Of a stretch of 64,000 nucleotides of DNA, positions 1 to 64,000 are shown in pieces. Under the pieces are notes generated by a model. It ran no database searches and was not told where the DNA came from. It worked only from the letters and a program-made list of their open reading frames with translations. The DNA comes from an uncultured virus (IMG/VR IMGVR_UViG_3300021256_000093). Its lineage: Duplodnaviria; Heunggongvirae; Uroviricota; Caudoviricetes. The position numbers and the translations under genes were made by a program. How positions within the stretch are numbered: the stretch's first letter is position 1; each line of letters begins with the position of its first letter. The stretch lies in IMG/VR virus record IMGVR_UViG_3300021256_000093; one strand, written 5' to 3'.

Positions 1-102
1 ACTTACGTTTTTTCCGTGCTCAAAAGACTTAATGCTTTCGGTTTCATCAGCGAAAATCTTTTCTATCTCCGCTACAATTTTATCTTTATCAATCAGTTTC
101 AT
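1..102 (-). CDS. hypothetical protein, partial (runs off window edge)
   Basis: ATG at 102 reads MKLIDKDKIVAEIEKIF... open to position 1; overlaps the stop of the upstream gene. Confidence 0.55.
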   Translation of the reverse strand, partial: MKLIDKDKIVAEIEKIFADETESIKSFEHGKNVS

Positions 103-337
103 AATCGTCATAATTTAAATCCTCTTTTGTTATATCCATATCATATTTAAAAACTAACTCGTAGTCTTGATAACGCCAAACAAATTCCTCCCATGCCGCC
201 TTTGCTTCATCTTCCCATGATTTGGACACAACGAGTTCACATAACGCCCTTTCTGCTTCATAATGCCTTTCGCAAGCATCAAGTAACTTTTCTTGAACTT
301 TTTGTTTTATGGCGTCTTTGTCTATGTACTGTTCCAT
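89..337 (-). CDS. hypothetical protein
   Basis: ORF 89..373; the start at 337 (MEQYIDK) avoids overlap with the upstream gene. Confidence 0.65.
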   Translation of the reverse strand: MEQYIDKDAIKQKVQEKLLDACERHYEAERALCELVVSKSWEDEAKAAWEEFVWRYQDYELVFKYDMDITKEDLNYDDYETD

Positions 338-348
338 AATTATAAATC

Positions 349-1347
349 TTAACTGATTGCGGCTAATATACAATTAAGATAATCAGCAATATATACAAGT
401 GCTGGAATGTCTTTATACTTCTCCTTATCACCTCTACAAAGTGCTTGAACCATATTGAAAGTATTGTACTTCCAATTATCAGGATTATTAAAGAACTTAC
501 ATTTAATACTTAATTCAAAGAAATCATTATCTTTCAACCATTGCTCTCGTTCACTATATGCTTTTTCTCTACTCTCTATTTCTTCATCGGAGGAAGAATT
601 ACTAATAAGAGTCCATAAAAGATGGGAAGCTATTTTTTCATTTAATTTATCTACTCTCTTAGAAAGCAGGTTATCATACTCTTTTTTAGTTATTGTTTTC
701 CACTTACCATCATCTCCTTCAGTTTTAAAAATATTAATATCAACTTTTTCACCTTCTGGAGTTATAACATAAAATATACCTTTTGTATCAAAATCTCCAT
801 GTTTTTTATCTACCAAAAAAGTCTGTGCATATATTTTATATTTACCTTGCTTTGGTATATAAGGCATTGTAATTGGGAACATTTCATCAATAAATCCATC
901 CCATGAATTATATGTATCTGATGGGTTTTCAATATTGATGTAGTATGACCTATCTATATCATGATAAGATACTTTTCCATCAAGTGTTTCTTCGCGAAAA
1001 AGACTACTCATTCTTGGACATTGGATATTAGACTTTAGACCTCTTTCTTTTAGATGTTCTGGTGACTCTAAACTTTGTACTTCTGTACCATTTGCTCTAA
1101 CAAAGAAATCTTCATCAGTGATAGGTGTCAAAGGTTGTCCTTCCATAAGTCTTATAAGGATATTCTTTGTAATATTAAAACTATTACCACTGTGGCCATC
1201 ATCACATAAACTTTGGTACGCTTTAAGCGCAGATTTGTAACAACTACAACCATAATCCCAATCCTCTTCATTATCAAAATCAAACTTAGGATTTTCTCTC
1301 TTGCAGGCTATTCGGCATTCCTGCTTTGCCCAATCTAACATACTCAT
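349..1347 (-). CDS. conserved phage hypothetical protein
   Basis: 332-aa ORF with GHSG, PLTPI and QCPRMSSLF motifs that I recall from other phage proteins; function unknown. Confidence 0.75.
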   Translation of the reverse strand: MSMLDWAKQECRIACKRENPKFDFDNEEDWDYGCSCYKSALKAYQSLCDDGHSGNSFNITKNILIRLMEGQPLTPITDEDFFVRANGTEVQSLESPEHLKERGLKSNIQCPRMSSLFREETLDGKVSYHDIDRSYYINIENPSDTYNSWDGFIDEMFPITMPYIPKQGKYKIYAQTFLVDKKHGDFDTKGIFYVITPEGEKVDINIFKTEGDDGKWKTITKKEYDNLLSKRVDKLNEKIASHLLWTLISNSSSDEEIESREKAYSEREQWLKDNDFFELSIKCKFFNNPDNWKYNTFNMVQALCRGDKEKYKDIPALVYIADYLNCILAAIS

Positions 1348-1362
1348 AATATTATTATTTCT

Positions 1363-1806
1363 TTATATCTTTTTGTTTTCTTTTAACCAAACTACCATTT
1401 CAAATGCTGCATCAATAGGATTGTTATAATAACCTGTTGAATATAGGCATATATCAGTATTAAAAATGTTATATCTAAATATATATGTTTCTCCATTTCT
1501 GTTTGAACCTTTATGCATACTAAATGCATATCTTTGGTTATTTTCTATAATATGAAATGGCATTAAACTTAACAATGCAGAAAAACCCCAAGCTGAAATA
1601 TCTTTAATAGTATCTTGCGAATAGTTATCATCTGATGGTTTTGTAAGACTTAAATAGTAATAAGGTGTATTATCAACAATATATTGATAATCCTTTGTTG
1701 TATGACCTCTATATCTTTCAGCCCACCACATACCTGCAGTATTAATGTCAATACCAAGTTCCATAAGTTTCTTGGATTGTTCAAGTGATGTACAAATACT
1801 ATTCAT
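1363..1806 (-). CDS. hypothetical protein, paralog of 3003..3347
   Basis: shares CTxLEQSxKLxELGID...AW...ALL...NPxDAAFxMVxWLKEN with 3003..3347. Confidence 0.8.
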   Translation of the reverse strand: MNSICTSLEQSKKLMELGIDINTAGMWWAERYRGHTTKDYQYIVDNTPYYYLSLTKPSDDNYSQDTIKDISAWGFSALLSLMPFHIIENNQRYAFSMHKGSNRNGETYIFRYNIFNTDICLYSTGYYNNPIDAAFEMVVWLKENKKI

Positions 1807-1808
1807 AA

Positions 1809-2078
1809 TTATTTCTCTTTTAATTGCTTGATAAGTTCTTTAAGCTCTTTTTGTCTACGTTCCTCACAGAATCGACAGTTACCTTTATGCTCAACAAGAC
1901 CCCTTGTTTCCTCACTAATATATTCACAAGAATCTATGATAACGATTTGATTATGCCATTCTCGTATGGTGGTATTTGTAGTATGTTGTGCCTTTTCTAC
2001 CTCTTTTATTTTATTATTTATTTTATCGCATCCCGTCATCATTAATACAACAAATGCTAATAGGATAATCTTTTTCAT
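1809..2078 (-). CDS. putative lipoprotein
   Basis: MKK + hydrophobic stretch + lipobox MTGC; later HKGNCRFC. Confidence 0.7.
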   Translation of the reverse strand: MKKIILLAFVVLMMTGCDKINNKIKEVEKAQHTTNTTIREWHNQIVIIDSCEYISEETRGLVEHKGNCRFCEERRQKELKELIKQLKEK

Positions 2079-2081
2079 ATT

Positions 2082-2291
2082 TTATTCCTCCATATACTTT
2101 TCAAACTTTTTCACTATATAATTGACATGTACATCTGTTCCTGGAGTGTGTGCCCAAAGAAACTCTTTAACCTTCTCAATGAAAACATCCTTACGGATGT
2201 ACTCAGTACTAATATTGTTTGAGTATATACTCCAATTGTCATTAAATTCACCTGTTGGGTCGTCAATAAAAATCCTTTCTGGTGCTTCCAT
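2082..2291 (-). CDS. hypothetical protein
   Basis: 69-aa ORF tightly packed in a leftward operon. Confidence 0.65.
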   Translation of the reverse strand: MEAPERIFIDDPTGEFNDNWSIYSNNISTEYIRKDVFIEKVKEFLWAHTPGTDVHVNYIVKKFEKYMEE

Positions 2292-2296
2292 ATTTA

Positions 2297-2494
2297 TTAT
2301 ACTTTCTTTTTATAGCAATTAAATGGGCATTCTAAACAAGGATATGGAACAAGTTCTGCAAATTTTTCTGCAGAAAAATTATATTTCTCATCAATAATTT
2401 TACAATGTGGCTCGTAATGATCTAATGGAAGTGGAAAATCTGTCCAATAATGCTCACAAGTTTTACACAAATCTTTGTTCTTTTCTTGTCCCAT
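2297..2494 (-). CDS. small Cys-rich hypothetical protein (possible Zn binding)
   Basis: CxxC...C...CxxC pattern. Confidence 0.6.
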   Translation of the reverse strand: MGQEKNKDLCKTCEHYWTDFPLPLDHYEPHCKIIDEKYNFSAEKFAELVPYPCLECPFNCYKKKV

Positions 2495-2524
2495 AATTTA
2501 ATTATTAATCATTTTTATATATAA

Positions 2525-2553
2525 AATATAGTAACTTTCTTTATAAATTTTAA
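2525..2553 (-). promoter_or_regulatory. putative class I (early-type) promoter TTAAAA-N17-TATATT
   Basis: recurring CTATATT motif with TT(A/G)AA 17 nt upstream, ahead of a leftward gene. Confidence 0.5.
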
Positions 2554-2604
2554 ATATTATATAAAAATCTAATATTATAAGCTTAAAACTATATTCTAAA
2601 ATTT

Positions 2605-3006
2605 TCAATTCCAAATACTACTTTCAATTTCATATTCTGAATGGGCTTTCCTATACGCTATTCTTTCTTTTTGGTCTTCTTCATTATACCATTTTAGAAA
2701 TTCTCCATATATATTATAATTGTTTTTGAATTGCTCTAAATCTTTTCGTTTCCAAATAAATATAGGGAAATAATTATCAGGATCTTCTTCAGTATTTTTA
2801 TAAGCTAATGTATGATTACAAAAAATTCTTGGTTGTACCCATTTAGTACTATATTTTGAAACTGCTCTAAATTTAATTAAACCCCAAAACCAACAGTGTT
2901 CTTTATAATATTTCAGGTCTTGAGATGGAGAAATACGGTATTCTAATACATGAGATTCTCCATAAGGAACTGCTCTAAATTCAATTTTTAAGTCTTCTTT
3001 ATTCAT
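2605..3006 (-). CDS. hypothetical protein
   Basis: 133-aa ORF with ATGA overlap to the upstream gene. Confidence 0.7.
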   Translation of the reverse strand: MNKEDLKIEFRAVPYGESHVLEYRISPSQDLKYYKEHCWFWGLIKFRAVSKYSTKWVQPRIFCNHTLAYKNTEEDPDNYFPIFIWKRKDLEQFKNNYNIYGEFLKWYNEEDQKERIAYRKAHSEYEIESSIWN

Positions 3007-3347
3007 ATCTTATTATTTTCTTTTAACCAACAAACCATATCAAAGGCAGCATCAAGTGGATTATCGAATTTATTGGTAATATAATATGGTTTTACATCAT
3101 ATACTGCTTGATACGCATCTTCAAGATGTAGAAGAGAAACATCATTAGGAGTCAATTCTAACAAAGCAGTAAGACTCCAAGCAGGAATATCCATATCAGT
3201 AACAAACGCATAGTCAATTAACCATGCTTCGTAACTCTTTTCTTCTGTATTATGCCACCAAAACATATCGGCAGTGCTAATATCAATCCCTAATTCTATT
3301 AGTTTTTGAGATTGTTCCAAGTTTGTACATAATTTAATTGTTGCCAT
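3003..3347 (-). CDS. hypothetical protein, paralog of 1363..1806
   Basis: see 1363..1806. Confidence 0.8.
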   Translation of the reverse strand: MATIKLCTNLEQSQKLIELGIDISTADMFWWHNTEEKSYEAWLIDYAFVTDMDIPAWSLTALLELTPNDVSLLHLEDAYQAVYDVKPYYITNKFDNPLDAAFDMVCWLKENNKI

Positions 3348-3790
3348 AGTTTAACAAAATCAGTATAACCTTTAATATGTATTCCTACTCTTTTACAATA
3401 AGTATTAACTTTATCTGCATAAATTGATACATTACCCTTTCCATCAGGGACTGATAATATTTCCTTAACAAGTCTTTTATTCTTTCTGTTAGGCCTTTTA
3501 ATTGTTGCAATAATTAATTTTTATGTTATATTATATTATACATTCCTTCAGGTGCTTCGTGCGGTTCCATAACTACAAAATTATTTCTTTTTCAATTCCA
3601 CAAAGTCTAAATAAATGTTGGAGTTCGTGAACACTTTGAAGTCCGATTGTCATCATAGTTATTCCTCCTTCCTTGCTTCAGCAATTCGTTGTTGCACCTC
3701 TCGATAGTTATTCTCACCGTCTAATGTTGAATAACGTTTTAGCATTTCTTCTTTTGTCATAACTTATTCTCTTTTTTCTTCCATTCCATA

Positions 3791-3952
3791 TTAACTAACT
3801 ACTTCAGGGAAACAGTCATTTCCATTTTTATCAAAATAATAAGGATAATCGTGTTTGCGAATGCTTAGTGGTATATCATTCCAACTAACTTCTTCACCAC
3901 AATAATAAAATCCTATCTTATTTCTCTCTTCATTTATTTGCTCTTGTGTCAT
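3791..3952 (-). CDS. small hypothetical protein (53 aa, not in ORF track)
   Basis: MTQEQINEERNKIGFYY...FPEVVS*; ATGA overlap with the 3949 stop. Confidence 0.55.
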   Translation of the reverse strand: MTQEQINEERNKIGFYYCGEEVSWNDIPLSIRKHDYPYYFDKNGNDCFPEVVS

Positions 3953-4326
3953 AGTTTACTTAATTTTGTTATTAAATTTTCCTTATATAATATTTCCGCA
4001 ATCACATCGATATTCATCATTATTTGTTCATGAACATCAAGCTTATAGTCATTTTTCTGAACAGGCCAACTGTGGCAAATCATCTCGTATTCGCATCTGG
4101 CCCAGAACTGATATTGGGATTCTTTCTCAACAAACATCTTAAATTCATCTAAAGTTTTTGGAACAAATGTATATTCATTATCAACAGCCAAGTGTCCTTT
4201 CTTTGAATATTTCTTGAACCTTTTTACTCGTTCTTTGTAACGATTTCGCAAATAAGGTAAAACATCATAGTGAACTAACTTATCACTATTAAAATCCCAG
4301 CTAAGTACATTAAACTTATTTACCAT
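3949..4326 (-). CDS. hypothetical protein
   Basis: ORF 3949..4347, more likely start at ATG 4326 (MVNKFNV); YQFWARCEYE motif. Confidence 0.7.
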   Translation of the reverse strand: MVNKFNVLSWDFNSDKLVHYDVLPYLRNRYKERVKRFKKYSKKGHLAVDNEYTFVPKTLDEFKMFVEKESQYQFWARCEYEMICHSWPVQKNDYKLDVHEQIMMNIDVIAEILYKENLITKLSKL

Positions 4327-4328
4327 AA

Positions 4329-4466
4329 TTATTTCCTCCAATACCAATTTCCAATCAAATGAATTCTTCCATTATTAGAAGGGTGATAATTCTCAGTAGG
4401 AAACCACCACTTCCAATATTCAAGTCGACCAAAATCTAGATGTTCTCCAGTAATTACTTCTAACAT
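4329..4466 (-). CDS. small Trp-rich hypothetical protein (45 aa, not in ORF track)
   Basis: MLEVITGEHLDFGRLEYWKWWF...WYWRK* fills the gap between neighbours. Confidence 0.5.
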   Translation of the reverse strand: MLEVITGEHLDFGRLEYWKWWFPTENYHPSNNGRIHLIGNWYWRK

Positions 4467-4471
4467 ATCTT

Positions 4472-4909
4472 TTAATCTTTTGTAAAGTGAGCAATATCAA
4501 ATCCAATCTCAACAAAGCATTCATATCCAACCATATCCATACTAAACATGATTCCTCCACCTGACATACTAAATGAAGTTTCACCAAGCTCAATAATTTC
4601 ATAAAGGCCTTGCTTAAGATATTCTTCTTTTAAAACCTCTATAAAATGTTCTTTAGTAGGTACTGCATAGAAGCTTTTACCATTCTCATAATGAAACCAG
4701 TCCCAATTATGTTCTTGCATGAACTTCAATACAATATCAAATCTGAAATTAGAAATTGCTTCATCAAAAGCTTTATTGAAATTTTCCATAATACTAAGCT
4801 TCCTCCCAATCTCAAGCTCTTTGCAATATTCATCATCAATAATTTCGTTGAGCTTCTGAATATCTTTTCTTCGAAGCTTAGTCCATGTTGAATTAATTTC
4901 GTATCCCAT
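4472..4909 (-). CDS. hypothetical protein
   Basis: 145-aa ORF in operon. Confidence 0.7.
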   Translation of the reverse strand: MGYEINSTWTKLRRKDIQKLNEIIDDEYCKELEIGRKLSIMENFNKAFDEAISNFRFDIVLKFMQEHNWDWFHYENGKSFYAVPTKEHFIEVLKEEYLKQGLYEIIELGETSFSMSGGGIMFSMDMVGYECFVEIGFDIAHFTKD

Positions 4910-4918
4910 AATTATTAT

Positions 4919-5197
4919 TTAAATTTTAGTGCAAGCTAACCAATAGCCCTGATTATTAGACTTCATGAACAGTTTAAGATTTTTACCATTCAATTCAAAC
5001 ATAATTCCAAATGGACGCTGAGTACCTTTGATAAGATTAATACTCTGGCCAATCACCTTCTCAACACTCTTCTGCATGACCTTAGCATACTCATTGAAAT
5101 CTTCATATCCTGCTTCATCTAGCCAACGATACTTTAGATTAGCAAATGTGTTAAGAACTGAATAGGAATTCACAAGTTTTTTGATGGTTTCTTTCAT
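4919..5197 (-). CDS. hypothetical protein
   Basis: 92-aa ORF directly after a class I promoter motif. Confidence 0.7.
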   Translation of the reverse strand: MKETIKKLVNSYSVLNTFANLKYRWLDEAGYEDFNEYAKVMQKSVEKVIGQSINLIKGTQRPFGIMFELNGKNLKLFMKSNNQGYWLACTKI

Positions 5198-5226
5198 AAT
5201 ATATCAGTATTAGTAACTACATTTAT

Positions 5227-5255
5227 AATATAGATAATATACTTAAAAAATTCAA
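5227..5255 (-). promoter_or_regulatory. putative class I promoter TTGAAT-N17-TATATT
   Basis: sigma70-like -35/-10 with a 17-nt spacer upstream of the leftward operon. Confidence 0.6.
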
Positions 5256-5331
5256 ATATAGTTTAAAATAAAAGTATTAAATTAAAACTTTATATAATAT
5301 AGTTTTATGTATAAATTTTATTTTTATATAT

Positions 5332-6375
5332 ATGGCTAAAAAAGATATATTAGAGCAAGAATTTGGAGAAGACCATGCATTAGAAGCTGTATTGAAAGAT
5401 ATTGCAAAACAGTATGGTCAAGGCTCTGTTATGCTTCTTGGAGAGTCACCTAATATGGATATTGATACGATATCTACAGGTTCATTGTCTTTAGATATTG
5501 CGACAGGTATTGGTGGATATCCATTAGGTAGGATCGTTGAAATCTTCGGACCAGAGTCATCAGGAAAAACTACATTAGCGATACATGCTGTTGCAGAAGC
5601 TCAGAAGATAGGATTGAAAGCTGCGTATATAGATGCTGAGAATGCATTTGATAGAGAATATGCAGCGGCATTAGGTGTAGATATAAACAAGCTATATTTT
5701 TCTCAGCCAGATTGTGGAGAAGATTGCCTTGAGATAGCAACTAAATTGATATCCTCAGGTAAGATAGGAATATGTGTCATTGATTCTGTTGCTGCATTGA
5801 TACCTAAAGCAGAATTAGAAGGTGCTATGGGAGATGCTCGTATAGGACTTCAGGCACGATTAATGTCGCAAGCATTACGCAAGATGGTAGGTATTATCAA
5901 AAAGTCTAATTGCTTATGTATATTCATCAATCAAATTCGTGAAAAGATTGGCGTATTATTTGGCAATCCTGAGACAACAACTGGAGGCAATGCTCTCAAG
6001 TTCTATGCTAGTATGCGCCTAGATGTTCGCAAATCTTCACAAATCAAAGATGGAGATGAAGCAACAGCAAATCTAACGAAAGTAAAGATAATCAAGAATA
6101 AGTGTGCACCACCATTCAGAAAAGCAGAATTTGAAATTGAATATGGTAAAGGAATTAATAAGTTCAATGAAATCGTTGACTTAGCAATAGACTTAGATAT
6201 TATACATAAGTCTGGTTCTTGGTTTTCATATCAAGATACAAAAATAGGTCAAGGAAAATCTGTAGTCATAGATATATTGCAAGATAATCCTGAACTATTA
6301 GATGAAATTGAAGAGCAAGTAAAATACTCATTAATTCATAAGGATGATACTAAAGAAGACGAATTATTCAATTAA
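5332..6375 (+). CDS. recA: RecA recombinase (bacterial type)
   Basis: GPESSGKTT Walker [51 protein letters not shown]. Confidence 0.98.
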
Positions 6376-6393
6376 AATATATATTAATAAATT

Positions 6394-6795
6394 ATGAAAA
6401 AATTAAATCAATATATACAAGAAAAATTTATATTAAGTAATGATACTAAACCAGTATATAAATATTTTCCTAAAGATAAAAATAAATTAAGAGAATTAAT
6501 ACTTAATCTTATAGGAAAAAATGGACAAGATGCTGACTTGAATAATATAGATACATCAAAAATAACAGATATGAGCTATTTATTTGCAAATATATCATTT
6601 AATGGTGATATATCTAAATGGAATGTTGAAAATGTTACAGATATGAATCATATGTTTATGAATTCTACTTTTGCTGGTGATATTTCAAATTGGAAAGTTA
6701 CTGATGGTAATTTATATGATATGTTTGAAGATTGTCCTCTTGAACAATGTCCTCCAAAATGGTATTTAGATTGGAAGCATCAAGATTTAGGATAA
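6394..6795 (+). CDS. DUF285/BspA-like repeat protein with capsid-targeting-like leader
   Basis: leader MKKLNQYIQE; DISKWNVENVTDMNHMF repeats; PKWY cap. Confidence 0.85.
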   Translation: MKKLNQYIQEKFILSNDTKPVYKYFPKDKNKLRELILNLIGKNGQDADLNNIDTSKITDMSYLFANISFNGDISKWNVENVTDMNHMFMNSTFAGDISNWKVTDGNLYDMFEDCPLEQCPPKWYLDWKHQDLG

Positions 6796-6815
6796 AATAA
6801 TTTAAAATATAATAA

Positions 6816-7280
6816 ATGAAAACAATAAATCAATATATACAAGAAAAATTTGAGATAAATAAGAATACAAAAAGAACTTATAAATATTCTCCTAAAAATG
6901 AAACAGAACTTCGAAAGATATTAGAAGAACGATTAGCAGAAGATAAAAATGCTGATTTGAATAATATTGATATTAGTAAAATAACTAGTATGAATAATTT
7001 ATTTTATAATTTAGATCCACATAATATTAATATGGAATACTGGGATGTATCTAAAGTTACAGATATGAATAGTATGTTCTTTGAATGTGAGAATTTTGAT
7101 TCAGATTTAAGTAATTGGAATGTATCTCAAGTTAGCTGTATGGATGCTATGTTTTATGGATGTAAAAAATTTACAGGCAAAGGATTAGACGATTGGGAAG
7201 TAACTAATCTTGAAGATATGACATTTATATTTGATGGTTGTGAGTCTTTAAAAAATAAACCAAGTTGGTATAAAGAATAA
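6816..7280 (+). CDS. DUF285/BspA-like repeat protein with capsid-targeting-like leader
   Basis: MKTINQYIQEKFEINKNTK; WDVSKVTDMNSMF repeats; PSWY cap. Confidence 0.88.
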   Translation: MKTINQYIQEKFEINKNTKRTYKYSPKNETELRKILEERLAEDKNADLNNIDISKITSMNNLFYNLDPHNINMEYWDVSKVTDMNSMFFECENFDSDLSNWNVSQVSCMDAMFYGCKKFTGKGLDDWEVTNLEDMTFIFDGCESLKNKPSWYKE

Positions 7281-7285
7281 ATAAT

Positions 7286-7897
7286 ATGAAAACAATAAAT
7301 CAATACATACAAGAAAAATTTGAGATAAATAAGAATACAAAGATTATATATAATTATTTTCCTAAAACAAAAGATGAACTTAGGAAGATATTAGAGGAAC
7401 GATTAGCAGAAAATAAGAATGCTAATTTAAATGATATTGATGTTAGTTTAATAACAGATATGGATTTCTTATTTGAAGATTTAAATCCATATAATATTAA
7501 TATATCTGCTTGGGATGTATCAAATGTTACAAATATGGAATATACGTTTGGTGCATGTACAAATTTTAATTCTGACTTAAGTGGATGGGATGTTTCAAAT
7601 GTTACAGATATGGAATATATGTTTGGCGCATGTACAAATTTTAATTCTGACTTAAGTGGATGGGATGTTTCAAAGGTTATTAATATGGGATATATGTTTA
7701 ATGGATGTGATAATTTCAATTCAGATTTAAGTAGGTGGAATGTAAGTAAAGTTAAAAATATGAAGTCTATATTTAATGGATGTGAAAATTTTAATTCTGA
7801 TTTAAGTAAATGGGATGTTTCAAAGGTTAAAGATATGAGATATATGTTTAACGGATGTGATTCTTTAAAAAATAAGCCAAAATGGTATAAAGGATAA
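7286..7897 (+). CDS. DUF285/BspA-like repeat protein with capsid-targeting-like leader
   Basis: same leader; about five 25-aa WDVSxVxxMxxMFxxCxNFNSDLS repeats. Confidence 0.9.
   Translation: MKTINQYIQEKFEINKNTKIIYNYFPKTKDELRKILEERLAENKNANLNDIDVSLITDMDFLFEDLNPYNINISAWDVSNVTNMEYTFGACTNFNSDLSGWDVSNVTDMEYMFGACTNFNSDLSGWDVSKVINMGYMFNGCDNFNSDLSRWNVSKVKNMKSIFNGCENFNSDLSKWDVSKVKDMRYMFNGCDSLKNKPKWYKG
7511..7860 (+). repeat. 75-nt tandem coding repeat (DUF285 units)
   Basis: units at 7511-7585 and 7586-7660 are nearly identical; more diverged copies follow. Confidence 0.85.
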
Positions 7898-7902
7898 ATT
7901 GC

Positions 7903-8367
7903 ATGAAATCGATAAATCAATACATACAAGAAAAATTCGAATTAAATAAGAATACAAAAGTTTCATTAGGTAATGAATATACATTTAATGGATTTAAAAA
8001 ATTAATTTCATCAGAATTGCATACAACAGAAAATATAAATGATGATATTTTTAAACATATGATTAGCGTATTGTTTAATAATGATAAATCAAAATTAAAA
8101 AATATATCATTTATAAATGTATCAAAAGATAAAGAAGAAATTGATTTTTTTAAAAAACAAATAATTCCAAAAGATAGAGATATATCATATTTTAAAAGCG
8201 CTTATTATATTGATTCAGAAAATAAATTACCAGTATTTCATTATTATAATGTTAGTAAAAAAACAGGTTATCCAAATATGGATATATACCAATATAGAAT
8301 TGGATATAATACAGGCAAAGATATTTTTGATATTTCAACGATTCGTTTATTTAAAATAAATATCTAA
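7903..8367 (+). CDS. hypothetical protein with capsid-targeting-like leader
   Basis: MKSINQYIQEKFELNKNTK followed by a non-repeat domain. Confidence 0.8.
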   Translation: MKSINQYIQEKFELNKNTKVSLGNEYTFNGFKKLISSELHTTENINDDIFKHMISVLFNNDKSKLKNISFINVSKDKEEIDFFKKQIIPKDRDISYFKSAYYIDSENKLPVFHYYNVSKKTGYPNMDIYQYRIGYNTGKDIFDISTIRLFKINI

Positions 8368-8394
8368 TAAAATAAATATAAATATAATATATAT

Positions 8395-9024
8395 ATGAAA
8401 GATTTAAATCAATATATACAGGAGAAATTCGAATTAAATAAGAATACTAAATCATTCTTTACGTATAATTATTTTCCTGAAAGTAAAGCAGAGCTTAGAG
8501 AAATATTAGAAGAACGTTTAAGATATGATAAAAATGCTAACTTGAATGATATTGATGTTAGTAAAATATATTATATGAACAATTTATTTTATGGATTAAA
8601 ACCAGAAAAAATAAATATATCTCATTGGAATATGATTAATGTAAAAAGCATAGAAAATATGTTTTTTGGCTGTGATAACTTAGAATGTGATGTTAGTCAA
8701 TGGGATATATCAGAGGTTCGAAATATGAATGGCGCTTTTGCTGGATGCTATAAATTTAATTCAGATGTAAGTAATTGGAAAGTTAAAAATACAGAAGATA
8801 TGGGTGGACTATTTTGTAGATGTTCAAGTTTTAATCAAGATTTATCAAAATGGGATGTAAGTCATGTAAATAATATGACAAATATGTTTATGAGATGTAG
8901 TGCATTTAAGCAAGACTTAAATAACTGGAAACCTAAATCATTAAAAGAATTTAATAATATATTTAAAGATTGTCCATTACAAAATAATCCACCAAAGTGG
9001 TATGAAAAATTAATTAGAAAATAA
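8395..9024 (+). CDS. DUF285/BspA-like repeat protein with capsid-targeting-like leader
   Basis: MKDLNQYIQEKFELNKNTK; FNQDLSKWDVSHVNNMTNMF; PKWY. Confidence 0.9.
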   Translation: MKDLNQYIQEKFELNKNTKSFFTYNYFPESKAELREILEERLRYDKNANLNDIDVSKIYYMNNLFYGLKPEKINISHWNMINVKSIENMFFGCDNLECDVSQWDISEVRNMNGAFAGCYKFNSDVSNWKVKNTEDMGGLFCRCSSFNQDLSKWDVSHVNNMTNMFMRCSAFKQDLNNWKPKSLKEFNNIFKDCPLQNNPPKWYEKLIRK

Positions 9025-9036
9025 TATATATTATAT

Positions 9037-9813
9037 ATGAAAACTATAAATCAATATATACAGGAAAAATTTGAATTAAATAAGAATACTAAAATTATAT
9101 ATAAATATTTTCCAGTAACAAAAGAAGAACTTAGGAAAATATTAGAAGAACGGTTAGCTAAAGATAAAAATGCTAACTTAAATGATATTGATGTTAGTAG
9201 ATTAGATGATTTGAATGGTATATTTAATCAATTAGATCCATGCGATATTGATATATCACGTTGGGATGTGTCAAAAGTAACAGATATGTCATTTATGTTC
9301 TATAATTGTAAGAATTTTAACTGTAATTTAAGTAAATGGGATGTAAGCAATGTTGAAAGCATGGAATATATATTTTGTAATTGTGAAAAATTTGATGCAT
9401 CATGCTTAGAATCGTGGGAACCAAAAAATATTGATGACTTAGAATATGCATTTTCTGGTGTAAAGAAATTTAATGCAGATTTATCAAAATGGAAAACTAA
9501 TAAAGTAGAAAATATGATTTATACTTTTAAAAATTGTGAAGAATTTACTGGAAAGGGATTAGAAAATTGGAATATGTCTAGAGTAAAAGGAACAGTTGGA
9601 ATGCTTTATAATTGTAAAAACTTTAATATTAATGTAGGAAACTGGAAACTTGATAAAGTAGAACATTCACAATTAATGTTTTATGGTTGTAAATCATTTT
9701 TAGGTAAAGGCTTAGAAAATTGGAATTTAAATAATAGAGCCATACATCAAGTAAATATGTTTGATAGTACTCCTATAGAAAAGAAATTACCAAAATGGTA
9801 TATGACGAAATAA
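9037..9813 (+). CDS. DUF285/BspA-like repeat protein with capsid-targeting-like leader
   Basis: same leader; multiple W(D/N)VSxVxxM repeats; PKWY. Confidence 0.9.
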   Translation: MKTINQYIQEKFELNKNTKIIYKYFPVTKEELRKILEERLAKDKNANLNDIDVSRLDDLNGIFNQLDPCDIDISRWDVSKVTDMSFMFYNCKNFNCNLSKWDVSNVESMEYIFCNCEKFDASCLESWEPKNIDDLEYAFSGVKKFNADLSKWKTNKVENMIYTFKNCEEFTGKGLENWNMSRVKGTVGMLYNCKNFNINVGNWKLDKVEHSQLMFYGCKSFLGKGLENWNLNNRAIHQVNMFDSTPIEKKLPKWYMTK

Positions 9814-9833
9814 TATATAAGAAAAACTAATAT

Positions 9834-10328
9834 ATGAAAACATTAAATAATTTTATTATAGAAAAATTTGAATTAAATAAGAATACAAAGAAAACAATAT
9901 CTTCAGATGTAAATATATTTTATTTTTTTGGAAAGGTTCAATTAAATCAATTTCTAGAATCAATATATTTGTTTAAAGCTGCTTACCATGTAGAAGATAT
10001 TATTTTTAGTTTAGATCAACAATTAACTGGAAATACTATTTTTTGTAGTATTACTGATATAGATAATAACATTTTAAAAGTTGAAAATAGTTATAATGAA
10101 ATAATTAATAAAGATGTATTTAATAAGTTTTTAAATAAATTAAATATGAAAGATACTAGTGACTTAGTATTTCAGAATATAGTAAATAAAGTATTTTTCA
10201 AGCCATATAAATGGTTATATATATGGTATAATAAAGATAAAAATGCTATACAATTACATGTATCTTGTATGGATATGGATAAAATTGAAAAATATAAAAG
10301 TAAAGATATATATTTTAGTACAAAATAA
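9834..10328 (+). CDS. hypothetical protein with capsid-targeting-like leader
   Basis: MKTLNNFIIEKFELNKNTK followed by an unrelated domain. Confidence 0.8.
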   Translation: MKTLNNFIIEKFELNKNTKKTISSDVNIFYFFGKVQLNQFLESIYLFKAAYHVEDIIFSLDQQLTGNTIFCSITDIDNNILKVENSYNEIINKDVFNKFLNKLNMKDTSDLVFQNIVNKVFFKPYKWLYIWYNKDKNAIQLHVSCMDMDKIEKYKSKDIYFSTK

Positions 10329-10822
10329 TGAAAACTATAACTAATATTATACAAGAGAAATTTGAATTAAATAAGAAAACATCCAAATATAGATATTTTC
10401 CTAATAAATTTGAGGATTTAGGAAATATTCTAGATGATAAAATAACTAAGTTTGGATATGGTACTGAAGATAAGCCATTTATTTTAAGTGATATTGATTT
10501 TTCAAAAGTAAATACATTATCAAATGCATTTGATTATATAGATTTTGAATATCTTGATATTTCTGGTTGTAATATTGAGCATATTACTAATTTTAGTGGG
10601 TGTTTTCAAGGTTGTAAGAAATTAAAAAAAGTTATAGGATTTGATACATGGAAATTTGATAAGAATGAATCATATGATTTATCATTTATGTTTTATAGAT
10701 GTACTAATTTATGTGATATAGAAGGATTATATAAATTTAAATATAATAGTGAGCATCATGATATTACAAATATGCTAGAAAGTTGTCCTAAATTAAAAAA
10801 GCCAAATTGGTATCTTAAATAA
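10328..10822 (+). CDS. divergent DUF285/BspA-like repeat protein with capsid-targeting-like leader
   Basis: MKTITNIIQEKFELNKK; LSFMFYRCTNL; PNWY; TAATG overlap. Confidence 0.8.
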   Translation: MKTITNIIQEKFELNKKTSKYRYFPNKFEDLGNILDDKITKFGYGTEDKPFILSDIDFSKVNTLSNAFDYIDFEYLDISGCNIEHITNFSGCFQGCKKLKKVIGFDTWKFDKNESYDLSFMFYRCTNLCDIEGLYKFKYNSEHHDITNMLESCPKLKKPNWYLK

Positions 10823-10836
10823 TTGATTTATAAAAT

Positions 10837-10869
10837 AAAAGCTCTATACTTAAGTATAGAGCTCTTTTT
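10837..10869. terminator. bidirectional intrinsic terminator
   Basis: AAAA-GCTCTATAC-TTAA-GTATAGAGC-TCTTTTT between convergent genes. Confidence 0.85.
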
Positions 10870-10887
10870 ATGTTATTATTTTTGTTA

Positions 10888-12816
10888 TTATTTTGTATTC
10901 ATTTTAAATAATGCTATTGGTAAGAATTTATTTTTATATCCTTCATGAATAAATCCTAATTTAGCTTTCATCTTAATAGTTAATGTTTCATTTTTAAATG
11001 ATGAATCACTACCAACTTTTAATACTAATCCTTTCGCATAAGTAGTATAGATATGATTACTTTCAAAATAATATAAATAATTACTTGAAGATGTATGGTC
11101 TCTAAATCCTACTTTTGCTTCTTCTTGTATACTTTCTGTAATATCTTCACCATTTGAATTTAGTATTTGTAAGTATGAAAATCTTAATACAGGTATATAG
11201 TTACCAAAATTTCTAGCATTAAGTACACCATTATTTAAATAGATATTATTTTCATCACTATTGTTTCCTTGGTAATATTTAACATTTAATATAATCATAT
11301 CATCTTCTTGTAATATTGATACATTTGGATTACCTTCATACCATGAAAACATGTCTTCTGTAATAGGTGTTAATAATTCATCTGGATATTCAACAATTTG
11401 GTCTGTACCTGTATCAAACATATCAGATTCTTCTTTCATGACAACGCCTTTAAGTACTACATAGTTATTATATATTTCTAATATTCCTGCTTCTGAATCT
11501 TTTGGAGCATTATGATAGCTTCTAATTTCAATAGGTAAAGGACGTGATAATGATGGTATATGAACATTATAAGAATCACCAGTTTTTGTTACATTAATAT
11601 TATGGTCATATTTTTCCCATAGCCATTTATAATGTGAATGTCCACAGAACCAGAAATTATTAGGATATTTTTTCATTAAGTTTTCAATAAATTCTCCTTG
11701 GTCACCACGTAAGACATCACTGTGATATCCATAATTTGCATAAGGATAATAACTGTCATTATTTGTCATGAGGTTATTCCAATTATGATAATTACCTGCT
11801 TTATCTGGTAACATTAGATGAGTAAAGATAAAGCAACGATGACCTTTGTTTTCTTCTAGAATATCTGCTAAGCATTGTAATGTTTTAGGATGATATAAAT
11901 GCAAGTCATTATATGTATCAACTTCTGCATGTACTAATAAATCTTCATCTGATAATAAATCTGCATCATGAGTATAATAATTATCAGGATTATTCCAACC
12001 ATATTCTACATTAAGGAATATAAATACATCATAGAAATTATCTGTTTTATTATTATAGTATTTCTTAAAGTAAAAACTAGTTCCTTTAGTATTTCCATCA
12101 GACTCACCTTTTCCATCGTAAGGTTCATTATCATCAAAATAATGTATATCATATTCATTATTCCTATCTATTGCAGATATAGAATTCCATAAGTCATGAG
12201 CGATATATTTAGGTTTAGTATCATGATTTCCTGAACATGTGAATATTGATGTTTCTGGAGCATACTTATCACAGCAATATTTATAGTTTGAAATATGAGC
12301 AGGATCATCTGTTGATATATCACCTGAGCAAGCAATGAAATCTACATTTTGACTTTTAAAATAATTTAAAGCATTGATTAAGTCTTCTGAATATTCTGCA
12401 CCATCATCACTACCTGTATCTGGGTCTTGATCACTAGTATCATAGTCATTATAATGAACATCACTCATTAATCCGATTCTATATATTGGTTCTTGCTCTA
12501 TTTTATTTTTGATTTCTTTACTTCTAATCAAGTTATTAGTACCAGTATTAAAATAGTCTAAATAAACTGCTTCTTTAGGAAATACAAAGAATTCTGGATG
12601 TTCATAGTTATGGTCAAGTGGAAGATATTCTGATAATGCATTATGGTCTTTATCAGCATAGTATACTTTCATATTATCAGTTACACAATCTTCACTAGTT
12701 TTAATTTCCTTATTTTGTTTATTTGATGATAAATAAAGACTATAGTTATCTTCACCATAATTATATATTTTGAGCATATCTAATTGCTCTTTATACGTAT
12801 CAAATAATTCTATCAT
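10888..12816 (-). CDS. calcineurin-like metallophosphoesterase with extra domains
   Basis: SDVH, SGDI, GNHD, FTH and GHSH motifs. Confidence 0.88.
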   Translation of the reverse strand: MIELFDTYKEQLDMLKIYNYGEDNYSLYLSSNKQNKEIKTSEDCVTDNMKVYYADKDHNALSEYLPLDHNYEHPEFFVFPKEAVYLDYFNTGTNNLIRSKEIKNKIEQEPIYRIGLMSDVHYNDYDTSDQDPDTGSDDGAEYSEDLINALNYFKSQNVDFIACSGDISTDDPAHISNYKYCCDKYAPETSIFTCSGNHDTKPKYIAHDLWNSISAIDRNNEYDIHYFDDNEPYDGKGESDGNTKGTSFYFKKYYNNKTDNFYDVFIFLNVEYGWNNPDNYYTHDADLLSDEDLLVHAEVDTYNDLHLYHPKTLQCLADILEENKGHRCFIFTHLMLPDKAGNYHNWNNLMTNNDSYYPYANYGYHSDVLRGDQGEFIENLMKKYPNNFWFCGHSHYKWLWEKYDHNINVTKTGDSYNVHIPSLSRPLPIEIRSYHNAPKDSEAGILEIYNNYVVLKGVVMKEESDMFDTGTDQIVEYPDELLTPITEDMFSWYEGNPNVSILQEDDMIILNVKYYQGNNSDENNIYLNNGVLNARNFGNYIPVLRFSYLQILNSNGEDITESIQEEAKVGFRDHTSSSNYLYYFESNHIYTTYAKGLVLKVGSDSSFKNETLTIKMKAKLGFIHEGYKNKFLPIALFKMNTK

Positions 12817-12830
12817 TGTAAAATAAAAAT

Positions 12831-13919
12831 TTATAATATTTTTGTAAATAATACTTCTATATATTTTTTACTATTATATAATTGGTTTATTAATTTATTA
12901 GTTTTTTGACACAATGATAAATATGAATTCTTACTTTTTATATATTTATTGAATCCTAAAATAGTATTATAGAAATCATCCGTATTTACATATATTGCAC
13001 ATCGTAAGTCATATAATGTTTGCTTAGAATTGATTTTAATATTTTTAGCAATATTTTCTGGTAAAACCAAAACAGTATTATTAGAAAACATATCTAATAA
13101 TGTATAATTAAATTCAGTTATATTATCAAAATCTACTATAAATTCTGAGTCATTAATAACTTTATTATATTCTTCAAAAGATATAGATGGATATATATTT
13201 ATTTTAGTTGTATCTATAATAGAAGTATCTATATTAGTATATGGAGATGGTTTTCCATATTTATCATTGAATAAGTTCTCAATACCTAATGTTTGAATTG
13301 ACTTATTTATACCATATATCTTATATATTAAATCTGATGAAGGATTGTTTTTCTGTAATATATTGAACATACTTAAGTATAACGTAAAATCCATTTTTAA
13401 ATTATTACTAGATATCATAGATATTTGATGGATTTTATGCGTGATACTATTATTAGGAATATTATATACTAATCCAATTTGTATTAATTTATTAGTATCA
13501 TTTATAATATTTTGAATTTCATTATATATTTTATCCTGAGATTCATATATACAAATTTTATGACAAGAATTAAACAATGTATTTATATAACTACTACTAA
13601 AATTATTATACATTTCTTTAACTGAATAATAATGGCAAAATAAAATTTTCTTTATTTTTATGTTTTTTATTAATACATTGTATATATTAATATTAGACTT
13701 AGGTAATGAATGAATAAATATATAGTCAAAATTATCATTGATATTATTTATAAATTCATCTGATGTATTAAATTTCAAATACTGTTCATTATCTTCTGAT
13801 ATTATATATGTTTGTAGAGTAATTTCTGGAAAATATAAGTTTATTCCTGTTTCAAATTCTTTAATATATCGAAGTATGTGCTTGTTTTTTGTATCGTTAA
13901 AAATCTGTAAAATCTTCAT
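12831..13919 (-). CDS. T4 alpha-glucosyltransferase-like GT-B protein, catalytic motifs apparently degenerate
   Basis: colinear resemblance to T4 AGT from memory: DYIFIHSLP~DILIINSVP, FCHYYSV~YQHDHSV, YGINKS~EGLERS, FNYTLLD..NNTVLVL~LEYTHLE..CGTIPVF. Confidence 0.6.
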   Translation of the reverse strand: MKILQIFNDTKNKHILRYIKEFETGINLYFPEITLQTYIISEDNEQYLKFNTSDEFINNINDNFDYIFIHSLPKSNINIYNVLIKNIKIKKILFCHYYSVKEMYNNFSSSYINTLFNSCHKICIYESQDKIYNEIQNIINDTNKLIQIGLVYNIPNNSITHKIHQISMISSNNLKMDFTLYLSMFNILQKNNPSSDLIYKIYGINKSIQTLGIENLFNDKYGKPSPYTNIDTSIIDTTKINIYPSISFEEYNKVINDSEFIVDFDNITEFNYTLLDMFSNNTVLVLPENIAKNIKINSKQTLYDLRCAIYVNTDDFYNTILGFNKYIKSKNSYLSLCQKTNKLINQLYNSKKYIEVLFTKIL

Positions 13920-14030
13920 AAAATAATTAAGTACAAATACCTTTATTTAAAAATAATATTAATATATTACTTAAATTTAATCAGCAAATATTCCTATCTT
14001 ATCATATAAATATATTTCAATATAAATAGT

Positions 14031-14501
14031 ATGAAATGGTTAAATAGTGTAAAGCCAGTAACAGCATATTTGGCTAGTGGGTGGTTTAATCCACCACAAG
14101 AAAGTGCAAGACAAGATATTTTGAAAGTCTTGAATGATAATGAAATATCATATTTTAGTCCTAAAGATGAAGTAGAAGTAAAATCAGATGCAAGCAAAGA
14201 AGATAGAAAGGCTGCATTTGATGCTGATACTCAAATTATCAAGCATTGTGATTTTGTAATTGCAAGTACAGTAGGCAAGGATATGGGTACTCTTATGGAA
14301 ATGGGTATGGCATATGCTTGGGAAACTCCATTTATTGTTTATTTTCCTAATCCTGATAATTTACCAGTTAATCTTATGATTGCAGAATCAGCTTATGCTG
14401 TAGCAGGTAGTGTAGAGGAATTAGATAATATTGTAAAGACATTAAAGAAAAATAGTTTTGATTTTTCTAAGAGACTTGAATATAATGGTAATATTGAATA
14501 A
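14031..14501 (+). CDS. nucleoside 2-deoxyribosyltransferase / nucleotide N-hydrolase family
   Basis: YLASGWFN, DxxxIxxCDFVIA, DMGTLMEMGMAYA (catalytic Glu). Confidence 0.88.
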   Translation: MKWLNSVKPVTAYLASGWFNPPQESARQDILKVLNDNEISYFSPKDEVEVKSDASKEDRKAAFDADTQIIKHCDFVIASTVGKDMGTLMEMGMAYAWETPFIVYFPNPDNLPVNLMIAESAYAVAGSVEELDNIVKTLKKNSFDFSKRLEYNGNIE

Positions 14502-14504
14502 AAA

Positions 14505-15074
14505 ATGATTAATAGTAATTTAACAGAATTTTTATATAATATTGATAATTTACGAAATTTAGTTCGTTATCAAACTGCTCCAAGAGTTTCTTCTGAAACT
14601 GTTGCTGAGCATTCATATTTTGTATCAGTATATGTATTAAAACTTCATGATTATTATAATTTTGATTTAGCAAAAACATTAGAAATGTCATTATTACATG
14701 ATTTTAGCGAAGTATTTATTTCTGATGTTCCTCATCCTATTAAGTCAAAGTATACTAAGATTAATGAGGAATTGACTAAAGCCGAGCATGAAGTAAATAA
14801 GACATATATATCTGAGGAATTTTCAAATAATCTTGAAGAGTTTAATAATCTATCATCCCCTGAAGGTATTATGGTAGCATTAGCTGATATTTTATCAGTA
14901 GTTACTTATTCTAAATATGAGATTAATTTAGGTAACTCAAAATATATGAAAGATGTTTATAATAATGCTGAACGTAGATATAGAGAAGTTATTAAATTAG
15001 CTGAACCTTATCTTAAAGAAAGTTACACATCTACACAAATTTTAGCTTATATTAATGAATTTTATAACTTATAA
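14505..15074 (+). CDS. HD-domain 5'-deoxynucleotidase (YfbR/DatZ-like)
   Basis: RY...ETVAEHSY...LLHDFSEVFISDVPHPIK...LAD. Confidence 0.9.
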   Translation: MINSNLTEFLYNIDNLRNLVRYQTAPRVSSETVAEHSYFVSVYVLKLHDYYNFDLAKTLEMSLLHDFSEVFISDVPHPIKSKYTKINEELTKAEHEVNKTYISEEFSNNLEEFNNLSSPEGIMVALADILSVVTYSKYEINLGNSKYMKDVYNNAERRYREVIKLAEPYLKESYTSTQILAYINEFYNL

Positions 15075-15079
15075 TAATT

Positions 15080-16060
15080 ATGCCAAAAAATAATAATTTA
15101 CAGCCAGCAACTTTGCCAATGCCATTGCGTTTTGGCGAAAAACCAACAACTGAGTTTGTCAATAATCTAGATTCAATTAAAGTAACTTTATTGAATTATC
15201 CTACTATTGAACAATTGATATCTGCTATTATTCCATTTACTAATGCAACATGGAATGATGATCCTATCAAAGTAAGAGATAATATGACTATGAAAGAAAA
15301 GATTCAAAATGTATATGATGCATTTCATTTTAAGTATCTTCCACAGTCATTGGAAACAGTTAATCTTACTTTCTTAATTCAAGGTATTGATTTGCAAACT
15401 GTAACTCATATTCTTCGTAATCGTGTTGGATTTACATTTTCTGCAGAATGTAGTGGAGATAAATGGTGGACACATAAGAGAAGTCTTGTTCCAGCAAGTA
15501 TTGAAAATAGTGATGAGTTTTATGAGAGATATAAGAAATTAACTGAAGAATGTAAGCAATTGTATTGTGATATGATTGACTCTAAAAAGATTTCAATTAT
15601 GGATGCTCGTCATATTCTTAATCGTAATCTTGAAACATATTATCTTGTAAATGTTAATTTCTTGAGTCTATTGAATTTCTTTAGACAACGTATTGATAAA
15701 CAAATTCAACCAGAAGAAGATAATGTATTAGCATATAGGCTATTATTGGAAACTATTAAGAAAGTACCATTTGCAATTAATTGTATTAATATTCATTCAC
15801 CTGCTATGCATTATATTAAGATGGCACGTACAGGTAAAGCAACTAATCTTTATTTCCCTGATAAAGATTCAGATACATTTGAATGGAATGAAAACGATTT
15901 TATTTACCAATGTACTCGAGATGAAATGAATGGTACTAATGAGAATGCAACTAATCATTTTAATGAAGTATTAGCTGAATTTGAAAAGGAATTAAATGAA
16001 GCAGTTTCTCAGGCAAAAGCAAAACTTAATGAATTAGCACAAGGTGAAATCCTATATTAA
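15080..16060 (+). CDS. divergent ThyX/Thy1-like flavin-dependent enzyme
   Basis: LETVNLTFxIxGI, THILRNR (for RHR), DARHIL, NFLSLLNFFRQR; the canonical SQR is replaced by SGD. Confidence 0.7.
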   Translation: MPKNNNLQPATLPMPLRFGEKPTTEFVNNLDSIKVTLLNYPTIEQLISAIIPFTNATWNDDPIKVRDNMTMKEKIQNVYDAFHFKYLPQSLETVNLTFLIQGIDLQTVTHILRNRVGFTFSAECSGDKWWTHKRSLVPASIENSDEFYERYKKLTEECKQLYCDMIDSKKISIMDARHILNRNLETYYLVNVNFLSLLNFFRQRIDKQIQPEEDNVLAYRLLLETIKKVPFAINCINIHSPAMHYIKMARTGKATNLYFPDKDSDTFEWNENDFIYQCTRDEMNGTNENATNHFNEVLAEFEKELNEAVSQAKAKLNELAQGEILY

Positions 16061-16086
16061 TATTATAAATAAATAATTGTAATATT

Positions 16087-16971
16087 ATGTTCATAAGTAT
16101 TGAAGGCGTTGATAGAACAGGAAAAGATACAATTTTGTCAGCTTTAGATAAAAAAACATGCTGGCAAAATTGTAATATGATGAGAGGACCTGCTGGTTGT
16201 CTTACATATGATAAAATATATAATAGAGAAACAAAGCAAAGATATGATGAAGCATTATCTGTAGCTAATACTATTAAATCAACTACTCATTTAATAGTTT
16301 ATCTTTATGCAGATATACAAACTATTACAAAGAGATTAAATGATGAAATAGAAGAAGGTGGTTCAGGATATTTTGCACCAGAACCATGGAGTATTAAAGA
16401 TGTATTAGAATTATATGAAAAGAATATTGATTTCTTATATACCCCTGAAGAAGTTATTAAAATAAATACAGGTAAATATAATGTTGATGATTGTGTATCT
16501 ATGATTATTTCTAAAATGGAAGAGATTAGAGAAAAAGATATGCAATTATTAATAGATACTAATTCAATCCATATTAAATCTCCAAATAAAGGTGATTTTA
16601 ATTATGTACAATATTTACCATTTTCACGAGTATATACTAAATCGGAGTTATTGAATAAGTGTTTTGATATTACTGTTGATAGACCATACTATGAAATGCT
16701 TGAAAAATCATTAGAACATTTATTATATGAAAGAGAATTAGGATGGATTAATGATAGACAATTAGTATTAACATCTAATGATTGTATTCCATATATTCAA
16801 TTAAAGATAACAAATGAATGTATAGAATGGTTTATTAGTCAAAGAAGTTGTGATATTAAAAAACATAAATTAAATGATATATTATTTTTCAAGTATTTTA
16901 CATATAAGAAATTTGTAGATAAAAACTTTAAAATTCATTATTCATGTTCATTTCCTCATGAATATATTTAA
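16087..16971 (+). CDS. dNMP (thymidylate-type) kinase fused to a minimal thymidylate-synthase/dCMP-hydroxymethylase-fold domain
   Basis: N-terminal IEGVDRTGKDT P-loop; C-terminal C-x19-R spacing, QRSCD-x6-ND, PHEY. Confidence 0.72.
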   Translation: MFISIEGVDRTGKDTILSALDKKTCWQNCNMMRGPAGCLTYDKIYNRETKQRYDEALSVANTIKSTTHLIVYLYADIQTITKRLNDEIEEGGSGYFAPEPWSIKDVLELYEKNIDFLYTPEEVIKINTGKYNVDDCVSMIISKMEEIREKDMQLLIDTNSIHIKSPNKGDFNYVQYLPFSRVYTKSELLNKCFDITVDRPYYEMLEKSLEHLLYERELGWINDRQLVLTSNDCIPYIQLKITNECIEWFISQRSCDIKKHKLNDILFFKYFTYKKFVDKNFKIHYSCSFPHEYI

Positions 16972-16982
16972 AATTTGATTAT

Positions 16983-17013
16983 AATGAGATGACTTAAATC
17001 ATCTCATTTTTTT
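16983..17013 (+). terminator. intrinsic terminator
   Basis: AATGAGATGA-CTTAAA-TCATCTCATT followed by a T-run. Confidence 0.8.
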
Positions 17014-17026
17014 ATTTTTATATATA
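17013..17026 (+). promoter_or_regulatory. putative class II (late-type) promoter TATTTTTATATATA
   Basis: exact 14-mer repeated upstream of structural and leader-tagged operons. Confidence 0.55.
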
Positions 17027-17047
17027 TAATATAATTAAAATATATAT

Positions 17048-18652
17048 ATGAAGAAATTTATTGATTATAGAGATCCTGAAATTGTTTCTGAGGTATTTAA
17101 AACAGTAAATGAAAAACTTAAAAAAGAATTAAATAATCAACAGCAAATTAATGAAGTAGTTGATGATGATGACGAAAAGGATTTCTTTTTTAAGAATATA
17201 ATTGTTTTTACAAATGATAGAGATTCTAAGTCAAATAAGACTCTTAAAAATCTTGAAGAAGCAATTAAAGGTAAAGGTGTAAAATTATATCCATTTGTTG
17301 CAGAAGAAATTGATTATAAAGCAACAGATACAAAAATTAAGTTCAATGATAATGTAAATAAGTATACTATTGATGAACAATCTAATGTTGATACAATTGT
17401 TATTACTCGTTTAGGTGCACAAGATTCTGATGAATGTATTGAATTAATTAAAGAACTTCAAGATTGGGGTTTTTTCGTTCTTAATCCTATACAAGCTGCG
17501 CAAAAAGCATCTAATAAGTATACATCTGCAGTATTAATGGAACGTTATAATATTCCTCAACCTAAATTTACATTATTATCTAAAAATGATATTGATAAAG
17601 GCGAAGAATCATTACAAAAGAAACTTAAGTTAATATATAAAGATATTGGTGAAGACGAAGATGCAGATAAGAAAAAAGAATATGTAGTTAAGATTCTTGA
17701 TGGTCATGGTGGTACTGGTGTATTTATGGTTACAGGAAAAACTATATTAAGTATTCTTCAAGCCATATTTGCAATTGACCCTGAAAGAGAACTATTATTA
17801 CAAAAGAAAGAAGAAGCAGATGGCGGTGATATTCGTGTACATGTTCTTACAATGCGTACTGAACAAAAGATTCTCGCATCTATGAAACGTGTTAAGATAT
17901 CTGGCGATTTCCGTTCTAATGTATCTTTAGGCGCTACTGCTGAACCTGTAACATTAACTCCAGAGCAAGAAGAAATTGCATTGAATGTTGCAAAGATTTC
18001 TGGAATGCCATGGTGTGCAGTAGATATTATGCCACTTAAAGCTGGTTCTAATCCAGAGATTGGCGATAATGTAGTGCTTGAATATAATGCTTCTCCAGGT
18101 ACTGATGGTATTTCTGAAGTCATTGGTGAAAACTTTATGGGAATTTTATTAAAAGAAATTAATGATATTAACCAATTAGTATTAACACCAAAATCTATTG
18201 GTTATATTGAAAATGTTCATTTTACATTATCTGATGAATCTGAAACTGAAGTAGAATTTGAAGCTAAATTAGATACAGGTAATGGAGCTAAAGCATCAAC
18301 TATAGGATGCGAAAAAGTTGAACAAAAAGGACATAAGGTTATTGCAACTATTGATGGACAAAAATATACATTTAAATTAGAAGGACAATCAAATGCTATT
18401 GTTGGACAAGTTACTGAAGACCGTCCTACAGTATTAATACCATGTATTCGTATTGGTTCTCGTAAATTATTAAATGTAGAGTTTGCATTAGTTGATAATC
18501 GTAATAAAAAACAAAAAGTTCTTATTAATAGAGATGTTATGAGTAAGATGGGATATTTGATTAATCCTGCTAAAAAACATATCTTAGATGATGATTTATT
18601 ATATGAATTCAATCAAAGGGCTTTAGAAAAAATTAGAAAAAATAAAGAATAA
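17048..18652 (+). CDS. RimK-like ATP-grasp ligase fused to a retropepsin-like protease domain
   Basis: NKY, VVKILDGHGGTGV, DIRV, DFRSNVSLG, AVDI, LEYNASPG; C-terminal AKLDTGNG and VLINR. Confidence 0.88.
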   Translation: MKKFIDYRDPEIVSEVFKTVNEKLKKELNNQQQINEVVDDDDEKDFFFKNIIVFTNDRDSKSNKTLKNLEEAIKGKGVKLYPFVAEEIDYKATDTKIKFNDNVNKYTIDEQSNVDTIVITRLGAQDSDECIELIKELQDWGFFVLNPIQAAQKASNKYTSAVLMERYNIPQPKFTLLSKNDIDKGEESLQKKLKLIYKDIGEDEDADKKKEYVVKILDGHGGTGVFMVTGKTILSILQAIFAIDPERELLLQKKEEADGGDIRVHVLTMRTEQKILASMKRVKISGDFRSNVSLGATAEPVTLTPEQEEIALNVAKISGMPWCAVDIMPLKAGSNPEIGDNVVLEYNASPGTDGISEVIGENFMGILLKEINDINQLVLTPKSIGYIENVHFTLSDESETEVEFEAKLDTGNGAKASTIGCEKVEQKGHKVIATIDGQKYTFKLEGQSNAIVGQVTEDRPTVLIPCIRIGSRKLLNVEFALVDNRNKKQKVLINRDVMSKMGYLINPAKKHILDDDLLYEFNQRALEKIRKNKE

Positions 18653-18677
18653 TATAAATAAAATTAATTAATTTTAT

Positions 18678-19691
18678 ATGAAACGATTAATAGAATTTAT
18701 TAATGAAGAGCTTAATTCTTCAGAAAAGAAAGCAATCAAAAAATTATATAAATTTTTAAATGAACATACAGGTTCATTAGAAGAGTATGTTGATGCTTTA
18801 AATGATGCTTTAAAAAATGCGGATAAAGGTGATAACGCTAAATATTGGATGGTTGCAATTAAATACTTATTTGATGGTGAACATGGTAAAGATTATAAGG
18901 CGCAAAATCATGTTGCAGTAAAAGTAACAGAGCTTTATCCTACACAATCTGAAATTGATATTGAAAATTCAGCAAAATGGATTACTAAAGATTGGGGAGC
19001 AAAAGGAGCAGGAGATATGTTTAAGAAAGAAGCATTTGGTAAGAAATTCCCAGTCCCTGTATTAGTTTATAAAACAGAAGGAAAATATTGGATTATTGAT
19101 GGACACCACCGTTGGTCTCAAATTGGATTAATTAATAGAGATGCATCATTAGATTGTTTGGTTGTTACAGGTCCTGAAAAAGTTCAAGATTTCTTAAAAA
19201 TCACTCAAGGTGCTATTGCTTCTGTTTTAGCATCAGATAATAAGAATAATGGTAAGAAAGGTGATAAACAATTACCTGTAGGTTCAGCACAACCAGAAAA
19301 TAATATTTTTGGTTCAGCACTTAAAGGAGATAAGCTTAAAGAAAGAATTTCTAAAATGTGTACTGAAAATCTTGATAATTGTAAATTATTACAAGAAGCA
19401 TTAACTAAAGCTAATGTTATTGATAAATCAGGTAAATTTATTAATGAAAGTCAAGACAATCGTAAAGAATTTATTGATAGTTTATCTGAACATGTTATGA
19501 AAAATCGAGATAAAATGCTTGAAGCTAAACAAAATCCACCTAAGTGGGCAGAACCTCGTCCAGTAATGCCACAATCTGATGCAGCAGGTCCTAATGATCC
19601 TAAAAGTGCAAAAGATGGTAGTCCAGAAAATGAAGGTTCAGCATTATATAAAATATTACACAAAGGTAAATTCCCTGATATTGAATCATAA
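18678..19691 (+). CDS. ParB/Srx-like domain protein with capsid-targeting-like leader
   Basis: MKRLIEFINE leader; LYPTQ and WIIDGHHRW. Confidence 0.75.
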   Translation: MKRLIEFINEELNSSEKKAIKKLYKFLNEHTGSLEEYVDALNDALKNADKGDNAKYWMVAIKYLFDGEHGKDYKAQNHVAVKVTELYPTQSEIDIENSAKWITKDWGAKGAGDMFKKEAFGKKFPVPVLVYKTEGKYWIIDGHHRWSQIGLINRDASLDCLVVTGPEKVQDFLKITQGAIASVLASDNKNNGKKGDKQLPVGSAQPENNIFGSALKGDKLKERISKMCTENLDNCKLLQEALTKANVIDKSGKFINESQDNRKEFIDSLSEHVMKNRDKMLEAKQNPPKWAEPRPVMPQSDAAGPNDPKSAKDGSPENEGSALYKILHKGKFPDIES

Positions 19692-19698
19692 ATATAAT

Positions 19699-19730
19699 AA
19701 AAATGGAAGACTTAAGTCTTCCATTTTTTT
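19699..19730. terminator. bidirectional intrinsic terminator
   Basis: AAAAATGGAAGAC-TTAA-GTCTTCCATTTTT between convergent genes. Confidence 0.88.
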
Positions 19731-20202
19731 ATGATTTAACTATCCAATCTGCTACTGATGTAACCAATGGCGCAATAGTTTTAAATCTTACATCAAATCC
19801 TATTGATTCTACCCATCCCTTAGCTGTTTGGAATACTTCATAAGATTTAAACTTTGGATTAGGATTAATATCTAAGTCAATATATTTAATTTTTAATCCT
19901 GCATCTTTAAGTTCATTTGCTAAATTAATTGATTCTTCTACTTCTTTTAACAAACGAACTTGTCTTACTCTTTCTTTTTCTGTTTTCCAACGTCTAAATA
20001 TACAATGACCGCCATGACCAGGATTATATAATACTATAACTGTTGAATATGTTGTATGATTATTTTTGTTTTGTGAATCAGTTCCAATTATAATTTCTGT
20101 ATCTTTATGTTCTTTTGTATATTCTTTTATATATTCAGTTATATTTGGTAATTTTTCACCAGTAAACTTTTTAAATGTTACGGTACCTATTGTTTTTTCC
20201 AT
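19729..20202 (-). CDS. RNase H-like YkuK (DUF458) family protein
   Basis: IIIGTDSQ, RLLKEVEES, IDLDIN, VAD. Confidence 0.8.
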   Translation of the reverse strand: MEKTIGTVTFKKFTGEKLPNITEYIKEYTKEHKDTEIIIGTDSQNKNNHTTYSTVIVLYNPGHGGHCIFRRWKTEKERVRQVRLLKEVEESINLANELKDAGLKIKYIDLDINPNPKFKSYEVFQTAKGWVESIGFDVRFKTIAPLVTSVADWIVKS

Positions 20203-20235
20203 AATTAATTATTAAACTTTATTAAAAATATTATT

Positions 20236-21090
20236 TTACATTTTTCTAAAACTTGTCTTTAAATCAAATCCATGTGATATAATCTTTGTCTTATTATCAG
20301 GATTAACTATCGGTTCTTGTTTTACACTCCATAAGAAATTCTCGATATTAATATAAGTATTCAAATCCATTAAGTCGTTATACCAATACTTAAGAATATT
20401 ATCATTAAGCTTATTAAAACAAATATTTGTAATATACTGTGCATCCCGTGTTGAATTTCCAACATGCTTGATTTTATTTTCATTTCTATATTCAAAATAT
20501 ATTGTCTGAGAAATTAAATTATCATTTGCTTCAATCCATACAGGAGCATTCAACTTCATAAATACTTCTCTGCATTCATATTTCCATGCAAACTTTTTAA
20601 GATAATCTCCAATCATTTTAGATGAACTTGGAGGTATAATTTTCTTTGGTATCTTTATATAAGGATGATTTAATGCATAATCATTAATCATTTTTGATAC
20701 ATAATGTTGTATATATGCTTTTTGTTCTTCATTATTTTTTAATGCGCATAACTCATCTACAAATTTATGCGTAAGTGTAGAAGTTATATATTCTGTATTA
20801 TAAGTTATAGTTTCTACACATACTCCAATAACTGGCTGTGAATATACATTAGGAAATACACCAAATATATAATTATCAAACCAAACATATCCTTCAGTTT
20901 TATATTGTCTTGTATATCCTGGATTAGGAACATATCGATTTCTATCTGAGTAAAATTTACCTGTATTATCTTCATACAATTTCTTATATGATTCATACAC
21001 TTTTACAGGTTCACGAACATATACAATATCTGCTTCATAGTCATGCGTGAAGAAATCGTAAAAATCTTTATACTTACAAATTATTTTCAT
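20236..21090 (-). CDS. conserved phage hypothetical protein
   Basis: MKIIxKYKDFYD N-terminus and KIISHGFDLKTSFRK C-terminus, a pattern I recall from large phages. Confidence 0.75.
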   Translation of the reverse strand: MKIICKYKDFYDFFTHDYEADIVYVREPVKVYESYKKLYEDNTGKFYSDRNRYVPNPGYTRQYKTEGYVWFDNYIFGVFPNVYSQPVIGVCVETITYNTEYITSTLTHKFVDELCALKNNEEQKAYIQHYVSKMINDYALNHPYIKIPKKIIPPSSSKMIGDYLKKFAWKYECREVFMKLNAPVWIEANDNLISQTIYFEYRNENKIKHVGNSTRDAQYITNICFNKLNDNILKYWYNDLMDLNTYINIENFLWSVKQEPIVNPDNKTKIISHGFDLKTSFRKM

Positions 21091-21117
21091 ATATTATTTA
21101 AATATTAAACCATAAAT

Positions 21118-21169
21118 AATATAGATATAAATATTCAAAAATTCATTTAAAATAATATTTTTATATATA
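21118..21169. promoter_or_regulatory. back-to-back class I (leftward, 21118-21146) and class II (rightward, 21156-21169) promoter motifs
   Basis: ATGAAT-N17-TATATT on the minus strand; TATTTTTATATATA on the plus strand. Confidence 0.55.
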
Positions 21170-21190
21170 ATGAAATGTTAATAAAAATTA

Positions 21191-23659
21191 ATGCAAGTTA
21201 AATATTTATATATAAATAATTATCAATATAGAATAGAATATATACCATATAATGAAAATTCATTAACAGATAATGAAACTAAATCATTTGTTATGTTAAG
21301 AAATTTTTCATTTATGAATAATGTAGCAATTGATAATAATATATATTTTATTGAGAGAGATATATTTGATAAGTATAAACATCAATTAAAGTTTAATGAA
21401 AATAATATTTTAGTCTTTCCATCTAATCAGGATAATATGTTTTATTCAACAGACTATAAATTATTTAATGATGAATTAACTGACCAAGATTTATACTTAG
21501 AAAATAAAGACAATGAAAATAGTCCATTAGATGGATTAATGGTATATAGTATTTATAAAAAACATATTGATGGTGATAAATATTATTTTACAGAAGATAA
21601 AATTAAATGTAATAAAGTTAATATATATCATCCGCAAATTCATAATACTCGTAATTTTATTATTCATATTGAAAATGTAATAAATAATATTCATTTCCAT
21701 TATTATTGTAGGACTATGAATTCATTATTTACTGAATATCAATATAAGAATGAATATGATTACTTACAATTAAAAGATACTATTAAGAAAACATATAATA
21801 GTAATACAGAATATAGAAATAATCATAATATATATTCAGAATATGTTACTTGCTATATTCCTGATATTAATGAATTATTTGATAGAAATTATGTATTTAA
21901 TGAAGAAATTGGTGATTATGAATATGATTATGATTGGTATTATCAAGAAAATTTAAATATTGTTGAAACTACAGACAATCAAGATTTCATTAATAATATT
22001 ATCATTAATATAGATAATCAAAATAATAGAATTGAAGATAATAATAGTTCTAATATTGAAAAACAATTTGTACCTATAACATTATTTACTCAACCTAGTA
22101 TATTAATAGAAGTTGATGAAGATGAAAATAATGATGGTAAGTTTAGTAAAGATGAGAAAGTATTTAAAAAAGTATATTTTAAATATTTTGAATCTATTGA
22201 TTATAGTTATAATATTGTTCCATTGAATATTTCATTATATCCATATACACATCTTGATAATACAAACCATTATTATGTATTAGATCCAGATTATTTACCT
22301 AATACTTGTTCATTTACTAATCCATATAAATTTACTATTTATAGTATTTGTGATTTTGACTTAAATGGAAAAATATCTATCTTAACTAGATTCCATTATC
22401 CTAATCAAGAATCATATGAATCAATATTTGGTAGTACTAATAGAGCATTAACCGAAGCATATTGTTTTTATCATCATATTATTAATAGAGATATATTCTT
22501 TAAAGATTTCAATACATTATCTGAAGAATATAAAGAAGAATTAGATGAAATAAACAAATTAGACCATGTTACTGATGATAATATTAAGTTTTTAGTATCT
22601 AGTGGATTAGCCGTACCTAATAAACGTAAAGGAATTGGTTTTAATAGTACTAATTATGAAGATTATCCAATAGATGATGATTATTATTTGAATATATTAA
22701 AGAAATCTAAATTTGAAGCGTTCTTAGAAGAATATAAAGATGAGTACCAAGTAAATATTGATTTCTTTGGATTTAAAATACAAATTGCTACTGATACTAA
22801 ATTTAAAAATGTTATTCTAGATAAAGAAATTAGTTTAATAGAATTATCTAATAAACTAGATTTATTAAATTATATAGATAATGAAGCAATAGGTTTTTCT
22901 CCATTTAATGCTCTTCAAAATGGTTTATTCTCATTTAATTTGACAGGTATATTAACTGATTATGCACAATTACCAGATTTATTAATTTGTAAGATTACTT
23001 TTATAGATAGATTAATTGGTAATAATATACAAAGTAATGAAGTATTTATTACCAAGGACCAGTTTAAGTATATTATACAAGTAAATAATGTACCAAGATT
23101 AGATTCAGTTAAGGAACTTAATCTTAAATATAAAGAAACTATATTAGAAAATAAAAATAATATGATTGAATATAATTTAAATAAAGATAATTCATTTTTA
23201 GATATTGTAAATAAAATATCTAATACAGGAAATAATACTGCAGTTAAAGAAGAATTATTAGATTGGTATGAAAATTATAAATCTGATAAGTTTTCATTTG
23301 TAAATAATGTAAATTGTATTATTAAGAAAGATGAAGTAAAGAATACATATCAAACAAAAAATAATAATATACAGATTATTTATAAGCCAATTTTCTTTAA
23401 GACATTTGAATTACCTATGTTACAAATTAGAAAGGGTAAAACACAAAATATAGGAATTGACTTAACTGAATATATTTCTAAGACAACTTCATTTATATTA
23501 AAGATAAATAATGAAGTATATTATGAAATAGGCCGAAATAGTAATTATGTATTATTTACAGTTAATACATTAAATTATGAAGAAGATGGTGGTGTATATG
23601 AAATATATGACCAAGATAGTAACTATATTACTTATGGTAATTGGACATTAATTTTATAA
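21191..23659 (+). CDS. hypothetical protein, probably structural
   Basis: 822-aa ORF heading the baseplate operon. Confidence 0.7.
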   Translation: MQVKYLYINNYQYRIEYIPYNENSLTDNETKSFVMLRNFSFMNNVAIDNNIYFIERDIFDKYKHQLKFNENNILVFPSNQDNMFYSTDYKLFNDELTDQDLYLENKDNENSPLDGLMVYSIYKKHIDGDKYYFTEDKIKCNKVNIYHPQIHNTRNFIIHIENVINNIHFHYYCRTMNSLFTEYQYKNEYDYLQLKDTIKKTYNSNTEYRNNHNIYSEYVTCYIPDINELFDRNYVFNEEIGDYEYDYDWYYQENLNIVETTDNQDFINNIIINIDNQNNRIEDNNSSNIEKQFVPITLFTQPSILIEVDEDENNDGKFSKDEKVFKKVYFKYFESIDYSYNIVPLNISLYPYTHLDNTNHYYVLDPDYLPNTCSFTNPYKFTIYSICDFDLNGKISILTRFHYPNQESYESIFGSTNRALTEAYCFYHHIINRDIFFKDFNTLSEEYKEELDEINKLDHVTDDNIKFLVSSGLAVPNKRKGIGFNSTNYEDYPIDDDYYLNILKKSKFEAFLEEYKDEYQVNIDFFGFKIQIATDTKFKNVILDKEISLIELSNKLDLLNYIDNEAIGFSPFNALQNGLFSFNLTGILTDYAQLPDLLICKITFIDRLIGNNIQSNEVFITKDQFKYIIQVNNVPRLDSVKELNLKYKETILENKNNMIEYNLNKDNSFLDIVNKISNTGNNTAVKEELLDWYENYKSDKFSFVNNVNCIIKKDEVKNTYQTKNNNIQIIYKPIFFKTFELPMLQIRKGKTQNIGIDLTEYISKTTSFILKINNEVYYEIGRNSNYVLFTVNTLNYEEDGGVYEIYDQDSNYITYGNWTLIL

Positions 23660-23679
23660 AATAACTATAAATATTAATT

Positions 23680-24024
23680 ATGATAGATCTTGCTATTGAT
23701 TCACGTATATTTTTAACAGAAGAAATTGATTTAGCTGTTCAAGAATTAGATGTTTTATTTAATACTGAAAATACTCAGTTATTAGGTATGCCTGATTTTG
23801 GTAGTAACTTCGAACAATTTCTATGGCAGTTATATCCATCTGTCAATGAACTTAAAAAATATATAGATGAATTAATTTTTAATAAAACTATTTTTTTGAA
23901 AAAATTTGAAGTTAATATTGAAGTACAAATATTAGATGGAGAAACTAGAAAAATATATTTAGTAGGAATAGAAATATTTGATGGAACTGGTGAGCAAAGA
24001 CAACGTGTTTACCAATTTAGATAA
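23680..24024 (+). CDS. baseplate wedge subunit, T4 gp25-like
   Basis: LFNT...MPDFGSNxxxFLW motif, 114-aa size, next to a gp6-like gene. Confidence 0.75.
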   Translation: MIDLAIDSRIFLTEEIDLAVQELDVLFNTENTQLLGMPDFGSNFEQFLWQLYPSVNELKKYIDELIFNKTIFLKKFEVNIEVQILDGETRKIYLVGIEIFDGTGEQRQRVYQFR

Positions 24025-24046
24025 AAATACAATATAATATGATAGT

Positions 24047-25726
24047 ATGAAATTATTTAAAGTAATGGATACGATGTTTGACAATTTTGATAATAGTGTT
24101 CAAACATATTTAGCAAAAGCATTTAATAGTTTAGGATTAAAATATACAAATACACAAATCTTTAATATTATCTTTACTGGTATTAAGGGTGTTATGCAAA
24201 ATATATTATTCTATATTGAAGATGCTTTTACAGAACAAAATGTATTCACAGCAACTCGTAGAAATTCTATATATTCATTAGCAAAGATATCTGGATTTGA
24301 ACCTAGTTATGGAACATCTTCTGGTGGTATATTATTAGCTAAACTACATATTAATAATGGATTGAATAAAACAAAGAATAACTTATTTATTAAAAATCAT
24401 ACTCATATTATAAATAAGAATACCGGAGTTATATATTCAGTTATATTACCTACAGACTATTATATTGTAAATGTATCTAATCCATTAGTAGAATATCAAT
24501 TAAGAATACAGCAAGGAACATTTATTAAATACGAATATGTAGCACAAGGAAATGCTTTAGAAACTATTCATATTACATCATTAGGTTTATTTGATAGAAA
24601 TTATATTGAAGTCTTTGTGGATGGTGAGCTTTGGGACGAAACTGCATGTCTTTATGATATGTATGAAAATTCTCACACATATACTATACAAATTGGATAT
24701 GATAATACATTTGATGTTATTTTTGGTGATGGCTTATATGGTCAAAAACTTAGAGATGGACAAAATGTACGTATTGAGTATTTACAGCATAATGGCTTAA
24801 TAGGAAATATATTCTATAATGAAAGTGTAAAATTTGAATTTGCTGATTCTGGTAGTGATACATTAGGAAATACTGTAAATATTAATGAATTTATTGACTT
24901 AAGTATTAATACATATATTTCTGGTGGTAATAATGCTGATTCAATAGGATTTATACGTAATATGATAGGTATGAATTCTCGTTCATTAGTTTATTCTACA
25001 ACAGATAATATGAAATTATTCTTATCTAGATTTTCATTTATAGGATATACGAATTGTTATGCATCATTAGTAAATAATAAGATATATATAATAGCATTAC
25101 AAAATATTGAAAATTTATATAAAGATGATAAGTCTATTTATTATACTATAGATGAAAATGATTTATATTTATCTACTGACCAAAAAAATATGGTTCTTGC
25201 AACATTAAGTAATTCTAAACATTCAATTGCAGGATTTAATGTAGAATTTATAAATCCTCTTATTAGAAAGTATTCAATTGTTTGCTATATTAAACCTAAT
25301 TCGACATATAATAAAGATATTATTTCAGATAGAGTTAAATCATTATTGTTAGATTATTTCATTAATATTAAGTATGATGTTAATTTTATTTCTAAATCAG
25401 ATTTAATTAATTTGATTTTAAATAATGATACAGATAATTTAATTCAGTCTATTGATTTGAATTTTATTTCTGAATATAATGAAATGGCATATGCATCACA
25501 AGAGTACATAGAATACTTATCTAATATTGATTATTATCAGAATAATTATGTTGTTAATAAATATAATATGACTAATACTCCTGGGTTAGATGCATTTGGA
25601 AATATCTCATTAAATACTATTATTGAAATACCTAAACTCGCATCTGTTAAATATTATATTAATAAAGAGTCAAGAAATATGAATGACTTTATTCAAACAG
25701 ATCCTATAGAAATATATTTTATTTAA
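24047..25726 (+). CDS. baseplate wedge subunit, T4 gp6-like
   Basis: TATRRNSIYSLAKISGF, IFGDGLYG, VRIEYL, GGNNADS. Confidence 0.8.
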   Translation: MKLFKVMDTMFDNFDNSVQTYLAKAFNSLGLKYTNTQIFNIIFTGIKGVMQNILFYIEDAFTEQNVFTATRRNSIYSLAKISGFEPSYGTSSGGILLAKLHINNGLNKTKNNLFIKNHTHIINKNTGVIYSVILPTDYYIVNVSNPLVEYQLRIQQGTFIKYEYVAQGNALETIHITSLGLFDRNYIEVFVDGELWDETACLYDMYENSHTYTIQIGYDNTFDVIFGDGLYGQKLRDGQNVRIEYLQHNGLIGNIFYNESVKFEFADSGSDTLGNTVNINEFIDLSINTYISGGNNADSIGFIRNMIGMNSRSLVYSTTDNMKLFLSRFSFIGYTNCYASLVNNKIYIIALQNIENLYKDDKSIYYTIDENDLYLSTDQKNMVLATLSNSKHSIAGFNVEFINPLIRKYSIVCYIKPNSTYNKDIISDRVKSLLLDYFINIKYDVNFISKSDLINLILNNDTDNLIQSIDLNFISEYNEMAYASQEYIEYLSNIDYYQNNYVVNKYNMTNTPGLDAFGNISLNTIIEIPKLASVKYYINKESRNMNDFIQTDPIEIYFI

Positions 25727-25733
25727 ATTTAAT

Positions 25734-25747
25734 TATTTTTATATATA
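25734..25747 (+). promoter_or_regulatory. putative class II promoter
   Basis: exact TATTTTTATATATA. Confidence 0.55.
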
Positions 25748-25769
25748 ATATTTATTTGATAATGTAACT

Positions 25770-26054
25770 ATGAAATCAATGAGAGAATTAGCAGAAGCTC
25801 AACCAATTAATGAGGCTGCAATGTATGAAGATATTATACAAAAATTAACTGAAGCAAAAGAAAATGGTACACCAATTGATGAAGGTCTTCTTGGTGCTAT
25901 TGGTGGTGCAATATTAGGTTCAGCATTTGGTCCTAAGCTTGGCGGAGCAATATGTAAAGCTCTGGGTGTAGATCCTAAAGGAACATTTGGAAGCTTATTA
26001 ACATCTAAACTTGTAATGGGTTCTATTGGATTAACAATGGGCTGGAAAATGTAA
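25770..26054 (+). CDS. glycine-zipper protein with acidic, probably cleaved N-terminal region
   Basis: LAE/INE/LTE/IDE sites, then GLLGAIGGAILGSAFGPKLGG. Confidence 0.7.
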   Translation: MKSMRELAEAQPINEAAMYEDIIQKLTEAKENGTPIDEGLLGAIGGAILGSAFGPKLGGAICKALGVDPKGTFGSLLTSKLVMGSIGLTMGWKM

Positions 26055-26075
26055 AATTTATTATAATAAATACTT

Positions 26076-26399
26076 ATGAAAGATATTAAACATTTTATAT
26101 TAGAATCTATAAATGATAAAAGGCATATTGCTGTAGATAAATATATGGCTAATCATTGGTCTGTATCTATTGATGGACAAACTAAATTTTTTATAAATAA
26201 AGATGGTTTTATATTTAGACCTGATGAAAAACATTTTCAAAAATCGAATTCAATAAATGGTTCAAAAGATGAAAATGATTTAGCAGTATATCATTGTTGT
26301 AATGATGATGATGCAGTACTAGTTAGCAAAGCCATTAATAAAGAAATAGGTAATGATAAAGTTCATTGGGATATGTTTAGGCAAATAAATAAAAAATAA
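26076..26399 (+). CDS. hypothetical protein with capsid-targeting-like leader
   Basis: MKDIKHFILE. Confidence 0.75.
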   Translation: MKDIKHFILESINDKRHIAVDKYMANHWSVSIDGQTKFFINKDGFIFRPDEKHFQKSNSINGSKDENDLAVYHCCNDDDAVLVSKAINKEIGNDKVHWDMFRQINKK

Positions 26400-26403
26400 T
26401 ATA

Positions 26404-27636
26404 ATGAAAAATTTAAATCAAAAATTTAATGAAACAATAAATATATCTTTAGGTCAAATATCTACAGTTAATGAAGCTTGGGGTACTCAGCCCACTAGAA
26501 GATTCAAAGCAGATTTGGAAAAAATATTTGCTGAATATGATAAAGCTGATGAAGCAAAGAAAAAGAAAATGGCAGCAAATAAACCTTATGATGCTAGACA
26601 AGGTAAAGGTCCTGCAGCAAAGTTAGCAAAATATCCAATGCAGATTCTTATTGATAAAGTAGGATATACACCAAAAGAATTAACTAAAATTATTTGGGGA
26701 AGAAAAGGACGTGAAGAAAAAACAGAATATAATAAAGAAGACTATGGAAAGTTTATTCTTCAACAATTAGAAGATGGTAAGTTTACAAAAGAAGACTTAC
26801 TTAAATGGTGGGAAGAATATGCTAATGAAGTTAATAAAGCTAATTGGCATGATATTAAATTCCTTGTAAAGCAAATTGATCCTACAAGATGCTGGAGTCC
26901 TTATTATCCTAAAGATGATTCAGTTATTACAGCAATATTAAAAGAACCTGCAAGATTAGTTTCTTATCTAAAATCAGGAAATGATTTAACATGGGCTGAA
27001 AAAGATGAGTTAAAAGAATTCTTATCAGATCCAGTTAACGTAGAAGCATCTAAAGCTGCATTAAAAGGTGTTAAAAATTCTATTATGAAAGCACGTCCAA
27101 CATTTGCTACTGGTGTTGAAAATCATATTAAATCACTTATTGAATCATGCGAATATGATGGTGAAAGGGGTGCATTACTTCAACATTTAAAAGGAGAATA
27201 TAAATCAAATCATGGTAGGATACGTTATCAAGGTTCAAATGATTTTGAAGGATGCTATGGTTCAGCAGTAGTTGGATTAATACTTAAAGTAATAAATCAA
27301 CTTTATGGATTTGAAGTTTGGCATTCAATGTATCTTGATGATACCGATGATTCATATTATGCTGATGTTGAGCAAAAAGTACAAGTTAAGGGAGAAGTAT
27401 CTGATGAAACATTAGAAGGATTCCTTGATGATGCAGATAGTATGAAATTTATTGTTAATGATAAAGGAGAATCTGAAGAGAATGGAGAAACTGGCACTGT
27501 ATCTTCATCATCATTCTGGACATATTACAGACATGATTTTGAAGTAATATGCAGAGTACATGGTGAAGAAGTTTTCCATGAAACATTTAAAAATGTAACT
27601 GTTGGATCTTCATATTATTCAGGAGGTTGGAATTAA
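26404..27636 (+). CDS. hypothetical protein with capsid-targeting-like leader
   Basis: MKNLNQKFNE...VNE. Confidence 0.75.
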   Translation: MKNLNQKFNETINISLGQISTVNEAWGTQPTRRFKADLEKIFAEYDKADEAKKKKMAANKPYDARQGKGPAAKLAKYPMQILIDKVGYTPKELTKIIWGRKGREEKTEYNKEDYGKFILQQLEDGKFTKEDLLKWWEEYANEVNKANWHDIKFLVKQIDPTRCWSPYYPKDDSVITAILKEPARLVSYLKSGNDLTWAEKDELKEFLSDPVNVEASKAALKGVKNSIMKARPTFATGVENHIKSLIESCEYDGERGALLQHLKGEYKSNHGRIRYQGSNDFEGCYGSAVVGLILKVINQLYGFEVWHSMYLDDTDDSYYADVEQKVQVKGEVSDETLEGFLDDADSMKFIVNDKGESEENGETGTVSSSSFWTYYRHDFEVICRVHGEEVFHETFKNVTVGSSYYSGGWN

Positions 27637-27653
27637 ATATATAAAAATTAATT

Positions 27654-27998
27654 ATGAAAGATATTAAGACATATTTATTTGAAACACAAGGAGAACACGA
27701 TAAAAGTAAAGTTTATGATGATTTATATGCTGATGTAGAACCATATCTTAAAGATTGGGGAGCAGGTCCTGTTTATGGTTGGAAAGGTGACCAAGGAATA
27801 GCATTCCAAGTAACTAAAGGAAAAAATATTAGTAAAAATGATTGGATTGTTATTAAATATAATAAACAATATGATGACTTAACAATTTTACTTTCAGAAT
27901 ATGGCTCTGGAGATGAAGATTCTGCAAAAGAAATTGAAGATAATATTTATGCAGGGCAAGAAGCAAATATTATTAATCAAATGTTAGGTATTAAATAA
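27654..27998 (+). CDS. hypothetical protein with capsid-targeting-like leader
   Basis: MKDIKTYLFE. Confidence 0.75.
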   Translation: MKDIKTYLFETQGEHDKSKVYDDLYADVEPYLKDWGAGPVYGWKGDQGIAFQVTKGKNISKNDWIVIKYNKQYDDLTILLSEYGSGDEDSAKEIEDNIYAGQEANIINQMLGIK

Positions 27999-28100
27999 AT
28001 TATTATAATAAACTATTAAAATTATTATTATTAATAAAAGATATGATATTTTATCATATATTAAATTAGATTTTATAAAAATATAACAAATATATAAGTT

Positions 28101-29378
28101 ATGAGCGTAAATTTATTAAAAAACCTTGACTTTGCTACAAAATTAAATAGTAATGAAGCTATTACAGAAGCAGGTAAGGAAATTCTTAAAGGTTATAGAG
28201 CATATATGTATACTAATGCTCCTACATGTGGAATAGTTAATAACTTTGTTCTTGAAGCTTCTAAATGTAGTTTTGACTCAGGTTTGAATAAAGTTGTTGA
28301 ATCTGTAAAAGAATATATTAATGAAAATAATATTTCATGGAAATTAGCTTCTGCATGCGAATCAATTTCAGCAAATAATAGTCAATATAATTATATTAAC
28401 AAATTAGGAGTTGAACAAGTTGAAAAATTACTTGAAATGAATGAAAATGATGTTATAAGTTATATTAAAGCTGGTGTTTTAAAGAATATTCAATATATTC
28501 CTGAATTTAGACAAATTTGCAAAGAAGTTTATAAACAAACTATTACAGAAACACAAGCTCAAAACTATTCTATTGTAAATCCTATTAGTTATATATATGT
28601 AAATGAAAGTAATGAAACTTTCTTTAGTGTTTTAGGTAAAACATATAAATTAGCTGATAATAAGATTTCTGAGTCTAATTGTGATAATCAGACTTATGTT
28701 CGTATGAATCAATTATTAGAAGGATTTAAACGTGAAGGTGAAAATATGTATGTTGAAATGAATGGAGTTCATGGTGACAAAATTCGTTTCACAATTAATG
28801 AACATAATATTTTAGTAAATTGCAAAGGTTTAAAATCAATTAACGAATGTTTTGACAATGTTGTAGATTTCCAAGAATATTGTAATACAATTTCAAAGAT
28901 TATGCCAATGAATGAAAAACTTGCATTTATGAATTTATCAAATGTAGTTAGTGAGGTTTATGGAAATATTGATAATATTGGTTTATTAGAAAATGTTAAG
29001 ATTCTTAATACAAATAATGGAACATGCTGCGCAATTATTGAAGCTAAAGATAATGTTAATTTGACAGTATTTAGAAATTATAAATATGGTAGTGGTACTT
29101 ATTCATATGATTATGTTGTAGAAGCATTGAATGAAGTTATCAAATTAACAGGTATTGATTTGAAACAAATGTTTGAAGATAGAATTAATGAAGATATGAA
29201 AAAGTTAGATCCTCAAGCACAAGAAATTAAAGAACAACTTGAAGAAAATAAACAAGCATCTTTTGCTATTCGTAAGAAAAAGATTGCAATGTTAGCTGAA
29301 CAATACAAGAATGACCCAGTTAAAATTGCATTATTAAGTAAAGTAGCAAAAGACTTATCAGTATTAGAAAAACAATAA
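28101..29378 (+). CDS. putative prohead core/scaffold-like protein
   Basis: very high density of [ILVMF]-x-E tripeptides; C-terminal coiled coil. Confidence 0.55.
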   Translation: MSVNLLKNLDFATKLNSNEAITEAGKEILKGYRAYMYTNAPTCGIVNNFVLEASKCSFDSGLNKVVESVKEYINENNISWKLASACESISANNSQYNYINKLGVEQVEKLLEMNENDVISYIKAGVLKNIQYIPEFRQICKEVYKQTITETQAQNYSIVNPISYIYVNESNETFFSVLGKTYKLADNKISESNCDNQTYVRMNQLLEGFKREGENMYVEMNGVHGDKIRFTINEHNILVNCKGLKSINECFDNVVDFQEYCNTISKIMPMNEKLAFMNLSNVVSEVYGNIDNIGLLENVKILNTNNGTCCAIIEAKDNVNLTVFRNYKYGSGTYSYDYVVEALNEVIKLTGIDLKQMFEDRINEDMKKLDPQAQEIKEQLEENKQASFAIRKKKIAMLAEQYKNDPVKIALLSKVAKDLSVLEKQ

Positions 29379-29403
29379 ATTTGACTATTATATATTTAAC
29401 AGT

Positions 29404-29434
29404 AAAGCTAGAGCTTATAAGCTCTAGCTTTTTT
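29404..29434. terminator. bidirectional intrinsic terminator
   Basis: AAAGCTAGAGC-TTATAA-GCTCTAGCTTT between convergent genes. Confidence 0.85.
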
Positions 29435-29816
29435 ATTCATCAATATTATTCTTTTTTCCACCAAATCCATAATAAATCATCCAAAGCTGAGCATAATCCA
29501 ATGCTTCTTTATCAGAATAGTAATATAAATTCTTAAATATATTTACTAATATTTTGGTAAACTGCTTATGCTTATTATATATAAAATAATACTTATAAAC
29601 CCATTTCTTATCATTATTTATAATATCTATAATATGGTCATCTGTAAAATTATAACTGGCAAATTTAAACATTCCAATAATTAATGAATACAATAAACTT
29701 TTTGTATCAAATAAATAATTCAAATCAGTTTCAGTTAGTTCTTCATTTTGCAAATACTCTAATGGGTAAATATATACACCATTAACTGCAGGAAATTTTG
29801 GTTTATTCATACACAA
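29433..29816 (-). CDS. hypothetical protein
   Basis: 127-aa ORF following the helicase. Confidence 0.65.
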   Translation of the reverse strand: MCMNKPKFPAVNGVYIYPLEYLQNEELTETDLNYLFDTKSLLYSLIIGMFKFASYNFTDDHIIDIINNDKKWVYKYYFIYNKHKQFTKILVNIFKNLYYYSDKEALDYAQLWMIYYGFGGKKNNIDE

Positions 29817-29835
29817 TTAAATTTAAATGAGTTTA

Positions 29836-31809
29836 TTAAATATATTTAATTCTATTTTGTAATTCTTCTGAATATTGATTTTTTGTACTACGATATAATT
29901 GATTAAATGATGCATCTAATATATAAGTTACACACCAATCACCATTATATCTAACACCTCTACCTATACCTTGTATTATTTCATTTGATGTATGCGAATT
30001 ATACCATAATGGATATAATTTATTACGTTCATTAACTAATTTATCCATTAATGTTGGATATGGAACTTTCAATATAATAATAAATCTACAATCATCACCA
30101 GGTAAATCTATACCAGTATTTAATGTTGGACCTACTAAAATAGTATTTTCAGATAATTGATGAAGTTTAACTACTGTAAATTTTTCTCGAGAACCTGTAT
30201 ATACAAGCATTCGAGAGCGTATTTCAGGAGGTGCTTCATCATATAAACGTTTTGCAAATTCATATGAACCTGTTTGAATCATTCCTTTTTGATTACTAAA
30301 CTTAGTCTTGCATACTGAATATATAACTTGTTTCAAATGTAAAAAAGAATTTTCTCTTTCTTTAAATGTCATTTTAAATTTATTGAAAAAATATACTGGT
30401 GACTGTTGAAAATCAAAAGTAGATGGTAAAGTTTCCATAAATGATTCATTAACTATAGCATTTGGATGATCCCAATTAGTTTTTTCTTCATATTGAAATC
30501 CCATTCGTTCATCAAATGCTTCTTTTGTTCCAACAGTTGCAGAAACCATTACTTTATGTTGTGCTCGTTGAAGTAAAAAATACCATGTAATATAATCTTC
30601 TTTAGTACATTTGAAAGTTACATTAATATCTTCATCATTTACATTATTTAACTTATACTCAGGAATATTAATATCTTTTAATAAATATTCTATACCACAA
30701 ATATTTATTGCAGTTTCCATATCTTGCCATTGACAATTATGATTTTCATACCAAGAACAACATTTATATAACTTAATATCTTCTTTAGATTTTATTTTCT
30801 TATTTTGTATATTCTCTGTAATATCTTCAATAATTGGTCTAAATAATTTAATAATATCTAAGTATTTTTTTATAGTAGAATAATCTTCATCTCTTCTAGT
30901 TTCTACACATGTCCAAGTCTTCCAACATGATTTTAATTCTTTATATAATGATTCCCAAGTAGGATATTTTTTATATAATGAATGATTTCTATTTATTTCT
31001 TCATTAGAAAATAATGTTTGCTCAACAACTTCAGTAGATTGAAAATATAAAGATTTTAATTTATCAAAATATTCTACTTTTATTATTGGTGAATATTGTA
31101 ATTGTACGATTTCAGGAATATTATGACACTCATCACAAAATATAACATCATGAGGAGCAAAAATAGGATTACCTGATTGGTCTCTATTAAATACAGGATT
31201 ATTCATAACATATAAAAACAATTGATATGTCATTATACATACTTTTGCTTTTATTGCTTTCTTTCTAGCCTTAACATATTCACATGATGTTGCACAATCA
31301 TATCCTAATGTATAACAAGTTATTGAATTGAATAATGCTGCCCAAGATATTCCTGACATCCTACAATCTGAATTACGAATATCTTCTCCATTAATTGAAC
31401 ATTTATAATTACCAGTTTGTCCTTTTAAAGTAGCAATACCTGTCTTTTTATGATGCTTTAGAAATTTCTCATATTGCTCCCATAAAAATAAATCAGAAAC
31501 TAATATATATGATGTAATATTAAAATACTCAGCTAATACACCAGCAGCAATCATATTAATTAATGATTTACCACTACCTGTTGGAGCTTCTACAATATAA
31601 TTTTGATATTGATGATTAAGTATATTTTGAATAATACGAATAATACATTCTAATTGATGTTCACGAAACTTAAAATCTTTACTAATCTTTGTTGTTACCC
31701 ATTTATGACAAAATACTGATATTTCTTGGTCAGAATATTGATTATCTACTATTGTACTATCAAAAATATCTTCATAATTTATATCTTTATAATCTAGATT
31801 ATTTTCCAT
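29836..31809 (-). CDS. DinG/Rad3-family SF2 helicase
   Basis: FREHQ Q-motif, EAPTGSGKS, Cys cluster, DECH, SAT, GIDLPGDDCRFIIILKVPYP, QGIGRGVR. Confidence 0.92.
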   Translation of the reverse strand: MENNLDYKDINYEDIFDSTIVDNQYSDQEISVFCHKWVTTKISKDFKFREHQLECIIRIIQNILNHQYQNYIVEAPTGSGKSLINMIAAGVLAEYFNITSYILVSDLFLWEQYEKFLKHHKKTGIATLKGQTGNYKCSINGEDIRNSDCRMSGISWAALFNSITCYTLGYDCATSCEYVKARKKAIKAKVCIMTYQLFLYVMNNPVFNRDQSGNPIFAPHDVIFCDECHNIPEIVQLQYSPIIKVEYFDKLKSLYFQSTEVVEQTLFSNEEINRNHSLYKKYPTWESLYKELKSCWKTWTCVETRRDEDYSTIKKYLDIIKLFRPIIEDITENIQNKKIKSKEDIKLYKCCSWYENHNCQWQDMETAINICGIEYLLKDINIPEYKLNNVNDEDINVTFKCTKEDYITWYFLLQRAQHKVMVSATVGTKEAFDERMGFQYEEKTNWDHPNAIVNESFMETLPSTFDFQQSPVYFFNKFKMTFKERENSFLHLKQVIYSVCKTKFSNQKGMIQTGSYEFAKRLYDEAPPEIRSRMLVYTGSREKFTVVKLHQLSENTILVGPTLNTGIDLPGDDCRFIIILKVPYPTLMDKLVNERNKLYPLWYNSHTSNEIIQGIGRGVRYNGDWCVTYILDASFNQLYRSTKNQYSEELQNRIKYI

Positions 31810-31834
31810 ATATAAAATTTAAATAATATATATT

Positions 31835-31902
31835 AATATAGGATTTTCTCATATAAAATTAAAATGTCAATTTACTTTATAAAATATTTATTTTTATATA
31901 TA
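31835..31902. promoter_or_regulatory. back-to-back class I (leftward, 31835-31863) and class II (rightward, 31889-31902) promoter motifs
   Basis: TTTAAT-N17-TATATT on minus; TATTTTTATATATA on plus. Confidence 0.5.
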
Positions 31903-31934
31903 ATATATTTATACAAATATAGAGCGACTATAGA

Positions 31935-32501
31935 ATGATACTAACACCACAAAATAATAGATTATATGATTCACGTAACTTCGAACAGTACAAGAATTTT
32001 TATGCTATTCAATATGATGTAGAAAAGTATCGTATAATGAAAGATAAAAATCATGCAGATTCTTTTACTGTTTATACAGAATATTGGAATACTGAATTGA
32101 TTTTATCTGTTGATACTAATCAAGAAACTAGTGAAAGTATCTATAAGATAATTTATGGGCATTTTTATAATGACCAGAATTTTTTCTTATTTAAAAAAGT
32201 ACATGATGGAAAAATAGTTGGATATAAAATAAATAAATGTCGTAGAGGAGAACTCTGGCATAATAAACTAAATCAATTATATATATCAAACTATTTTAAA
32301 GATGTTCAGAAAACAGCAATAATGTTAAATATGCAGGCCAATACAGATATTGGTACAGAAACAATGAATCCTGCATTAACATATATTGAATATGATAAAG
32401 ATAATGAAAGACTAACATTTATGACTGTATGGAAAGATAATTATGATAATGAGAAATTAGAAATAATTATAGAAAATCCATATATAATTAAACCCATATA
32501 A
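31935..32501 (+). CDS. hypothetical protein
   Basis: 188-aa ORF upstream of the tail-fibre genes. Confidence 0.7.
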   Translation: MILTPQNNRLYDSRNFEQYKNFYAIQYDVEKYRIMKDKNHADSFTVYTEYWNTELILSVDTNQETSESIYKIIYGHFYNDQNFFLFKKVHDGKIVGYKINKCRRGELWHNKLNQLYISNYFKDVQKTAIMLNMQANTDIGTETMNPALTYIEYDKDNERLTFMTVWKDNYDNEKLEIIIENPYIIKPI

Positions 32502-32528
32502 AAAAATATATTTACGTAAATAAAAATT

Positions 32529-33788
32529 ATGGCAACATTACAAGAAGAAATTAGTGGTTATAGAACCGTTACCCAAAACGTTCATGACGGTTTATTATCA
32601 CAACTTAAAGTAGGTTCTCAATTATATGATATTAAGGACCCTGCCGTTGAACAATTAGCTGCTGCTATTGAAACTAGATTATCAACTGTAGAAGGTAAAG
32701 ATGTAGTTGTTAATGTTACTGGTTCTGGTGCATATGTTAAATCAGTAGTTCATGGTGCAACAGGTCATAACATTGATGTTACTGTTGGAAATATGCTTGA
32801 TGAAGCATATGTACAAGGTGCTGCTGGTAGCGGATTCCCTATTGTTCAAGTTCAACAAGCAGTAGATGGTACTATTTCTGCTGTTACAGGAACTATTGCT
32901 GCTAAGAATGTAACATTTGATGCTACTGGTGGTGTAGCGGCTACTACAGTACAAGATGCAATCATTGAAGTTTATGATGATGCAATGGCACTTAAAGGAC
33001 AAGAGGGTGATGATAAAAATGCTCAAACAATCGAAGGTGCTAAAGCATATGCTAAAGACTTAGTTGATGCATTAGCAACAGGTACAGTTGCAGAAAACTT
33101 AGAAAAAATTCAAGGTATTATTCAAGAACTTACTGATGGTGGCGGTGCACTTGATGGAACTGGCTTCCTTTCAATGATTGATAAACTCACTGGTATGGGA
33201 TGGGAAGCTACAGGTACAGATCCTGGTAATTCATCTCCTTCTGTTGTAGAATATGTACAACATGAAATCACAAAGGTAAATCAACAAAATACTGATGGTA
33301 TTAATGCATTAGATGCTGTTGTATTTGGTGCTGATGGCTTAGCTGGTGCTACTGGTGATGCTGCAGATACAGCATATGCTGGTGCAACAAGTACTAAAGT
33401 TGCTGTTAAGTTAACTGAAGTTGATGGTAAGATTACAGCTATTGATGTTAAGACTAATGATATCGCTAGTGCAACAGGTTTAGCACTTTTAGATTCAGAA
33501 GCTATTAAATTAATTAATGGTAAGACTGGTAATAGTGTTGAACTTACTGGTATGGATATTAATGGTGGTACTGGTCATCATGCATCTATAAAGATTGGTA
33601 CTGCATTAGAAGATCTTTACTTCAATAAAGCAAATGCTGCAGCATTTACAAAGACAACTGTTAATGTTTGGAATACTGAAAATGATGCATATACAAAATA
33701 TACTGCATCAACAAATACTGTAGAATTACTTGTTACTCAACAAGAAGTTTGGATTCCTACTTCTAACGTACTTGTACCACAAAGTTAA
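32529..33788 (+). CDS. putative tail-fibre/structural protein
   Basis: G/A/T-rich; TVQDAIIE, TIEGAKAYA and INGKTG fibre-type motifs. Confidence 0.65.
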   Translation: MATLQEEISGYRTVTQNVHDGLLSQLKVGSQLYDIKDPAVEQLAAAIETRLSTVEGKDVVVNVTGSGAYVKSVVHGATGHNIDVTVGNMLDEAYVQGAAGSGFPIVQVQQAVDGTISAVTGTIAAKNVTFDATGGVAATTVQDAIIEVYDDAMALKGQEGDDKNAQTIEGAKAYAKDLVDALATGTVAENLEKIQGIIQELTDGGGALDGTGFLSMIDKLTGMGWEATGTDPGNSSPSVVEYVQHEITKVNQQNTDGINALDAVVFGADGLAGATGDAADTAYAGATSTKVAVKLTEVDGKITAIDVKTNDIASATGLALLDSEAIKLINGKTGNSVELTGMDINGGTGHHASIKIGTALEDLYFNKANAAAFTKTTVNVWNTENDAYTKYTASTNTVELLVTQQEVWIPTSNVLVPQS

Positions 33789-33822
33789 AATTATTTTAAG
33801 TAAATTTTACTTAAATTTATAT

Positions 33823-33870
33823 AAGAGCTATATCTTTAGATATGGCTCTTTTTTATTATTTTTATATATA
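33823..33870 (+). terminator. intrinsic terminator (33823-33854) directly followed by a class II promoter motif (33857-33870)
   Basis: AAGAGCTATATC-TTTA-GATATGGCTCTT + T-run, then TATTTTTATATATA. Confidence 0.75.
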
Positions 33871-33898
33871 ACTAAATAAATTTATATTAATATAAATA

Positions 33899-36800
33899 AT
33901 GGCGCAAACAGGAATTTTATCAATATTAAAAATTGCTAATCAAGAGTATACAATTAAAGATGAATATTTAACAAATGTTGTTGACCAAATTATTGATGCT
34001 ATTACAGATAATAATAGGGAAATTGGTGAACGTATTAATGATTTAGATAAAAGAGCATTTGATGCTCTTATTAAAATATCATCTTTCAATGAGTCAGAAA
34101 TTGCAAGTATAGAAGATGGAATGTATAAGCTTCAATATGTAACTATTACTGGTGAAGGAGATAATGCAACTGAAACACTTGATAATTCAGCCATATTAAT
34201 TCAAACAGGAAATAACCAATATTTATATAAAGATGGACTATTATGGTCAAGAGTTAAATCAAACAATTCTTGGGACCGTTGGAATGTAATCGAACGTGGA
34301 GTTACTTCTGTAAATGGTATGACTGGTGCAGTTACTATTGCAGATAAATTATCAACAGGATATGAAGCATCTGCTTTATCAAATGAAGCATTAGCACCTA
34401 CTGGTAATGATACATTTGAAATTGCTATTGGAAAACTACATAAAGCAATTCTTGATAATGAAGAAATTACTGCTCAAGCATATGCAGATATTGACGAACG
34501 TATTGATGAATTAGCTGATGTAGCTTCATCAGGTGATTATAATGACTTAATCAATACTCCATCTATACCTGAATATATATCTGATTTAGAAAATGATGAA
34601 GGTTTCATCAATGCTTCATCACTTAAAACCATCGGTGGCACTTCTATAGTAGGAACTGGTAATATTTCATTCCCTGTTACTAGTGTAAATGGTAAAACTG
34701 GTGCAGTAACTATTAATGTTCCAGTTACTAGTGTAAATGGTAAAACTGGTGCAGTTACTATTACTCATCCTGTTACTTCAGTTAATGGAATGACTGGCGT
34801 GGTAACTGTTAATGTTCCAGTTACTTCAGTTAATGGCATGACTGGTGCAGTATCATTAACTGCAGAAGATGTTAAAGCAGAACCAGATTACTCAAAGCAA
34901 TATTTAACATTTGAAGCATTAGAAGATACAACATTTACATTTACGCAAAATGCTTTACAATACAGTTTAGATAATGGAATAACATGGACAACATTAGCTG
35001 CGGGCACTGCATCTCCAACAGTAAGTGCTGGTAATAAGATAATGTGGAAGCAGACAGGATTAATTCCAACATCAAGTGATGGTATTGGTATATTTAGTTC
35101 AACTGGTCAATTTAATGCTCAAGGTAATATTATGTCTCTATACTATGGAGATAACTTTGTTGGACAAGTAAGTTTATCAGGTAAAGAATATGCATTTAAT
35201 AGATTATTTAATTATTCTTTTGATAAATTAATTAATGCGTCTAATCTTATGTTACCTGCAACCACATTAGCAACCCATTGTTATGAAAATATGTTCTGTA
35301 ATTGTACAAGTCTAACTGCTGCACCTGAATTACCCGCAACTACATTAGAATATGAATGTTATTACCGTATGTTCTATGGTTGTACAAGTCTAACTACAGC
35401 ACCTGAATTACCTGCAACTACATTAGCAGAAGGTTGTTATCATCAAATGTTTCGTGGTTGTACAAGTCTAATTATAGTTCCAAAATTACCTACAACTATA
35501 TTGGTAGATAATTGTTATGACGGTATGTTTATGGGTTGTGCATCATTAAGAACTGCTCCTGAACTTCCTGCTACTACATTAGCAAATGGTTGTTATAGTA
35601 GTATGTTCAGTAAATGTACACATTTAACAACGGCTCCAGAGTTGCCTGCAACAGCATTGGTAGATGGCTGTTATCAAAGTATGTTCACCGGTTGTACAAA
35701 TCTTAATTATATTAAATGTTTGGCTACAGATATATCTGCAACTGATTGTACAAAAACTTGGGTAAAAAATGTTTCTTCTACAGGTACCTTTGTTAAAGCA
35801 GATAATATGGATTCTTGGGTTACTGTTACTGATAATAACGGTATACCTTTTGGCTGGGAGGATGATATATATACAGAATCAGAATATGAGGTGGTGAGAC
35901 ATTATGAATTAAATAATGTTGGCAGTGTTACTTCTGTTAATGGAATGACTGGTGCAGTAAGTTTAAATATTCCTGATGCTCAAATTCAATCGGACTGGAA
36001 TCAAACAGCTACTGGCGCAAAGGATTATATAAAGAATAAACCAAATATAGTTACTAGTGTGAATGGTAAAACTGGTGCAGTAACTTTAGATATTCCTTCT
36101 GAAATTATTACTGGTCAAATTGTTGGAAGAATGCATAGAGATAATGTATCTGGCACTGGTAATTTGACAATCACAGGTGCATCTGGAGAAGGATTTAGTC
36201 CTACTGGAATCACTACAGCTGGTAAATATATAGTAGTTGTATATTCATGGTCAGATACTAAAACATTTGGATATAATATTTCATTTGGTAGTAATAATTA
36301 TACATTAACTACAACAGATGGAACAATATCTGATAAACGAGAATTAACAGTTTCTGCGGGAGCTTTATGGAGTGGATCAGTTACGGTTGCAGTTAGTGCA
36401 GGTACAACTATTATTGTTGAAATTTATAAAGCAGAAAAAATAACTCCGGCATTAAGTGTTGGTACAGTTGCTTTAACTAATTTATATAATGATTTAGATG
36501 GTAAACCTACAATATCAAGTAGTACATCATCTACATCTACCACAGATATAGCATCATCAAGAGCTGTTAAATTAGCATATGATAATGGTGGCGTTCAAAG
36601 CGTAAATGGCATGACTGGAGCAGTTACTATAACTATTCCTGAAGGACAATTATCAAATAATTATGCAACTGCAACTGGAACAAATAGTGAGTTATTATTA
36701 GCTTCTGGTGATACATATGAAAAAGCATTTGGAAAACTTGAAAAAGAAATATTAGATAATGAATTAATTGCTGCAGCAGGAATGAATGACCTTAATGAGC

Positions 36801-39800
36801 AAATTGCAAATATTACTCATCCAGTTACTTCTGTTAATGGTCAAACTGGAGCAGTTACTGGATTAGCTCCTCTAGTATCTCCAGGATTTTCAGGTACGCC
36901 AACAGCACCTACTCCAACAGCAGGTACAAATAATACTCAAATTGCAACAACAGCTTTTGTTCAAACTGCAGTAAGTCAATTTGGAAATGCAATGGAATTC
37001 AAGGGTAGTGTAGGAACTGGTGGTACATATACAAGTTCAAACTTCCCTGCATCGTCAAGCTCTAATAAAGGTTGGACAGTTAAAATTATAACTGATGGAA
37101 CATATCAAGGTGTAACTGCTAAAGAAGGTGATACTTTAATTAGTGACGGAACAACATGGGTATTAATTCCATCTGGTGATGAACCAAATGGAACTGTTAT
37201 GAGTGTTGGTTTATCAATGCCTACAGGTTTTGAAGTATCTAATTCACCTATTACATCAAGTGGAACATTAGAGGTATCTATGAAAAATGGATATATGATA
37301 CCTACTACAACACAAGCAACACAATGGACTAATAAAGTTACTTCTGTAAATGGTAAGACTGGTACAGTAACTATTAATATTCCTGTTACCTCAGTTAATG
37401 GACAAACTGGTGCTGTTGTTATTACTCATCCTGTTACATCAGTTAATGGTCAAACTGGTGCTGTTGTTACTACATTATCTGATGAATATGAACCATCTTC
37501 TGAAAATAATGATGATTTATTATTGGAATCAGGAGATACATATGAAGAAGCATTTGGAAAACTTGAAAAGGAAATACTTAATAACTCAGAAATTACAGCT
37601 GCAGCTATTCAACAAATTGCTTCTGCTCAAGCTAATGCAGTTACATCAGTTAATGGAGAAACTGGAGATGTTGAAATTCCTATTTATGAAGAAAAAATAT
37701 TAACTGCAGAGCATAACGAATATGATCCTGGAATGTATTCATTTTATATTAATGGAGAATCACCAGATAATAATCAAGAAGTTATTGATTTATTAGTTCA
37801 AAATAAAACAGTTATAATTGATGATACTTTCTATTATTTATTAGATATTAAAGAAGATAATGTGAATAACGCACAAATATATTATATTGGATCAATAAAT
37901 CATAATAACTCAGAATTAAATATTATCGGATTGAGATATTTATTATCATCTAATAGTTTTTATTATTCGCAATATAAAACTATAAATTTAGGCGGTGGAG
38001 GTGTTACATCAGTAAATGGTCAAACTGGTATTGTAACAATTTCAGATAAATTATCAACAGGATATTCTGCATCAGTATTAACAAATGATGCATTAAATCC
38101 TACAGGTAATGATACATTTGAAATTGCAATTGGTAAACTTCATAAATCTATTATAGATAATGAAGAAGTAACATCAGGAGCATTAGCTGATCTTGATGAA
38201 CGTATAGATAATTTAGCGACTGTTGCAACATCAGGTAATTATAATGATTTAATTAATAAACCAATTATTACTCATCCAGTTACATCAGTTAATGGAATGA
38301 CAGGTGCAATAACACTTTCTCAAATTAATGCAGATTGGAATTCTGCTACAGGTGCATCACAAATATTAAATAAACCAGCTATAAAAACAAATAATTCTAC
38401 ATCATATATTTCTTATAATTATAATGATGACTCATTTTCAACTACATGTATAAACATAGATAGCGCATATATAACTGCAAAAACTTCTACAAATAATGAA
38501 TTACGATTAGGAAATGCTGAATTTTATTTATATTTTAATAATGGAACTTCATATTTAAAATCTTCTCCAGCTGAATTAATTTTCAATTCAAATATTGATA
38601 CCTCATATATGAAATTTACATCTGGGGGAGCAGGTGGGTTTAATATATATTCTGCATATAATGGATATAATTTGTCTATTTATAATAACTGGACAAATTA
38701 TGATAATGGATCAGCGCCAAGATTAATAGCATCTTCATATAATACAACTAATAATACACAAAACGTTGAAACATTTGCATTTATATCTGATATTACATCA
38801 TATGCCCTTGTGACATCAGTAAATGGACAAACTGGTACAGTCACAGTTAATGTTCCAGTTACTTCAGTTAATGGTATGACTGGTGCAATATCTCAAACTC
38901 AAGCTGATTGGATTGATAATGATACTACAAGTTATGGATTTATAAAAAATAAACCACAAATTACTACAGCTAAGTCTGGTGTAGGAGTATATTCGACATA
39001 TATAAATAAATCTAGTGGAGCATATTATACATATATTCAAGGAACTACCAGTTATCTTTATACTTCTGCAATATATTTTGGAACTGGCATATCTTATTTA
39101 TCTAATAATTCATATATTGGTAATACAAAATCTAATAGTACAAAAGTCGCAACTATTGGTGATATACCTGTTACTTCAGTTAATGGTCAAACCGGTGCAG
39201 TTACTATCACGCATCCTGTTACTTTTGTTAATGGTATGACGGGTGTAGTATTATTAACTGCAGAAGATGTTAAAGCAGTACCAGATTATTCAAAACAGTA
39301 TTTAACATTTGAAGCATTACAAGATACAACATTTAAATTTACAATAAATGCTTTACAATATAGTTTAGATAATGGAGCTACATGGACAACATTATCTAAA
39401 AATACTGCATCTCCTATGGTTACTGCTGGAAATAAGATTATGTGGAAACAAACAGGACTTACTCCAGCTTTAGCAGGAGGTATTGGACAATTTTCTTCAA
39501 CAGGTAATTTTAATGTACAAGGTAATATTATGTCCTTATACTATGGCGATGATTTTATTAATCAAACAGATCTTACTGGGAAATCTTATGCATTTAAAAC
39601 ACTATTTTCTGGTAATTCACATATTATTGAGGCAAAAAATTTGATATTACCTGCATTACAATTAACTCCTAGTTGTTATGATTCAATGTTTCAAAGTTGT
39701 ATAAATCTTATTACTATACCAAAACTTCCAGCAACAACATTAGCAAATAGTTGTTATCATTCAATGTTCTATGGTTGTACAAGTTTAACAACAGCACCGT

Positions 39801-41797
39801 CACTTCCAGCAACTGTATTAGGTCAATATTGTTATTTTCAAATGTTTGGTGGTTGTACAAGTTTAACTACTGCACCCGAGTTACCATCAACAACATTAGC
39901 AAATAGCTGTTATGAAGATATGTTTTATGGATGTACAAGTCTAACTATTGCACCAGAGTTACCTGCAACCACATTAGCTAATAGTTGTTATAGGGATATG
40001 TTTTCTAATTGCACAAGTTTAATTACTGCTCCTTCTATATTACCAGCAACTACAGTAACTGATAATTGTTGTTACTATATGTTCATGAATTGTACAAGTT
40101 TAACTATAGCGCCGGAATTACCAGCAACTATATTAGCGTATCAATGTTATTCATATATGTTTGAAGGCTGTATAAGTTTAACTACTGCTCCTGAACTTCC
40201 TTCTACGACATTGGCACCATATTGTTATGATAGTATGTTCAATGGTTGCACGAATCTTAACTATATTAAATGTCTTGCAATTAATATTACTACCCCTTCC
40301 GAATATTATGAAGAGATGACAGACTATTGTACAGGTGGTTGGGTAAGTAATGTTTCAGCAACAGGTATATTTATTAAAAATTCATTAATGACAAGCTGGC
40401 CAATTGATGATAATGGTATACCTACTGGTTGGACTGCATATACAGAATCAGAATATGAAGTAGTTAGACATTATGAATTAAGTAATCTTAGCAGTGGAGT
40501 TACATCTGTTAATGGTATGACGGGTGCAGTATCAGGATTAGCTCCTATATTATCTCCTGGATTTACTGGTATACCAACAGCACCAACACCAGCAACAGGA
40601 ACTAATACAACTCAGATTGCCACTACAGCATTTGTACAAACTGAACTTAGTAATCAACATGTAATATTTGATTTAGGAAGTACTTCTGATTCAACTTTAT
40701 GGCAAGCAGAATCTGAAGATAGTGAAAAAATATATATTGGAACTATTACTCCTCAAGAAATAACAGCTGCTATAAATGCAGGAAAACAAGTATGGTTATT
40801 AATTAATAATATGAAAGTTCCTTATATTGGTCAAACTGGATTTGGCTATACATTTGGTCAAACTATTGAAGGAGATACAACACTAGCATTTACTATTCCT
40901 GATAATGGGATTTTCACAATAACTAATACTTTACAAATAAGTTTATCAATGCCAACAGGATTTAGGACAATTCAGGGAACCGCAGGATCTGGTGGAACAT
41001 TAATGGTTGGTATGGAGACAGGATATATGATTCCTACAACTGTACAAGCTGATTTATGGACTAATAAAGTAAGTAATGTTCAATCAGATTGGAATGCTAC
41101 AACTGGAGCTGCTGTTATATTGAATAAGCCAACTATACCTGCTGCCGTAACTGAATCAACAGTTTCTGGATGGGGATTTACTAAGAATCAAGGTCAGGTT
41201 ATATCATTTAATGGTTCTACTGGAAATGTATCTCAAGTTAAAGCTAATTGGAATGAAACAGATTCTTCAAGCTATGCATATATACAAAACAAGCCAACCA
41301 TACCTGCTGCCGTAACTGAATCAACAGTTTCTGGATGGGGATTTACTAAGAATGCCGGTCAAGTTACAACATTTAATGGTAATACTGGAAATGTATCTCA
41401 AGTTAAAGCAAATTGGAATGAAACGGATTCAACAAGTTATGCATATATTCAAAATAAGCCTACTATACCAACAGTTAATAATTCAACAGTAACAATTACT
41501 ATGAATGGCAATACTGTTGGAACATTTACATTGAATAAGTCAGGAAACACTACAATTGATTTAGGTAATGTACTTACTTCTCACCAATCAATTAAGACTA
41601 TTAATAATCAAACTATAACAGGTACAGGAAATGTAGCATTAAATACATTACCTACAGTTAGTTCATCAGATAATGGTAAAGTTCTTATGGTTGTTGATGG
41701 TGCATGGCAACTTGTTTCTCCAGTAAGTCTATATAGTGGTTCAAGCGCTCCAAGTAATTCACAAGGTAACAATGGAGATATATATGTTCAATCTTAA
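33899..41797 (+). CDS. giant modular tail fibre with two BspA-type LRR modules
   Basis: about 20 VTSVNG[KMQE]TG[AV]V-type repeats; two blocks of TAPELPATTLAxxCYxxMFxGCTSL; PTAPT...QIATTAFV and QSDWN...IxNKP fibre motifs. Confidence 0.85.
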   Translation: MAQTGILSILKIANQEYTIKDEYLTNVVDQIIDAITDNNREIGERINDLDKRAFDALIKISSFNESEIASIEDGMYKLQYVTITGEGDNATETLDNSAILIQTGNNQYLYKDGLLWSRVKSNNSWDRWNVIERGVTSVNGMTGAVTIADKLSTGYEASALSNEALAPTGNDTFEIAIGKLHKAILDNEEITAQAYADIDERIDELADVASSGDYNDLINTPSIPEYISDLENDEGFINASSLKTIGGTSIVGTGNISFPVTSVNGKTGAVTINVPVTSVNGKTGAVTITHPVTSVNGMTGVVTVNVPVTSVNGMTGAVSLTAEDVKAEPDYSKQYLTFEALEDTTFTFTQNALQYSLDNGITWTTLAAGTASPTVSAGNKIMWKQTGLIPTSSDGIGIFSSTGQFNAQGNIMSLYYGDNFVGQVSLSGKEYAFNRLFNYSFDKLINASNLMLPATTLATHCYENMFCNCTSLTAAPELPATTLEYECYYRMFYGCTSLTTAPELPATTLAEGCYHQMFRGCTSLIIVPKLPTTILVDNCYDGMFMGCASLRTAPELPATTLANGCYSSMFSKCTHLTTAPELPATALVDGCYQSMFTGCTNLNYIKCLATDISATDCTKTWVKNVSSTGTFVKADNMDSWVTVTDNNGIPFGWEDDIYTESEYEVVRHYELNNVGSVTSVNGMTGAVSLNIPDAQIQSDWNQTATGAKDYIKNKPNIVTSVNGKTGAVTLDIPSEIITGQIVGRMHRDNVSGTGNLTITGASGEGFSPTGITTAGKYIVVVYSWSDTKTFGYNISFGSNNYTLTTTDGTISDKRELTVSAGALWSGSVTVAVSAGTTIIVEIYKAEKITPALSVGTVALTNLYNDLDGKPTISSSTSSTSTTDIASSRAVKLAYDNGGVQSVNGMTGAVTITIPEGQLSNNYATATGTNSELLLASGDTYEKAFGKLEKEILDNELIAAAGMNDLNEQIANITHPVTSVNGQTGAVTGLAPLVSPGFSGTPTAPTPTAGTNNTQIATTAFVQTAVSQFGNAMEFKGSVGTGGTYTSSNFPASSSSNKGWTVKIITDGTYQGVTAKEGDTLISDGTTWVLIPSGDEPNGTVMSVGLSMPTGFEVSNSPITSSGTLEVSMKNGYMIPTTTQATQWTNKVTSVNGKTGTVTINIPVTSVNGQTGAVVITHPVTSVNGQTGAVVTTLSDEYEPSSENNDDLLLESGDTYEEAFGKLEKEILNNSEITAAAIQQIASAQANAVTSVNGETGDVEIPIYEEKILTAEHNEYDPGMYSFYINGESPDNNQEVIDLLVQNKTVIIDDTFYYLLDIKEDNVNNAQIYYIGSINHNNSELNIIGLRYLLSSNSFYYSQYKTINLGGGGVTSVNGQTGIVTISDKLSTGYSASVLTNDALNPTGNDTFEIAIGKLHKSIIDNEEVTSGALADLDERIDNLATVATSGNYNDLINKPIITHPVTSVNGMTGAITLSQINADWNSATGASQILNKPAIKTNNSTSYISYNYNDDSFSTTCINIDSAYITAKTSTNNELRLGNAEFYLYFNNGTSYLKSSPAELIFNSNIDTSYMKFTSGGAGGFNIYSAYNGYNLSIYNNWTNYDNGSAPRLIASSYNTTNNTQNVETFAFISDITSYALVTSVNGQTGTVTVNVPVTSVNGMTGAISQTQADWIDNDTTSYGFIKNKPQITTAKSGVGVYSTYINKSSGAYYTYIQGTTSYLYTSAIYFGTGISYLSNNSYIGNTKSNSTKVATIGDIPVTSVNGQTGAVTITHPVTFVNGMTGVVLLTAEDVKAVPDYSKQYLTFEALQDTTFKFTINALQYSLDNGATWTTLSKNTASPMVTAGNKIMWKQTGLTPALAGGIGQFSSTGNFNVQGNIMSLYYGDDFINQTDLTGKSYAFKTLFSGNSHIIEAKNLILPALQLTPSCYDSMFQSCINLITIPKLPATTLANSCYHSMFYGCTSLTTAPSLPATVLGQYCYFQMFGGCTSLTTAPELPSTTLANSCYEDMFYGCTSLTIAPELPATTLANSCYRDMFSNCTSLITAPSILPATTVTDNCCYYMFMNCTSLTIAPELPATILAYQCYSYMFEGCISLTTAPELPSTTLAPYCYDSMFNGCTNLNYIKCLAINITTPSEYYEEMTDYCTGGWVSNVSATGIFIKNSLMTSWPIDDNGIPTGWTAYTESEYEVVRHYELSNLSSGVTSVNGMTGAVSGLAPILSPGFTGIPTAPTPATGTNTTQIATTAFVQTELSNQHVIFDLGSTSDSTLWQAESEDSEKIYIGTITPQEITAAINAGKQVWLLINNMKVPYIGQTGFGYTFGQTIEGDTTLAFTIPDNGIFTITNTLQISLSMPTGFRTIQGTAGSGGTLMVGMETGYMIPTTVQADLWTNKVSNVQSDWNATTGAAVILNKPTIPAAVTESTVSGWGFTKNQGQVISFNGSTGNVSQVKANWNETDSSSYAYIQNKPTIPAAVTESTVSGWGFTKNAGQVTTFNGNTGNVSQVKANWNETDSTSYAYIQNKPTIPTVNNSTVTITMNGNTVGTFTLNKSGNTTIDLGNVLTSHQSIKTINNQTITGTGNVALNTLPTVSSSDNGKVLMVVDGAWQLVSPVSLYSGSSAPSNSQGNNGDIYVQS
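41129..41470 (+). repeat. 165-nt tandem duplication within the tail fibre
   Basis: CCAACxATACCTGCTGCCGTAACTGAATCAACAGTTTCTGGATGGGG at 41129 and 41294. Confidence 0.85.
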
Positions 41798-41822
41798 CTA
41801 AATTTATAATATTTAAATAATA

Positions 41823-43706
41823 ATGGCTCGTCAGGTAATAGATAGTACACAAACAACTGCAATAGTTGTATCTGAAGTAGATAACGATAATTCAAAATTT
41901 AACACTCATACAGCTAATGGTAGTGGTGGATTAAAAGATATTAATGTAAATACAACTGGATATTTTACAATTACTCCAATCAGAAGCACATCAACCCACA
42001 CATATGTATATTATACATTTAATTTTGATAATATTCCAAATCATGATAGAATAATTATAAATTATATTAATAATTCAACACAAATTAGAGTAACTAGTAC
42101 AGAGTCCAGATATTTTTCTAAAAAAGAAATTTATTTAACTAAAAATTTAGAAAAAATCGGTTCAGCTGCAACTATTTCCAGTACTTCTGCACAAAATATT
42201 GTAACGACAGCAAGTATTGAAGATATTAATAGAGAAGATTTAGATGATAATATAGAAATATGTGTTCATTTATTATATGGTGGTAGTTCTGGTGGACGAA
42301 CAATATTTTATGGGTCAAGAATAAATGTAAATTATTCTATATTTCATTATGAATATGACATAGCTATTTTATCAAATACATCTAAGGTTACTTCCCAAAC
42401 TACTGAATACACTATTAATGAGGGTCAAACACAAGTATTGACATTTAATATATCTAATTTAAATGCTGTTTCTATTGAAGATAATTATATAGATATTAAA
42501 TCCCAACTTGTTCATACATCTGGAACAACATATACATATACTATATCAAATTGCGATTCAGACCACATTATTACTTGTAATGATTTAGCTATAGAAATTG
42601 ATGAGGACCCACAATATACATATCATACAGTTTCTATATCAACTATTAATGCAGTTACAAATCCAGTTCAAGGTTCTTATAGATATGTTGAAGGACAAGA
42701 TATAGTTATTGATATTGAGCCAAGCGAACCAGATATAACATTAGTTAGAGATAATGGTATAGATATATCTTCACAATTAGTTGTAACATCAAATTATAGT
42801 ACCACTTTTACTACAAGCAATGTAAGTAATACAACAGCATGGGTAAATAATGGTAACAATGTGTGGCATAATGGTAATGCAAACAGTAATCGTAGCATTT
42901 CAACTATTCAATTTAATTTAGATTTCAATGTACCATGTTTAGTTACTTTCTATTTTTGGGGCACATTAACTGGTAATGATGCATTTTGTATAGGAAATTT
43001 AAATCAAACATTAATTACTACCACCGGTCAAGATTCTTCTTGTAAACTTTGGTCAACTAATATATCTAATGTAACAGAAGAAAATGCACGTTCTGCTACA
43101 TTTGATAGCGTTGAAGGAACTAATTTCATACAAGTTAAAGTAAGAAGAAATAATGATACAACTTCAGTCGCTGCTAATCATACCGCTTATATTAAATTAG
43201 AGATACAACCATTGGTTCCAGAAACATATAGATATACAATCACTAATATACAAGATAATCATTCATTATTATTTGTGTTTGGAGAAGTTGAATATTATAT
43301 CATTAATACATCAAGTACTAATACAGATTTAAAGATTTTACCGTATGGTGATTGGATTTGTCTACCAGGTGAAACATATAAAGTGACAATTATTCCAACA
43401 TCTACAATATCTACTATAAATTTAATAGATAATAATGTAGCACAATCAAACGTTGAAAGAGTTGAATATTTAAATGAAAATAATGAAACAGTAGTCAACT
43501 TCAATTATAAGATTTTTAATATTAATGAAAATCACACAGTTACTATTGAAGAAATTATTAATAATTTAAAAAGATTCATTAAGCTTAATAATGTTTGGAA
43601 TGAAATTGAAGATATATATCAAAAAACAAATAATAATTGGGAATCAACATCAATAGAAGATTTATTAAGTAATATAAGCAATTTAATAATATATAAGAAT
43701 AATTAA
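41823..43706 (+). CDS. tail-fibre-associated protein with repeated beta-rich domains
   Basis: three DN...Y(T/K)IxNxxxxH units; C-terminal KLNNVW...IYQKTNNNW. Confidence 0.65.
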   Translation: MARQVIDSTQTTAIVVSEVDNDNSKFNTHTANGSGGLKDINVNTTGYFTITPIRSTSTHTYVYYTFNFDNIPNHDRIIINYINNSTQIRVTSTESRYFSKKEIYLTKNLEKIGSAATISSTSAQNIVTTASIEDINREDLDDNIEICVHLLYGGSSGGRTIFYGSRINVNYSIFHYEYDIAILSNTSKVTSQTTEYTINEGQTQVLTFNISNLNAVSIEDNYIDIKSQLVHTSGTTYTYTISNCDSDHIITCNDLAIEIDEDPQYTYHTVSISTINAVTNPVQGSYRYVEGQDIVIDIEPSEPDITLVRDNGIDISSQLVVTSNYSTTFTTSNVSNTTAWVNNGNNVWHNGNANSNRSISTIQFNLDFNVPCLVTFYFWGTLTGNDAFCIGNLNQTLITTTGQDSSCKLWSTNISNVTEENARSATFDSVEGTNFIQVKVRRNNDTTSVAANHTAYIKLEIQPLVPETYRYTITNIQDNHSLLFVFGEVEYYIINTSSTNTDLKILPYGDWICLPGETYKVTIIPTSTISTINLIDNNVAQSNVERVEYLNENNETVVNFNYKIFNINENHTVTIEEIINNLKRFIKLNNVWNEIEDIYQKTNNNWESTSIEDLLSNISNLIIYKNN

Positions 43707-43717
43707 TAAGTGTATAT

Positions 43718-43837
43718 ATGGCAACTATAAGACTTATACCAAGCACATATGAATTAAGTAGTACACAATATTTAAGTATTAGTAATGCAAATAATATGTA
43801 TAATTTGATAATATCTAATATTACTAATATTGAGTAA
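43718..43837 (+). pseudogene. possible truncated N-terminal remnant (39 aa)
   Basis: MATIRLIPSTYELSSTQYLSISNANNMY... begins 11 nt after the upstream stop and decays into AT-rich sequence. Confidence 0.35.
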
Positions 43838-43886
43838 AATATCTATATAAAAATTAAATATAAAATATATAACATATTAATAAATT

Positions 43887-44561
43887 ATGCCAGCAGTACG
43901 TCAACCGATAGATCCAACAGTATATCCAGAATATCATAATTATTTAGTAAAACTCGGTAATAGGCCAGTACCTCAATTATATCCTAAAGACCTTATATAT
44001 ATTAATGGCGATAGATTGAGTCCATTTCCTTTGTTTGGTTCTACATTTTTATATACATTTGATGTAACAAATAATAATGGAGCTTATATTATATCTGACC
44101 TTCCAAATACTCAAACGCATGAAACAATTATAGATGATTTTGATATTATATCTTCGAGATATTCACAAATAGTAGATGAAAAATATAACGGAAATAATAC
44201 GAATATTACTGAAAATTATAGTGAAAACTTAGACGGATATCAAAAAGTATTATATTTTTTAGATACTGATAATAATTTATTAAGCACAATACCAATTAGT
44301 TCAGTATCACATAATATTCATTTTAATTCATCTAGTAATTCTTCTAGTATCGAAATAGGATATAATATTGATGCTAATAATCCATTTGTATTGTTATTTA
44401 ATTATTATTTTGATGATTCTGGAAATATGACATCTAATTTTGAATTAATCGCAAATAGTAGTTCAGATATGTATTTTTCTAATATAACTAATACTACAAA
44501 AATAGTTATGTATGGTACAAAAGCAAGAATTCCATACGAACAGCCAAATTATGCAGATTAA
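43887..44561 (+). CDS. hypothetical protein, possibly structural
   Basis: 224-aa N/S-rich ORF ending the tail operon. Confidence 0.65.
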   Translation: MPAVRQPIDPTVYPEYHNYLVKLGNRPVPQLYPKDLIYINGDRLSPFPLFGSTFLYTFDVTNNNGAYIISDLPNTQTHETIIDDFDIISSRYSQIVDEKYNGNNTNITENYSENLDGYQKVLYFLDTDNNLLSTIPISSVSHNIHFNSSSNSSSIEIGYNIDANNPFVLLFNYYFDDSGNMTSNFELIANSSSDMYFSNITNTTKIVMYGTKARIPYEQPNYAD

Positions 44562-44569
44562 TTAAATTA

Positions 44570-44637
44570 GTTCTGGAAGCATTAAATAACCTTTAATATA
44601 TATTTTATTATTAAGACATATTTAATGCTTCCAGAAC
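44570..44637. repeat. 19-bp perfect inverted repeat (long hairpin)
   Basis: GTTCTGGAAGCATTAAATA ... TATTTAATGCTTCCAGAAC with a 30-nt spacer, between convergent genes. Confidence 0.85.
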
Positions 44638-44690
44638 CAAAATATGGAGTAAATAATAGTATTTAAAACTTAATCTTATATTATATAATT

Positions 44691-44855
44691 CTAAAATTTA
44701 AATTTATTTTGAAATAACTCATTAATTGTAGAATTAGATAATTCAGGGTTAAGCTCTTTCATTATATTATAAAAGATTGAATATGCTTTATCTGTTTCTT
44801 CTTTAATTTCTTCTTTAGTATAGATAAAATCATATTTTTTAGATTTAGTACTCAT
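44691..44855 (-). CDS. small hypothetical protein (54 aa, not in ORF track)
   Basis: MSTKSKKYDFIYTKEEIKEE...; preceded by a CTATATTA motif near 44899-44905. Confidence 0.5.
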   Translation of the reverse strand: MSTKSKKYDFIYTKEEIKEETDKAYSIFYNIMKELNPELSNSTINELFQNKFKF

Positions 44856-44907
44856 ATTAAACTTATATTATAGATATAATTAAATTAATATACATAATAA
44901 TATAGTT

Positions 44908-45087
44908 TTACTTATTTGGTATAATCAACCAACAAATAAAATATGGTATAATTCCAATACCTTGGCAAAAAACTAAAATAATCCAGAATAATCTAATGAA
45001 TGTTGGATCGATATCAAGATATTCAGCAATTCCTGAGCAAACACCTCCAAGGCATTTATCAGTTCCTAATGTAAGTCGTTTATTCAT
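44908..45087 (-). CDS. pspC: PspC-domain membrane protein (59 aa, not in ORF track)
   Basis: KRL...DKCLGGVCSGIAEYLDIDPTFIRL...GIIPYFICWLIIP matches the PspC consensus. Confidence 0.88.
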   Translation of the reverse strand: MNKRLTLGTDKCLGGVCSGIAEYLDIDPTFIRLFWIILVFCQGIGIIPYFICWLIIPNK

Positions 45088-45104
45088 ATTATTTATTTAT
45101 ATTA

Positions 45105-45395
45105 TTATGCCCAATGAATGGTTAATGTTGCATTTTTATAGAATTCATCAGTATCACCCGTTCCAAACCAATCGGACGTAAATCCATAATGCTGCAATAC
45201 TTTATTAATCATCTTAACATCATAAGCAGACATCATCACCATATCAAGTGATGTAAAATATAGTCCATGGGACACGGCATCCATAATTGCTTCTTCAATT
45301 TTACGCATAATTACAGGATGAGTTTCCTCATATTGTAATGTATAAAACAATGATTTATTATTTGTCAATTCTTTATATTCACTTGCTTTCTTCAT
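45105..45395 (-). CDS. hypothetical protein
   Basis: 96-aa ORF in operon. Confidence 0.7.
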   Translation of the reverse strand: MKKASEYKELTNNKSLFYTLQYEETHPVIMRKIEEAIMDAVSHGLYFTSLDMVMMSAYDVKMINKVLQHYGFTSDWFGTGDTDEFYKNATLTIHWA

Positions 45396-45427
45396 AATAT
45401 TATAATTTGTATATATATTTAAATATA

Positions 45428-46000
45428 TTATAATCTTGTGTAAAATTCAGATATTCTTTCTAAATGTTTATTGCAATTAGAAATAATTTTTTCTGCTTGT
45501 TTTTTAATTAACATAATTTGAGCAAAATCTTTTTCATAGCAACCAGTCTTATGATATTCTATAGATATTTGCCTTTCTGGTAATCGGGATTTAATAGATT
45601 CCTTTAGTTCATTAATATTATCCATTAATGGTTCTATACCACGTCTAATAAAATCATCTATGCAATTTCCTTCATTATTATCATTTATAATATACCTTTC
45701 GTGAAAACATTCTATTCGTTTATCATAATTAACATTATTATATGCTGTTATTTGAATAATAGTTGGTTCAAATATTAATTCAATATAATATTGATATTTT
45801 TTATCTGGCAAATCCATATCGAGCCATAAATAATAATTATCCCATAATTTATTTGCTAATTCACAATATGTTATATCTTTTAACTTTGAAATACAATTCT
45901 TAATATCATCCCATATTTCTTTAATAGATTTATTATCAGGGACAATCATTCTAACTTGTCTATTATCAAGTGGAGCTATAATTTGTAATAGGCTTTCCAT
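45428..46000 (-). CDS. hypothetical protein
   Basis: 190-aa ORF. Confidence 0.7.
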   Translation of the reverse strand: MESLLQIIAPLDNRQVRMIVPDNKSIKEIWDDIKNCISKLKDITYCELANKLWDNYYLWLDMDLPDKKYQYYIELIFEPTIIQITAYNNVNYDKRIECFHERYIINDNNEGNCIDDFIRRGIEPLMDNINELKESIKSRLPERQISIEYHKTGCYEKDFAQIMLIKKQAEKIISNCNKHLERISEFYTRL

Positions 46001-46004
46001 AAGA

Positions 46005-46355
46005 TTATAATGCTTTTTCGTTAATAAGTTGTTTTTCTAAATCTTTACGTAATCCAATTAAGTTATCAATATGCTCATTATATTGAGAAATTTGCTTATT
46101 TACTTCATTATTATAATTCTTAATAGCAATATCTTCATTATTATATATATTACTTCCTAATTCAGTAATTTCTTCTCCATTATTTAATATATAATGGCGA
46201 ATACATAAATCATGATATGACAGATTATCATACGTTTTATTAATTATTGCATGCTTTAATTCTGAAATACCACTAGTAAGCCTACCATAATAATCATCAG
46301 ATAATATGCTAAAATACCATATTTCATCTCCTACATTATAATTTAAATATTCCAT
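46005..46355 (-). CDS. hypothetical protein
   Basis: YNVGDEIWY SH3-like start; C-terminal coiled coil. Confidence 0.7.
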   Translation of the reverse strand: MEYLNYNVGDEIWYFSILSDDYYGRLTSGISELKHAIINKTYDNLSYHDLCIRHYILNNGEEITELGSNIYNNEDIAIKNYNNEVNKQISQYNEHIDNLIGLRKDLEKQLINEKAL

Positions 46356-46357
46356 AA

Positions 46358-47218
46358 TTATTTTAATATATCTTCTTTAATTATATTGATTATTTTTTCT
46401 TTAGCTTCTAATGATAATATAGGTATATTTTGTGGACATTCAATATCTAAATTACTTAATAGAATATCCATAGCTGTTGTATCTAATTTATCTACTAATT
46501 CTTTTATTTGTTCATAGTTATTTACTAATCCATTATGATATGAACCCACTATATGTCTTCCAAATGAATTTTCATACATATTAGGCCAAATAATATTATT
46601 TCCTTCATTTGATAATACTATTAAATTAAGCCAGTAAAAATCATATAAGAAATCATTAGAATACATTCCATATTTTTGAACAATACTATATCTTAAAATT
46701 ACTGCAGATGGATCTAATATATGCCATTCTTGAATAAATGAATTCCTATCATTAATCAAATAATTTGCTTCATACATTTCTCTATTATGACCAAGGTTCC
46801 ATTTATTGATTGTCGCAATAGCTTGTTTATCATCATAAAAATTATTATCTAAGCAAAGTTTAAATATCTTATATATATTTGGGTGAACTATATTATCATC
46901 ATCAAGAATATATATCCATGGGTTATCTAAAGACAATTCATTAACTAATGAAATTAATGGAAGATTAAACATATCACCGCCATAATTTTTCTGATTTGGT
47001 TTTCCGCTATCTTTTATATAATAATGTATATTTGTTGTCTTTAAATAATCAATAGCCTTATCTATGTCACCATAGCCATTATTATTATCTTTACATATTA
47101 GCCAAATAATATTAAAATCATTATTATATAAATCATAATTAATATTTATACTTTTGGCAATATATAATAAATTATCAAATCTATAGCAAGCAGTAAGCAA
47201 TATCAATGTTTCTTTCAT
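46358..47218 (-). CDS. GT-A fold glycosyltransferase
   Basis: ILLTACYR N-terminal strand, IIWLI, WIYILDDDN (DxD). Confidence 0.75.
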   Translation of the reverse strand: MKETLILLTACYRFDNLLYIAKSININYDLYNNDFNIIWLICKDNNNGYGDIDKAIDYLKTTNIHYYIKDSGKPNQKNYGGDMFNLPLISLVNELSLDNPWIYILDDDNIVHPNIYKIFKLCLDNNFYDDKQAIATINKWNLGHNREMYEANYLINDRNSFIQEWHILDPSAVILRYSIVQKYGMYSNDFLYDFYWLNLIVLSNEGNNIIWPNMYENSFGRHIVGSYHNGLVNNYEQIKELVDKLDTTAMDILLSNLDIECPQNIPILSLEAKEKIINIIKEDILK

Positions 47219-47231
47219 ATATAGTATATAG

Positions 47232-47453
47232 TTATTCTAATTTATTTGTAATATATTCATCAATATTTATTAATAAATATGTTAAACTACAAGATATGAC
47301 AACAATAATTGTTACCCAAGAAAATAAACTTATTTTAAAACTATCATATAATATAAGCTTAACTGATTTATTAGTATTTTGGCATAGCTCATAAACAGTA
47401 TTACAAATATATACGATAATACAGCCAAGTAAATAAATTAATATTCCAGTCAT
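47232..47453 (-). CDS. small two-TM membrane protein
   Basis: two hydrophobic segments; YxxG and SW motifs. Confidence 0.65.
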   Translation of the reverse strand: MTGILIYLLGCIIVYICNTVYELCQNTNKSVKLILYDSFKISLFSWVTIIVVISCSLTYLLINIDEYITNKLE

Positions 47454-47458
47454 AATTT

Positions 47459-47803
47459 TTATCCTAGATTAAATTCTGTAAAATTAATTAATGCACACAT
47501 GACACTATCTAATTCTTGTAGTGTCATTTCTACTCCAATAGTTTCATAAGGATTTGCTTCAAACTTAAGTGTAAACATTCCATAATAATCTGGACATGGT
47601 TCAGTACGTTCAGGACTATATTCTGTATGACTATCTATATAATCAAGATATATTTTCTTATAAGGCTGAGCATTATCTTCAAGTAAACAATTAAGCTCCA
47701 TAATATCTAATAGTAGGCTTTCTAAATATTTCCTACCATCTTCTATATTTGGATAATTATAAATATAATTAATATCCTGTAAATTTTCTTGTGTAATTTT
47801 CAT
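47459..47803 (-). CDS. hypothetical protein
   Basis: 114-aa ORF. Confidence 0.7.
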   Translation of the reverse strand: MKITQENLQDINYIYNYPNIEDGRKYLESLLLDIMELNCLLEDNAQPYKKIYLDYIDSHTEYSPERTEPCPDYYGMFTLKFEANPYETIGVEMTLQELDSVMCALINFTEFNLG

Positions 47804-47814
47804 AATATAATTAA

Positions 47815-48099
47815 TTAAAGCATAAACGGATTTTGCTTACCTCTACGAATATACCGTTCTACTGTAAATTCAAGAATAGGATGAGTTTGATTTAAATCTT
47901 CTTTTGCCCACTTCCAATGGCGACTCAAAATTCTAAAACGAGTACCCATATCATCTTCAATAATATCACCAATATTTAAATTCTCTGGATGATCTAAACA
48001 ATGAGAATATTCAAATGTTGAAGTATCTTTATACCACATTTCTTTATATACACTTTCTTCAGGTTCACATACATGAATCTTAATTTCAAAATTTTCCAT
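47815..48099 (-). CDS. hypothetical protein
   Basis: 94-aa ORF preceded by a CTATATT motif. Confidence 0.7.
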   Translation of the reverse strand: MENFEIKIHVCEPEESVYKEMWYKDTSTFEYSHCLDHPENLNIGDIIEDDMGTRFRILSRHWKWAKEDLNQTHPILEFTVERYIRRGKQNPFML

Positions 48100-48147
48100 A
48101 TATATCTTTAATATATTTTTATATCTTAAATATAGATTAAATAATTA

Positions 48148-48909
48148 TTATTTTTTAATGTTCCACTCTAAAATATTTATTGTGAGATGAGAATTTTCGA
48201 TGGTATAAGTGCATTTTGTGATTTCGATGACCTTATTCTTAACTCTCTTGCTCTTTCCTTTAATTGTTGGCATGTAATAGGGATAACCATCATAGTAATG
48301 AGCAACCACTTCAGGAAACTTATAGGTTATTGCTGATGTGCTGTAAATACCATCTGCATTGGGGTATCTTAAAATGTGTTCTGTGATAGCTTTTTGGTTT
48401 TCAATTCGCTTGATGATGATTTGCATGTCTGACTGAGCTTTGAGCTCTTCAGGAGTAGTGATTGCCATCTTCTTCGTCACGAATGGACCAATATGAACTT
48501 CTTTTGTTTCGATAACGTATCCATGCGCCTCAAGTACCTTTAAGATGTAACGTTTTTGGTCGTTGTTATCGATGGTCTTGTAGTACCATTCGAGATATTT
48601 CATGTCATTGCACTCATTGATGTTCTGTCCGCGATACTTACCGAAGTGGAATGTCTTAACGCCTGTATAAGTTGTTTCCCACTCACAGAACGTTTTGTTT
48701 TTATTTTCAAGGACCTCAAGGATAGGAAGACCTGGCATCTTCTTTTCTGCGATGTTCTGATATTTAGAAACCTTGCGTCCGTAGATGTAACGCGTGATAG
48801 TTTTGTCGCAACCAGCATAGGGCGAGTAAGTTTCAACGTTAACTGTCCAAACTGCGTAGAACTTGCCAGTGAAACCGAGAACCTTGTTAGAACTGATGAG
48901 AGTAGTCAT
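48148..48909 (-). CDS. hypothetical protein with FGKYRG (DUF3820-like) motif
   Basis: FHFGKYRGQ...YLEW; visibly higher GC than flanks. Confidence 0.7.
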   Translation of the reverse strand: MTTLISSNKVLGFTGKFYAVWTVNVETYSPYAGCDKTITRYIYGRKVSKYQNIAEKKMPGLPILEVLENKNKTFCEWETTYTGVKTFHFGKYRGQNINECNDMKYLEWYYKTIDNNDQKRYILKVLEAHGYVIETKEVHIGPFVTKKMAITTPEELKAQSDMQIIIKRIENQKAITEHILRYPNADGIYSTSAITYKFPEVVAHYYDGYPYYMPTIKGKSKRVKNKVIEITKCTYTIENSHLTINILEWNIKK

Positions 48910-48938
48910 AGTAGTGGTCTTTTATCTGATTACATAAT

Positions 48939-48967
48939 AATATAGTAATTTTTTATATAATGTTTAA
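48939..48967 (-). promoter_or_regulatory. putative class I promoter TTAAAC-N17-TATATT
   Basis: recurring motif; the 16-mer TACATAATAATATAGT at 48931 is shared exactly with 44891. Confidence 0.55.
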
Positions 48968-49129
48968 AAAATAAATAAAAAATATATATATTAATTATTT
49001 ATTATTTATTTTGATTTTAAGGGCCTTTTATACTATGAGATATATATTTACTTATCTTATATAAAAGAAGCCCATAGAATCAATCTATGAGCCAAATAAA
49101 GCATATTATTATAGATATTTATAAAACTA

Positions 49130-49798
49130 TTAACGGAACTGCCTCCAGAATTTATAAACTTGAGCTAATGTTGCTTTTGAGAAGTGTCCTTCGGTATAAT
49201 ATCCTGTAGATAATAGCCTAGTAGGAACTTGCCATGTTGCACCTCTAAGAACTGGTATATACATCTTGATTCCAAATCCAATTTTCATATTAGAGTTTAT
49301 AATAGTTCTCAATCTATCATAAGACATAAACTTACTAGCTTTATGTTGTGGGTCATTGAAGTTCTTATCAAACCAAGGCTTAAAAACTTCATATGTATGA
49401 TTAAGTATTTTCTCTCTTGCGAATGGAGGAAAATAATGAAGGTTCAATCCAATTTCACGAATAACATTATCTTTAGTTCTCGTCAAGCCTATTGAAATAA
49501 TCATAGGTGTAGCATCATAATAGTCAAGCTCTTCTTTATATTTGGGTTCTTGATAGAAAAATGTATATACATTACCAGGAAGCATATATTTTGTAGTTGC
49601 TTTAGCATTTTTCATCAACTCGCGATATGCTAACTTAGAACGAATTAATGTTGGACGAAAATGAAGTGGATGAATGTCAATAGCTTCATCTAATTTATAA
49701 TTCTTTATTTCTTCATCATCATAAATCTTAGTAGATATATCTTTAATATTAGTATTTTTACCTACTGTTATTTTAGATGGTTTTTGAATAATTGCCAT
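49130..49798 (-). CDS. DNA end protector protein, T4 gp2-like
   Basis: PGNVYTFFY, KYKEELDYYDATP, GLNLHYFPPxAR, IKMY. Confidence 0.85.
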   Translation of the reverse strand: MAIIQKPSKITVGKNTNIKDISTKIYDDEEIKNYKLDEAIDIHPLHFRPTLIRSKLAYRELMKNAKATTKYMLPGNVYTFFYQEPKYKEELDYYDATPMIISIGLTRTKDNVIREIGLNLHYFPPFAREKILNHTYEVFKPWFDKNFNDPQHKASKFMSYDRLRTIINSNMKIGFGIKMYIPVLRGATWQVPTRLLSTGYYTEGHFSKATLAQVYKFWRQFR

Positions 49799-49833
49799 AA
49801 ATATATTATAATCAATATATATATTAAAAATAA

Positions 49834-50364
49834 TTATTCAATAATATCTTCTAGTTTACTTAGAATATATTGAACATTATTACTATTTAGATGATATGTA
49901 TTTTGAAGTTCTCCTTGAATATATTTCTTAATAGTTTCTATAGATACCCTCTGATTATACTTTTTCTTTAATTCTTGATATATATTTGCAATATTTATAA
50001 TGATATCATCAGTGCTTGCAAACTCTTTCTTCATAGAGATTTTATATAGGTTTGAAAATATCTCTAATAAATATTGAAATGCTAATTGTGATTTATTTTG
50101 TATAGGTATAATATCTTGTATATTTTTTTCTTCTTGAGTATATACTTCAGATTCAATATTATATATAAAATAGCAAATTTTAGTTATACTATAATACTTA
50201 GTATTGATACATGTATTATCTAGATATGAAGAAAATTCAATATCATTTAATAATGAATTAATTAAGTCTGAAGAATCATTATAATAATATAAAATAGGAT
50301 ATTTAGTTTGATTAAGTAAGAGATTATCAGTAGTAATTATATTGATTGATATTAATTTATCCAT
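49834..50364 (-). CDS. hypothetical protein
   Basis: 176-aa ORF; exact class II motif on the minus strand at 50385-50398. Confidence 0.65.
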   Translation of the reverse strand: MDKLISINIITTDNLLLNQTKYPILYYYNDSSDLINSLLNDIEFSSYLDNTCINTKYYSITKICYFIYNIESEVYTQEEKNIQDIIPIQNKSQLAFQYLLEIFSNLYKISMKKEFASTDDIIINIANIYQELKKKYNQRVSIETIKKYIQGELQNTYHLNSNNVQYILSKLEDIIE

Positions 50365-50412
50365 ATACGTTATTTTTATTTAGATATATATAAAAATATA
50401 TAGTATTTATTT

Positions 50413-51138
50413 ATGAAAATATTAAATAATTTATTAAGTTTATTTAAGAATACGATTCTTAAAATAACTTTGAAGGATGTAGTATATTTATTGATAATTA
50501 TGCTCTTCATAGGATTACTAAGTACCTCAGTGAGTAGATGTTCAGATATTAAAAGGCAATATAAGAATAATATTGCTGCAATGAATGATTCAATTCGTTA
50601 TCTCAAAGCAAAAAATGGAGATTTAGTAGCAACCAAATTAGCTTTTGAAACAGGTATTAAAGATTTGAAGATGCTAAATGAAGAATTGTATGATGAAATT
50701 CAAAATATCAAAATGAAAGGTGATGTAACATCAGGAACACATTTTGAAGGAGTTATTGAGTATGAAGTACATGATACTGCTTATGTTGTATTACATGATA
50801 CTATTGATCAAGGTTTCAAACATGATTTTGCATTCAATAATGAATATCGTACATTAGAAGGAAACGTAAATTATCAGAATGATACTGTCGGCGTGAATAT
50901 ATTAAAAGATGAAACTAAATTTGATTATACTGTAGCAATGGATGATAAGAATAATATTTATATTACATCATCTAATCCTTATGTAAAATATAATCAAATT
51001 ACAGGATTTCAAGTTCCTAAGCAAAGACAAAAACGATGGTATGTTGGTCCTTCAGTAGGTATTGGATATGACCCTTGGCATAATACTGTTTCACCTACTA
51101 TTGGAGTTTCATTTGGATTTGGATTAATTAGATTTTAA
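50413..51138 (+). CDS. membrane-anchored coiled-coil protein with C-terminal beta-hairpin (candidate spanin-like lysis protein)
   Basis: N-terminal TM followed by Cys; coiled coil; WYVGPSVGIGY...IGVSFGFGLIRF ending in Phe. Confidence 0.55.
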   Translation: MKILNNLLSLFKNTILKITLKDVVYLLIIMLFIGLLSTSVSRCSDIKRQYKNNIAAMNDSIRYLKAKNGDLVATKLAFETGIKDLKMLNEELYDEIQNIKMKGDVTSGTHFEGVIEYEVHDTAYVVLHDTIDQGFKHDFAFNNEYRTLEGNVNYQNDTVGVNILKDETKFDYTVAMDDKNNIYITSSNPYVKYNQITGFQVPKQRQKRWYVGPSVGIGYDPWHNTVSPTIGVSFGFGLIRF

Positions 51139-51160
51139 ATTTCTAAATAATAATTAGAAT

Positions 51161-51192
51161 AAAAATGGAATGCTTTAAGCATTCCATTTTTT
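51161..51192. terminator. bidirectional intrinsic terminator
   Basis: AAAAATGGAATGC-TTTAA-GCATTCCATTTTT. Confidence 0.88.
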
Positions 51193-51662
51193 TATTTTTT
51201 AAGTTTACTTCCATATTCTTGAATTATATATACCAATTGAGAATTATTATGAATTTCATAAATAAAACATGAATGTTCAGTAGTATGTAAAAAATTCAAA
51301 ATAAGTGAAGATGAAGATATATGGTCTTTATACTTAAATATAATTCGTAAAGCATGTGTTCTATCTAAGAAATTCGTAAATGCATCTGAATTATCTATAA
51401 GATATAATAAATTAGAGTCTTTAGAAGTATTAGAAGATAGAAATTTATAATCTCCATTCAATATACTTAAATATTTATCAATTATAATATTTTCTATTTG
51501 CTTAGAACAATTTAATGTATCACGTAAATCTTTAATACTTACAAAATTACCATTACCATATTTATCTTTAAATTCTTTTAATGATTTTGATTGAGAATTT
51601 ACAATATGAGTGTTTTTATTAATCTCAAATTTTTCTTGAATATAACTATCTAATTCTTTCAT
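51192..51662 (-). CDS. hypothetical protein with capsid-targeting-like leader
   Basis: MKELDSYIQEKFEINKNT. Confidence 0.8.
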   Translation of the reverse strand: MKELDSYIQEKFEINKNTHIVNSQSKSLKEFKDKYGNGNFVSIKDLRDTLNCSKQIENIIIDKYLSILNGDYKFLSSNTSKDSNLLYLIDNSDAFTNFLDRTHALRIIFKYKDHISSSSLILNFLHTTEHSCFIYEIHNNSQLVYIIQEYGSKLKK

Positions 51663-51665
51663 AAA

Positions 51666-52193
51666 TTATTTTTGATTTTTTATTTCTACTGCGATAATTT
51701 GTAAAGTATCGATAAATAAATCATAGTTTGTTACATCTTCAGGTTCTTCATTTTGATTTAAATATATATTCTGATCAACTTCTTTCCATTTATATAAAGA
51801 TGTTAATTTATCTGTTAAATTAGATATTAAATCATAAATATCTTTATATCCCTTACCATCATTATTATACATATCTTGAATGATTTCTTTCTTAGATTTA
51901 TCATTCATTTGAGATAGAGCTTTATATACACCTCTTTCCCATAATTTTTTACATGTATCATCATTAGAAATCAAATATGTAATATCGCCAATCCATGCTT
52001 TAATACCATCTTTACCAACACTTTTATAAGTACCCGTCGTTGATTTAGCTAATGAATCAATCTTTATTTTTGCTTTATTGATACGATTCATAATATCTTG
52101 TGTTTTCTTGAACTTTCCAAATACATTATCAATAAATGCTTCTTGAACAATTTGATATTGACTTTCTAATATATATTGATATAATGCTTTCAT
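51666..52193 (-). CDS. hypothetical protein with capsid-targeting-like leader
   Basis: MKALYQYILE...IVQE. Confidence 0.75.
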   Translation of the reverse strand: MKALYQYILESQYQIVQEAFIDNVFGKFKKTQDIMNRINKAKIKIDSLAKSTTGTYKSVGKDGIKAWIGDITYLISNDDTCKKLWERGVYKALSQMNDKSKKEIIQDMYNNDGKGYKDIYDLISNLTDKLTSLYKWKEVDQNIYLNQNEEPEDVTNYDLFIDTLQIIAVEIKNQK

Positions 52194-52222
52194 ATATAAT
52201 AACTAACTAATTTAGATAATAA

Positions 52223-54733
52223 TTAATTTAATTTAAAGTCGTAAGGAACTAGATTATAATATAATTTCAATGGATATTTCTTTGCAAGGTTTTTAATAAT
52301 TTCATTATTTTCATTAGTTACAAAGAAAATCATACCTTTGACATCTTTAATAAATTTCTCTACCTTTTGTTCATTAATACCAGGGAATTGAGCATCTGTA
52401 ATCACAATAACTAAAAGACTACTTTCATCAGATTTTGAAATATCTTCTAATAAATCTTCAAATGGCAATGTACAACCGCGATCACTTACACGAGTTCCCC
52501 ATTTAATTTCGGTAATATCATCATTGAAAATATTTAATTTGAATTTAACATCTTCAACTACTGACATATCTCCAAACTCTTCAACTAATCCATCACCAAT
52601 TGTATATACAGCTTCCCATACATTATCTAATTTACCACCCATAGAACCAGATATATCAACATAGAATGTAGGATTAACAATTAATCTTTCATCTATTACT
52701 TTCTTACCTGGTTGTATAAAATCTCCAGGTTTTACATATCCTGCCCTACGATAAGTTTTTTGATATGTTTTCTTATATCTACGATTATATTCTTGTACAA
52801 CAGATTCTACGTAAGTACAAATTTCAGCTTCTAACTTTTGATTCCATCCATGAGTACCTTTTGGAACATTAATTTCGATACCATTCTTTTGTAATTGAGA
52901 TGCAGATTGACATTTCTTTAAGAATTCACCAAAATCACCAGTTATCTTACCAATATACTTTTTACGAGTAGCTTCATTTCTTTCACGAAGTTTCTTTCTA
53001 TCTTCTTTTGAAATTTGATATGCATTACCAAATCCACTATCTTTATTTGGATTATAACCAGCACCACCACTACCTTGACTTGAATCAGATGCATTAGAAC
53101 TAAATCCTTCTGTATCAGGTTGACTTGGCATTGATTTATTTAATTCTCGTTTTGCTTTTGTTGCTTGGTCAATTGCATCTTGAGCAGCTTTCTTAGCTTC
53201 ATCAGGATTACCATTCTTTGCTGCTGATTTTGCTTTATCTGCTGCATCTTTAGCTTTATCTGCTGCTTTTTGTGCTTCTTCTGCACATTCTTCAGCATTC
53301 TTCAAGTCATCAGCTAACGCTTTAGCTTTTGATTTATTTCCTGAGTTTTTAGCATTTTCTGTTGCTTTCTTAAGTTTCTTGACGATATCTTTAATTGCAT
53401 CAGCATATGTCTGCGCATCTTTTGCAGCAGAAGAAGCAGATGTTGAATTCTCTGATGGAGTCTTAATTTTCTCAGAAGCAGATTGTGCTTTATTTTGACT
53501 ATCTGCTGCATCATTAGCTGAATCTTTAGCACTCTTCATATCTCCATCTTTCTCTGCTTGTTTTGCTTTATCTGCCGCAGCTTGAGCATCAGAAGCAGCT
53601 TTCTTAGCATCATTAGCTGCATTTTGTGCATCTTGAGCTTGCTTTGATTTACTTGTTGAATCACTAGCATTATTCTTAACTGCTTCTTCTGCTTCTTTTT
53701 TCATTTTATCTGCTGTCTTTTGTGCTTCAGATGCTGCATCTTTTGCTGAGTCTGCTGAACTTTGTGCAGATTGTGATGGTGAGCTTTGACCACCTTGTCC
53801 ACCTTGTTGATTTTGTTGTTTAGGCATATTCCAAGGTATTTGCGGTAAATTAGAACCTTCTGAAGAACTACCAGAATTATCTGAAGATATATCAATACCA
53901 TTTTCCATACCTTCTTTAATTTGAGCGATTACATCATTATATCCTTGGTCATAATCATTCTTAGCTTTTGAAGGCTTATATGATAATGGATCAACTTTTT
54001 TATCTAATACATCTTTAATACCTTGAGTCCAGCCTTTAACATAATCATCTGAAAAATCACCTTGAGGTGGTTGTGGTGGTTGAGGTCCTCCATCAGATTG
54101 ATTTACTGATTTAGGATCAATTGTACCATTAAAATCATCTGCAGCTTGACATCGTTTATCTTTTTTAACCTCATCAGCTACTTTTAATAATTTATAATAT
54201 AATGATAATTGGGTATCTTGTCTAAAATCATATTTAACATTAAAAGTTTTTTCCAAATATTCTGGAGTAATTAACATATCTGGCGCTTCCTTCTTTAAGC
54301 ATCTAGATAAATAATCATTAATAACACAGTCAGAAGCAACATTTAAAATATTATGATTATACGAGCCTGAATCTTGAATAATCTTATCTCTAACTTTAAA
54401 TGTTTCCCATAATTGGTGTAAGCATTCATGGCAGAAAATAAAATCCCATTTACGAATACTATCTCCAATGTGCTGATTAGGTGCTTTCATCCAGATAATT
54501 CCATCCTCATCTGTACATGCTACCTCACATTTAGCATCACTATCAAAAGTAAAGCAAATTGATGGAACCATATCATAGAAAAACTTATTCTTTTCTTGAT
54601 AAGCTTTTGTATTGATATATTCGACCATTGATACTCTCCACTTTTCTTTATGGTCTACTTCTGAAACTGCTATTAATGAATCTTTTAATGTTGAAAATAT
54701 TTTACTATTTAATAAAGTACTTGTAATTTCCAT
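52223..54733 (-). CDS. HExxH metallopeptidase-like + vWA protein (DUF2201-like) with an Ala/Lys/Asp-rich helical insert
   Basis: HECLH...NVASDCVIN; VDISGSM MIDAS, GCT, ITDA; central AxxAADKAK repeats. Confidence 0.85.
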   Translation of the reverse strand: MEITSTLLNSKIFSTLKDSLIAVSEVDHKEKWRVSMVEYINTKAYQEKNKFFYDMVPSICFTFDSDAKCEVACTDEDGIIWMKAPNQHIGDSIRKWDFIFCHECLHQLWETFKVRDKIIQDSGSYNHNILNVASDCVINDYLSRCLKKEAPDMLITPEYLEKTFNVKYDFRQDTQLSLYYKLLKVADEVKKDKRCQAADDFNGTIDPKSVNQSDGGPQPPQPPQGDFSDDYVKGWTQGIKDVLDKKVDPLSYKPSKAKNDYDQGYNDVIAQIKEGMENGIDISSDNSGSSSEGSNLPQIPWNMPKQQNQQGGQGGQSSPSQSAQSSADSAKDAASEAQKTADKMKKEAEEAVKNNASDSTSKSKQAQDAQNAANDAKKAASDAQAAADKAKQAEKDGDMKSAKDSANDAADSQNKAQSASEKIKTPSENSTSASSAAKDAQTYADAIKDIVKKLKKATENAKNSGNKSKAKALADDLKNAEECAEEAQKAADKAKDAADKAKSAAKNGNPDEAKKAAQDAIDQATKAKRELNKSMPSQPDTEGFSSNASDSSQGSGGAGYNPNKDSGFGNAYQISKEDRKKLRERNEATRKKYIGKITGDFGEFLKKCQSASQLQKNGIEINVPKGTHGWNQKLEAEICTYVESVVQEYNRRYKKTYQKTYRRAGYVKPGDFIQPGKKVIDERLIVNPTFYVDISGSMGGKLDNVWEAVYTIGDGLVEEFGDMSVVEDVKFKLNIFNDDITEIKWGTRVSDRGCTLPFEDLLEDISKSDESSLLVIVITDAQFPGINEQKVEKFIKDVKGMIFFVTNENNEIIKNLAKKYPLKLYYNLVPYDFKLN

Positions 54734-54753
54734 TTAATGACTTTAAACTATTT

Positions 54754-55104
54754 TTATTTTTCACAATCACATATCATATTCATTGGTTTAAAGTCAGGAT
54801 AAAAATACTTTAAATCATCTTCATAATAATATGGATGCATATTTTGAATCTTTTTAGAAATTAATTTATACGATACGCAATTTCTTTTTGAGATTAATGA
54901 ATTAGGATCACGAATAATAAATTCTACATTATCCTTTAATGCATCATTATAATTTGTTGTTAAATCATAATCATAATAATGCGTACCTGATTTAGGGTCT
55001 TCCATAACTCTAATCAATGGATTTACTGCAAAATCAAAAAATTCATCATCATTTTCAAAACACATTACCTTTGGACAAGGTTCTAAATTCATATTTTCTT
55101 CCAT
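54754..55104 (-). CDS. hypothetical protein
   Basis: 116-aa ORF preceded by a CTATATT motif at 55139-55145. Confidence 0.7.
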   Translation of the reverse strand: MEENMNLEPCPKVMCFENDDEFFDFAVNPLIRVMEDPKSGTHYYDYDLTTNYNDALKDNVEFIIRDPNSLISKRNCVSYKLISKKIQNMHPYYYEDDLKYFYPDFKPMNMICDCEK

Positions 55105-55164
55105 AATTATGTAAAATTAAAATTATACTTATATTATAAATATAGTTAAAATTTTAAAAAAATT

Positions 55165-56541
55165 TTATTTTTTAGTTGCGTATTCTCGTATTGTCTTACG
55201 TTTTTTCACAGGCTCTGGTTTTTTAGTTGCTTGAGTTTTCTTAGTAAGCATGAAATCCATACTAGGATCACAAGGGTCTAAATATCCTGCATTCTTAAAT
55301 TCTTTATCAGTTTTATATTTATACTTGATACCATCTGCTTCAAGCATATCAATTAATTTCTCTAATGATTCTTTATTTCCAATTTCTTTATTAATTGGTA
55401 ATTTACGAACATTTTCTTGAGATATACCAAATTCTTCACCTTGTGCATCACCAGGCATATATCCTAATTCAATACCTTGTTTAATAGCTTCAACAACATG
55501 GTCAGGAATCATTAAGATATTCTTACCTCTATCATCATCTGAACTTCCTGCTAAGTTACCTTGAACAAAGTCATAGCATGATTCAGCTAATTCTGATAAT
55601 TCATCTTCACCTGATTGTGATAAATTATCTTTAGCAATTCTTTGTAAACGATTAAGATAGAATTTAGGTTTAATAAATTTAGCTTTACTAATATTCTTTT
55701 TAAGATTGAATACTGTATCAATGATAAAGTCATCGATATCACGAGGATTCTTAAATAAGTCACATTTTGGTTGAACTGCATCAAATAATTCTTCTGCACC
55801 ATCATATGCACTATACTTTTTACGTAAGTGTCTAAATGCAGATGCCCAGTCACCACTTTGCCATCTAATAATACCACCAAAACGAGAAAGCAATGGAGCA
55901 GACATTTTATGTACACCACCACGGTTTTCTTCTTCGAGGTTACCAGCACCACAACGAATAGTATTCTTAAGTTTATGACCACAAACAACACCTTCTTTAA
56001 TAATAGGCATAAGAGCATTCATAACATCTGGCTGTGCTTGGTTCATTTCATCAAAGAAAAGTAAGAACTTAGTATTTTTATTAGTAGCGATAACGTGTGC
56101 CCATGCAGGCATATTATATCGCGTATAACCTCTACCTTCCTTATCAACAGCATTAACAGGCATACCACCTAAGTCAGTAATATCGCATTTATCAAGATAA
56201 ACAATACATACAGTATATCCAAACTTATGCGCCATCTTTTTAATGACAGATGTTTTACCCCAGCCAGCTTCACCTTGTACAAAGAATGGTTTCTCAGAGG
56301 CTAATGCCATTGCAATTTCAGTTTCATTATCACTAATATTTTCAGGGTCAATATCTTCTAATAAATCATCCTCTGTAGGTGGCTCGAACTCATAAACACC
56401 CATAGAATCATTTTCTTCAGCATCTAAACCTTTAACATCTTTAAGTTCAGGTTTTTCTTGCTCCTTTTCTTTATTAGCATCTTTACGTGGACGACCACGA
56501 CCTGCTTCAGTAACAAATTGAGATAATTGTTTAATTTCCAT
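55165..56541 (-). CDS. MoxR-like AAA+ ATPase with N-terminal AT-hook
   Basis: GEAGWGKT, DLGGMP, LLFFDEMN, GAGN, PLLSRF; RGRPRK after FVTE. Confidence 0.88.
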   Translation of the reverse strand: MEIKQLSQFVTEAGRGRPRKDANKEKEQEKPELKDVKGLDAEENDSMGVYEFEPPTEDDLLEDIDPENISDNETEIAMALASEKPFFVQGEAGWGKTSVIKKMAHKFGYTVCIVYLDKCDITDLGGMPVNAVDKEGRGYTRYNMPAWAHVIATNKNTKFLLFFDEMNQAQPDVMNALMPIIKEGVVCGHKLKNTIRCGAGNLEEENRGGVHKMSAPLLSRFGGIIRWQSGDWASAFRHLRKKYSAYDGAEELFDAVQPKCDLFKNPRDIDDFIIDTVFNLKKNISKAKFIKPKFYLNRLQRIAKDNLSQSGEDELSELAESCYDFVQGNLAGSSDDDRGKNILMIPDHVVEAIKQGIELGYMPGDAQGEEFGISQENVRKLPINKEIGNKESLEKLIDMLEADGIKYKYKTDKEFKNAGYLDPCDPSMDFMLTKKTQATKKPEPVKKRKTIREYATKK

Positions 56542-56564
56542 ATATTTAATATTTTTTATATATT

Positions 56565-57089
56565 TTATTTACGATATTCTAATGAATCTTCGTCAAACTT
56601 AATTTCAATAGGATATTTATTATAATTATTTGATTCAGCTGCTTTGAATATATCTTTAAGTTTTTCTTCAACTGTATCATCATCTACACCAGTCAAGTCA
56701 AATAAATTAAATGTTATAATATACTTAAGATTTTTGATTCTAAAATATTCTAATTTAATATCATCATTATTTGACTTACTAGTATCATATTTAGAATCCC
56801 ATTCTATATAATCTTTAGGTTCTATATCAAAATGTTCAAATGTATCATATTCAAAATGTGCATCTGAAATACTTTTACTATTTACACCAAAAAGTTTATG
56901 TGATTTAGTATCAGAAGATGGCAATTCATTAAGCCATTTATCATCTAAATAAATTTGAATATCTGACTCACTATATGTTTCAGGAGCTTGTATAATAAGT
57001 TCATCTGGCTGTACAAAATATGTCGCAATTACTTCAGTTAATCGATATATGTCTACAGCTTCAATAATAAATTGTTGTAATGATTTCAT
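56565..57089 (-). CDS. acidic hypothetical protein with capsid-targeting-like leader
   Basis: MKSLQQFIIE. Confidence 0.75.
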   Translation of the reverse strand: MKSLQQFIIEAVDIYRLTEVIATYFVQPDELIIQAPETYSESDIQIYLDDKWLNELPSSDTKSHKLFGVNSKSISDAHFEYDTFEHFDIEPKDYIEWDSKYDTSKSNNDDIKLEYFRIKNLKYIITFNLFDLTGVDDDTVEEKLKDIFKAAESNNYNKYPIEIKFDEDSLEYRK

Positions 57090-57105
57090 AACGTATAATA
57101 TATAT

Positions 57106-57149
57106 CTTATATAAAAATAAAAAAACTAATCAAATATTGATTAGCTTTT
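57106..57149 (-). terminator. terminator (57121-57149) directly followed by a class II-like promoter motif (57106-57119)
   Basis: CTAATCAA/TTGATTAG hairpin; TATTTTTATATAAG on the minus strand. Confidence 0.6.
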
Positions 57150-57173
57150 ATAATTAAAAATTTTAAATATAAT

Positions 57174-57581
57174 TTAAACTTTTCGATACATTTTTTCTCT
57201 AATGTTAAAATCTGTTTTAGAACCTTTATTTTCTACAAATCCAAATTTTTTATAAAACTTTTGTAATCTAGAAACTGAAGAAGCTCCAAATGATTTATCT
57301 GGAGTCAAACAAATTATCTTCCCATACATATCTGCCCATCTGCATAGGTCTCTCATAAATATACTACCATATCCATTTCCTTTATCATTCATAATAATTT
57401 TATCTAATGTAATATAATCATCATTATCATTTAAAGTCTTAGATATAGTTAACTCTTTTAAATTATATTTTTCTTTTAAGCTATCAGTAGCAAATATAAC
57501 TTTACTATTATTCAAACCATTTAAAAATTCAAATAGTTCATTAGATAATGCTTCAATAATATAACTATTTAATGTTTTCAT
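57174..57581 (-). CDS. GNAT-family acetyltransferase with capsid-targeting-like leader
   Basis: MKTLNSYIIE; KGNGYGS acetyl-CoA motif; LQKFYKKFGF. Confidence 0.85.
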   Translation of the reverse strand: MKTLNSYIIEALSNELFEFLNGLNNSKVIFATDSLKEKYNLKELTISKTLNDNDDYITLDKIIMNDKGNGYGSIFMRDLCRWADMYGKIICLTPDKSFGASSVSRLQKFYKKFGFVENKGSKTDFNIREKMYRKV

Positions 57582-57583
57582 AT

Positions 57584-58357
57584 TTATTTAAACTTATTAT
57601 ATGCTGCTGCTAATTTCTGGTCATATTTATTTGCTTTATATCCTGAGCCATTATATCGATATGCTATTTGTGCCCAGTTCTTTTGTTGCATATAAGGTAC
57701 AATACCTTTTGCTTTAATGAACTTAATAAATGAATAAAAATGAGTATCTTCAGATTTGCATAATGCTTGGTAGAATTCTTTAGCTGAATTATATCCACAT
57801 ACCTTATAGTTAAGACCCATTATTTGGAACATACCATAAGAAGCAGATTCATATGCTGCAGCTTCATTAATCTTAATTGCTTTTTGAAGACGTGCATATT
57901 CACCTGAATTCTTACCAGTGTAATGGGATTTAGTCCATTTAGGATAAAGAATATCTTCATTACCTTTTACATATTTATTAGGGTCAATTTTACGTGCTTG
58001 TAATTGCTTCCAAAATACATGACCTTCAAATAACATTGTAGGTATACCATTTTGCATAGCCACACCGCCACATTCTACTGTCTTAACTGCTTTCAATACT
58101 GCAACTTCAACATTAAGTTCAACAGCTGCTTTAATATAGTCGGCATCTGTTAATTTATTTGATTTTAAATCATTTTCAATTAACTTTAGCCATGTTTTAG
58201 GACCTACAATTCCATCAGCTAATAATCCATGGTCAGTTTGCCATTTCTTAACTGCTTCTGTAGTCTTAGGACCCCATACACCATCTTGAGTAACACCCAT
58301 ATATTTTTGGAGTAACTTAACATCTCCACCTTTAGAACCTTGTTTAATAGTATTCAT
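57584..58357 (-). CDS. endolysin: peptidoglycan-binding domain + DUF3380 N-acetylmuramidase
   Basis: DGVWGPKT...DGIVGPKTW; LFEGHVF, SASYGMFQIMGLNY, YNGSGY, YDQKL. Confidence 0.93.
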   Translation of the reverse strand: MNTIKQGSKGGDVKLLQKYMGVTQDGVWGPKTTEAVKKWQTDHGLLADGIVGPKTWLKLIENDLKSNKLTDADYIKAAVELNVEVAVLKAVKTVECGGVAMQNGIPTMLFEGHVFWKQLQARKIDPNKYVKGNEDILYPKWTKSHYTGKNSGEYARLQKAIKINEAAAYESASYGMFQIMGLNYKVCGYNSAKEFYQALCKSEDTHFYSFIKFIKAKGIVPYMQQKNWAQIAYRYNGSGYKANKYDQKLAAAYNKFK

Positions 58358-58365
58358 AATATTTT

Positions 58366-58869
58366 CTAATTTAATTCTTTATTTATATTTTGCGCGGAAT
58401 ATAACTTATAATCATTATTTGGATAACTAATATTTAAAAAATACATTTTATCTTTATGCTTGAAATATAGGTCATCTTTAGTAAATATATTATTATCTCG
58501 ATATCCATGATAATCAATATCTACATTTATATAAAATACAGGATTATTGTTATTATCTACAATGATAATATTCCCATATTCTTTAACTTCATCTGATCCA
58601 AAATTTCTACGTTGAAATGGCAAACTCTTAATTTTTATTTTACTATTTCTTTCATATTCAAATATTGATATTGCTTTTAATTTAGATAACTGTGTATTTT
58701 GCTTATTAAAATTACGTGCTAAATCATCTATAGTTGTTGAAGTCGCAGCTAAACGAGAACAATTAATACCATTCATTAATTGTTCAATAACTTTAATAAT
58801 TTGATATGATACAGAAGTATTTTTATTGATTTCAAATTTTTCAGATATAATAGATTTTAAAGATTTCAT
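58366..58869 (-). CDS. hypothetical protein with capsid-targeting-like leader
   Basis: MKSLKSIISEKFEINKNT. Confidence 0.8.
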   Translation of the reverse strand: MKSLKSIISEKFEINKNTSVSYQIIKVIEQLMNGINCSRLAATSTTIDDLARNFNKQNTQLSKLKAISIFEYERNSKIKIKSLPFQRRNFGSDEVKEYGNIIIVDNNNNPVFYINVDIDYHGYRDNNIFTKDDLYFKHKDKMYFLNISYPNNDYKLYSAQNINKELN

Positions 58870-59310
58870 TTAGTTTTTTACATCAATATATTTCTTTCTA
58901 TAGTCTACCCAATCATCCCAATACATTTTACTACCATCCATAGTAATATTATATTTACTTATTTTTGCTGATTTAAAATTAACTAATATTGAACAAGCAG
59001 GTACTGAATATTTTTTTATAAATTTATATACATTAGTAGATGTCCTTATAAATTCTGTAGTACTAAAATTATAATTATAATAAGTATTTAATATTTCTGC
59101 AATATCTTTATAATTAACTTGAGTACGCTGAACATTGAATGTACCTAATCTAGCTCCCTCTTTATATGAACGATTCTTATATATAGATATATATGTTGCA
59201 CGTATTATATCCTTCAGCATATCTTCATTAGTATCATCAAAACGAGTAAATGCTTTTGTATTATTACTTATTTCAAATTTTTCTATAATATAATTAACTA
59301 GTAATTTCAT
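58870..59310 (-). CDS. hypothetical protein with capsid-targeting-like leader
   Basis: MKLLVNYIIEKFEISNNTK. Confidence 0.8.
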   Translation of the reverse strand: MKLLVNYIIEKFEISNNTKAFTRFDDTNEDMLKDIIRATYISIYKNRSYKEGARLGTFNVQRTQVNYKDIAEILNTYYNYNFSTTEFIRTSTNVYKFIKKYSVPACSILVNFKSAKISKYNITMDGSKMYWDDWVDYRKKYIDVKN

Positions 59311-59327
59311 CTTTAATATAAGTATAT

Positions 59328-59804
59328 TTATAATACATATCTTTCTACCTCATCTTTATATAAAAGTATATATGCGTCAAGTACAGTTAATTTAGAATCT
59401 AATAAAATATATATTGTAAATAGTGCATCATTAGAAATTAAATGACATAATTTTAATTTGTACTGTTCATTTTCTAAATCAAAATTGTATTCACTTTTCT
59501 TTGTTCTCTTAAGTAATTCATCAGGTAGCTCAATTATATCATTATTTATAAATTTATATGTATGGTCTGGTAAATGATATATATTTTCTTTAAAATTCCA
59601 TCTTGCAAAACATTTTGTTTTTAATGATTTGCCATGTCGTAATAATGTTGTCTTTTTAAATGATTCAAATTTTTCACCAGAAAAATTATATTTAATATGT
59701 AAAAAATTAAGCCATTCATCAAACATCATATAACCTTTATGATTATATGTTGTATTCTTATTTAACTCAAATTTTTCTAATATACTAGTCTTTAGCGATT
59801 TCAT
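59328..59804 (-). CDS. hypothetical protein with capsid-targeting-like leader
   Basis: MKSLKTSILEKFELNKNT. Confidence 0.8.
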   Translation of the reverse strand: MKSLKTSILEKFELNKNTTYNHKGYMMFDEWLNFLHIKYNFSGEKFESFKKTTLLRHGKSLKTKCFARWNFKENIYHLPDHTYKFINNDIIELPDELLKRTKKSEYNFDLENEQYKLKLCHLISNDALFTIYILLDSKLTVLDAYILLYKDEVERYVL

Positions 59805-60057
59805 TCTTTTTTAAAATTGCTTTGAATATATTTTTTGAATCTAAATTAACTTTATATTGTTGTTTCAATAATGATTTTTTAGATTCATCACCATACCATC
59901 CAACAGGTTTAACAATATATTTAGTATCTGTTATATCTATAATTTCTCCAATTACAGTTATTTTAGTTGTCTTATATATAACATAATCGCCTGTATTCAA
60001 TTCAGAACCAAGTGAATCATAGTTAGCTTCTTGAATATAAGTTAAAATATCTTTCAT
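59785..60057 (-). CDS. small SH3-like protein with capsid-targeting-like leader
   Basis: MKDILTYIQE; DSLGSELNTGDYVIY. Confidence 0.72.
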   Translation of the reverse strand: MKDILTYIQEANYDSLGSELNTGDYVIYKTTKITVIGEIIDITDTKYIVKPVGWYGDESKKSLLKQQYKVNLDSKNIFKAILKKNEIAKD

Positions 60058-60063
60058 ATATAA

Positions 60064-60657
60064 TTAAAACTTATCTATTTCTTTTCTTCCTGCAACTAAG
60101 TCATCTAAGAAATCTTGTAATAATTGTAAATGCTCTTCTTCGTCAGCAAGTATTTCTTTACATTTTTTCTGTGTTGTCCAATCTTTTGATAATGAAGCTA
60201 TTTCTACTAATTCTCTATAAGTTGAAATTGCATCTTTTTCATTACTAATATTAGTAAATAATGTTTCTTCTAAAGGAATAACTATATCATCAGAACCTTC
60301 AACACCACTTTCTTTAGTATACTTATGTTCCCATCTTGGTGAGCGATATGTATGTGTTGCAGTTAACCATGACGCCGGACTTGCAGTAATATCTTCAATA
60401 GTACCACCGAGTTCATTAATACGTTTCATAAGCCAATATGCATGGTCCTCTAATTCATCTTTAGCAGTTTCTTCATATAGCTTAACTACATCAGGTCTTT
60501 GTGAGCCTACTAAAAATTCTTTAACAATTATATATCCATACCATGCATTTAATTCTTCTTTAAGTGCATTTTTTAATTTTTCAATAATAAGTCTTTTTGA
60601 TTCTGAATCTAACCATTCATCAGCATATGCTTCATTAATTTGCTTAAGTGTTTTCAT
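60064..60657 (-). CDS. ferritin/Dps-like di-iron protein
   Basis: EELNAWYGY, DELEDHA..L..RINELGG, EKDAI..Y, ILADEEEH; leader MKTLKQINE. Confidence 0.88.
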   Translation of the reverse strand: MKTLKQINEAYADEWLDSESKRLIIEKLKNALKEELNAWYGYIIVKEFLVGSQRPDVVKLYEETAKDELEDHAYWLMKRINELGGTIEDITASPASWLTATHTYRSPRWEHKYTKESGVEGSDDIVIPLEETLFTNISNEKDAISTYRELVEIASLSKDWTTQKKCKEILADEEEHLQLLQDFLDDLVAGRKEIDKF

Positions 60658-60662
60658 ATATA

Positions 60663-60791
60663 TTATTCATTAATAATTTTATCTTCTTGTTTTTTAAATT
60701 TATTAATAATCTTACTAAAAAATTCTTTAATTTGTTCAGTATATCTACCACAAAGATATCCAGCTATAAAAAATATTATACTTTCTATCAT
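60663..60791 (-). CDS. small membrane protein (42 aa, not in ORF track)
   Basis: MIESIIFFIAGYLCG + amphipathic tail; first gene after the class II motif. Confidence 0.55.
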   Translation of the reverse strand: MIESIIFFIAGYLCGRYTEQIKEFFSKIINKFKKQEDKIINE

Positions 60792-60813
60792 AATATTAAA
60801 ATATATATTTATC

Positions 60814-60860
60814 TATATATAAAAATAAAAAACTTAAGACAATTACTTATCTTAAGTTTT
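60814..60860 (-). terminator. terminator (60827-60860) directly followed by an exact class II promoter motif (60814-60827)
   Basis: AAAACTTAAGA...TCTTAAGTTTT hairpin; TATTTTTATATATA on the minus strand. Confidence 0.65.
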
Positions 60861-60901
60861 ATCATAAATAATTATATTAAGAAATATGAAAAATGAATAT
60901 A

Positions 60902-61156
60902 TTATGGTAATATATTTTTTTCATAATTAGGAATATCCTCACTCTTATATACTATATCATACTCATCAGAATGCTCATGAAGATAATCTGCCATTGCTGA
61001 TTCAATAGTATGCTCATGAAAAGTCATACCAATCATAATAGTCCTAATAGCTTGCATCATATCTTCTCCAGTAACATCATCATAAGGAACTTCCCAAACA
61101 ACCTTACGGTCATTTTGTTCAAGAGTCAATCGAGTAAATTTATCTGTATTATTCAT
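60902..61156 (-). CDS. hypothetical protein
   Basis: 84-aa ORF. Confidence 0.7.
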   Translation of the reverse strand: MNNTDKFTRLTLEQNDRKVVWEVPYDDVTGEDMMQAIRTIMIGMTFHEHTIESAMADYLHEHSDEYDIVYKSEDIPNYEKNILP

Positions 61157-61280
61157 ATTTATAAAATTTAAATGTATAAGATGTCGGTGTTTCTTTAATT
61201 AATTCAAATGATGTATCGCGTTGTTCTCGCTTAATCAATTCTTTTAAAATTTCTTCTGTTGAATACTTTGATATCATCAT
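61149..61280 (-). CDS. small hypothetical protein (43 aa, not in ORF track)
   Basis: MMISKYSTEEILKELIKRE...; fills the gap between neighbours. Confidence 0.5.
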   Translation of the reverse strand: MMISKYSTEEILKELIKREQRDTSFELIKETPTSYTFKFYKYE

Positions 61281-61288
61281 ATTTTATA

Positions 61289-61492
61289 TTAAAATAATTT
61301 TTTAAATAACTTACAGATAACATATATAGGCCAAAACAATATTAAACAAATCCAATACATAAATAACATATTTGACTCTAATGTATCTGTTTCTAATAAA
61401 TCATCATGTATAGGTTTTATATAATTAAACCAATCATAAATACCTATTAATATTCCAATAATTAAATATATATAAAATAGAATTTCAGCCAT
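61289..61492 (-). CDS. small two-TM membrane protein
   Basis: two hydrophobic segments; YxxxG and FWP motifs. Confidence 0.65.
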   Translation of the reverse strand: MAEILFYIYLIIGILIGIYDWFNYIKPIHDDLLETDTLESNMLFMYWICLILFWPIYVICKLFKKLF

Positions 61493-61596
61493 ATTATTTA
61501 TATAAATCTTTAAATATTTTCAAATATTGGCATTCTTTACATTTACTATTATTTGGAGTGCATCTTATATGACAATATCTTAAATTAACTATGTAT

Positions 61597-61821
61597 TCAG
61601 CATTGGTAATCATACAATTCTTCCATCATGTCTTTTTTAAGTTGTTTTCTAACTTTAGTTTGACCAGCTTTACGAATTTTTCCAGCATTACGTTTACGAG
61701 ATCCTCCATAAGGTTTATCATCATTTTCAAAATAATGAGTAGGATAAACCATTCCTTGTTTATAATTATGAGGCATTGATTCCTCTAATAATCGTTTACC
61801 TGTTGCCATATTAATATCCAA
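61597..61821 (-). CDS. small basic hypothetical protein
   Basis: 74-aa K/R-rich ORF. Confidence 0.6.
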   Translation of the reverse strand: MDINMATGKRLLEESMPHNYKQGMVYPTHYFENDDKPYGGSRKRNAGKIRKAGQTKVRKQLKKDMMEELYDYQC

Positions 61822-62500
61822 TATCTTCTTTCATAATATCAAATTCATCAGTATAAGTTTTATTATATCCATTAAACCATTTATAATAGAATTCAATTAT
61901 CTTACGTTTCCATTTCTTAGGTGAATATTTTTGAATAGTATTATAATGATTAAATGCCCATTTATAATTATCAATTTTGTCAATAGGAATCCACTTTACA
62001 GATTCAACTTCATTTTCTTCTCCACCTTCTTTATTTACATAATGCGGAATAATCTTACCTAGAAATGCGATATGACGAATTGTTACGTTTCCATTATTAC
62101 ATTCTTTAGGATTTGTTTCTGTATATACTTCTCGTAAATCATCTGTATCAATTTGGAATCCACATTCTTCTAAAGTTTCTCTTGCAATTCCTTCTTTAGC
62201 ACTTTCATATCTTTCAAGGTACCCACAAATAGCATTCCAACAACCTTGATAATCAGGTGTACCAGAACCACGAAGATTTGCTAAGATAGAGTATTTACCA
62301 TTAACAATAGCATATATAAATCCAGATACTGCACAAAACCTTCCAGAATATACTATTTTAGGATCTCCTGTACATGCATACCTTTGTGCTTGTGTCTTTT
62401 TTGAAATTACTTTATTTACTACTTCAGGTTTCCATGCATAATATGGAAAATTTCTACCATACTTTTCCAAGTTATCTTCATTAGGTCTTGTAAAAATCAT
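61811..62500 (-). CDS. NUDIX hydrolase
   Basis: Nudix box GYLERYESAKEGIARETLEECG; WAFNH; likely start at 62500 (MIFTRP) because a promoter motif lies at 62539-62567. Confidence 0.88.
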   Translation of the reverse strand: MIFTRPNEDNLEKYGRNFPYYAWKPEVVNKVISKKTQAQRYACTGDPKIVYSGRFCAVSGFIYAIVNGKYSILANLRGSGTPDYQGCWNAICGYLERYESAKEGIARETLEECGFQIDTDDLREVYTETNPKECNNGNVTIRHIAFLGKIIPHYVNKEGGEENEVESVKWIPIDKIDNYKWAFNHYNTIQKYSPKKWKRKIIEFYYKWFNGYNKTYTDEFDIMKEDIGY

Positions 62501-62538
62501 ATGAACTAAATTTATTAAGTTATTTTTAATTATATATA

Positions 62539-62567
62539 AATATAGGAACACTATTTAAATTATTTAA
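62539..62567 (-). promoter_or_regulatory. putative class I promoter TTAAAT-N17-TATATT
   Basis: recurring motif. Confidence 0.5.
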
Positions 62568-62573
62568 TATTAT

Positions 62574-63050
62574 ATGAAATCTATCGATAATTATATTTTA
62601 GAAAAATTTGAATTGAATAAGAATACAAAGATTGACCCAAAATCATATATTATTCATAATAGTACATTTATATGTAATTCAGCAAAAAGTGATTTAAATA
62701 ATTTATTAGAAAAAGAAAATATAGATTTATTAATAGTAGATAAATCTAAAGATAAAATACTTAATTTTATATATAGTAATTTTAAAGATACATTAGGTAA
62801 ATTTTATATTTATAAAGATGATGAAGAACAAAATCGTATTTCAAATAAGATACAGCAAGCAATAGCATATTATCGTAAATTTACAAGTGAACAATTAAAT
62901 AATGATGATTTATGGTTATCTACATTATCACAAAATAATAATCAGGTAGGAAGACTATTAATGATAAAATATAAAGATAAATGTTCTGAAATGTTTATCG
63001 TCCCAAATAGTAATAATAGTAAATTAATATATTGGATTATTAAATTATAA
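62574..63050 (+). CDS. hypothetical protein with capsid-targeting-like leader
   Basis: MKSIDNYILEKFELNKNTK; lone plus-strand gene. Confidence 0.8.
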   Translation: MKSIDNYILEKFELNKNTKIDPKSYIIHNSTFICNSAKSDLNNLLEKENIDLLIVDKSKDKILNFIYSNFKDTLGKFYIYKDDEEQNRISNKIQQAIAYYRKFTSEQLNNDDLWLSTLSQNNNQVGRLLMIKYKDKCSEMFIVPNSNNSKLIYWIIKL

Positions 63051-63076
63051 AAAAAGGAAGCTTTAAAGCTTCCTTT
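63051..63076. terminator. bidirectional intrinsic terminator
   Basis: AAAGGAAGC-TTTAAA-GCTTCCTTT. Confidence 0.82.
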
Positions 63077-63078
63077 AA

Positions 63079-63357
63079 TTATTCAATAATATCAATTAAG
63101 TTTTCAACAAGAAATGACCTCCACCCGTTTGCATCCATATCAAAATATCGGATTTGATTTTCTGGAATTGGTCGTCCTATTCCTGATGGCTCATTTTCTT
63201 TTCCATAAATAAAGGAATTCAATGTACCTTTTGCTTCACGAACAGATCCATCCTTTTTGTTATACTTAAACTTAACCGTACGCTTGTGTAATTCCTTTTT
63301 AAGTATATTAGCTAATTCTACTTTCTGATTGTCAATTTGTTCGATTACTTGTTCCAT
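63079..63357 (-). CDS. WYL-like/SH3 beta-barrel (DUF2693-like) protein
   Basis: VKFKYxKKDGSVREAKGTL...YFDxxxxGWRSF. Confidence 0.82.
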   Translation of the reverse strand: MEQVIEQIDNQKVELANILKKELHKRTVKFKYNKKDGSVREAKGTLNSFIYGKENEPSGIGRPIPENQIRYFDMDANGWRSFLVENLIDIIE

Positions 63358-63380
63358 ATTACCAATTATTTTTTAAATTA

Positions 63381-63995
63381 TTACCAACCATTTTTTAAAT
63401 TCATATCTCCGAATTTCTGTCCAAACTTTGCAATCTCTTCTTTAGAATAATTACAGAATAGATAATCAATTTTTTCCTCATTCATTTTGTACAATACATA
63501 TTGGAAACAATCAAGTATCATATAAGATTCACGAGGAGTTATCTTAACATTTTCAGATTCTTGTTCATATTCATCGTTTAAATTATATTTATTTATAATA
63601 TCTTCATAAATTTCCAATTCATAAGTTCCACCATTATAGAAAGATATTGCAAATTCAAATTCATCTTTTGATAATCGATTATGAATATCAATATCACCAT
63701 CATCTAAATCATGATGTTCATGTTCAAGATATTTAATAAGAAGGCGTTCAGCATTTGGATTATAATTATATGAATTGGGAAGATAACGTTTATATGTAAT
63801 CATATTATATTCATGACTATATTTATCATCGTTGAATAGTTCATTATCTTCTAAATATTCAATCTTGCCTGTTTCTTCATTTATATCAAGTTCAATTCTT
63901 TCTTCAAGATTATTGTCCTTAATATATTTTTTAATAGCTTCATCTCCACGAGCAACTATTTTAAATTTACCTTTATGAAATTCTGTATAACTCAT
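63381..63995 (-). CDS. hypothetical protein
   Basis: 204-aa ORF; MSYTEFHKGK...FYNGGT. Confidence 0.7.
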   Translation of the reverse strand: MSYTEFHKGKFKIVARGDEAIKKYIKDNNLEERIELDINEETGKIEYLEDNELFNDDKYSHEYNMITYKRYLPNSYNYNPNAERLLIKYLEHEHHDLDDGDIDIHNRLSKDEFEFAISFYNGGTYELEIYEDIINKYNLNDEYEQESENVKITPRESYMILDCFQYVLYKMNEEKIDYLFCNYSKEEIAKFGQKFGDMNLKNGW

Positions 63996-64000
63996 GTATT

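Follow-up and report, generated by a model that had tools for sequence, protein, structure and literature searches.

Thirteen open reading frames (ORFs) in the window, by which we mean the whole 64,000-nt stretch of DNA that was analysed, have a 19-residue N-terminus in common. They lie in four loci and on both strands (Table 1), and all were present where an initial annotation of the sequence had placed them. Residues 1-10 (the leader) follow the pattern M-K-x-(L/I)-x-x-(Y/F)-I-x-E and are succeeded by K-F-(E/I)-(L/I)-(N/S)-(K/N)-(N/D/K)-T in residues 11-19 (the tag). Proteins with the leader and this 9-residue extension are referred to as tagged, and those with the 10-residue leader but without the extension as leader-only. 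Seven further ORFs of the window are leader-only, and the leader is thereby carried by 20 of its 79 larger ORFs, approximately one in four. The tagged genes are arranged in tandem arrays. The tagged gene at 51192..51662 adjoins a leader-only gene (51666-52193). Most leader and tagged genes in the window are apart from recognisable head genes, their neighbours being genes for RecA, muramidase and a ferritin-like protein.

Table 1. Tagged and leader-only genes of the window. Coordinates are those of the whole stretch; the start is the first position of the ORF on its own strand.
Feature	Position	Strand	Start	Length (aa)	Tag position	Body and remarks
Tagged gene	6394..6795	+	6394	133		DUF285 body, PF03382 66.8 bits; leader codons 6394-6423
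Tag K11-K19 of the 6394 gene	6424-6450	+				KFILSNDTK, the copy deviating most
Tagged gene	6816..7280	+	6816	154	6846-6872	DUF285 body, PF03382 102.9 bits; tag KFEINKNTK
Tagged gene	7286..7897	+	7286	203	7316-7342	DUF285 body, PF03382 195.2 bits
Tagged gene	7903..8367	+	7903	154	7933-7959	Orphan body; no Pfam or PHROG match
Tagged gene	8395..9024	+	8395	209	8425-8451	DUF285 body, PF03382 141.4 bits
Tagged gene	9037..9813	+	9037	258	9067-9093	DUF285 body, PF03382 162.7 bits
Tagged gene	9834..10328	+	9834	164	9864-9890	Orphan body; no Pfam, PHROG or PADLOC match
Tagged gene	10328..10822	+	10328	164	10358-10384	Divergent DUF285 body, PF03382 30.0 bits (cut-off 25); tag KFELNKKTS
Tagged gene	51192..51662	-	51662	156	51606-51632	Orphan body; no Pfam or PHROG match
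Tagged gene	58366..58869	-	58869	167	58813-58839	Orphan body; no Pfam, PHROG or PADLOC match
Tagged gene	58870..59310	-	59310	146	59254-59280	Orphan alpha/beta body; tag KFEISNNTK
Tagged gene	59328..59804	-	59804	158	59748-59774	Orphan body; no Pfam, PHROG or PADLOC match
Tagged gene	62574..63050	+	62574	158	62604-62630	Orphan body; no Pfam or PHROG match
Leader-only gene	18678..19691	+		337		ParB-like nuclease domain; leader end INE, then E-L
Leader-only gene	26076..26399	+		107		Leader end ILE, then S
Leader-only gene	27654..27998	+		114		Leader end LFE, then T
Leader-only gene	51666..52193	-		175		Leader end ILE, then S
Leader-only gene	56565..57089	-		174		Leader end IIE, then A; ortholog in contig G1 likewise leader-only
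Leader-only gene	57174..57581	-		135		Leader end IIE, then A
Leader-only gene	59785..60057	-		90		Leader end IQE, then A

The motif EKF[EI][LI][NS][KN][NDK]T occurs 13 times in a six-frame translation of the window, always within a tagged ORF and with its Glu at residue 10 from the Met (13/13); no matches were found in 30 first-order Markov simulations of the window. The similarity extends to the coding DNA of leader and tag, as previously suggested, since the 26-mer singled out in the initial annotation matches 11/13 tagged genes with ≤3 mismatches and gave no matches in 100 dinucleotide shuffles. No conservation was found in the DNA 5′ of the ATG of tagged genes. Tagged genes were also found in a related 170-kb contig (G1) and a second related contig (G2), and in these two and the window taken together every match to the tag core (31/31) falls at residue 11.

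Unrelated bodies behind a common N-terminus

Six of the 13 tagged proteins are DUF285 paralogs, members of the BspA-like leucine-rich-repeat proteins (PF03382, 30.0-195.2 bits, Pfam gathering threshold 25 bits), in which the Pfam match begins at residue 42-53, so that the tag is outside the domain. The other seven have no Pfam family and resemble neither one another nor DUF285. Moreover, AlphaFold predicts different folds for the DUF285 body and the 58870 body. Ordinary paralogy, with full-length homology of the 13 proteins, had been raised as the alternative to a separate tag and is ruled out by the seven unrelated orphan bodies and the differing predicted folds.

In the AF2 model of the 7286 protein (mean pLDDT 93.2) a helix spans residues 4-16 and the DUF285 body starts from approximately residue 21. 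In that of the 58870 protein (mean pLDDT 82.8, with residues 1-20 at ~46) the helix spans residues 4-11 and is followed by coil; the body of this protein had no PDB fold match at E≤0.001. Both N-terminal segments are of low confidence and lie apart from the confident body. Over residues 11-20 the two models average a pLDDT of 54 and 47 and drop below 50 in places, and only one of them extends the helix as far as residue 16.

A profile of the first 30 residues retrieved 46 representatives at E≤1e-3 from 1.84 billion proteins, all of the matches beginning at target residue 1, and a 40-residue profile retrieved 130 proteins at E≤0.01. From contigs of related huge phages and from metagenome proteins, 197 unique tagged proteins (≥100 aa) were collected, which fall into 63 body clusters. 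DUF285 is the largest (82/197), and the tag is also present on the 62 other clusters. The leader-profile search proposed in the initial annotation reveals bodies that swap at approximately residue 20. In this pooled set the relative entropy is 1.3-6.2 bits over positions 1-19, 1.09 at position 20 and ~0.3 from position 21; the 1.7-3.1 bits per position of the tag itself are partly built in by how the proteins were collected. Two kinds of natural fusion proteins carry the tag internally, directly after a kept I-x-E. Of the hydrophobic residues, L038 and P0113, which are of one kind, have lost both that at position 4 and that at position 7, and L039 and L049, of the other kind, the one at position 4. 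Identity between L038 and P0113 is 102/113 before the tag junction and 41/68 after it; breaks in identity of this mosaic kind are indeed seen at the tag.

Selection on the tag and its genome-specific versions

The dN/dS of the tag is 0.13 over all 13 window genes and 0.08 over the eight with unrelated bodies. Its pS (0.56-0.64) is at the level of an unaligned control (0.48-0.53). An absence of purifying selection, which would have spoken against a functional tag, was thus not observed, and judged by these substitutions the tag is selected as a peptide. Positions 12-13 are FE in 12/13 window genes, LH, LK or LQ in 19/19 G1 genes, and LI or LV in 10/11 genes of contig 3300028888_000058. The version follows the genome and not the body family, with DUF285 and 58870-family bodies carrying that of their own genome. 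Homologs of the 58870 protein from three other sources have the tag in a different version, and the ortholog of the 7903 gene product (P0002, 88% identical) has kept the tag. Such genome-specific versions suggest a recognised signal.

A quite different explanation is that the leader DNA of ~57 nt is mainly a recombination handle, copied along whenever a new body is captured, and that the 9-mer has no function. Swapping of bodies at about residue 20 in 63 clusters, the tandem arrays and the drop in identity between L038 and P0113 across the tag would all be expected from such a handle. Moreover, the Lys16 codon is AAG in 9/11 window genes and 3/3 G2 genes, compared with 25% genome-wide, which is a shared DNA signature of descent. 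However, the synonymous sites of the tag are as diverged as unaligned sequence whilst its amino acids are kept, the Leu12 codons of G1 (TTA, CTT, CTC) in some cases differ at two positions, and the DNA upstream of the ATG is unconserved. The peptide pattern is also kept across genome-specific versions and the 46 + 130 database matches. A handle without function is therefore very improbable. Of the reading put forward in the initial annotation, the conserved second element, the modular bodies and the purifying selection stand, but a leader that is only a recombination handle fits the synonymous divergence poorly.

Two leader classes and the protease of related contigs

Tagged and leader-only genes number 13 and 7 in the window, 19 and 11 in G1, and 4 and 3 in G2. 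None of the 27 leader-only ORFs has Lys at residue 11 (P1′), although residue 12 (P2′) is often hydrophobic in them too. In the sequences compared here, the leader proteins fall into two classes according to whether they have the tag extension, which probably singles out packaged proteins of a separate kind, packaging itself being predicted. Given the absence of Lys at P1′ from the leader-only class, cleavage of the tagged proteins might differ or not take place.

Both related contigs with tagged genes (2/2) contain Peptidase_S77 above the Pfam cut-off. In each, this prohead protease of the T4 gp21 type is fused to a repeat scaffold, and in G2 its gene adjoins that of the major capsid protein. 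No match to Peptidase_S77 was found among the 54/79 window ORFs scanned, and no protease, scaffold or capsid genes of the window's own were seen. The protease-scaffold protein has 2583 relatives at E≤1e-10, and the huge-phage clade thus appears abundant in metagenomes. The repeats fused to the protease contain W-(I/V)-x-E-E-F and the capsid protein contains L-T-E-N-F, which together with Y-I-x-E-K-F at the tag give a common arrangement of aromatic/aliphatic, I/V/L, x, E, x, F. As P2′ is often hydrophobic in leader-only ORFs too, and likewise at the presumed sites of scaffold and capsid protein, at least K11-F12 may belong to the cleavage site. P2′ of the repeats is Phe in G1 as well as in G2, though the G1 tags have Leu12, and no covariation was found in G1 and G2 between the tag and these repeats, its candidate partner.

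We tentatively favour, as having a nearly even chance of being correct, the reading that the 19 residues act together as a single modular cassette for loading cargo, made up of a T4-type capsid-targeting sequence (CTS) and a second recognised element, and that it belongs to a clade of huge phages which are AT-rich and have T4-type heads. Head packaging, the cut after E10, the docking partner and any function of the stub that the cut leaves are all parts of this reading that we infer. Residues 1-10 would be the counterpart of the T4 CTS, positions 4 and 7 being hydrophobic and the closing I8-x-E10 being the site motif of gp21-type (S77) proteases. Residues 11-19 (K, F/L, x, I/L, N, K, N/D, T/I, K) would be a second element recognised as a peptide, in which F/L12 and I/L14 most likely extend an amphipathic docking helix that a polar N-K-N-T-K cap would end. 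The whole helix would dock the protein onto the prohead core, with the acidic repeats of the protease fusion as candidate receptor. The protease may then cut mid-helix after E10, so that the cargo is freed but keeps a short basic stub. Proteins with the cassette would form a class apart from leader-only cargo, small (107-258 aa in the window and G1) and with a fast turnover.

Alternatively, as the initial annotation mainly supposed, the leader alone may load the protein and then be removed, leaving the 9-mer as a mature N-terminus and second address for retention on DNA or core, ejection order, or a host role (localisation or timed turnover). This would be one of two or more ways for such a recognised element to act. 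T4 needs only 10 residues for targeting (PMC9026906) and leader-only ORFs do without the extension, so the 9-mer is dispensable for a leader protein and not obviously required for docking or cutting. In both fusion kinds the tag is internal after I-x-E, with one or both of the upstream hydrophobics lost. The tag is also basic (K11, K16, K19), as are the T4 internal proteins, and its purifying selection and genome-specific versions, the latter implying a recognised signal, would suit a mature N-terminus. However, the fusions provide only two independent cases, L038 and P0113 being close relatives, no receptor for such an N-terminus is known, and residue 12 is often hydrophobic in leader-only ORFs, as it is at the presumed sites of scaffold and capsid protein. 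We consider a purely post-cleavage role for the 9-mer rather unlikely. Much the same doubt applies to the 9-mer being a true second address that sorts cargo into two classes, with a dedicated, co-evolving phage-encoded receptor and an exposed Lys-Phe/Leu N-terminus active after the cut. That N-terminus would hold DNA or core, set ejection order or serve as a host degradation timer, for which N-end-rule type signals offer a model. A receptor co-evolving with the tag would explain the genome-specific versions. If true, this bipartite arrangement would be the first loading-and-fate code for phage-injected proteins.

Comparison with known systems

The T4 CTS of IPI, IPII, IPIII and Alt, which is removed by gp21, is likewise of ~10 residues, starts with M-K and ends in I-x-E (PMC9026906, PMC3012670, PMC12373910). 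Section 2.6 of PMC9026906 assigns its positions 4 and 7 to targeting and 8 and 10 to processing, and these key positions are matched by the leader described here. Among the 63 body-cluster representatives, position 4 is Leu in 31, Ile in 29 and Phe in 3, and position 7 is Tyr in 47, Phe in 8, Ile in 6 and Ser in 2. I8 and E10 are each found in 63/63, though the collecting pattern also permitted Asp at position 10. Both signals are on otherwise unrelated small proteins, and the T4 genes are in variable loci according to the same three papers.

This likeness could still be superficial, and the module a shared N-terminal helix for some other role in the infected cell, such as a phage or host partner, oligomerisation, localisation or regulated degradation. 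The module is connected to the capsid by sequence likeness and not by experiment, the window genes that carry it are mostly away from head genes and near those for RecA, muramidase and a ferritin-like protein, and 20 of 79 larger ORFs would be a very large cargo set. Such a role is nevertheless improbable in our view, as the matched positions are the functional ones of the T4 signal, I8 and E10 are invariant, the S77 protease is present in both relatives examined, and the presumed scaffold repeats have the same I/V-x-E motif.

If the favoured loading cassette is taken up again, it departs from T4 in several respects, the split of the leader proteins by the extension being one. Ip1-3 of T4 have nothing but the leader in common according to the Discussion of PMC12373910, and the T4 accounts cited here report no conservation beyond the cut among the cargo, whereas nine more residues are kept here across at least 63 body clusters. 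T4 also has a handful of cargo proteins, in contrast to 13 + 7 putative ones in the 64-kb window and 19 + 11 in the 170-kb contig. Ip1-3 inhibit host restriction enzymes (PMC9026906, PMC3012670, PMC12373910). The T4 internal proteins are injected anti-defence weapons, and the same principle seems to be scaled here to dozens of genes per genome. If true, the 19-residue cassette would give a simple sequence criterion by which to catalogue the proteins that uncultured giant phages inject, as well as a small natural tag with which foreign proteins could be loaded into phage heads, and cargo sorting and release in large capsids would become directly testable.

Lastly, in the giant phages phiKZ, 201phi2-1 and SPN3US, gp21-like proteases cleave after Glu in N-terminal propeptides of head and ejection proteins (PMC5694885). 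The SPN3US paralogs gp53 and gp54 have identical N-termini in proteins that are only 34% identical, which the authors of that study liken to the T4 CTS. The propeptides it describes are mostly of more than 100 residues and common to paralogs, whereas here a 19-residue module is found on unrelated bodies and, unlike those propeptides, is conserved past the presumed cut. Seen against both systems, and with packaging and cleavage predicted, the second conserved element after the putative cut site is a new departure from the T4-type signal.

Tagged genes, their bodies and their spread

Thirteen ORFs of the window begin with a ten-residue leader, M-K-x-(L/I)-x-x-(Y/F/I/S)-I-x-E, followed directly by the tag K-F-(E/I)-(L/I)-(N/S)-(K/N)-(N/D/K)-T (residues 11-19 being the tag region). 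The initial annotation had placed them at four loci on both strands, and this was borne out in full. Six-frame translation of the window returned 13 matches to the motif class, with the Glu always at residue 10 from the Met, and 30 Markov simulations returned none. The 26-mer given in that annotation was present in 11 of the 13 genes at ≤3 mismatches, compared with 0 in 100 shuffles. The window is low in G+C (0.21-0.33 in 2-kb windows), looks like phage DNA, and encodes RecA, a T4-like baseplate wedge protein, a gp2-like DNA end protector and a muramidase (Pfam/PHROG).

Coordinates of tagged loci and associated features in the window, in the related IMG/VR contigs G001 and G002 and at locus L038
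Feature	Coordinates	Strand	Remarks
Tagged locus 1	window 6394-10822	+	eight tandem genes directly after recA
Tagged locus 2	window 51192-51662	-	single gene
Tagged locus 3	window 58366-59804	-	three genes
Tagged locus 4	window 62574-63050	+	single gene
recA	window 5332-6375		bacterial-type; Pfam RecA, E = 1.5e-124; adjoins the tandem tagged array
Fibre-like protein	window 33899-41797		2632 aa; PHROG matches of tail-fibre type
Run of presumed cargo genes	window 56565-60657	-	two leader-only, three tagged and one leader-only gene
Muramidase	window 57584-58357	-	within the run; peptidoglycan-binding domain, no leader
Ferritin-like protein	window 60064-60657	-	within the run; shortened leader ending I-N-E, then A
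Tagged-gene cluster	G001 about 18-28 kb		contains recA
S77 prohead protease	G002 47367-49124 (L057:7370-9124)	-	585 aa
S77 prohead protease	G001 144558-146303 (L067:4561-6303)	-	581 aa
Fusion gene	L038 306-1169		leader-only module joined to DUF285 protein

Ordinary full-length paralogy, the explanation against which the initial annotation had set its two-part tag, held for six genes only. DUF285 (PF03382) was found in 6/13 tagged proteins (30.0-195.2 bits, cut-off 25), and the other seven (146-167 aa) matched no Pfam or PHROG family in scans that took in 54 (Pfam) and 42 (PHROGs) of the 79 larger ORFs. When the bodies (residue 20 to end) were compared by BLASTP, links were confined to the six DUF285 proteins (E 1e-5 to 4e-52), with no pair outside this family below E = 0.6. 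AlphaFold2 models also differed: the 7286 protein, a DUF285 member (mean pLDDT 93.2), has a repeat body with short, isolated single-residue strand marks that is almost free of helix past residue 42, and the 58870 protein (mean pLDDT 82.8) has a mixed helix/strand body unlike it. Therefore, paralogy is limited to the six DUF285 genes and fails for the other seven. The 58870 model had no PDB match at E≤0.001 (Foldseek), an ESM Atlas search with the 9834 protein gave no usable match, and PADLOC returned a single row, a Cas13a match below threshold (E 0.0015) in the 62574 protein.

Nucleotide searches of a phage collection (blastn) gave weak matches, to Lak megaphages only, and tblastn with the 30-residue N-terminus and the database protein P0109 as queries gave no match. 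A strict DNA pattern matched a single IMG/VR contig, a looser leader pattern retrieved mostly other families, and a word-based search with the first 40 residues of the 7903 protein retrieved that protein and a single ortholog. Back-translation of the tag into DNA patterns gave matches to IMG/VR contigs of 10-435 kb. Two related contigs with tagged genes, G001 (170 kb, estimated 60% complete) and G002 (95 kb, estimated 31% complete), were examined over their full length; both have about 27% G+C, similar to the window, and these two fragments have few genes in common with it. G001 RecA is 68% identical to that of the window, and a 439-aa stretch in G002 is 51% identical to the fibre-like protein.

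Profile searches widened the distribution. A 30-residue profile of the 13 proteins (alignment A1) had 46 matches at E≤1e-3 among 1.84 billion representative proteins, all starting at target residue 1. A 40-residue profile built from 54 N-termini (alignment A3), run against the longer proteins of a 5.8-billion-protein collection, gave 130 matches at E≤0.01 among 7996 candidates scored; PF03382 is present in about half of the 120 matches listed, the others having no Pfam domain, and the contigs bearing some of these listed matches reach 442 kb. The window, G001, G002, other loci and profile matches were then pooled, leaving out shorter fragments and three proteins without the tag pattern in their first 40 residues. 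The resulting 197 unique tagged proteins of at least 100 aa fell into 63 body clusters (single-linkage BLASTP, E≤1e-3), the largest being DUF285 with 82 members. With one representative per cluster, relative entropy was 1.3-6.2 bits over positions 1-19, fell to 1.09 at position 20 and stayed near 0.3 from position 21 onwards; the tag conservation in this set is partly a product of how it was collected, which the abrupt end at residue ~20 is not. The tag core starts at residue 11 in 31/31 matches from the window, G001 and G002. The proposed swap of bodies at residue ~20 was thus found, and the module extends well past the window and is more than paralogy.

A scan of bacterial genomes yielded 7 loci, with real tagged ORFs in only two (L069 and L071); in one of these the leader is 11 residues long. 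The two contigs, 39 kb and 20 kb in size and both AT-rich, had been assigned to a Clostridia MAG and a Bacilli MAG. They are probably phage DNA binned with bacteria, and therefore give no reliable clue to the host.

Selection, cargo classes and genome-specific versions

All window genes compared pairwise by the Nei-Gojobori method gave a dN/dS of 0.13 for the tag (codons 11-19, 13 genes; pS 0.56, pN 0.126), 0.37 for the leader (codons 2-10, 13 genes; pS 0.531, pN 0.277) and 1.9 for an unaligned control (codons 20-28; pS 0.48, pN 0.65), where pS is overestimated under this codon usage and the control is equally biased. Across the 8 window genes with unrelated bodies, tag dN/dS was 0.08; in G001 it was 0.34, with Leu12 encoded by TTA, CTT or CTC. 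Purifying selection on the tag, which the initial annotation had left to be checked, is therefore present. The same annotation had offered a recombination handle, by which new domains would gain virion delivery; we regard such a handle, if it has no function of its own, as very improbable.

Tag codons mostly follow window usage (Thr18 is ACT in 5 and ACA in 8 genes, Glu13 GAA in 8 and GAG in 4), and five codons occur at position 14. Lys16 alone departs clearly from this usage, with AAG in 9/11 window tags as against 25% genome-wide; AAG also occurs in 3/3 G002 tags and about 5/16 in G001. This is a lineage-specific DNA signature within a tag otherwise diverged at synonymous sites. An RNA- or DNA-level signal is unlikely, since synonymous sites of the tag have diverged as much as unaligned sequence, and recent gene conversion is unlikely for the same agreement with the control.

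Leader-only ORFs accompany the tagged genes in all three genomes: the window has 7 beside 13 tagged, G001 has 11 beside 19, and G002 has 3 beside 4 (one tagged gene duplicating another over the first 30 residues). In the window they carry A, S, T or E directly after the leader. Residue 11 is Lys in 0/27 leader-only ORFs, being A, S, T, E, G, D, N or H instead, and Lys11 is therefore always accompanied by the rest of the tag. Larger enzymes occur in the leader-only class, with a ParB-like nuclease encoded by the window and proteins of 306-631 aa by G001; the tagged proteins of these two sources measure 107-258 aa.

The tag also comes in genome-specific versions. Positions 12-13 read FE in 12/13 window genes, with G002 of the same kind, LH, LK or LQ in 19/19 genes of G001, and LI or LV in 10/11 genes of contig 3300028888_000058, which has its own leader version too (I, F or S at position 7). 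The DUF285 and 58870 body families bear the version of the genome in which they are encoded; in the latter family the tag is KFEISNNTK in the window, KLIINKNTK at locus L040, KLKLDKNIK in the database protein P0073 and KLHLNKDFE in G001. Thus, tags are more similar within a genome than between orthologs. Because synonymous sites have diverged, we infer that the tags of a genome probably co-evolved with a partner encoded by the phage and common to them all, and that recent homogenisation is the less likely cause.

Other N-termini of similar build were encountered. Eight IMG/VR loci (L004, L008, L009, L015, L016, L022, L025 and L029, one on a contig of 405 kb) encode M-K-(L/I)-(V/I/L)-(R/K)-E-(H/Y)-I-N-E-K-F-E, then (S/T)-D-P-(I/V)-x-D-(M/L)-(G/N)-I-G, then differing bodies; in view of this second type, leaders in two parts may be a wider phenomenon. 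Proteins of about 160-162 aa with a similar leader (L003, L005, L012, L013, L017, L019-L021, L023, L024 and L027) form a further conserved family, in which the leader is followed by a run of acidic residues and the motif N-V-T-(G/A)-N-(M/L)-D-G-G-E-G-P; its members look homologous over the parts read.

A putative loading cassette and a candidate protease

We tentatively favour a reading in which residues 1-19 would act as a single loading cassette, made of a T4-type capsid-targeting sequence (CTS) and a second recognised element that would lengthen the docking helix and then cap it. A Peptidase_S77 enzyme, the T4 gp21-type prohead protease, would cut mid-cassette after Glu10 and so free a cargo protein that retains a short basic stub. 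In both AlphaFold2 models the first 20 residues are of low confidence and lie apart from the confident body. The 7286 model has a helix at 4-16 (mean pLDDT 70 for residues 1-10, 54 for 11-20 and <50 at 14-16), and the 58870 model a helix at 4-11 followed by coil (mean pLDDT about 46, residues 1-20). Hydrophobic positions 4, 7, 8, 12 and 14 would fit one amphipathic helix, with N-K-N-T-K as its cap.

Peptidase_S77 scored above the curated cut-off in both G001 and G002, and in G002 the gene adjoins those for the major capsid protein, tail sheath and tail tube. With such a protease encoded on contigs that carry tagged genes and a leader of T4 type, a function unrelated to the capsid appears improbable. 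Downstream of the S77 domain the protein has a linker that is acidic and rich in D, E and K, then 12-residue repeats in tandem, W-(I/V)-x-E-E-F-A-P-E-V-Q-N, whose number differs among 27 aligned homologs; a search for the family gave 2583 members at E≤1e-10 out of 7996 candidates scored. Because every repeat bears an I/V-x-E motif, the domain looks, from its sequence, like a scaffold built for cutting into 12-mers. The repeats, the capsid protein (L-T-E-N-F) and the tag junction (Y-I-x-E-K-F) have in common the pattern aromatic/aliphatic, I/V/L, x, E, x, F, and K11 and F/L12 may therefore be part of an extended cut site. In addition, the basic tag could plausibly dock on the acidic repeats; no covariation was seen between tag version and protease repeats, Phe standing at P2' (the second residue after the presumed cut) in both G001 and G002. 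A second cut at Glu13 was rejected, as position 13 can be E, H, K, I or V depending on the genome, and so was removal of the whole 19-mer by S77, as no conserved Glu lies near residues 19-20.

The initial annotation had proposed that the 9-mer may function after cleavage, as the mature N-terminus, and natural fusions bear on this idea. At L038 and in the database protein P0113, a 109-aa leader-only module, in G002 a separate gene adjoining a tagged DUF285 gene, is joined in frame to a DUF285 protein. At the junction hydrophobic positions 4 and 7 are gone, and Q-I-(S/T)-E followed by K-L-I-I-N-K-N-(T/I)-K is kept; the two proteins are identical at 102/113 positions before the junction and 41/68 after it. 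L039 and L049 encode a domain of at least 216 aa, then F-I-(D/N)-E plus K-L-(K/R)-I-N-K-D-T-K, then a body of about 118 aa. Therefore, the tag remains joined to the I-x-E site inside proteins, which fits a putative role at or after the cut. However, these are two independent cases only. We consider action solely after cleavage unlikely. The four proteins are fusions or polyprotein-like: if the site were cut, one gene would yield two head proteins.

Comparison with known loading leaders

T-even internal-protein genes have been proposed to shuffle at a shared leader. According to section 2.6 of PMC9026906, T4 internal-protein propeptides comprise 10-19 residues, the first 10 residues of IPIII are enough for loading, residues 4 and 7 serve targeting and 8 and 10 processing, and Asp at position 10 stops processing. 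The leader is the sole common part of T4 Ip1-3, which inhibit GmrSD-type restriction enzymes (PMC12373910). None of the papers listed by a literature search describes an element conserved beyond the CTS cut, or T4-type leaders in megaphages, and a term search of a paper on gut jumbo phages found no mention of N-terminal motifs or DUF285 (PMC12880540). The propeptides of giant phages are longer than the leader here, and the N-termini of SPN3US gp53 and gp54 are identical (PMC5694885). Compared with these systems, the module is, as judged from its sequence, a putative bipartite and genome-specific version of the T4 loading leader, one that divides the presumed cargo into two classes.

Follow-up and report, generated by a model that had tools for sequence, protein, structure and literature searches.

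A conserved, virus-restricted nucleotide module and a candidate route to C5-modified dCMP in a large uncultured phage

The four-gene operon described here belongs to a module that is conserved and restricted to viruses, in which a rewired ThyX-like protein is associated with a nucleoside 2-deoxyribosyltransferase (NDT), an HD phosphohydrolase, a kinase and a minimal ThyA-fold domain (mini-TS) with a cytosine-type active site. On the strength of sequence comparisons and structural models, the pre-replicative synthesis of a C5-modified dCMP by this operon, followed by the glycosylation of the DNA, appears moderately probable. The overall interpretation given in the initial annotation, that of a locus for a novel modified base, is partly supported. 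A literature search found no paper describing this module.

Layout and recurrence of the module

The window analysed is the whole stretch of 64,000 nucleotides taken from IMG/VR record IMGVR_UViG_3300021256_000093, a large uncultured phage. It is very AT-rich, with a genome of about 25% GC. An ORF check confirmed the five ORFs of the initial annotation at the same coordinates (Table 1). Four of them are located on the plus strand (14031-16971) and encode, in that order, NDT, the HD phosphohydrolase, the rewired ThyX and a kinase/mini-TS fusion, with gene-to-gene gaps of 3, 5 and 26 nt. The tight packing proposed for these genes was verified, and a terminator-like hairpin with a T-run closes them, a terminator scan having found 1 site, at 16983-17008, against a mean of 0.5 in shuffles of the region. 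A scan for promoter-like sites produced 39 matches against a shuffle mean of 47.3; in view of this lack of excess, no promoter is claimed in the divergent intergenic region, which was read directly. The module adjoins replication genes.

Table 1. Coordinates and supporting matches of the features in the window
Feature	Position	Strand	Evidence
642-aa protein, weak calcineurin-like phosphoesterase match	10888..12816	-	PF12850 8.7e-4, below curated cut-off
GT-B glycosyltransferase-like (AGT-like), 362 aa, candidate DNA glycosyltransferase	12831..13919	-	Best structural match T4 alpha-glucosyltransferase
Divergent intergenic region, 111 nt, AT-rich	13920..14030	.	Between AGT-like gene and operon
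Nucleoside 2-deoxyribosyltransferase (NDT), 156 aa	14031..14501	+	PF05014 2.4e-16
HD-domain nucleotide phosphohydrolase (YfbR/OxsA type), 189 aa	14505..15074	+	PF12917 YfbR-like 4.3e-19; PF13023 5.4e-18; phrog_7076 2.1e-21
Rewired ThyX-like protein, 326 aa	15080..16060	+	PF02511 3.1e-17, above curated cut-off
YorR/thymidylate-kinase-like kinase domain	16087..16548	+	Residues 1-154 of 294-aa fusion; profile A5: YorR 2axp 1.5e-11
Mini-TS, minimal ThyA-fold domain (~140 aa), cytosine-type active site	16549..16971	+	Residues 155-294 of fusion
Terminator-like hairpin and T-run	16983..17018	+	10-pair stem, 6-nt loop, then TTTTTATTTT; closes four-gene operon
GT-A (family 2)-like glycosyltransferase	46358..47218	-	Glycos_transf_2 clusters by Atlas features (0.97); TM 0.60-0.64 by Atlas structure
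NUDIX hydrolase	61811..62551	-	PF00293 6.7e-10; phrog_1198 1.7e-14

The search for a conserved gene neighbourhood, suggested at the outset, was successful. All five parts were found in 18 of the 31 sources examined, including the cultured Geobacillus phage GR1, and the association is far beyond chance because dozens of phage contigs with no relation to one another carry the same set. Wherever both genes were called (20/20), the mini-TS ORF comes immediately after the ThyX-like gene, starting at -44 to +112 nt relative to the stop codon of the latter. Of the 31 sources, 29 have NDT alongside the ThyX-like gene; the remaining two are cut by the contig end, so that the association holds at all loci with enough flank. 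Fusions of the kinase occur with NDT in 11 of 29 IMG/VR loci, and with the mini-TS in the window, L012 and L058. In six loci (L014, L015, L018, L020, L022 and L038), the ThyX-like gene and NDT occur together, and no mini-TS, HD or kinase gene lies within 6 kb; this core pair must therefore function without the mini-TS. Among 185,579 species genomes only four loci were detected, all on MAG contigs, with NDT, HD and kinase in each of them and the mini-TS in three. A clear alpha-glucosyltransferase (phrog_2888) lies within the module in GR1 (6.2e-53), L029 (6.8e-51) and L030 (1.4e-48), and these GR1-type relatives uphold the DNA glycosyltransferase role that had been proposed.

Enzymes encoded by the operon

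The existence of a TS-fold domain fused to the kinase, as first suggested, is corroborated by an AF2 model of the fusion (pLDDT 94.1), and the nearest solved relatives of this domain are all cytosine-specific C5 enzymes. The mini-TS profile A2 matches T4 dCMP hydroxymethylase (dCH, 3.6e-8), MilA (2.8e-6) and the flavin-dependent dCMP hydroxylase AfhB (9iqu/9iqc, 5.8e-5), and ThyA at 5e-3 or weaker. For residues 153-294 of the model, VIA gave Z 9.1 with T4 dCH, 8.7 with AfhB and 8.6 with TS 6auj, AfhB being rank 4 by Foldseek. R224, C233, R253, S254, D264 and H291 are invariant in an alignment of 26 sequences. In a larger set of 166, Cys146 is present in all, Arg166, Ser167 and His207 in 165 each, and Asp at the ThyA Asn177 position in 164. 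This last change, N177D, is a published determinant of dCMP specificity (PMC13326640, available part). Judging from these alignments, the active site is under strong selection. Position 169, a cofactor contact in the relatives, is conserved as Asp or Asn: Asn169, given as the diagnostic change of flavin-dependent 5-hydroxy-dCMP synthases (PMC13326640, available part), occurs in 85 of 166 sequences, the GR1 group among them, and the window mini-TS keeps Asp169. In one clade, Asn169 is associated with an in-cluster AGT or nitroreductase. The domain is also small, at about 140 aa against 234-264 aa in active relatives.

This small size, which may leave no room for a cofactor pocket in the minimal fold, would fit a covalent-catalysis dCMP deaminase, in which Cys addition at C6 speeds the loss of the 4-amino group to give dUMP. 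The ThyX-like protein would then methylate dUMP and the fused kinase phosphorylate the product, forming a dCMP-to-dTDP conduit consistent with the order of the two genes and with the absence of a dCMP deaminase from Pfam scans of the window. This scheme is nevertheless highly improbable: we know of no ThyA-fold deaminase, residue 169 is still conserved, and the in-module glucosyltransferase of GR1-type phages is left unexplained.

The kinase domain resembles YorR both by profile and by structure (VIA Z 16.0, rmsd 2.4, 143 aligned); TMP kinases are matched by the same profile at about 2e-5 and in VIA at Z about 12. Its P-loop residues G7, G12 and K13 are invariant. The NDT had been annotated as a deoxyribosyltransferase or hydrolase, and the first term appears the better one. 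Profile A8 matches the genuine NDT 6evs at 1.2e-22 and PTD 1s2d at 2.5e-13, and the nucleotide hydrolase DNPH1 only at 0.032, while the invariant residues include the catalytic-position Glu90 and the C-terminal Glu156. By sequence, the protein looks like a true-type transferase rather than a nucleotide hydrolase, a likeness that would fit salvage as well as clearance. The assignment of the HD protein to the 5'-deoxynucleotidases agrees with its YfbR-like Pfam match and with profile A11 (Lin2634 9e-17, YfbR 2.2e-14, OxsA 2.7e-14, DatZ 1.2e-6), and H36, H65-D66 and D128 are invariant in its family.

The ThyX-like protein, as a single sequence, had no phmmer match in the PDB, and its profile reaches T. 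maritima ThyX at 1.2e-4 only, with 703 homologs at E<=1e-3. It shares with canonical ThyX/FDTS (T. maritima TM0449; PF02511) the Thy1 fold, the RHR-type arginines and the equivalents of Arg147 and Arg174; because these arginines are retained, it could still bind dUMP. The motif itself reads RNR in the window, and RHR or RYR in most family members. Its non-canonical character, pointed out initially, is supported: SGRY is changed to SGDK, with Asp-Lys for Arg90-Tyr91, throughout the family, whereas Tyr91 and Ser88 are described as strictly conserved and critical in ThyX, and Arg90 as conserved (PMC11940539, available part). Unlike canonical ThyX, the family also has an invariant Cys before Ser-Gly, conserved extensions of about 30 aa (N-terminal) and 90 aa (C-terminal), no conservation of the His of the HxxPFEH segment, and an obligatory link to NDT.

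A plain supply of dTTP, combined with deoxynucleoside salvage, would make the kinase a thymidylate kinase and the ThyX-like protein a dTMP synthase still functional despite its divergence. HD and NDT would generate deoxynucleosides from host-DNA dNMPs and exchange their bases, serving the needs of an AT-rich genome, the mini-TS being an accessory or regulatory nucleotide-binding domain. The PF02511 score above the curated cut-off, the retained arginines, the grouping of NDT with genuine transferases and of HD with the 5'-deoxynucleotidase YfbR, the TMP kinase matches, the base composition of the window and the adjoining replication genes all agree with this explanation. Moreover, in three complete genomes (GR1, G004 and G005), the ThyX-like protein could be the dTMP synthase, since it is the sole ThyX- or ThyA-type enzyme there. 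This reading is however weakened, and rather unlikely, as the whole family lacks Arg90 and Tyr91 and two of six records also keep a canonical enzyme (ThyX, 1.1e-50, in G002; ThyA, 4.5e-64, in G003). It gives no role to the strictly conserved cytosine-type Cys/Arg/Ser/Asp/His active site, nor to the alpha-glucosyltransferase within the GR1-type module.

The same two records bear on a replacement of thymidine in the style of SPO1 or PBS2, where 5-hydroxymethyl-dUMP would be made, or dUMP favoured, with HD serving as dTMPase or dTTPase: a coexisting ThyX or ThyA would be pointless if thymidine were replaced. Asp rather than Asn at position 177 and the dCMP or CMP enzymes as best mini-TS relatives also make this replacement improbable, despite the usual uracil substrate of ThyX-type enzymes and weak HD matches to PHROGs labelled deoxyribonucleoside 5'-monophosphate phosphatase (5.6e-6, 2.3e-5). 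Classical hmU and dU phages do combine a dTMPase with a dedicated kinase, in line with such a role.

Glycosyltransferases and neighbouring genes

The divergent AGT-like gene has no Pfam or PHROG match, and its product has four cluster matches among 5.8 billion clusters, its own included. By its features in the Atlas, it is related to viral Glycos_transf_1 clusters (score 0.98). The AF2 model has a mean pLDDT of 55.7 and is confident for residues 1-150 only, the C-terminal half being poor. T4 AGT is nevertheless rank 1 by two aligners, Foldseek (1xv5, 3.7e-4) and VIA-align (1y6f_A, Z 13.6, next row 11.3), and the protein is predicted with moderate confidence to fold most like T4 alpha-glucosyltransferase. 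The alpha-glucosyltransferase likeness proposed for this gene finds support in these matches. Its partnership with the operon is less well supported: its conserved neighbour is the 642-aa phosphoesterase-like gene directly downstream, not the nucleotide operon. The same pairing of homologs is found in L060, where it adjoins RecA and not the nucleotide module. Compared by sequence, the AGT-like protein and the GR1-type AGT do not match (E 0.58). As for the second glycosyltransferase and the Nudix hydrolase, also put forward as participants, nothing ties either to the module; the ORF at 46358 has no Pfam or PHROG match, and its GT-A likeness comes from the ESM Atlas only.

Proposed pathway and known systems

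In the favoured pathway, the operon would act as a nucleotide-pool cassette that channels a C5-modified dCMP into DNA. The mini-TS would bind dCMP, its invariant Cys attacking C6 as in ThyA-type enzymes and its invariant Asp reading the N3/N4 edge of cytosine. C5 would then gain a one-carbon or oxygen group; here the Asp169 variant of the window resembles T4 dCMP hydroxymethylase, and the Asn169 of the GR1 type bears the mark of flavin-dependent 5-hydroxy-dCMP synthases. The ThyX-like flavoprotein may provide flavin or methylene chemistry beyond the minimal TS fold, or be a second C5 enzyme. The fused kinase would phosphorylate the product, HD and NDT would break down and reuse the canonical deoxynucleotide that competes with it and, after replication, the AGT-like GT-B enzyme would put a sugar on the new hydroxyl in the DNA.

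The T-even-style pre-replicative roles initially proposed appear to be present and genetically linked, with the same logic as the glucosyl-5-hydroxymethylcytosine pathway (T4 gp42, gp1, gp56, alpha-/beta-glucosyltransferases): a cytosine-type ThyA-fold enzyme, a dedicated kinase, hydrolases clearing canonical nucleotides and a GT-B DNA glycosyltransferase, a candidate in the window. T4 provides the best solved match of the mini-TS and the best fold match of the AGT-like protein. However, the TS-fold part of the window is short and kinase-fused, against 246 aa for T4 dCH, the kinase is YorR/TMPK-like and not gp1-like, and clearance is assigned to HD and NDT, no gp56 homolog being seen in Pfam scans of the window. 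The rewired ThyX is always in the module, whereas T-even phages are without ThyX.

In nucleoside-antibiotic pathways, the MilA/MilB and BcmA/BcmB pairs combine a ThyA-fold CMP hydroxymethylase with an NDT-fold N-glycosidase, and they share with the module the genetic pairing of a cytosine-type TS-fold enzyme with an NDT-fold enzyme, MilA being the second-best solved mini-TS relative. These pathways use ribonucleotides and release the free base, whereas the window NDT resembles deoxyribosyl transferases and is set in a phage replication module.

The flavin-dependent 5-hydroxy-dCMP synthases HY126 AfhB, RB69 gp48 and DLP3 gp80, reported with glycosylated 5-hydroxycytosine in the available part of PMC13326640, have in common with the proposed pathway the ThyA fold, dCMP, flavin C5 chemistry and subsequent DNA glycosylation; a YorR-like kinase (3kb2) is also tabulated there for DLP3_078. 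In contrast, the window mini-TS has Asp169, not Asn, and the published enzymes are standalone, of about 234 aa, and without a ThyX-like, NDT or HD partner; in a text search of that paper, the terms ThyX, deoxyribosyltransferase and HD domain each came up 0 times.

The undescribed pyrimidine initially suggested is not established by these data. Because the window mini-TS shares the Cys146/Asp169/Asp177 pattern of T4 dCMP hydroxymethylase, the known base glucosyl-5hmC is a serious candidate, and any modified base of this phage may be one already described.

The operon, its surroundings and its conservation

The window derives from a large tailed phage and is very AT-rich (GC 21-33%). It also encodes a baseplate gene, a tail-fibre-like gene of 2632 aa, RecA, a muramidase and a Thoeris-inhibitor homolog, and metagenome contigs as long as 287 kb carry close homologs of its genes. 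All the ORFs were recovered at the positions given in the initial annotation. The four plus-strand genes are indeed tightly packed, with spacers of 3, 5 and 26 nt, and the terminator proposed after them corresponds to the sole terminator-like hairpin within 12700-17200, directly 3' of the operon. The RimK-like and ParB-like genes further downstream were considered as additional members and rejected: no homologs were found in the loci L001-L009, and the terminator-like site lies between them and the operon. Elsewhere in the window, the 332-aa protein matching Tad3 is a candidate anti-defence gene. Paralogs similar to the tandem array that follows RecA also adjoin RecA in the relative L060.

Positions and matches of the features discussed, in the window and in other phage loci
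Source	Position (strand)	Feature	Match
Window	349-1347 (-)	332-aa protein; N-terminal 138 residues similar to Tad3, Type I Thoeris inhibitor	PF25185, 3.2e-22
Window	6394-10822 (+)	seven paralogous ORFs in tandem, directly after RecA	DUF285 (BspA-like repeats) in the first five, those scanned with Pfam; E down to 3e-58
Window	10888-12816 (-)	642-aa protein directly following the AGT-like gene	weak metallophosphoesterase
Window	12831-13919 (-)	AGT-like gene, 362 aa	
Window	14031-14501 (+)	NDT	PF05014, 2.4e-16; 60.3 bits (cut-off 28.8)
Window	14505-15074 (+)	HD protein	PF12917, 4.3e-19; 69.3 bits (cut-off 25.9)
Window	15080-16060 (+)	ThyX-like protein	PF02511, 3.1e-17; 63.4 bits (cut-off 24.8)
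Window	16087-16971 (+)	kinase-mini-TS fusion	TMPK below cut-off, 14.9 bits (cut-off 27); no Pfam TS match
Window	17048-18652 (+)	RimK-like ATP-grasp, C-terminal extension of ~160 aa, just past the operon terminator	PF08443, 3.8e-22
Window	18678-19691 (+)	ParB-like nuclease-domain protein, next after the RimK-like gene	PF08857, 2.2e-5
Window	57584-58357 (-)	N-acetylmuramidase endolysin with peptidoglycan-binding domain	PF11860, 1.5e-58
Window	60064-60657 (-)	ferritin/rubrerythrin-like protein	PF00210, 4.6e-14
L018	56-8781	canonical ThyX, Fpg-type DNA glycosylase, two dUTPase_2-like genes, ThyX-like gene, NDT, NAD-dependent sugar epimerase/dehydratase	
L029	3810-4838 (+)	kinase ORF with N-terminal extension of ~200 aa	weak NUMOD3 in the extension (scan covered L029)
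L032	3789-4838 (+)	kinase ORF with N-terminal extension of ~200 aa	
L034	3761-4549 (+)	gene in the slot held by the alpha-glucosyltransferase in sister phages	T5orf172/MUG113 domain
L042	4445-6525	short ThyA homolog, longer TS-like ORF directly upstream	
L048	4706-6297	short ThyA homolog, longer TS-like ORF directly upstream	PF00303, 1.9e-19 (short homolog)
L060	8071-10029 (+)	homolog of the window's 642-aa protein, directly following the AGT-like gene	weak metallophosphoesterase

Conservation of the gene neighbourhood, suggested at the outset as a check, is evident. A family-HMM scan of 31 sources (the window, the cultured Geobacillus phage GR1 and 29 IMG/VR loci, eight of which repeat L002-L009) detected all five parts of the module, namely NDT, HD, ThyX-like gene, kinase and mini-TS, in 18 of them. 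Four sources are devoid of the mini-TS only; in three of these the contig ends right after the ThyX-like gene, and in the fourth, L035, a kinase occupies the mini-TS position. Two more are cut upstream by the contig end, and in L027 the ThyX-like gene was missed by the ORF caller and found by TBLASTN. The remaining six (L014, L015, L018, L020, L022 and L038) carry the ThyX-like gene and NDT only. Genes of the dUTPase_2 type lie upstream in L015 and L018, the two examined of these six, one of those in L015 being fused to an NT5C 5'-nucleotidase domain. The L015 ORF located 3' of the ThyX-like gene was rejected as a hidden mini-TS (hhalign probability 0.1). The sugar enzyme adjoining NDT in L018 may hint at nucleotide-sugar supply.

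NDT is found beside the ThyX-like gene in 29 of the 31 sources, the other two being truncated by contig ends. The mini-TS ORF starts between -44 and +112 nt from the ThyX-like stop codon in all 20 sources where both were called, the overlaps being possible overestimates because starts are longest-ORF calls. Kinase fusions recur within the same scan, with NDT in 11 of the 29 IMG/VR loci and with the mini-TS in L012 and the window; the next gene 3' of the module usually encodes Pol III alpha or a PolB-UDG polymerase. The gene in L034 and the kinase extensions of L029 and L032 may reflect the insertion of homing endonucleases into the module.

GR1, whose recorded host is G. stearothermophilus ATCC 10149, is the only match in a set of 50,697 phage records (52% identity). 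In its replication region, NDT and HD are accompanied by a glycosyltransferase, a P-loop kinase, a nitroreductase, the ThyX-like gene and an ORF of 151 aa that is homologous to the C-terminal domain of the window's fusion. Only four loci with the ThyX-like gene were retrieved among 185,579 species genomes, all on MAG contigs; each of them has NDT, HD and a kinase, and three have the mini-TS. The module is thus conserved and virus-only.

The enzymes of the module

In NDT, Glu90 is invariant within a D-x-G-T-x-x-E-x-G segment and corresponds to the WELG glutamate of 6evs; this residue is presumably the catalytic nucleophile. A DNPH1-type dNMP hydrolase is not favoured, the profile giving 0.032 for DNPH1 versus 1.2e-22 for a genuine NDT. 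The metal-binding motif H...HD...D of the HD protein (H36, H65-D66, D128) is invariant and its family profile retrieves YfbR at 2.2e-14, which places it in the YfbR-like HD family as a putative 5'-deoxynucleotidase. The top PHROG of this protein, annotated as a dATP triphosphohydrolase, had suggested an aminoadenine Z-genome. This reading was discarded: in the profile search DatZ ranks well below both YfbR and OxsA, and Pfam scans of the window revealed no PurZ-like gene.

The kinase P-loop GxxxxGK (G7, G12, K13) is invariant, and the kinase profile matches YorR, an SPbeta prophage protein, at 1.5e-11 and thymidylate kinases at ~2e-5. The description of the fourth gene as a dNMP kinase fused to a TS-fold domain is upheld by its AF2 model (pLDDT 94.1, pTM 0.83), in which two domains are apparent. 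Residues 1-154 match YorR best (Z 16.0), then thymidylate kinases (Z ~12). Residues 153-294 match T4 dCMP hydroxymethylase (T4 dCH, Z 9.1), the HY126 flavin-dependent dCMP hydroxylase AfhB (Z 8.7; the identity of its entries 9iqu/9iqc was established through fold searches) and a bacterial TS (Z 8.6), with concordant Foldseek results. A mini-TS profile built from eight members ranks T4 dCH (3.6e-8), the CMP hydroxymethylase MilA (2.8e-6) and AfhB (5.8e-5) first, thymidylate synthases scoring 5e-3 or weaker. The relative L003d matches PF00303 at 2e-14. The modelled mini-TS is a minimised TS core of ~140 aa, 134-138 of which can be aligned over most of the length of chains of 234-248 aa; the full-length TS fold, cofactor-binding elements included, comprises ~230-265 aa.

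An exhaustive profile search returned 277 mini-TS cluster representatives at E<=1e-10, mostly free-standing (150-217 aa) and some with the domain C-terminal in proteins of ~280-356 aa. The family corresponds to phrog_35203, annotated as unknown. No ThyX-like/mini-TS fusion occurs among the best 150 of the 277 (lengths 77 to 356 aa). These 150 and 16 seeds, numbered after E. coli ThyA, were used for a residue census (n=166). Cys146 is present in all 166, Arg166, Ser167 and His207 in 165 each and the Arg126 equivalent in 154, and the mini-TS consequently retains the active site of ThyA-type TS (catalytic Cys, R166-S167, H207). The Asn177 position is Asp in 164 of the 166, including D264 of the window, which aligns with Asp179 of T4 dCH. 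At the Asp169 position, 85 sequences have Asn, 74 Asp and 5 Glu. The window has Asp (QRSCD), as in the T4 dCH alignment, and lacks the D169N change of 5-hydroxy-dCMP synthases (AfhB, RB69 gp48); Asn169 carriers include GR1, L029-L034 and L056. PMC13326640 identifies N177D as the mark of dCMP specificity and D169N as that of flavin-dependent 5-hydroxy-dCMP synthases.

A search from a narrower mini-TS alignment returned 15 loci. Eight have the known module: seven with the ThyX-like ORF called and L054, which is on the same contig as L027 with this ORF uncalled. The others encode short ThyA homologs (224-231 aa); four of the five scanned score PF00303 at 1.9e-19 to 4.3e-18, L042 being the one that does not. 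ThyX-like, NDT and HD genes are absent from these short-ThyA loci, which were taken as a clade neighbouring the mini-TS and left out of the module counts. In L042, L048 and L050-L052, a short homolog of 224-226 aa has a longer TS-like ORF directly upstream; a kinase lies near in L048, L050 and L052, while in L042 it forms a fusion with the longer ORF, and none was found on L051, a short contig. Such pairs may constitute a related but distinct pyrimidine cassette.

The ThyX-like family comprises 703 homologs at E<=1e-3, and a single-sequence search found no solved relative. Its conservation greatly exceeds that of the neighbouring genes, with 41-57% identity between loci versus 15-30% for the mini-TS across those loci. 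As in T. maritima ThyX, both Arg of the RHR motif (invariant; RNR in the window), the ARxxLP arginine and the Arg174 equivalent are retained. In contrast to that enzyme, the HxxPFEH histidines have no counterpart, conserved N- and C-terminal extensions are present, and the Ser88-Gly-Arg90-Tyr91 loop is replaced by Cys-Ser-Gly-Asp-Lys-Trp-Trp, in which Gly126 and Asp127 are nearly invariant (38 sequences). The protein thus deviates from the ThyX motif RHR-x7-S and its loop, and the designation as a non-canonical ThyX was justified. According to PMC11940539 and PMC6514825, Ser88 and Tyr91 of ThyX are critical and Arg90 is a conserved dUMP contact.

The distribution of canonical enzymes bears on the rival explanation that the operon provides plain dTTP supply. 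The genome record G002 encodes a canonical ThyX (1.1e-50) 5 kb from the ThyX-like gene, and in G003 (98% complete) the latter coexists with a canonical ThyA (4.5e-64). GR1, G004 and G005, all complete, possess the ThyX-like gene without canonical ThyX or ThyA. This mixed pattern, coexistence in two genomes and the ThyX-like gene alone in three, suggests without proving it that the ThyX-like protein is not redundant with a canonical TS. We consider plain dTTP supply rather unlikely. PMC7824862 notes that the occurrence of ThyA and that of ThyX are usually anticorrelated among jumbo phages.

The glycosyltransferase link

The label "AGT-like" is reasonable and only moderately supported. The AF2 model is confident only at residues 1-150, with pLDDT below 50 at residues 151-348. 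T4 AGT ranks first for this model, weak as it is at 151-348, both by Foldseek (3.7e-4) and by VIA, which is independent of Foldseek (Z 13.6 versus 11.3 for the next row). The initial assignment may hold at the level of fold, and it is not matched in sequence: the protein has no Pfam match and no PHROG match at E<=0.01, does not group with phrog_2888 by sequence profile and scores E 0.58 against an HMM from the GR1-group AGTs. Only four clusters, its own included, match it in a database of 5.8 billion clusters; by ESM Atlas features it is closest to viral GT-B clusters.

In the window, the AGT-like gene borders the operon and is transcribed divergently from it. In L060, whose RecA is 87% identical to that of the window, the AGT-like homolog adjoins RecA, and a homolog of the 642-aa phosphoesterase-domain gene directly follows it, as in the window. 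The conserved unit of the AGT-like gene is this pair, not the operon.

A glucosyltransferase within the module is found elsewhere. In GR1, L029 and L030, a phrog_2888 alpha-glucosyltransferase (6e-53 to 1e-48) lies between HD and kinase, and an HMM of these three proteins also has matches in L031 and L032. Immediately 5' of the ThyX-like gene, a nitroreductase-family protein is encoded in GR1, L029, L030, L032 and L033 (Pfam) and in L031 (HMM from the nitroreductases of the other loci). Neither gene was found within 6 kb in the 16 loci of the Asp/Glu169 type. The co-occurrence of both with Asn169 counts as a single event, since the carriers form one clade.

A predicted modified-cytosine pathway

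To our knowledge, a strictly conserved cytosine-type, Cys-dependent TS active site is found only in enzymes modifying C5 of (d)CMP. Together with its fusion or coupling to a nucleotide kinase and, in one clade, its association with a T4-type DNA glucosyltransferase, this active site makes a modified-cytosine pathway, with somewhat better than even confidence, the best explanation of the module. The weak point of this reading lies in the roles of the ThyX-like protein and NDT: these two make up the universal core, and the model accounts for them least.

More speculatively, and in our estimation improbably, the ThyX-like flavoprotein and the mini-TS could form a two-component pyrimidine C5 enzyme making a modified deoxycytidylate for DNA. 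In this scheme, the mini-TS would bind dCMP through a Cys-C6 adduct, to which the ThyX-like partner would deliver a flavin-borne methylene or oxygen. The product, a modified deoxycytidylate possibly not yet described, would be channelled towards DNA by the fused kinase and glycosylated later. If true, this would be the first case of two unrelated thymidylate-synthase folds cooperating.

Our literature search found no description of a module combining ThyX-like protein, NDT and mini-TS, and no paper naming Geobacillus phage GR1. New here are the cytosine signature recognised in the mini-TS at residue level, the AGT found inside the module in the GR1 clade, the cultured carrier and the Asp/Asn169 split, tied to the 2026 work on 5-hydroxycytosine (PMC13326640). 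Since GR1 is cultured, the modified-base question is directly testable.

Base modifications let phages escape restriction enzymes and certain CRISPR systems, and are a source of biotechnology tools. Every pre-replicative pyrimidine pathway known to us uses a full-length ThyA homolog. Here, a rewired, virus-only ThyX family of 703 homologs is locked to NDT and usually also to a mini-TS (277 representatives). If the modified-cytosine reading is true, the module would extend DNA hypermodification by a new enzymatic route and perhaps by new chemistry, and would account for the misannotation of many phage proteins as "thymidylate synthase (FAD)".

Follow-up and report, generated by a model that had tools for sequence, protein, structure and literature searches.

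The fusion gene and its surroundings

The DNA analysed here, a stretch of 64,000 nucleotides from an uncultured virus (IMG/VR record IMGVR_UViG_3300021256_000093; referred to below as the window), carries on its + strand a run of closely spaced genes, the last of which encodes a 294-aa protein. This protein consists of two domains, a P-loop nucleotide kinase followed by a half-size thymidylate synthase (TS) fold, the latter being referred to as mini-TS. The features of the region, with the basis of each assignment in brackets, are as follows.

14031..14501, + strand: nucleoside 2-deoxyribosyltransferase-like (NDT-like) gene (Pfam/PHROG, locus comparison)
14505..15074, + strand: gene of the HD / YfbR-like 5'-deoxynucleotidase type (Pfam/PHROG/NCBIfam, locus comparison)
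15080..16060, + strand: ThyX-like flavoprotein gene, 26 nt upstream of the fusion ORF (Pfam Thy1, E 3.1e-17)
16087..16971, + strand: kinase and mini-TS fusion ORF, 294 aa (ATG start)
16087..16536, + strand: P-loop nucleotide kinase domain, YorR / thymidylate-kinase-like, residues 1-150 (structure alignment)
16105..16125, + strand: P-loop GVDRTGK, residues 7-13 (alignment A1)
16537..16968, + strand: minimal TS-fold domain, residues 151-294, phrog_35203, no Pfam family (profiles, AF2, fold searches)
16983..17008, + strand: terminator-like hairpin and T-run, 12 nt past the fusion stop (consensus scan)

The intergenic gaps between the NDT-like, HD, ThyX-like and kinase/mini-TS genes are 3, 5 and 26 nt, respectively, and the hairpin at 16983..17008 would close a four-gene unit spanning 14031-16971, the terminator call being made by a consensus scan only, which found four sites against 1.5 expected. 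A second match to Thy1 or TS was not found among the ORFs scanned in the 64 kb window. The window is AT-rich (21-33% GC), and other phage genes within it include those for RecA, a muramidase and a Tad3 homologue, as well as an ORF of 2,632 aa. Contigs bearing close homologues of the 294-aa protein reach 287,758 bases and, therefore, the window probably comes from a jumbo phage.

All strings quoted in the initial annotation of this gene (RQLVL, DCIPYIQL, FISQRSCDIKKHKLNDILFF and SFPHEY) are present in the ORF at 16087-16971. Searches with the whole ORF identified 22 homologues at E<=1e-3, most of them (19) spanning 294-308 aa, and an AF2 model of the entire 294-aa protein, generated with 20 homologues as input, reached a pLDDT of 91.6 and a pTM of 0.80.

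A nucleotide kinase joined to a half-size TS fold

The structural match to kinases covers residues 1-152 of the 294-aa model. When the kinase domain was compared with YorR (phage SP-beta of B. subtilis; 3kb2/2axp) using VIA-align, a Z of 15.5 was obtained, with an rmsd of 2.5-2.6 over 142-143 aa at 24-25% identity, and TMK, AK and dNK chains tied at Z ~11. The N-terminal domain shares its fold and P-loop with both YorR and the TMKs: it has the P-loop NMP-kinase fold with the GxxxxGK motif, and in alignment A1, which contains the fused homologues, residues E6, G7, D9, R10, G12 and K13 at the P-loop GVDRTGK are invariant. Family matches of this domain were weak (Pfam Thymidylate_kin, E 0.022; PHROG thymidylate kinase, 3e-7; NCBIfam dTMP kinase, 1.1e-3) and fell under the curated cut-offs (14.9 bits vs 27 for PF02223; 18.6 vs 83.25 for TIGR00041). 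The window kinase thus differs from known dNMP / thymidylate kinases both in these low scores and in the TS-like domain fused to it. Furthermore, the structural matches do not part dNMP kinases from deoxynucleoside kinases, so that the kinase could precede the TS-like step instead of following it.

The initial annotation had claimed that the kinase is joined to a genuine minimal TS-fold domain, which is borne out by the fold searches presented here and by the conserved pocket described below. An AF2 model of the C-terminal 144 residues alone (20 diverse members as input) reached a pLDDT of 88.9, and a Foldseek comparison of this domain with the PDB, proposed at the outset as a check against ThyA and gp42, returned TS-family chains only among the matches listed (50/50), with 223 matches at E<=1e-3. 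The first of these was the HY126 dCMP hydroxylase AfhB (9iqu; E 8e-5), and in BFVD the Foldseek matches were to TS and gp42 proteins of phages. A scan of 48,161 representative PDB chains that did not rely on Foldseek agreed in that ranks 1-7 were all occupied by the TS superfamily (Z 8.9-7.6). The best of the 48,161 chains was T4 dCMP hydroxymethylase (gp42; Z 8.9, 123 aa, 18% identity), followed by three ThyA chains (8.5-8.7) and the flavin-dependent dCMP monooxygenase 9iqc (8.5), with plant DHFR-TS (Z 7.9) and MilA (Z 7.6) lower down; non-TS chains start at Z 7.0 and fall from there. The values of 8-9 against TS chains are moderate only. The predicted structure is nonetheless that of a TS fold, the point on which the earlier claim had been made to depend.

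Sequence comparisons lead in the same direction when profiles are used. A profile of alignment A2 (20 diverse mini-TS members) searched against 177,635 PDB sequences had T4 gp42 as its best match (E 0.025), lining up Cys148, RS, ND and H, and hhalign of the mini-TS profile against gp42 gave an E of 4.9e-4. The mini-TS profile additionally retrieved longer relatives, of 179-217 aa and in one case 302 aa, which are encoded just downstream of ThyX-like genes; the NCBIfam thymidylate synthase model gave the 302-aa form an E of 1.3e-16 and a 198-aa form one of 4.6e-4. A single-sequence search of the PDB sequences produced no TS match, only four chance matches (E 0.53-2), PF00303 was absent from the 294-aa protein at E<=0.1 and from 20 family members at E<=1, the NCBIfam TS models did not match the window protein, and the ESM Atlas gave no usable match. 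A length series from 302 aa through ~200 aa to ~150 aa nevertheless links ThyA with the minimal form, and homology to the TS superfamily is established by the gp42 profile match, the graded longer relatives and the columns that are invariant with respect to ThyA.

When 1.84 billion representatives were searched exhaustively, 121 matches at E<=1e-3 were returned, which fall into three groups: fused forms of ~276-308 aa, many stand-alone kinases of ~145 aa (a common form) and mini-TS proteins that stand alone (~20, of 136-181 aa). The mini-TS family is phage-borne, is without a Pfam model and occurs either fused to the kinase or alone, with a wide distribution among uncultured phages (43-290 kb) of many habitats. 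The sole cultured phage found with relatives is Geobacillus phage GR1, which encodes the kinase (146 aa) apart from the mini-TS (151 aa). In GR1 the mini-TS start is the last base of the ThyX-like gene, and the cluster further contains NDT, HD, a glycosyltransferase (as annotated), RNase H and a nitroreductase. A locus search of viral contigs with alignment A3 found nothing, and the locus search with A1 found kinase-only relatives alone. A search of the literature found no paper describing a half-size TS or the ThyX-like family in question.

The conserved pocket and the lost parts of the fold

The pocket of the mini-TS domain is marked by the following positions, for which the equivalents in E. 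coli ThyA (or T4 gp42) are given.

16687..16692, + strand: Y201-Y202; Y201 corresponds to ThyA Y94 (invariant column in A6 and A7)
16756..16761, + strand: R224-Q225; R224 corresponds to ThyA R126 (invariant column in A6 and A7)
16783..16785, + strand: Cys233, corresponding to the ThyA C146 / gp42 C148 nucleophile (invariant in A1, A2, A6 and A7)
16840..16854, + strand: QRSCD (252-256), identical to ThyA Q165-D169 (R and S invariant)
16873..16878, + strand: N263-D264; D264 lies in the ThyA N177 / gp42 D179 column (alignments)
16954..16965, + strand: PHEY (290-293); H291 corresponds to ThyA H207 and Y293 to Y209 (H invariant)

In alignment A7, which has E. coli ThyA as its first row and 14 other rows, the invariant columns are ThyA Y94, R126, C146, R166, S167 and H207, for which the window protein has Y201, R224, C233, R253, S254 and H291, with D264 in the N177 column. 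Mini-TS members sharing only ~16-30% overall identity all retain the Cys, Arg-Ser, Asp(177) and His, and the family-invariant residues are exactly those that serve nucleotide binding and catalysis in TS. To the conserved positions we assign what we take to be their ThyA roles, namely phosphate binding by the arginines, Y94 as base and H207/Y209 at the 3'-OH. The spacings on which the initial annotation had relied were confirmed in the sequence, since Cys233 and the RSxD arginine (Arg253) are 20 residues apart and Asp264, preceded by Asn263, lies eight residues after Asp256. The parallels then drawn with gp42 hold as well, the T4 record showing an equal Cys-to-Arg spacing and 'RND' at the matching place; this spacing is exactly 20 in 10/10 distant fused forms.

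At the position where the dUMP-specific ThyA has Asn177, the window protein has Asp264 instead, as does dCMP hydroxymethylase at gp42 D179. An Asp occupies this column in every row of A2 and A6, in 14/14 rows of A7 other than ThyA, and likewise in six sequences outside the 58 that were matched by a regular expression, five of the six having failed that expression. A tally of the 58 is circular, as the pattern itself demands Asp, and the claim rests on the alignments and the six extra sequences, according to which the Cys and the putative specificity Asp singled out by the initial annotation are universally conserved in the family. PMC13326640 names C146 as the catalytic Cys of TS and states that preference for dCMP results from N177D, that the residue at L143 correlates with methyl versus hydroxymethyl products and is acidic in the dCMP hydroxymethylase type, and that D169N is a mark of the flavin-dependent 5-hydroxy-dCMP synthases. 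If the rule for the Asp is carried over by analogy from the full-length TS enzymes, the mini-TS would be specific for dCMP. At the L143 position, A7 places S230, with an invariant D232 two residues further on, in a part of the alignment that is gapped.

The position of D256 (ThyA D169) varies across the family (D/N/E/H). It is Asp in the clade of the window protein, the 'RSCD' form being present in the window protein itself and in homologues P0001-P0019 and P0021, and Asn in GR1-type and many other members. The joint 5-hydroxy-dCMP synthase signature of D169N with N177D is consequently not found in the window protein, which has D256 instead of Asn. By analogy with the published D169 signature, the QRSCD form of the window looks like the one-carbon-transfer type rather than a hydroxylase, and the Asn forms of the family look like hydroxylases.

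The pocket residues are retained in a domain from which ~120/264 ThyA residues have no counterpart in A7, the missing segments being most of 37-90, ~96-110, ~130-142 and everything past the H-x-Y motif / Y209. No counterpart was found in A7 for the folate-binding elements of ThyA (the region of E58, W80 and W83, and the C-terminal tail); E58, W80, W83 and the C-terminal lid, presumably the folate contacts, lie within the missing segments. The earlier description of a domain of half length without the folate part is therefore correct (144 aa vs 264 in ThyA), and the loss is wider than had been claimed.

Comparison with known systems places the domain near several of them. T4 gp42 (1b49, 6l18), the best match in both structure and sequence, has in common with the mini-TS the Cys nucleophile, the Cys-to-Arg distance of 20, RS-x-D, the specificity Asp and H-x-Y; however, gp42 has 246 aa and binds CH2-THF, whereas the window domain has 144 aa and is without the corresponding helices and C-terminal part, and gp42 has neither a kinase fusion nor a ThyX-like neighbour in the T4 record. 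E. coli ThyA shares the fold, an identical QRSCD and the six invariant residues listed above, and differs in its N177, in the segments that the mini-TS is missing and in the PF00303 and NCBIfam TS models, which the mini-TS does not match. The bifunctional DHFR-TS proteins of protozoa and plants, chains of which appear among the fold matches of the window protein, provide a precedent for fusion of a TS fold with the enzyme that follows it in a nucleotide pathway, although it is a reductase rather than a kinase that is joined to their TS, which is full length and folate dependent. Finally, the 5-hydroxy-dCMP synthases (RB69 gp48, DLP3 gp80 and HY126 AfhB; 9iqu, 9iqc), as presented in PMC13326640, are TS folds of reduced size that act on dCMP, carry N177D, perform non-folate chemistry and have a dedicated dNMP kinase; they measure 217-234 aa and carry D169N, whereas the window domain keeps Asp256 and is at least 70 residues shorter.

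The ThyX-like neighbour and the proposed reaction

The ThyX-like family to which the upstream gene belongs comprises at least 703 proteins and is remote from canonical ThyX (profile against T. maritima ThyX, E 5e-4). Its Cys124 and Asp127 are invariant and lie near an R-x-R motif, at positions that we take to correspond to ThyX Ser88 and Arg90. Conservation is much higher in the ThyX-like protein than in the mini-TS, identity between the window and GR1 being 52% for the former and 34% for the latter. The tie to the adjacent flavoprotein that had been suggested earlier is seen as strong synteny, the ThyX-like gene lying directly upstream of the mini-TS, often overlapping it, within a module that includes an NDT-like and an HD gene, in 8/8 loci found by way of the mini-TS (the window, L001, L007-L011 and L093, of which L008, L009 and L011 are near-identical to each other). 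Starting from the ThyX-like gene, 69 viral loci were assessed: the mini-TS occurs within 6 kb (<=6 kb) in 15/69 when the HMM is rebuilt from A6 (11/69 with the HMM from A2), and 14 of these 15 are within 113 nt downstream. Whole records were searched for 17 of the remaining 54 loci, and 10/17 bear a kinase and mini-TS fusion of 302-307 aa at a distance of 5-16 kb, one of the ten being broken by a frameshift. In the other 7/17 whole records no mini-TS was found with profile A6; five of the seven are 43-46 kb genomes with 99-100% estimated completeness.

These five near-complete genomes (G006, G013, G014, G015 and G016) thus have a ThyX-like gene without a TS-like gene as judged by profile A6, and a PF00303 search of four of them and of one incomplete record found none. 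The ThyX-like enzyme, therefore, does not need the mini-TS, and the five genomes weigh against an obligatory, composite active site built from the two proteins. In the 43-46 kb phages the kinase is fused to an NDT-like protein instead of the mini-TS. As the kinase has the mini-TS as its fusion partner in some phages and an NDT-like protein in others, kinase, NDT and mini-TS are tied to one pathway. The surroundings of the module include DNA-replication genes, e.g. those for Pol III alpha and RNase H.

The best reading of the enzyme is that of a TS-superfamily member of phage base modification which has been radically reduced, is joined to a kinase and is coupled with a rewired ThyX. In every characterised TS-fold enzyme known to us, the Cys attacks C6 and an electrophile is then added at C5. 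We lean, by a little, towards a mechanism in which the mini-TS would activate dCMP and obtain the C5 substituent from outside, with the kinase acting on the same nucleotide, the outcome being a pre-replicative modification of a pyrimidine. The C-terminal TS core would bind the deoxynucleoside monophosphate via R224, R253, S254, H291 and Y293, Asp264 would recognise a 4-amino (cytosine-type) base, Cys233 would attack C6 and so make C5 reactive, and Y201 would hold the place of the TS general base. Since the domain has lost the elements that seat folate in ThyA or gp42, or flavin in the 5-hydroxy-dCMP synthases, the C5 group would have to be supplied from beyond it. Most likely it would be provided by the rewired ThyX-like flavoenzyme, whose gene would be co-transcribed, or by a flavin that is bound loosely. 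Phosphorylation of the same nucleotide by the N-terminal P-loop domain would deliver it to the triphosphate pool; in PMC13326640, the dNMP kinases cognate to RB69 gp48 and DLP3 gp80 are described as required for entry of the product into DNA. Of the initial interpretation, therefore, the fusion, the TS fold, the universal Cys and Asp and the synteny with the ThyX-like gene stand, and its action on dCMP, folate-independent chemistry, partnership with the ThyX-like protein and hand-over to the kinase are kept as proposals.

A bolder form of the partnership, possible though unlikely, would make the TS core and the ThyX-like flavoenzyme one catalytic machine, a hybrid of two unrelated thymidylate-synthase classes. 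In this machine, dCMP would sit in the TS core, which would also provide the Cys, the C5 substituent (a one-carbon unit carried on flavin, or oxygen) would come from the flavin of the ThyX-like protein, and the fused kinase would channel the product towards a DNA cytosine derivative not yet described. It is rather improbable, in turn, that the mini-TS is a self-sufficient hydroxylase like RB69 gp48 / HY126 AfhB, employing free reduced flavin and O2, with a separate job for the ThyX-like protein. The positions of AfhB and 9iqc among the fold matches speak for such an enzyme, and many family members bear both of the signatures, N177D and D169N, published in PMC13326640. Among loci longer than 7 kb, moreover, those with Asn at the D169 position (N-type) have a GT-like gene in 6/6 cases and a nitroreductase-type flavin reductase in 5/6, whereas either gene is found in 0/13 of those with Asp (D-type). 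However, these N-type loci represent one phage lineage (GR1-like), so that the correlation is a lead which may reflect a single event; additionally, the clade of the window has Asp rather than Asn, the part of the fold that would seat the flavin is deleted, and neither a nitroreductase nor a GT-like homologue was found in the window between 9001 and 24000.

We give little credence to cofactor-free chemistry by Cys addition at C6, e.g. deamination of dCMP to dUMP that would feed the ThyX-like enzyme, even though the cofactor-binding half is gone while the Cys, Tyr, Arg and His remain, Cys adducts speed cytosine deamination, and some ThyX-like phages do without the mini-TS, as might be expected for a supply enzyme. 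The zinc dCMP deaminase (PF00383) occurs in 2/5 records with the mini-TS and in 0/5 without it, the opposite of what a substitute deaminase would predict, and replacement of the zinc enzyme is thus unsupported by co-occurrence; the retained Y94 counterpart, furthermore, points to chemistry at C5. There is also a small chance that the substrate is something other than dCMP, be it CMP (as for MilA), another modified cytosine-type nucleotide or the product of the ThyX-like enzyme, possibly with the kinase as an upstream deoxynucleoside kinase that could be placed after the HD nucleotidase and base exchange by NDT. The structural matches include MilA (Z 7.6), deoxynucleoside kinases fit the N-terminal domain as well as TMKs do, and kinase-NDT fusions occur, all of which would suit such a route, but H291 and Y293 keep the ThyA positions that presumably bind the deoxyribose 3'-OH, and the module is set among genes of DNA replication. 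As for a non-catalytic nucleotide-binding module that would set the specificity of the kinase or regulate it, the fusion, the lost cofactor site and the non-acidic residues before the Cys in two distant members are compatible with it; nevertheless, a purely binding role is unlikely because the nucleophile Cys is invariant, together with the Tyr, Arg-Ser, Asp and His, at ~16-30% identity, and stand-alone forms adjoin ThyX-like genes with no link to a kinase, leaving this explanation with very little probability.

Nearly all of the phage pyrimidine hypermodifications known to us begin with a TS-fold enzyme. Such hypermodifications defeat restriction and CRISPR defences. The mini-TS shows how far the TS fold can shrink, its cofactor-binding half being gone while the residues for nucleotide binding and the nucleophile are kept, and this reduction poses the question of where the C5 substituent comes from. 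The existence of a cultured carrier, phage GR1, puts this question within direct experimental reach, and a new DNA base or a new flavin/TS mechanism may emerge from it.

The ThyX-like protein and the genes downstream of the module

The conserved module of the window, which comprises NDT-like, HD/YfbR-like and ThyX-like genes followed by a P-loop nucleotide kinase fused to a mini-TS (a half-size thymidylate-synthase-fold domain), is followed by a gene pair on the same strand. The genes considered here are:

15080-16060, +: ThyX-like protein, 326 aa
17048-18652, +: RimK-type ATP-grasp ligase
18678-19691, +: ParB-like nuclease-domain protein, encoded directly after the ligase gene

The ThyX-like protein bears only a remote likeness to canonical ThyX and exceeds the Pfam Thy1 model (191 positions), which ends at residue 230, by approximately 100 aa; this surplus length constitutes a C-terminal extension that is strongly conserved. 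Close to the R-x-R motif, Cys124 and Asp127 are invariant. The RimK-type ligase likewise carries a C-terminal surplus, of approximately 160 residues, and the ligase/ParB-like pair is flanked by a terminator-like hairpin (16983-17008) and a bidirectional terminator-like hairpin (19699-19728). Neither gene of this pair forms part of the conserved module in other phages.

Other genes across the window

Elsewhere in the window, the following genes were observed:

349-1347, -: Tad3-like (Thoeris inhibitor) protein of 332 aa, matched over residues 1-138 (E 3.2e-22)
5332-6375, +: full-length RecA of bacterial type in a phage context (E 1.5e-124)
6394-10822, +: eight consecutive small ORFs, six of which match DUF285 (Mycoplasma/BspA-like repeat; E 4.6e-7 to 3e-58)
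33899-41797, +: ORF of 2,632 aa, with faint matches to BNR/Asp-box only
60064-60657, -: ferritin/rubrerythrin-like protein
61811-62551, -: NUDIX hydrolase
63079-63357, -: WYL_2 protein

The last three lie close to the window end.

Gene fusions and neighbours in related loci

Among the viral loci found via their mini-TS or ThyX-like genes, a kinase–NDT-like fusion (305-348 aa) replaces the kinase–mini-TS fusion in L013, L016-L020, L022-L024, L026, L033, L039, L047 and L079, all of which are viral contigs of approximately 45 kb. In L017, a small MazG-like ORF is located upstream. Additionally, the kinase and mini-TS gene of L087 (whole record G012) is split by a frame change, such that a P-loop ORF (91 aa) overlaps a 294-aa ORF bearing the TS-like part. 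In L093, which represents an independent mini-TS subfamily, two further ORFs come after the ThyX-like/mini-TS pair, one of them MazG-like and the other as follows:

L093 1382-2398, +: 338-aa ORF, resembling IMP dehydrogenase/GMP reductase as judged by eye

Asn-type mini-TS in GR1-like phages

The loci resembling Geobacillus phage GR1 (L001 and L007-L011) encode an Asn-type mini-TS (D169N-like in E. coli ThyA numbering, the published mark of flavin-dependent 5-hydroxy-dCMP synthases) accompanied by a GT-like gene of approximately 455 aa and, in five of the six, by a nitroreductase-family gene. The GT-like and nitroreductase company of the Asn-type mini-TS is consistent with a glycosylated 5-hydroxycytosine, although these six loci represent a single lineage.
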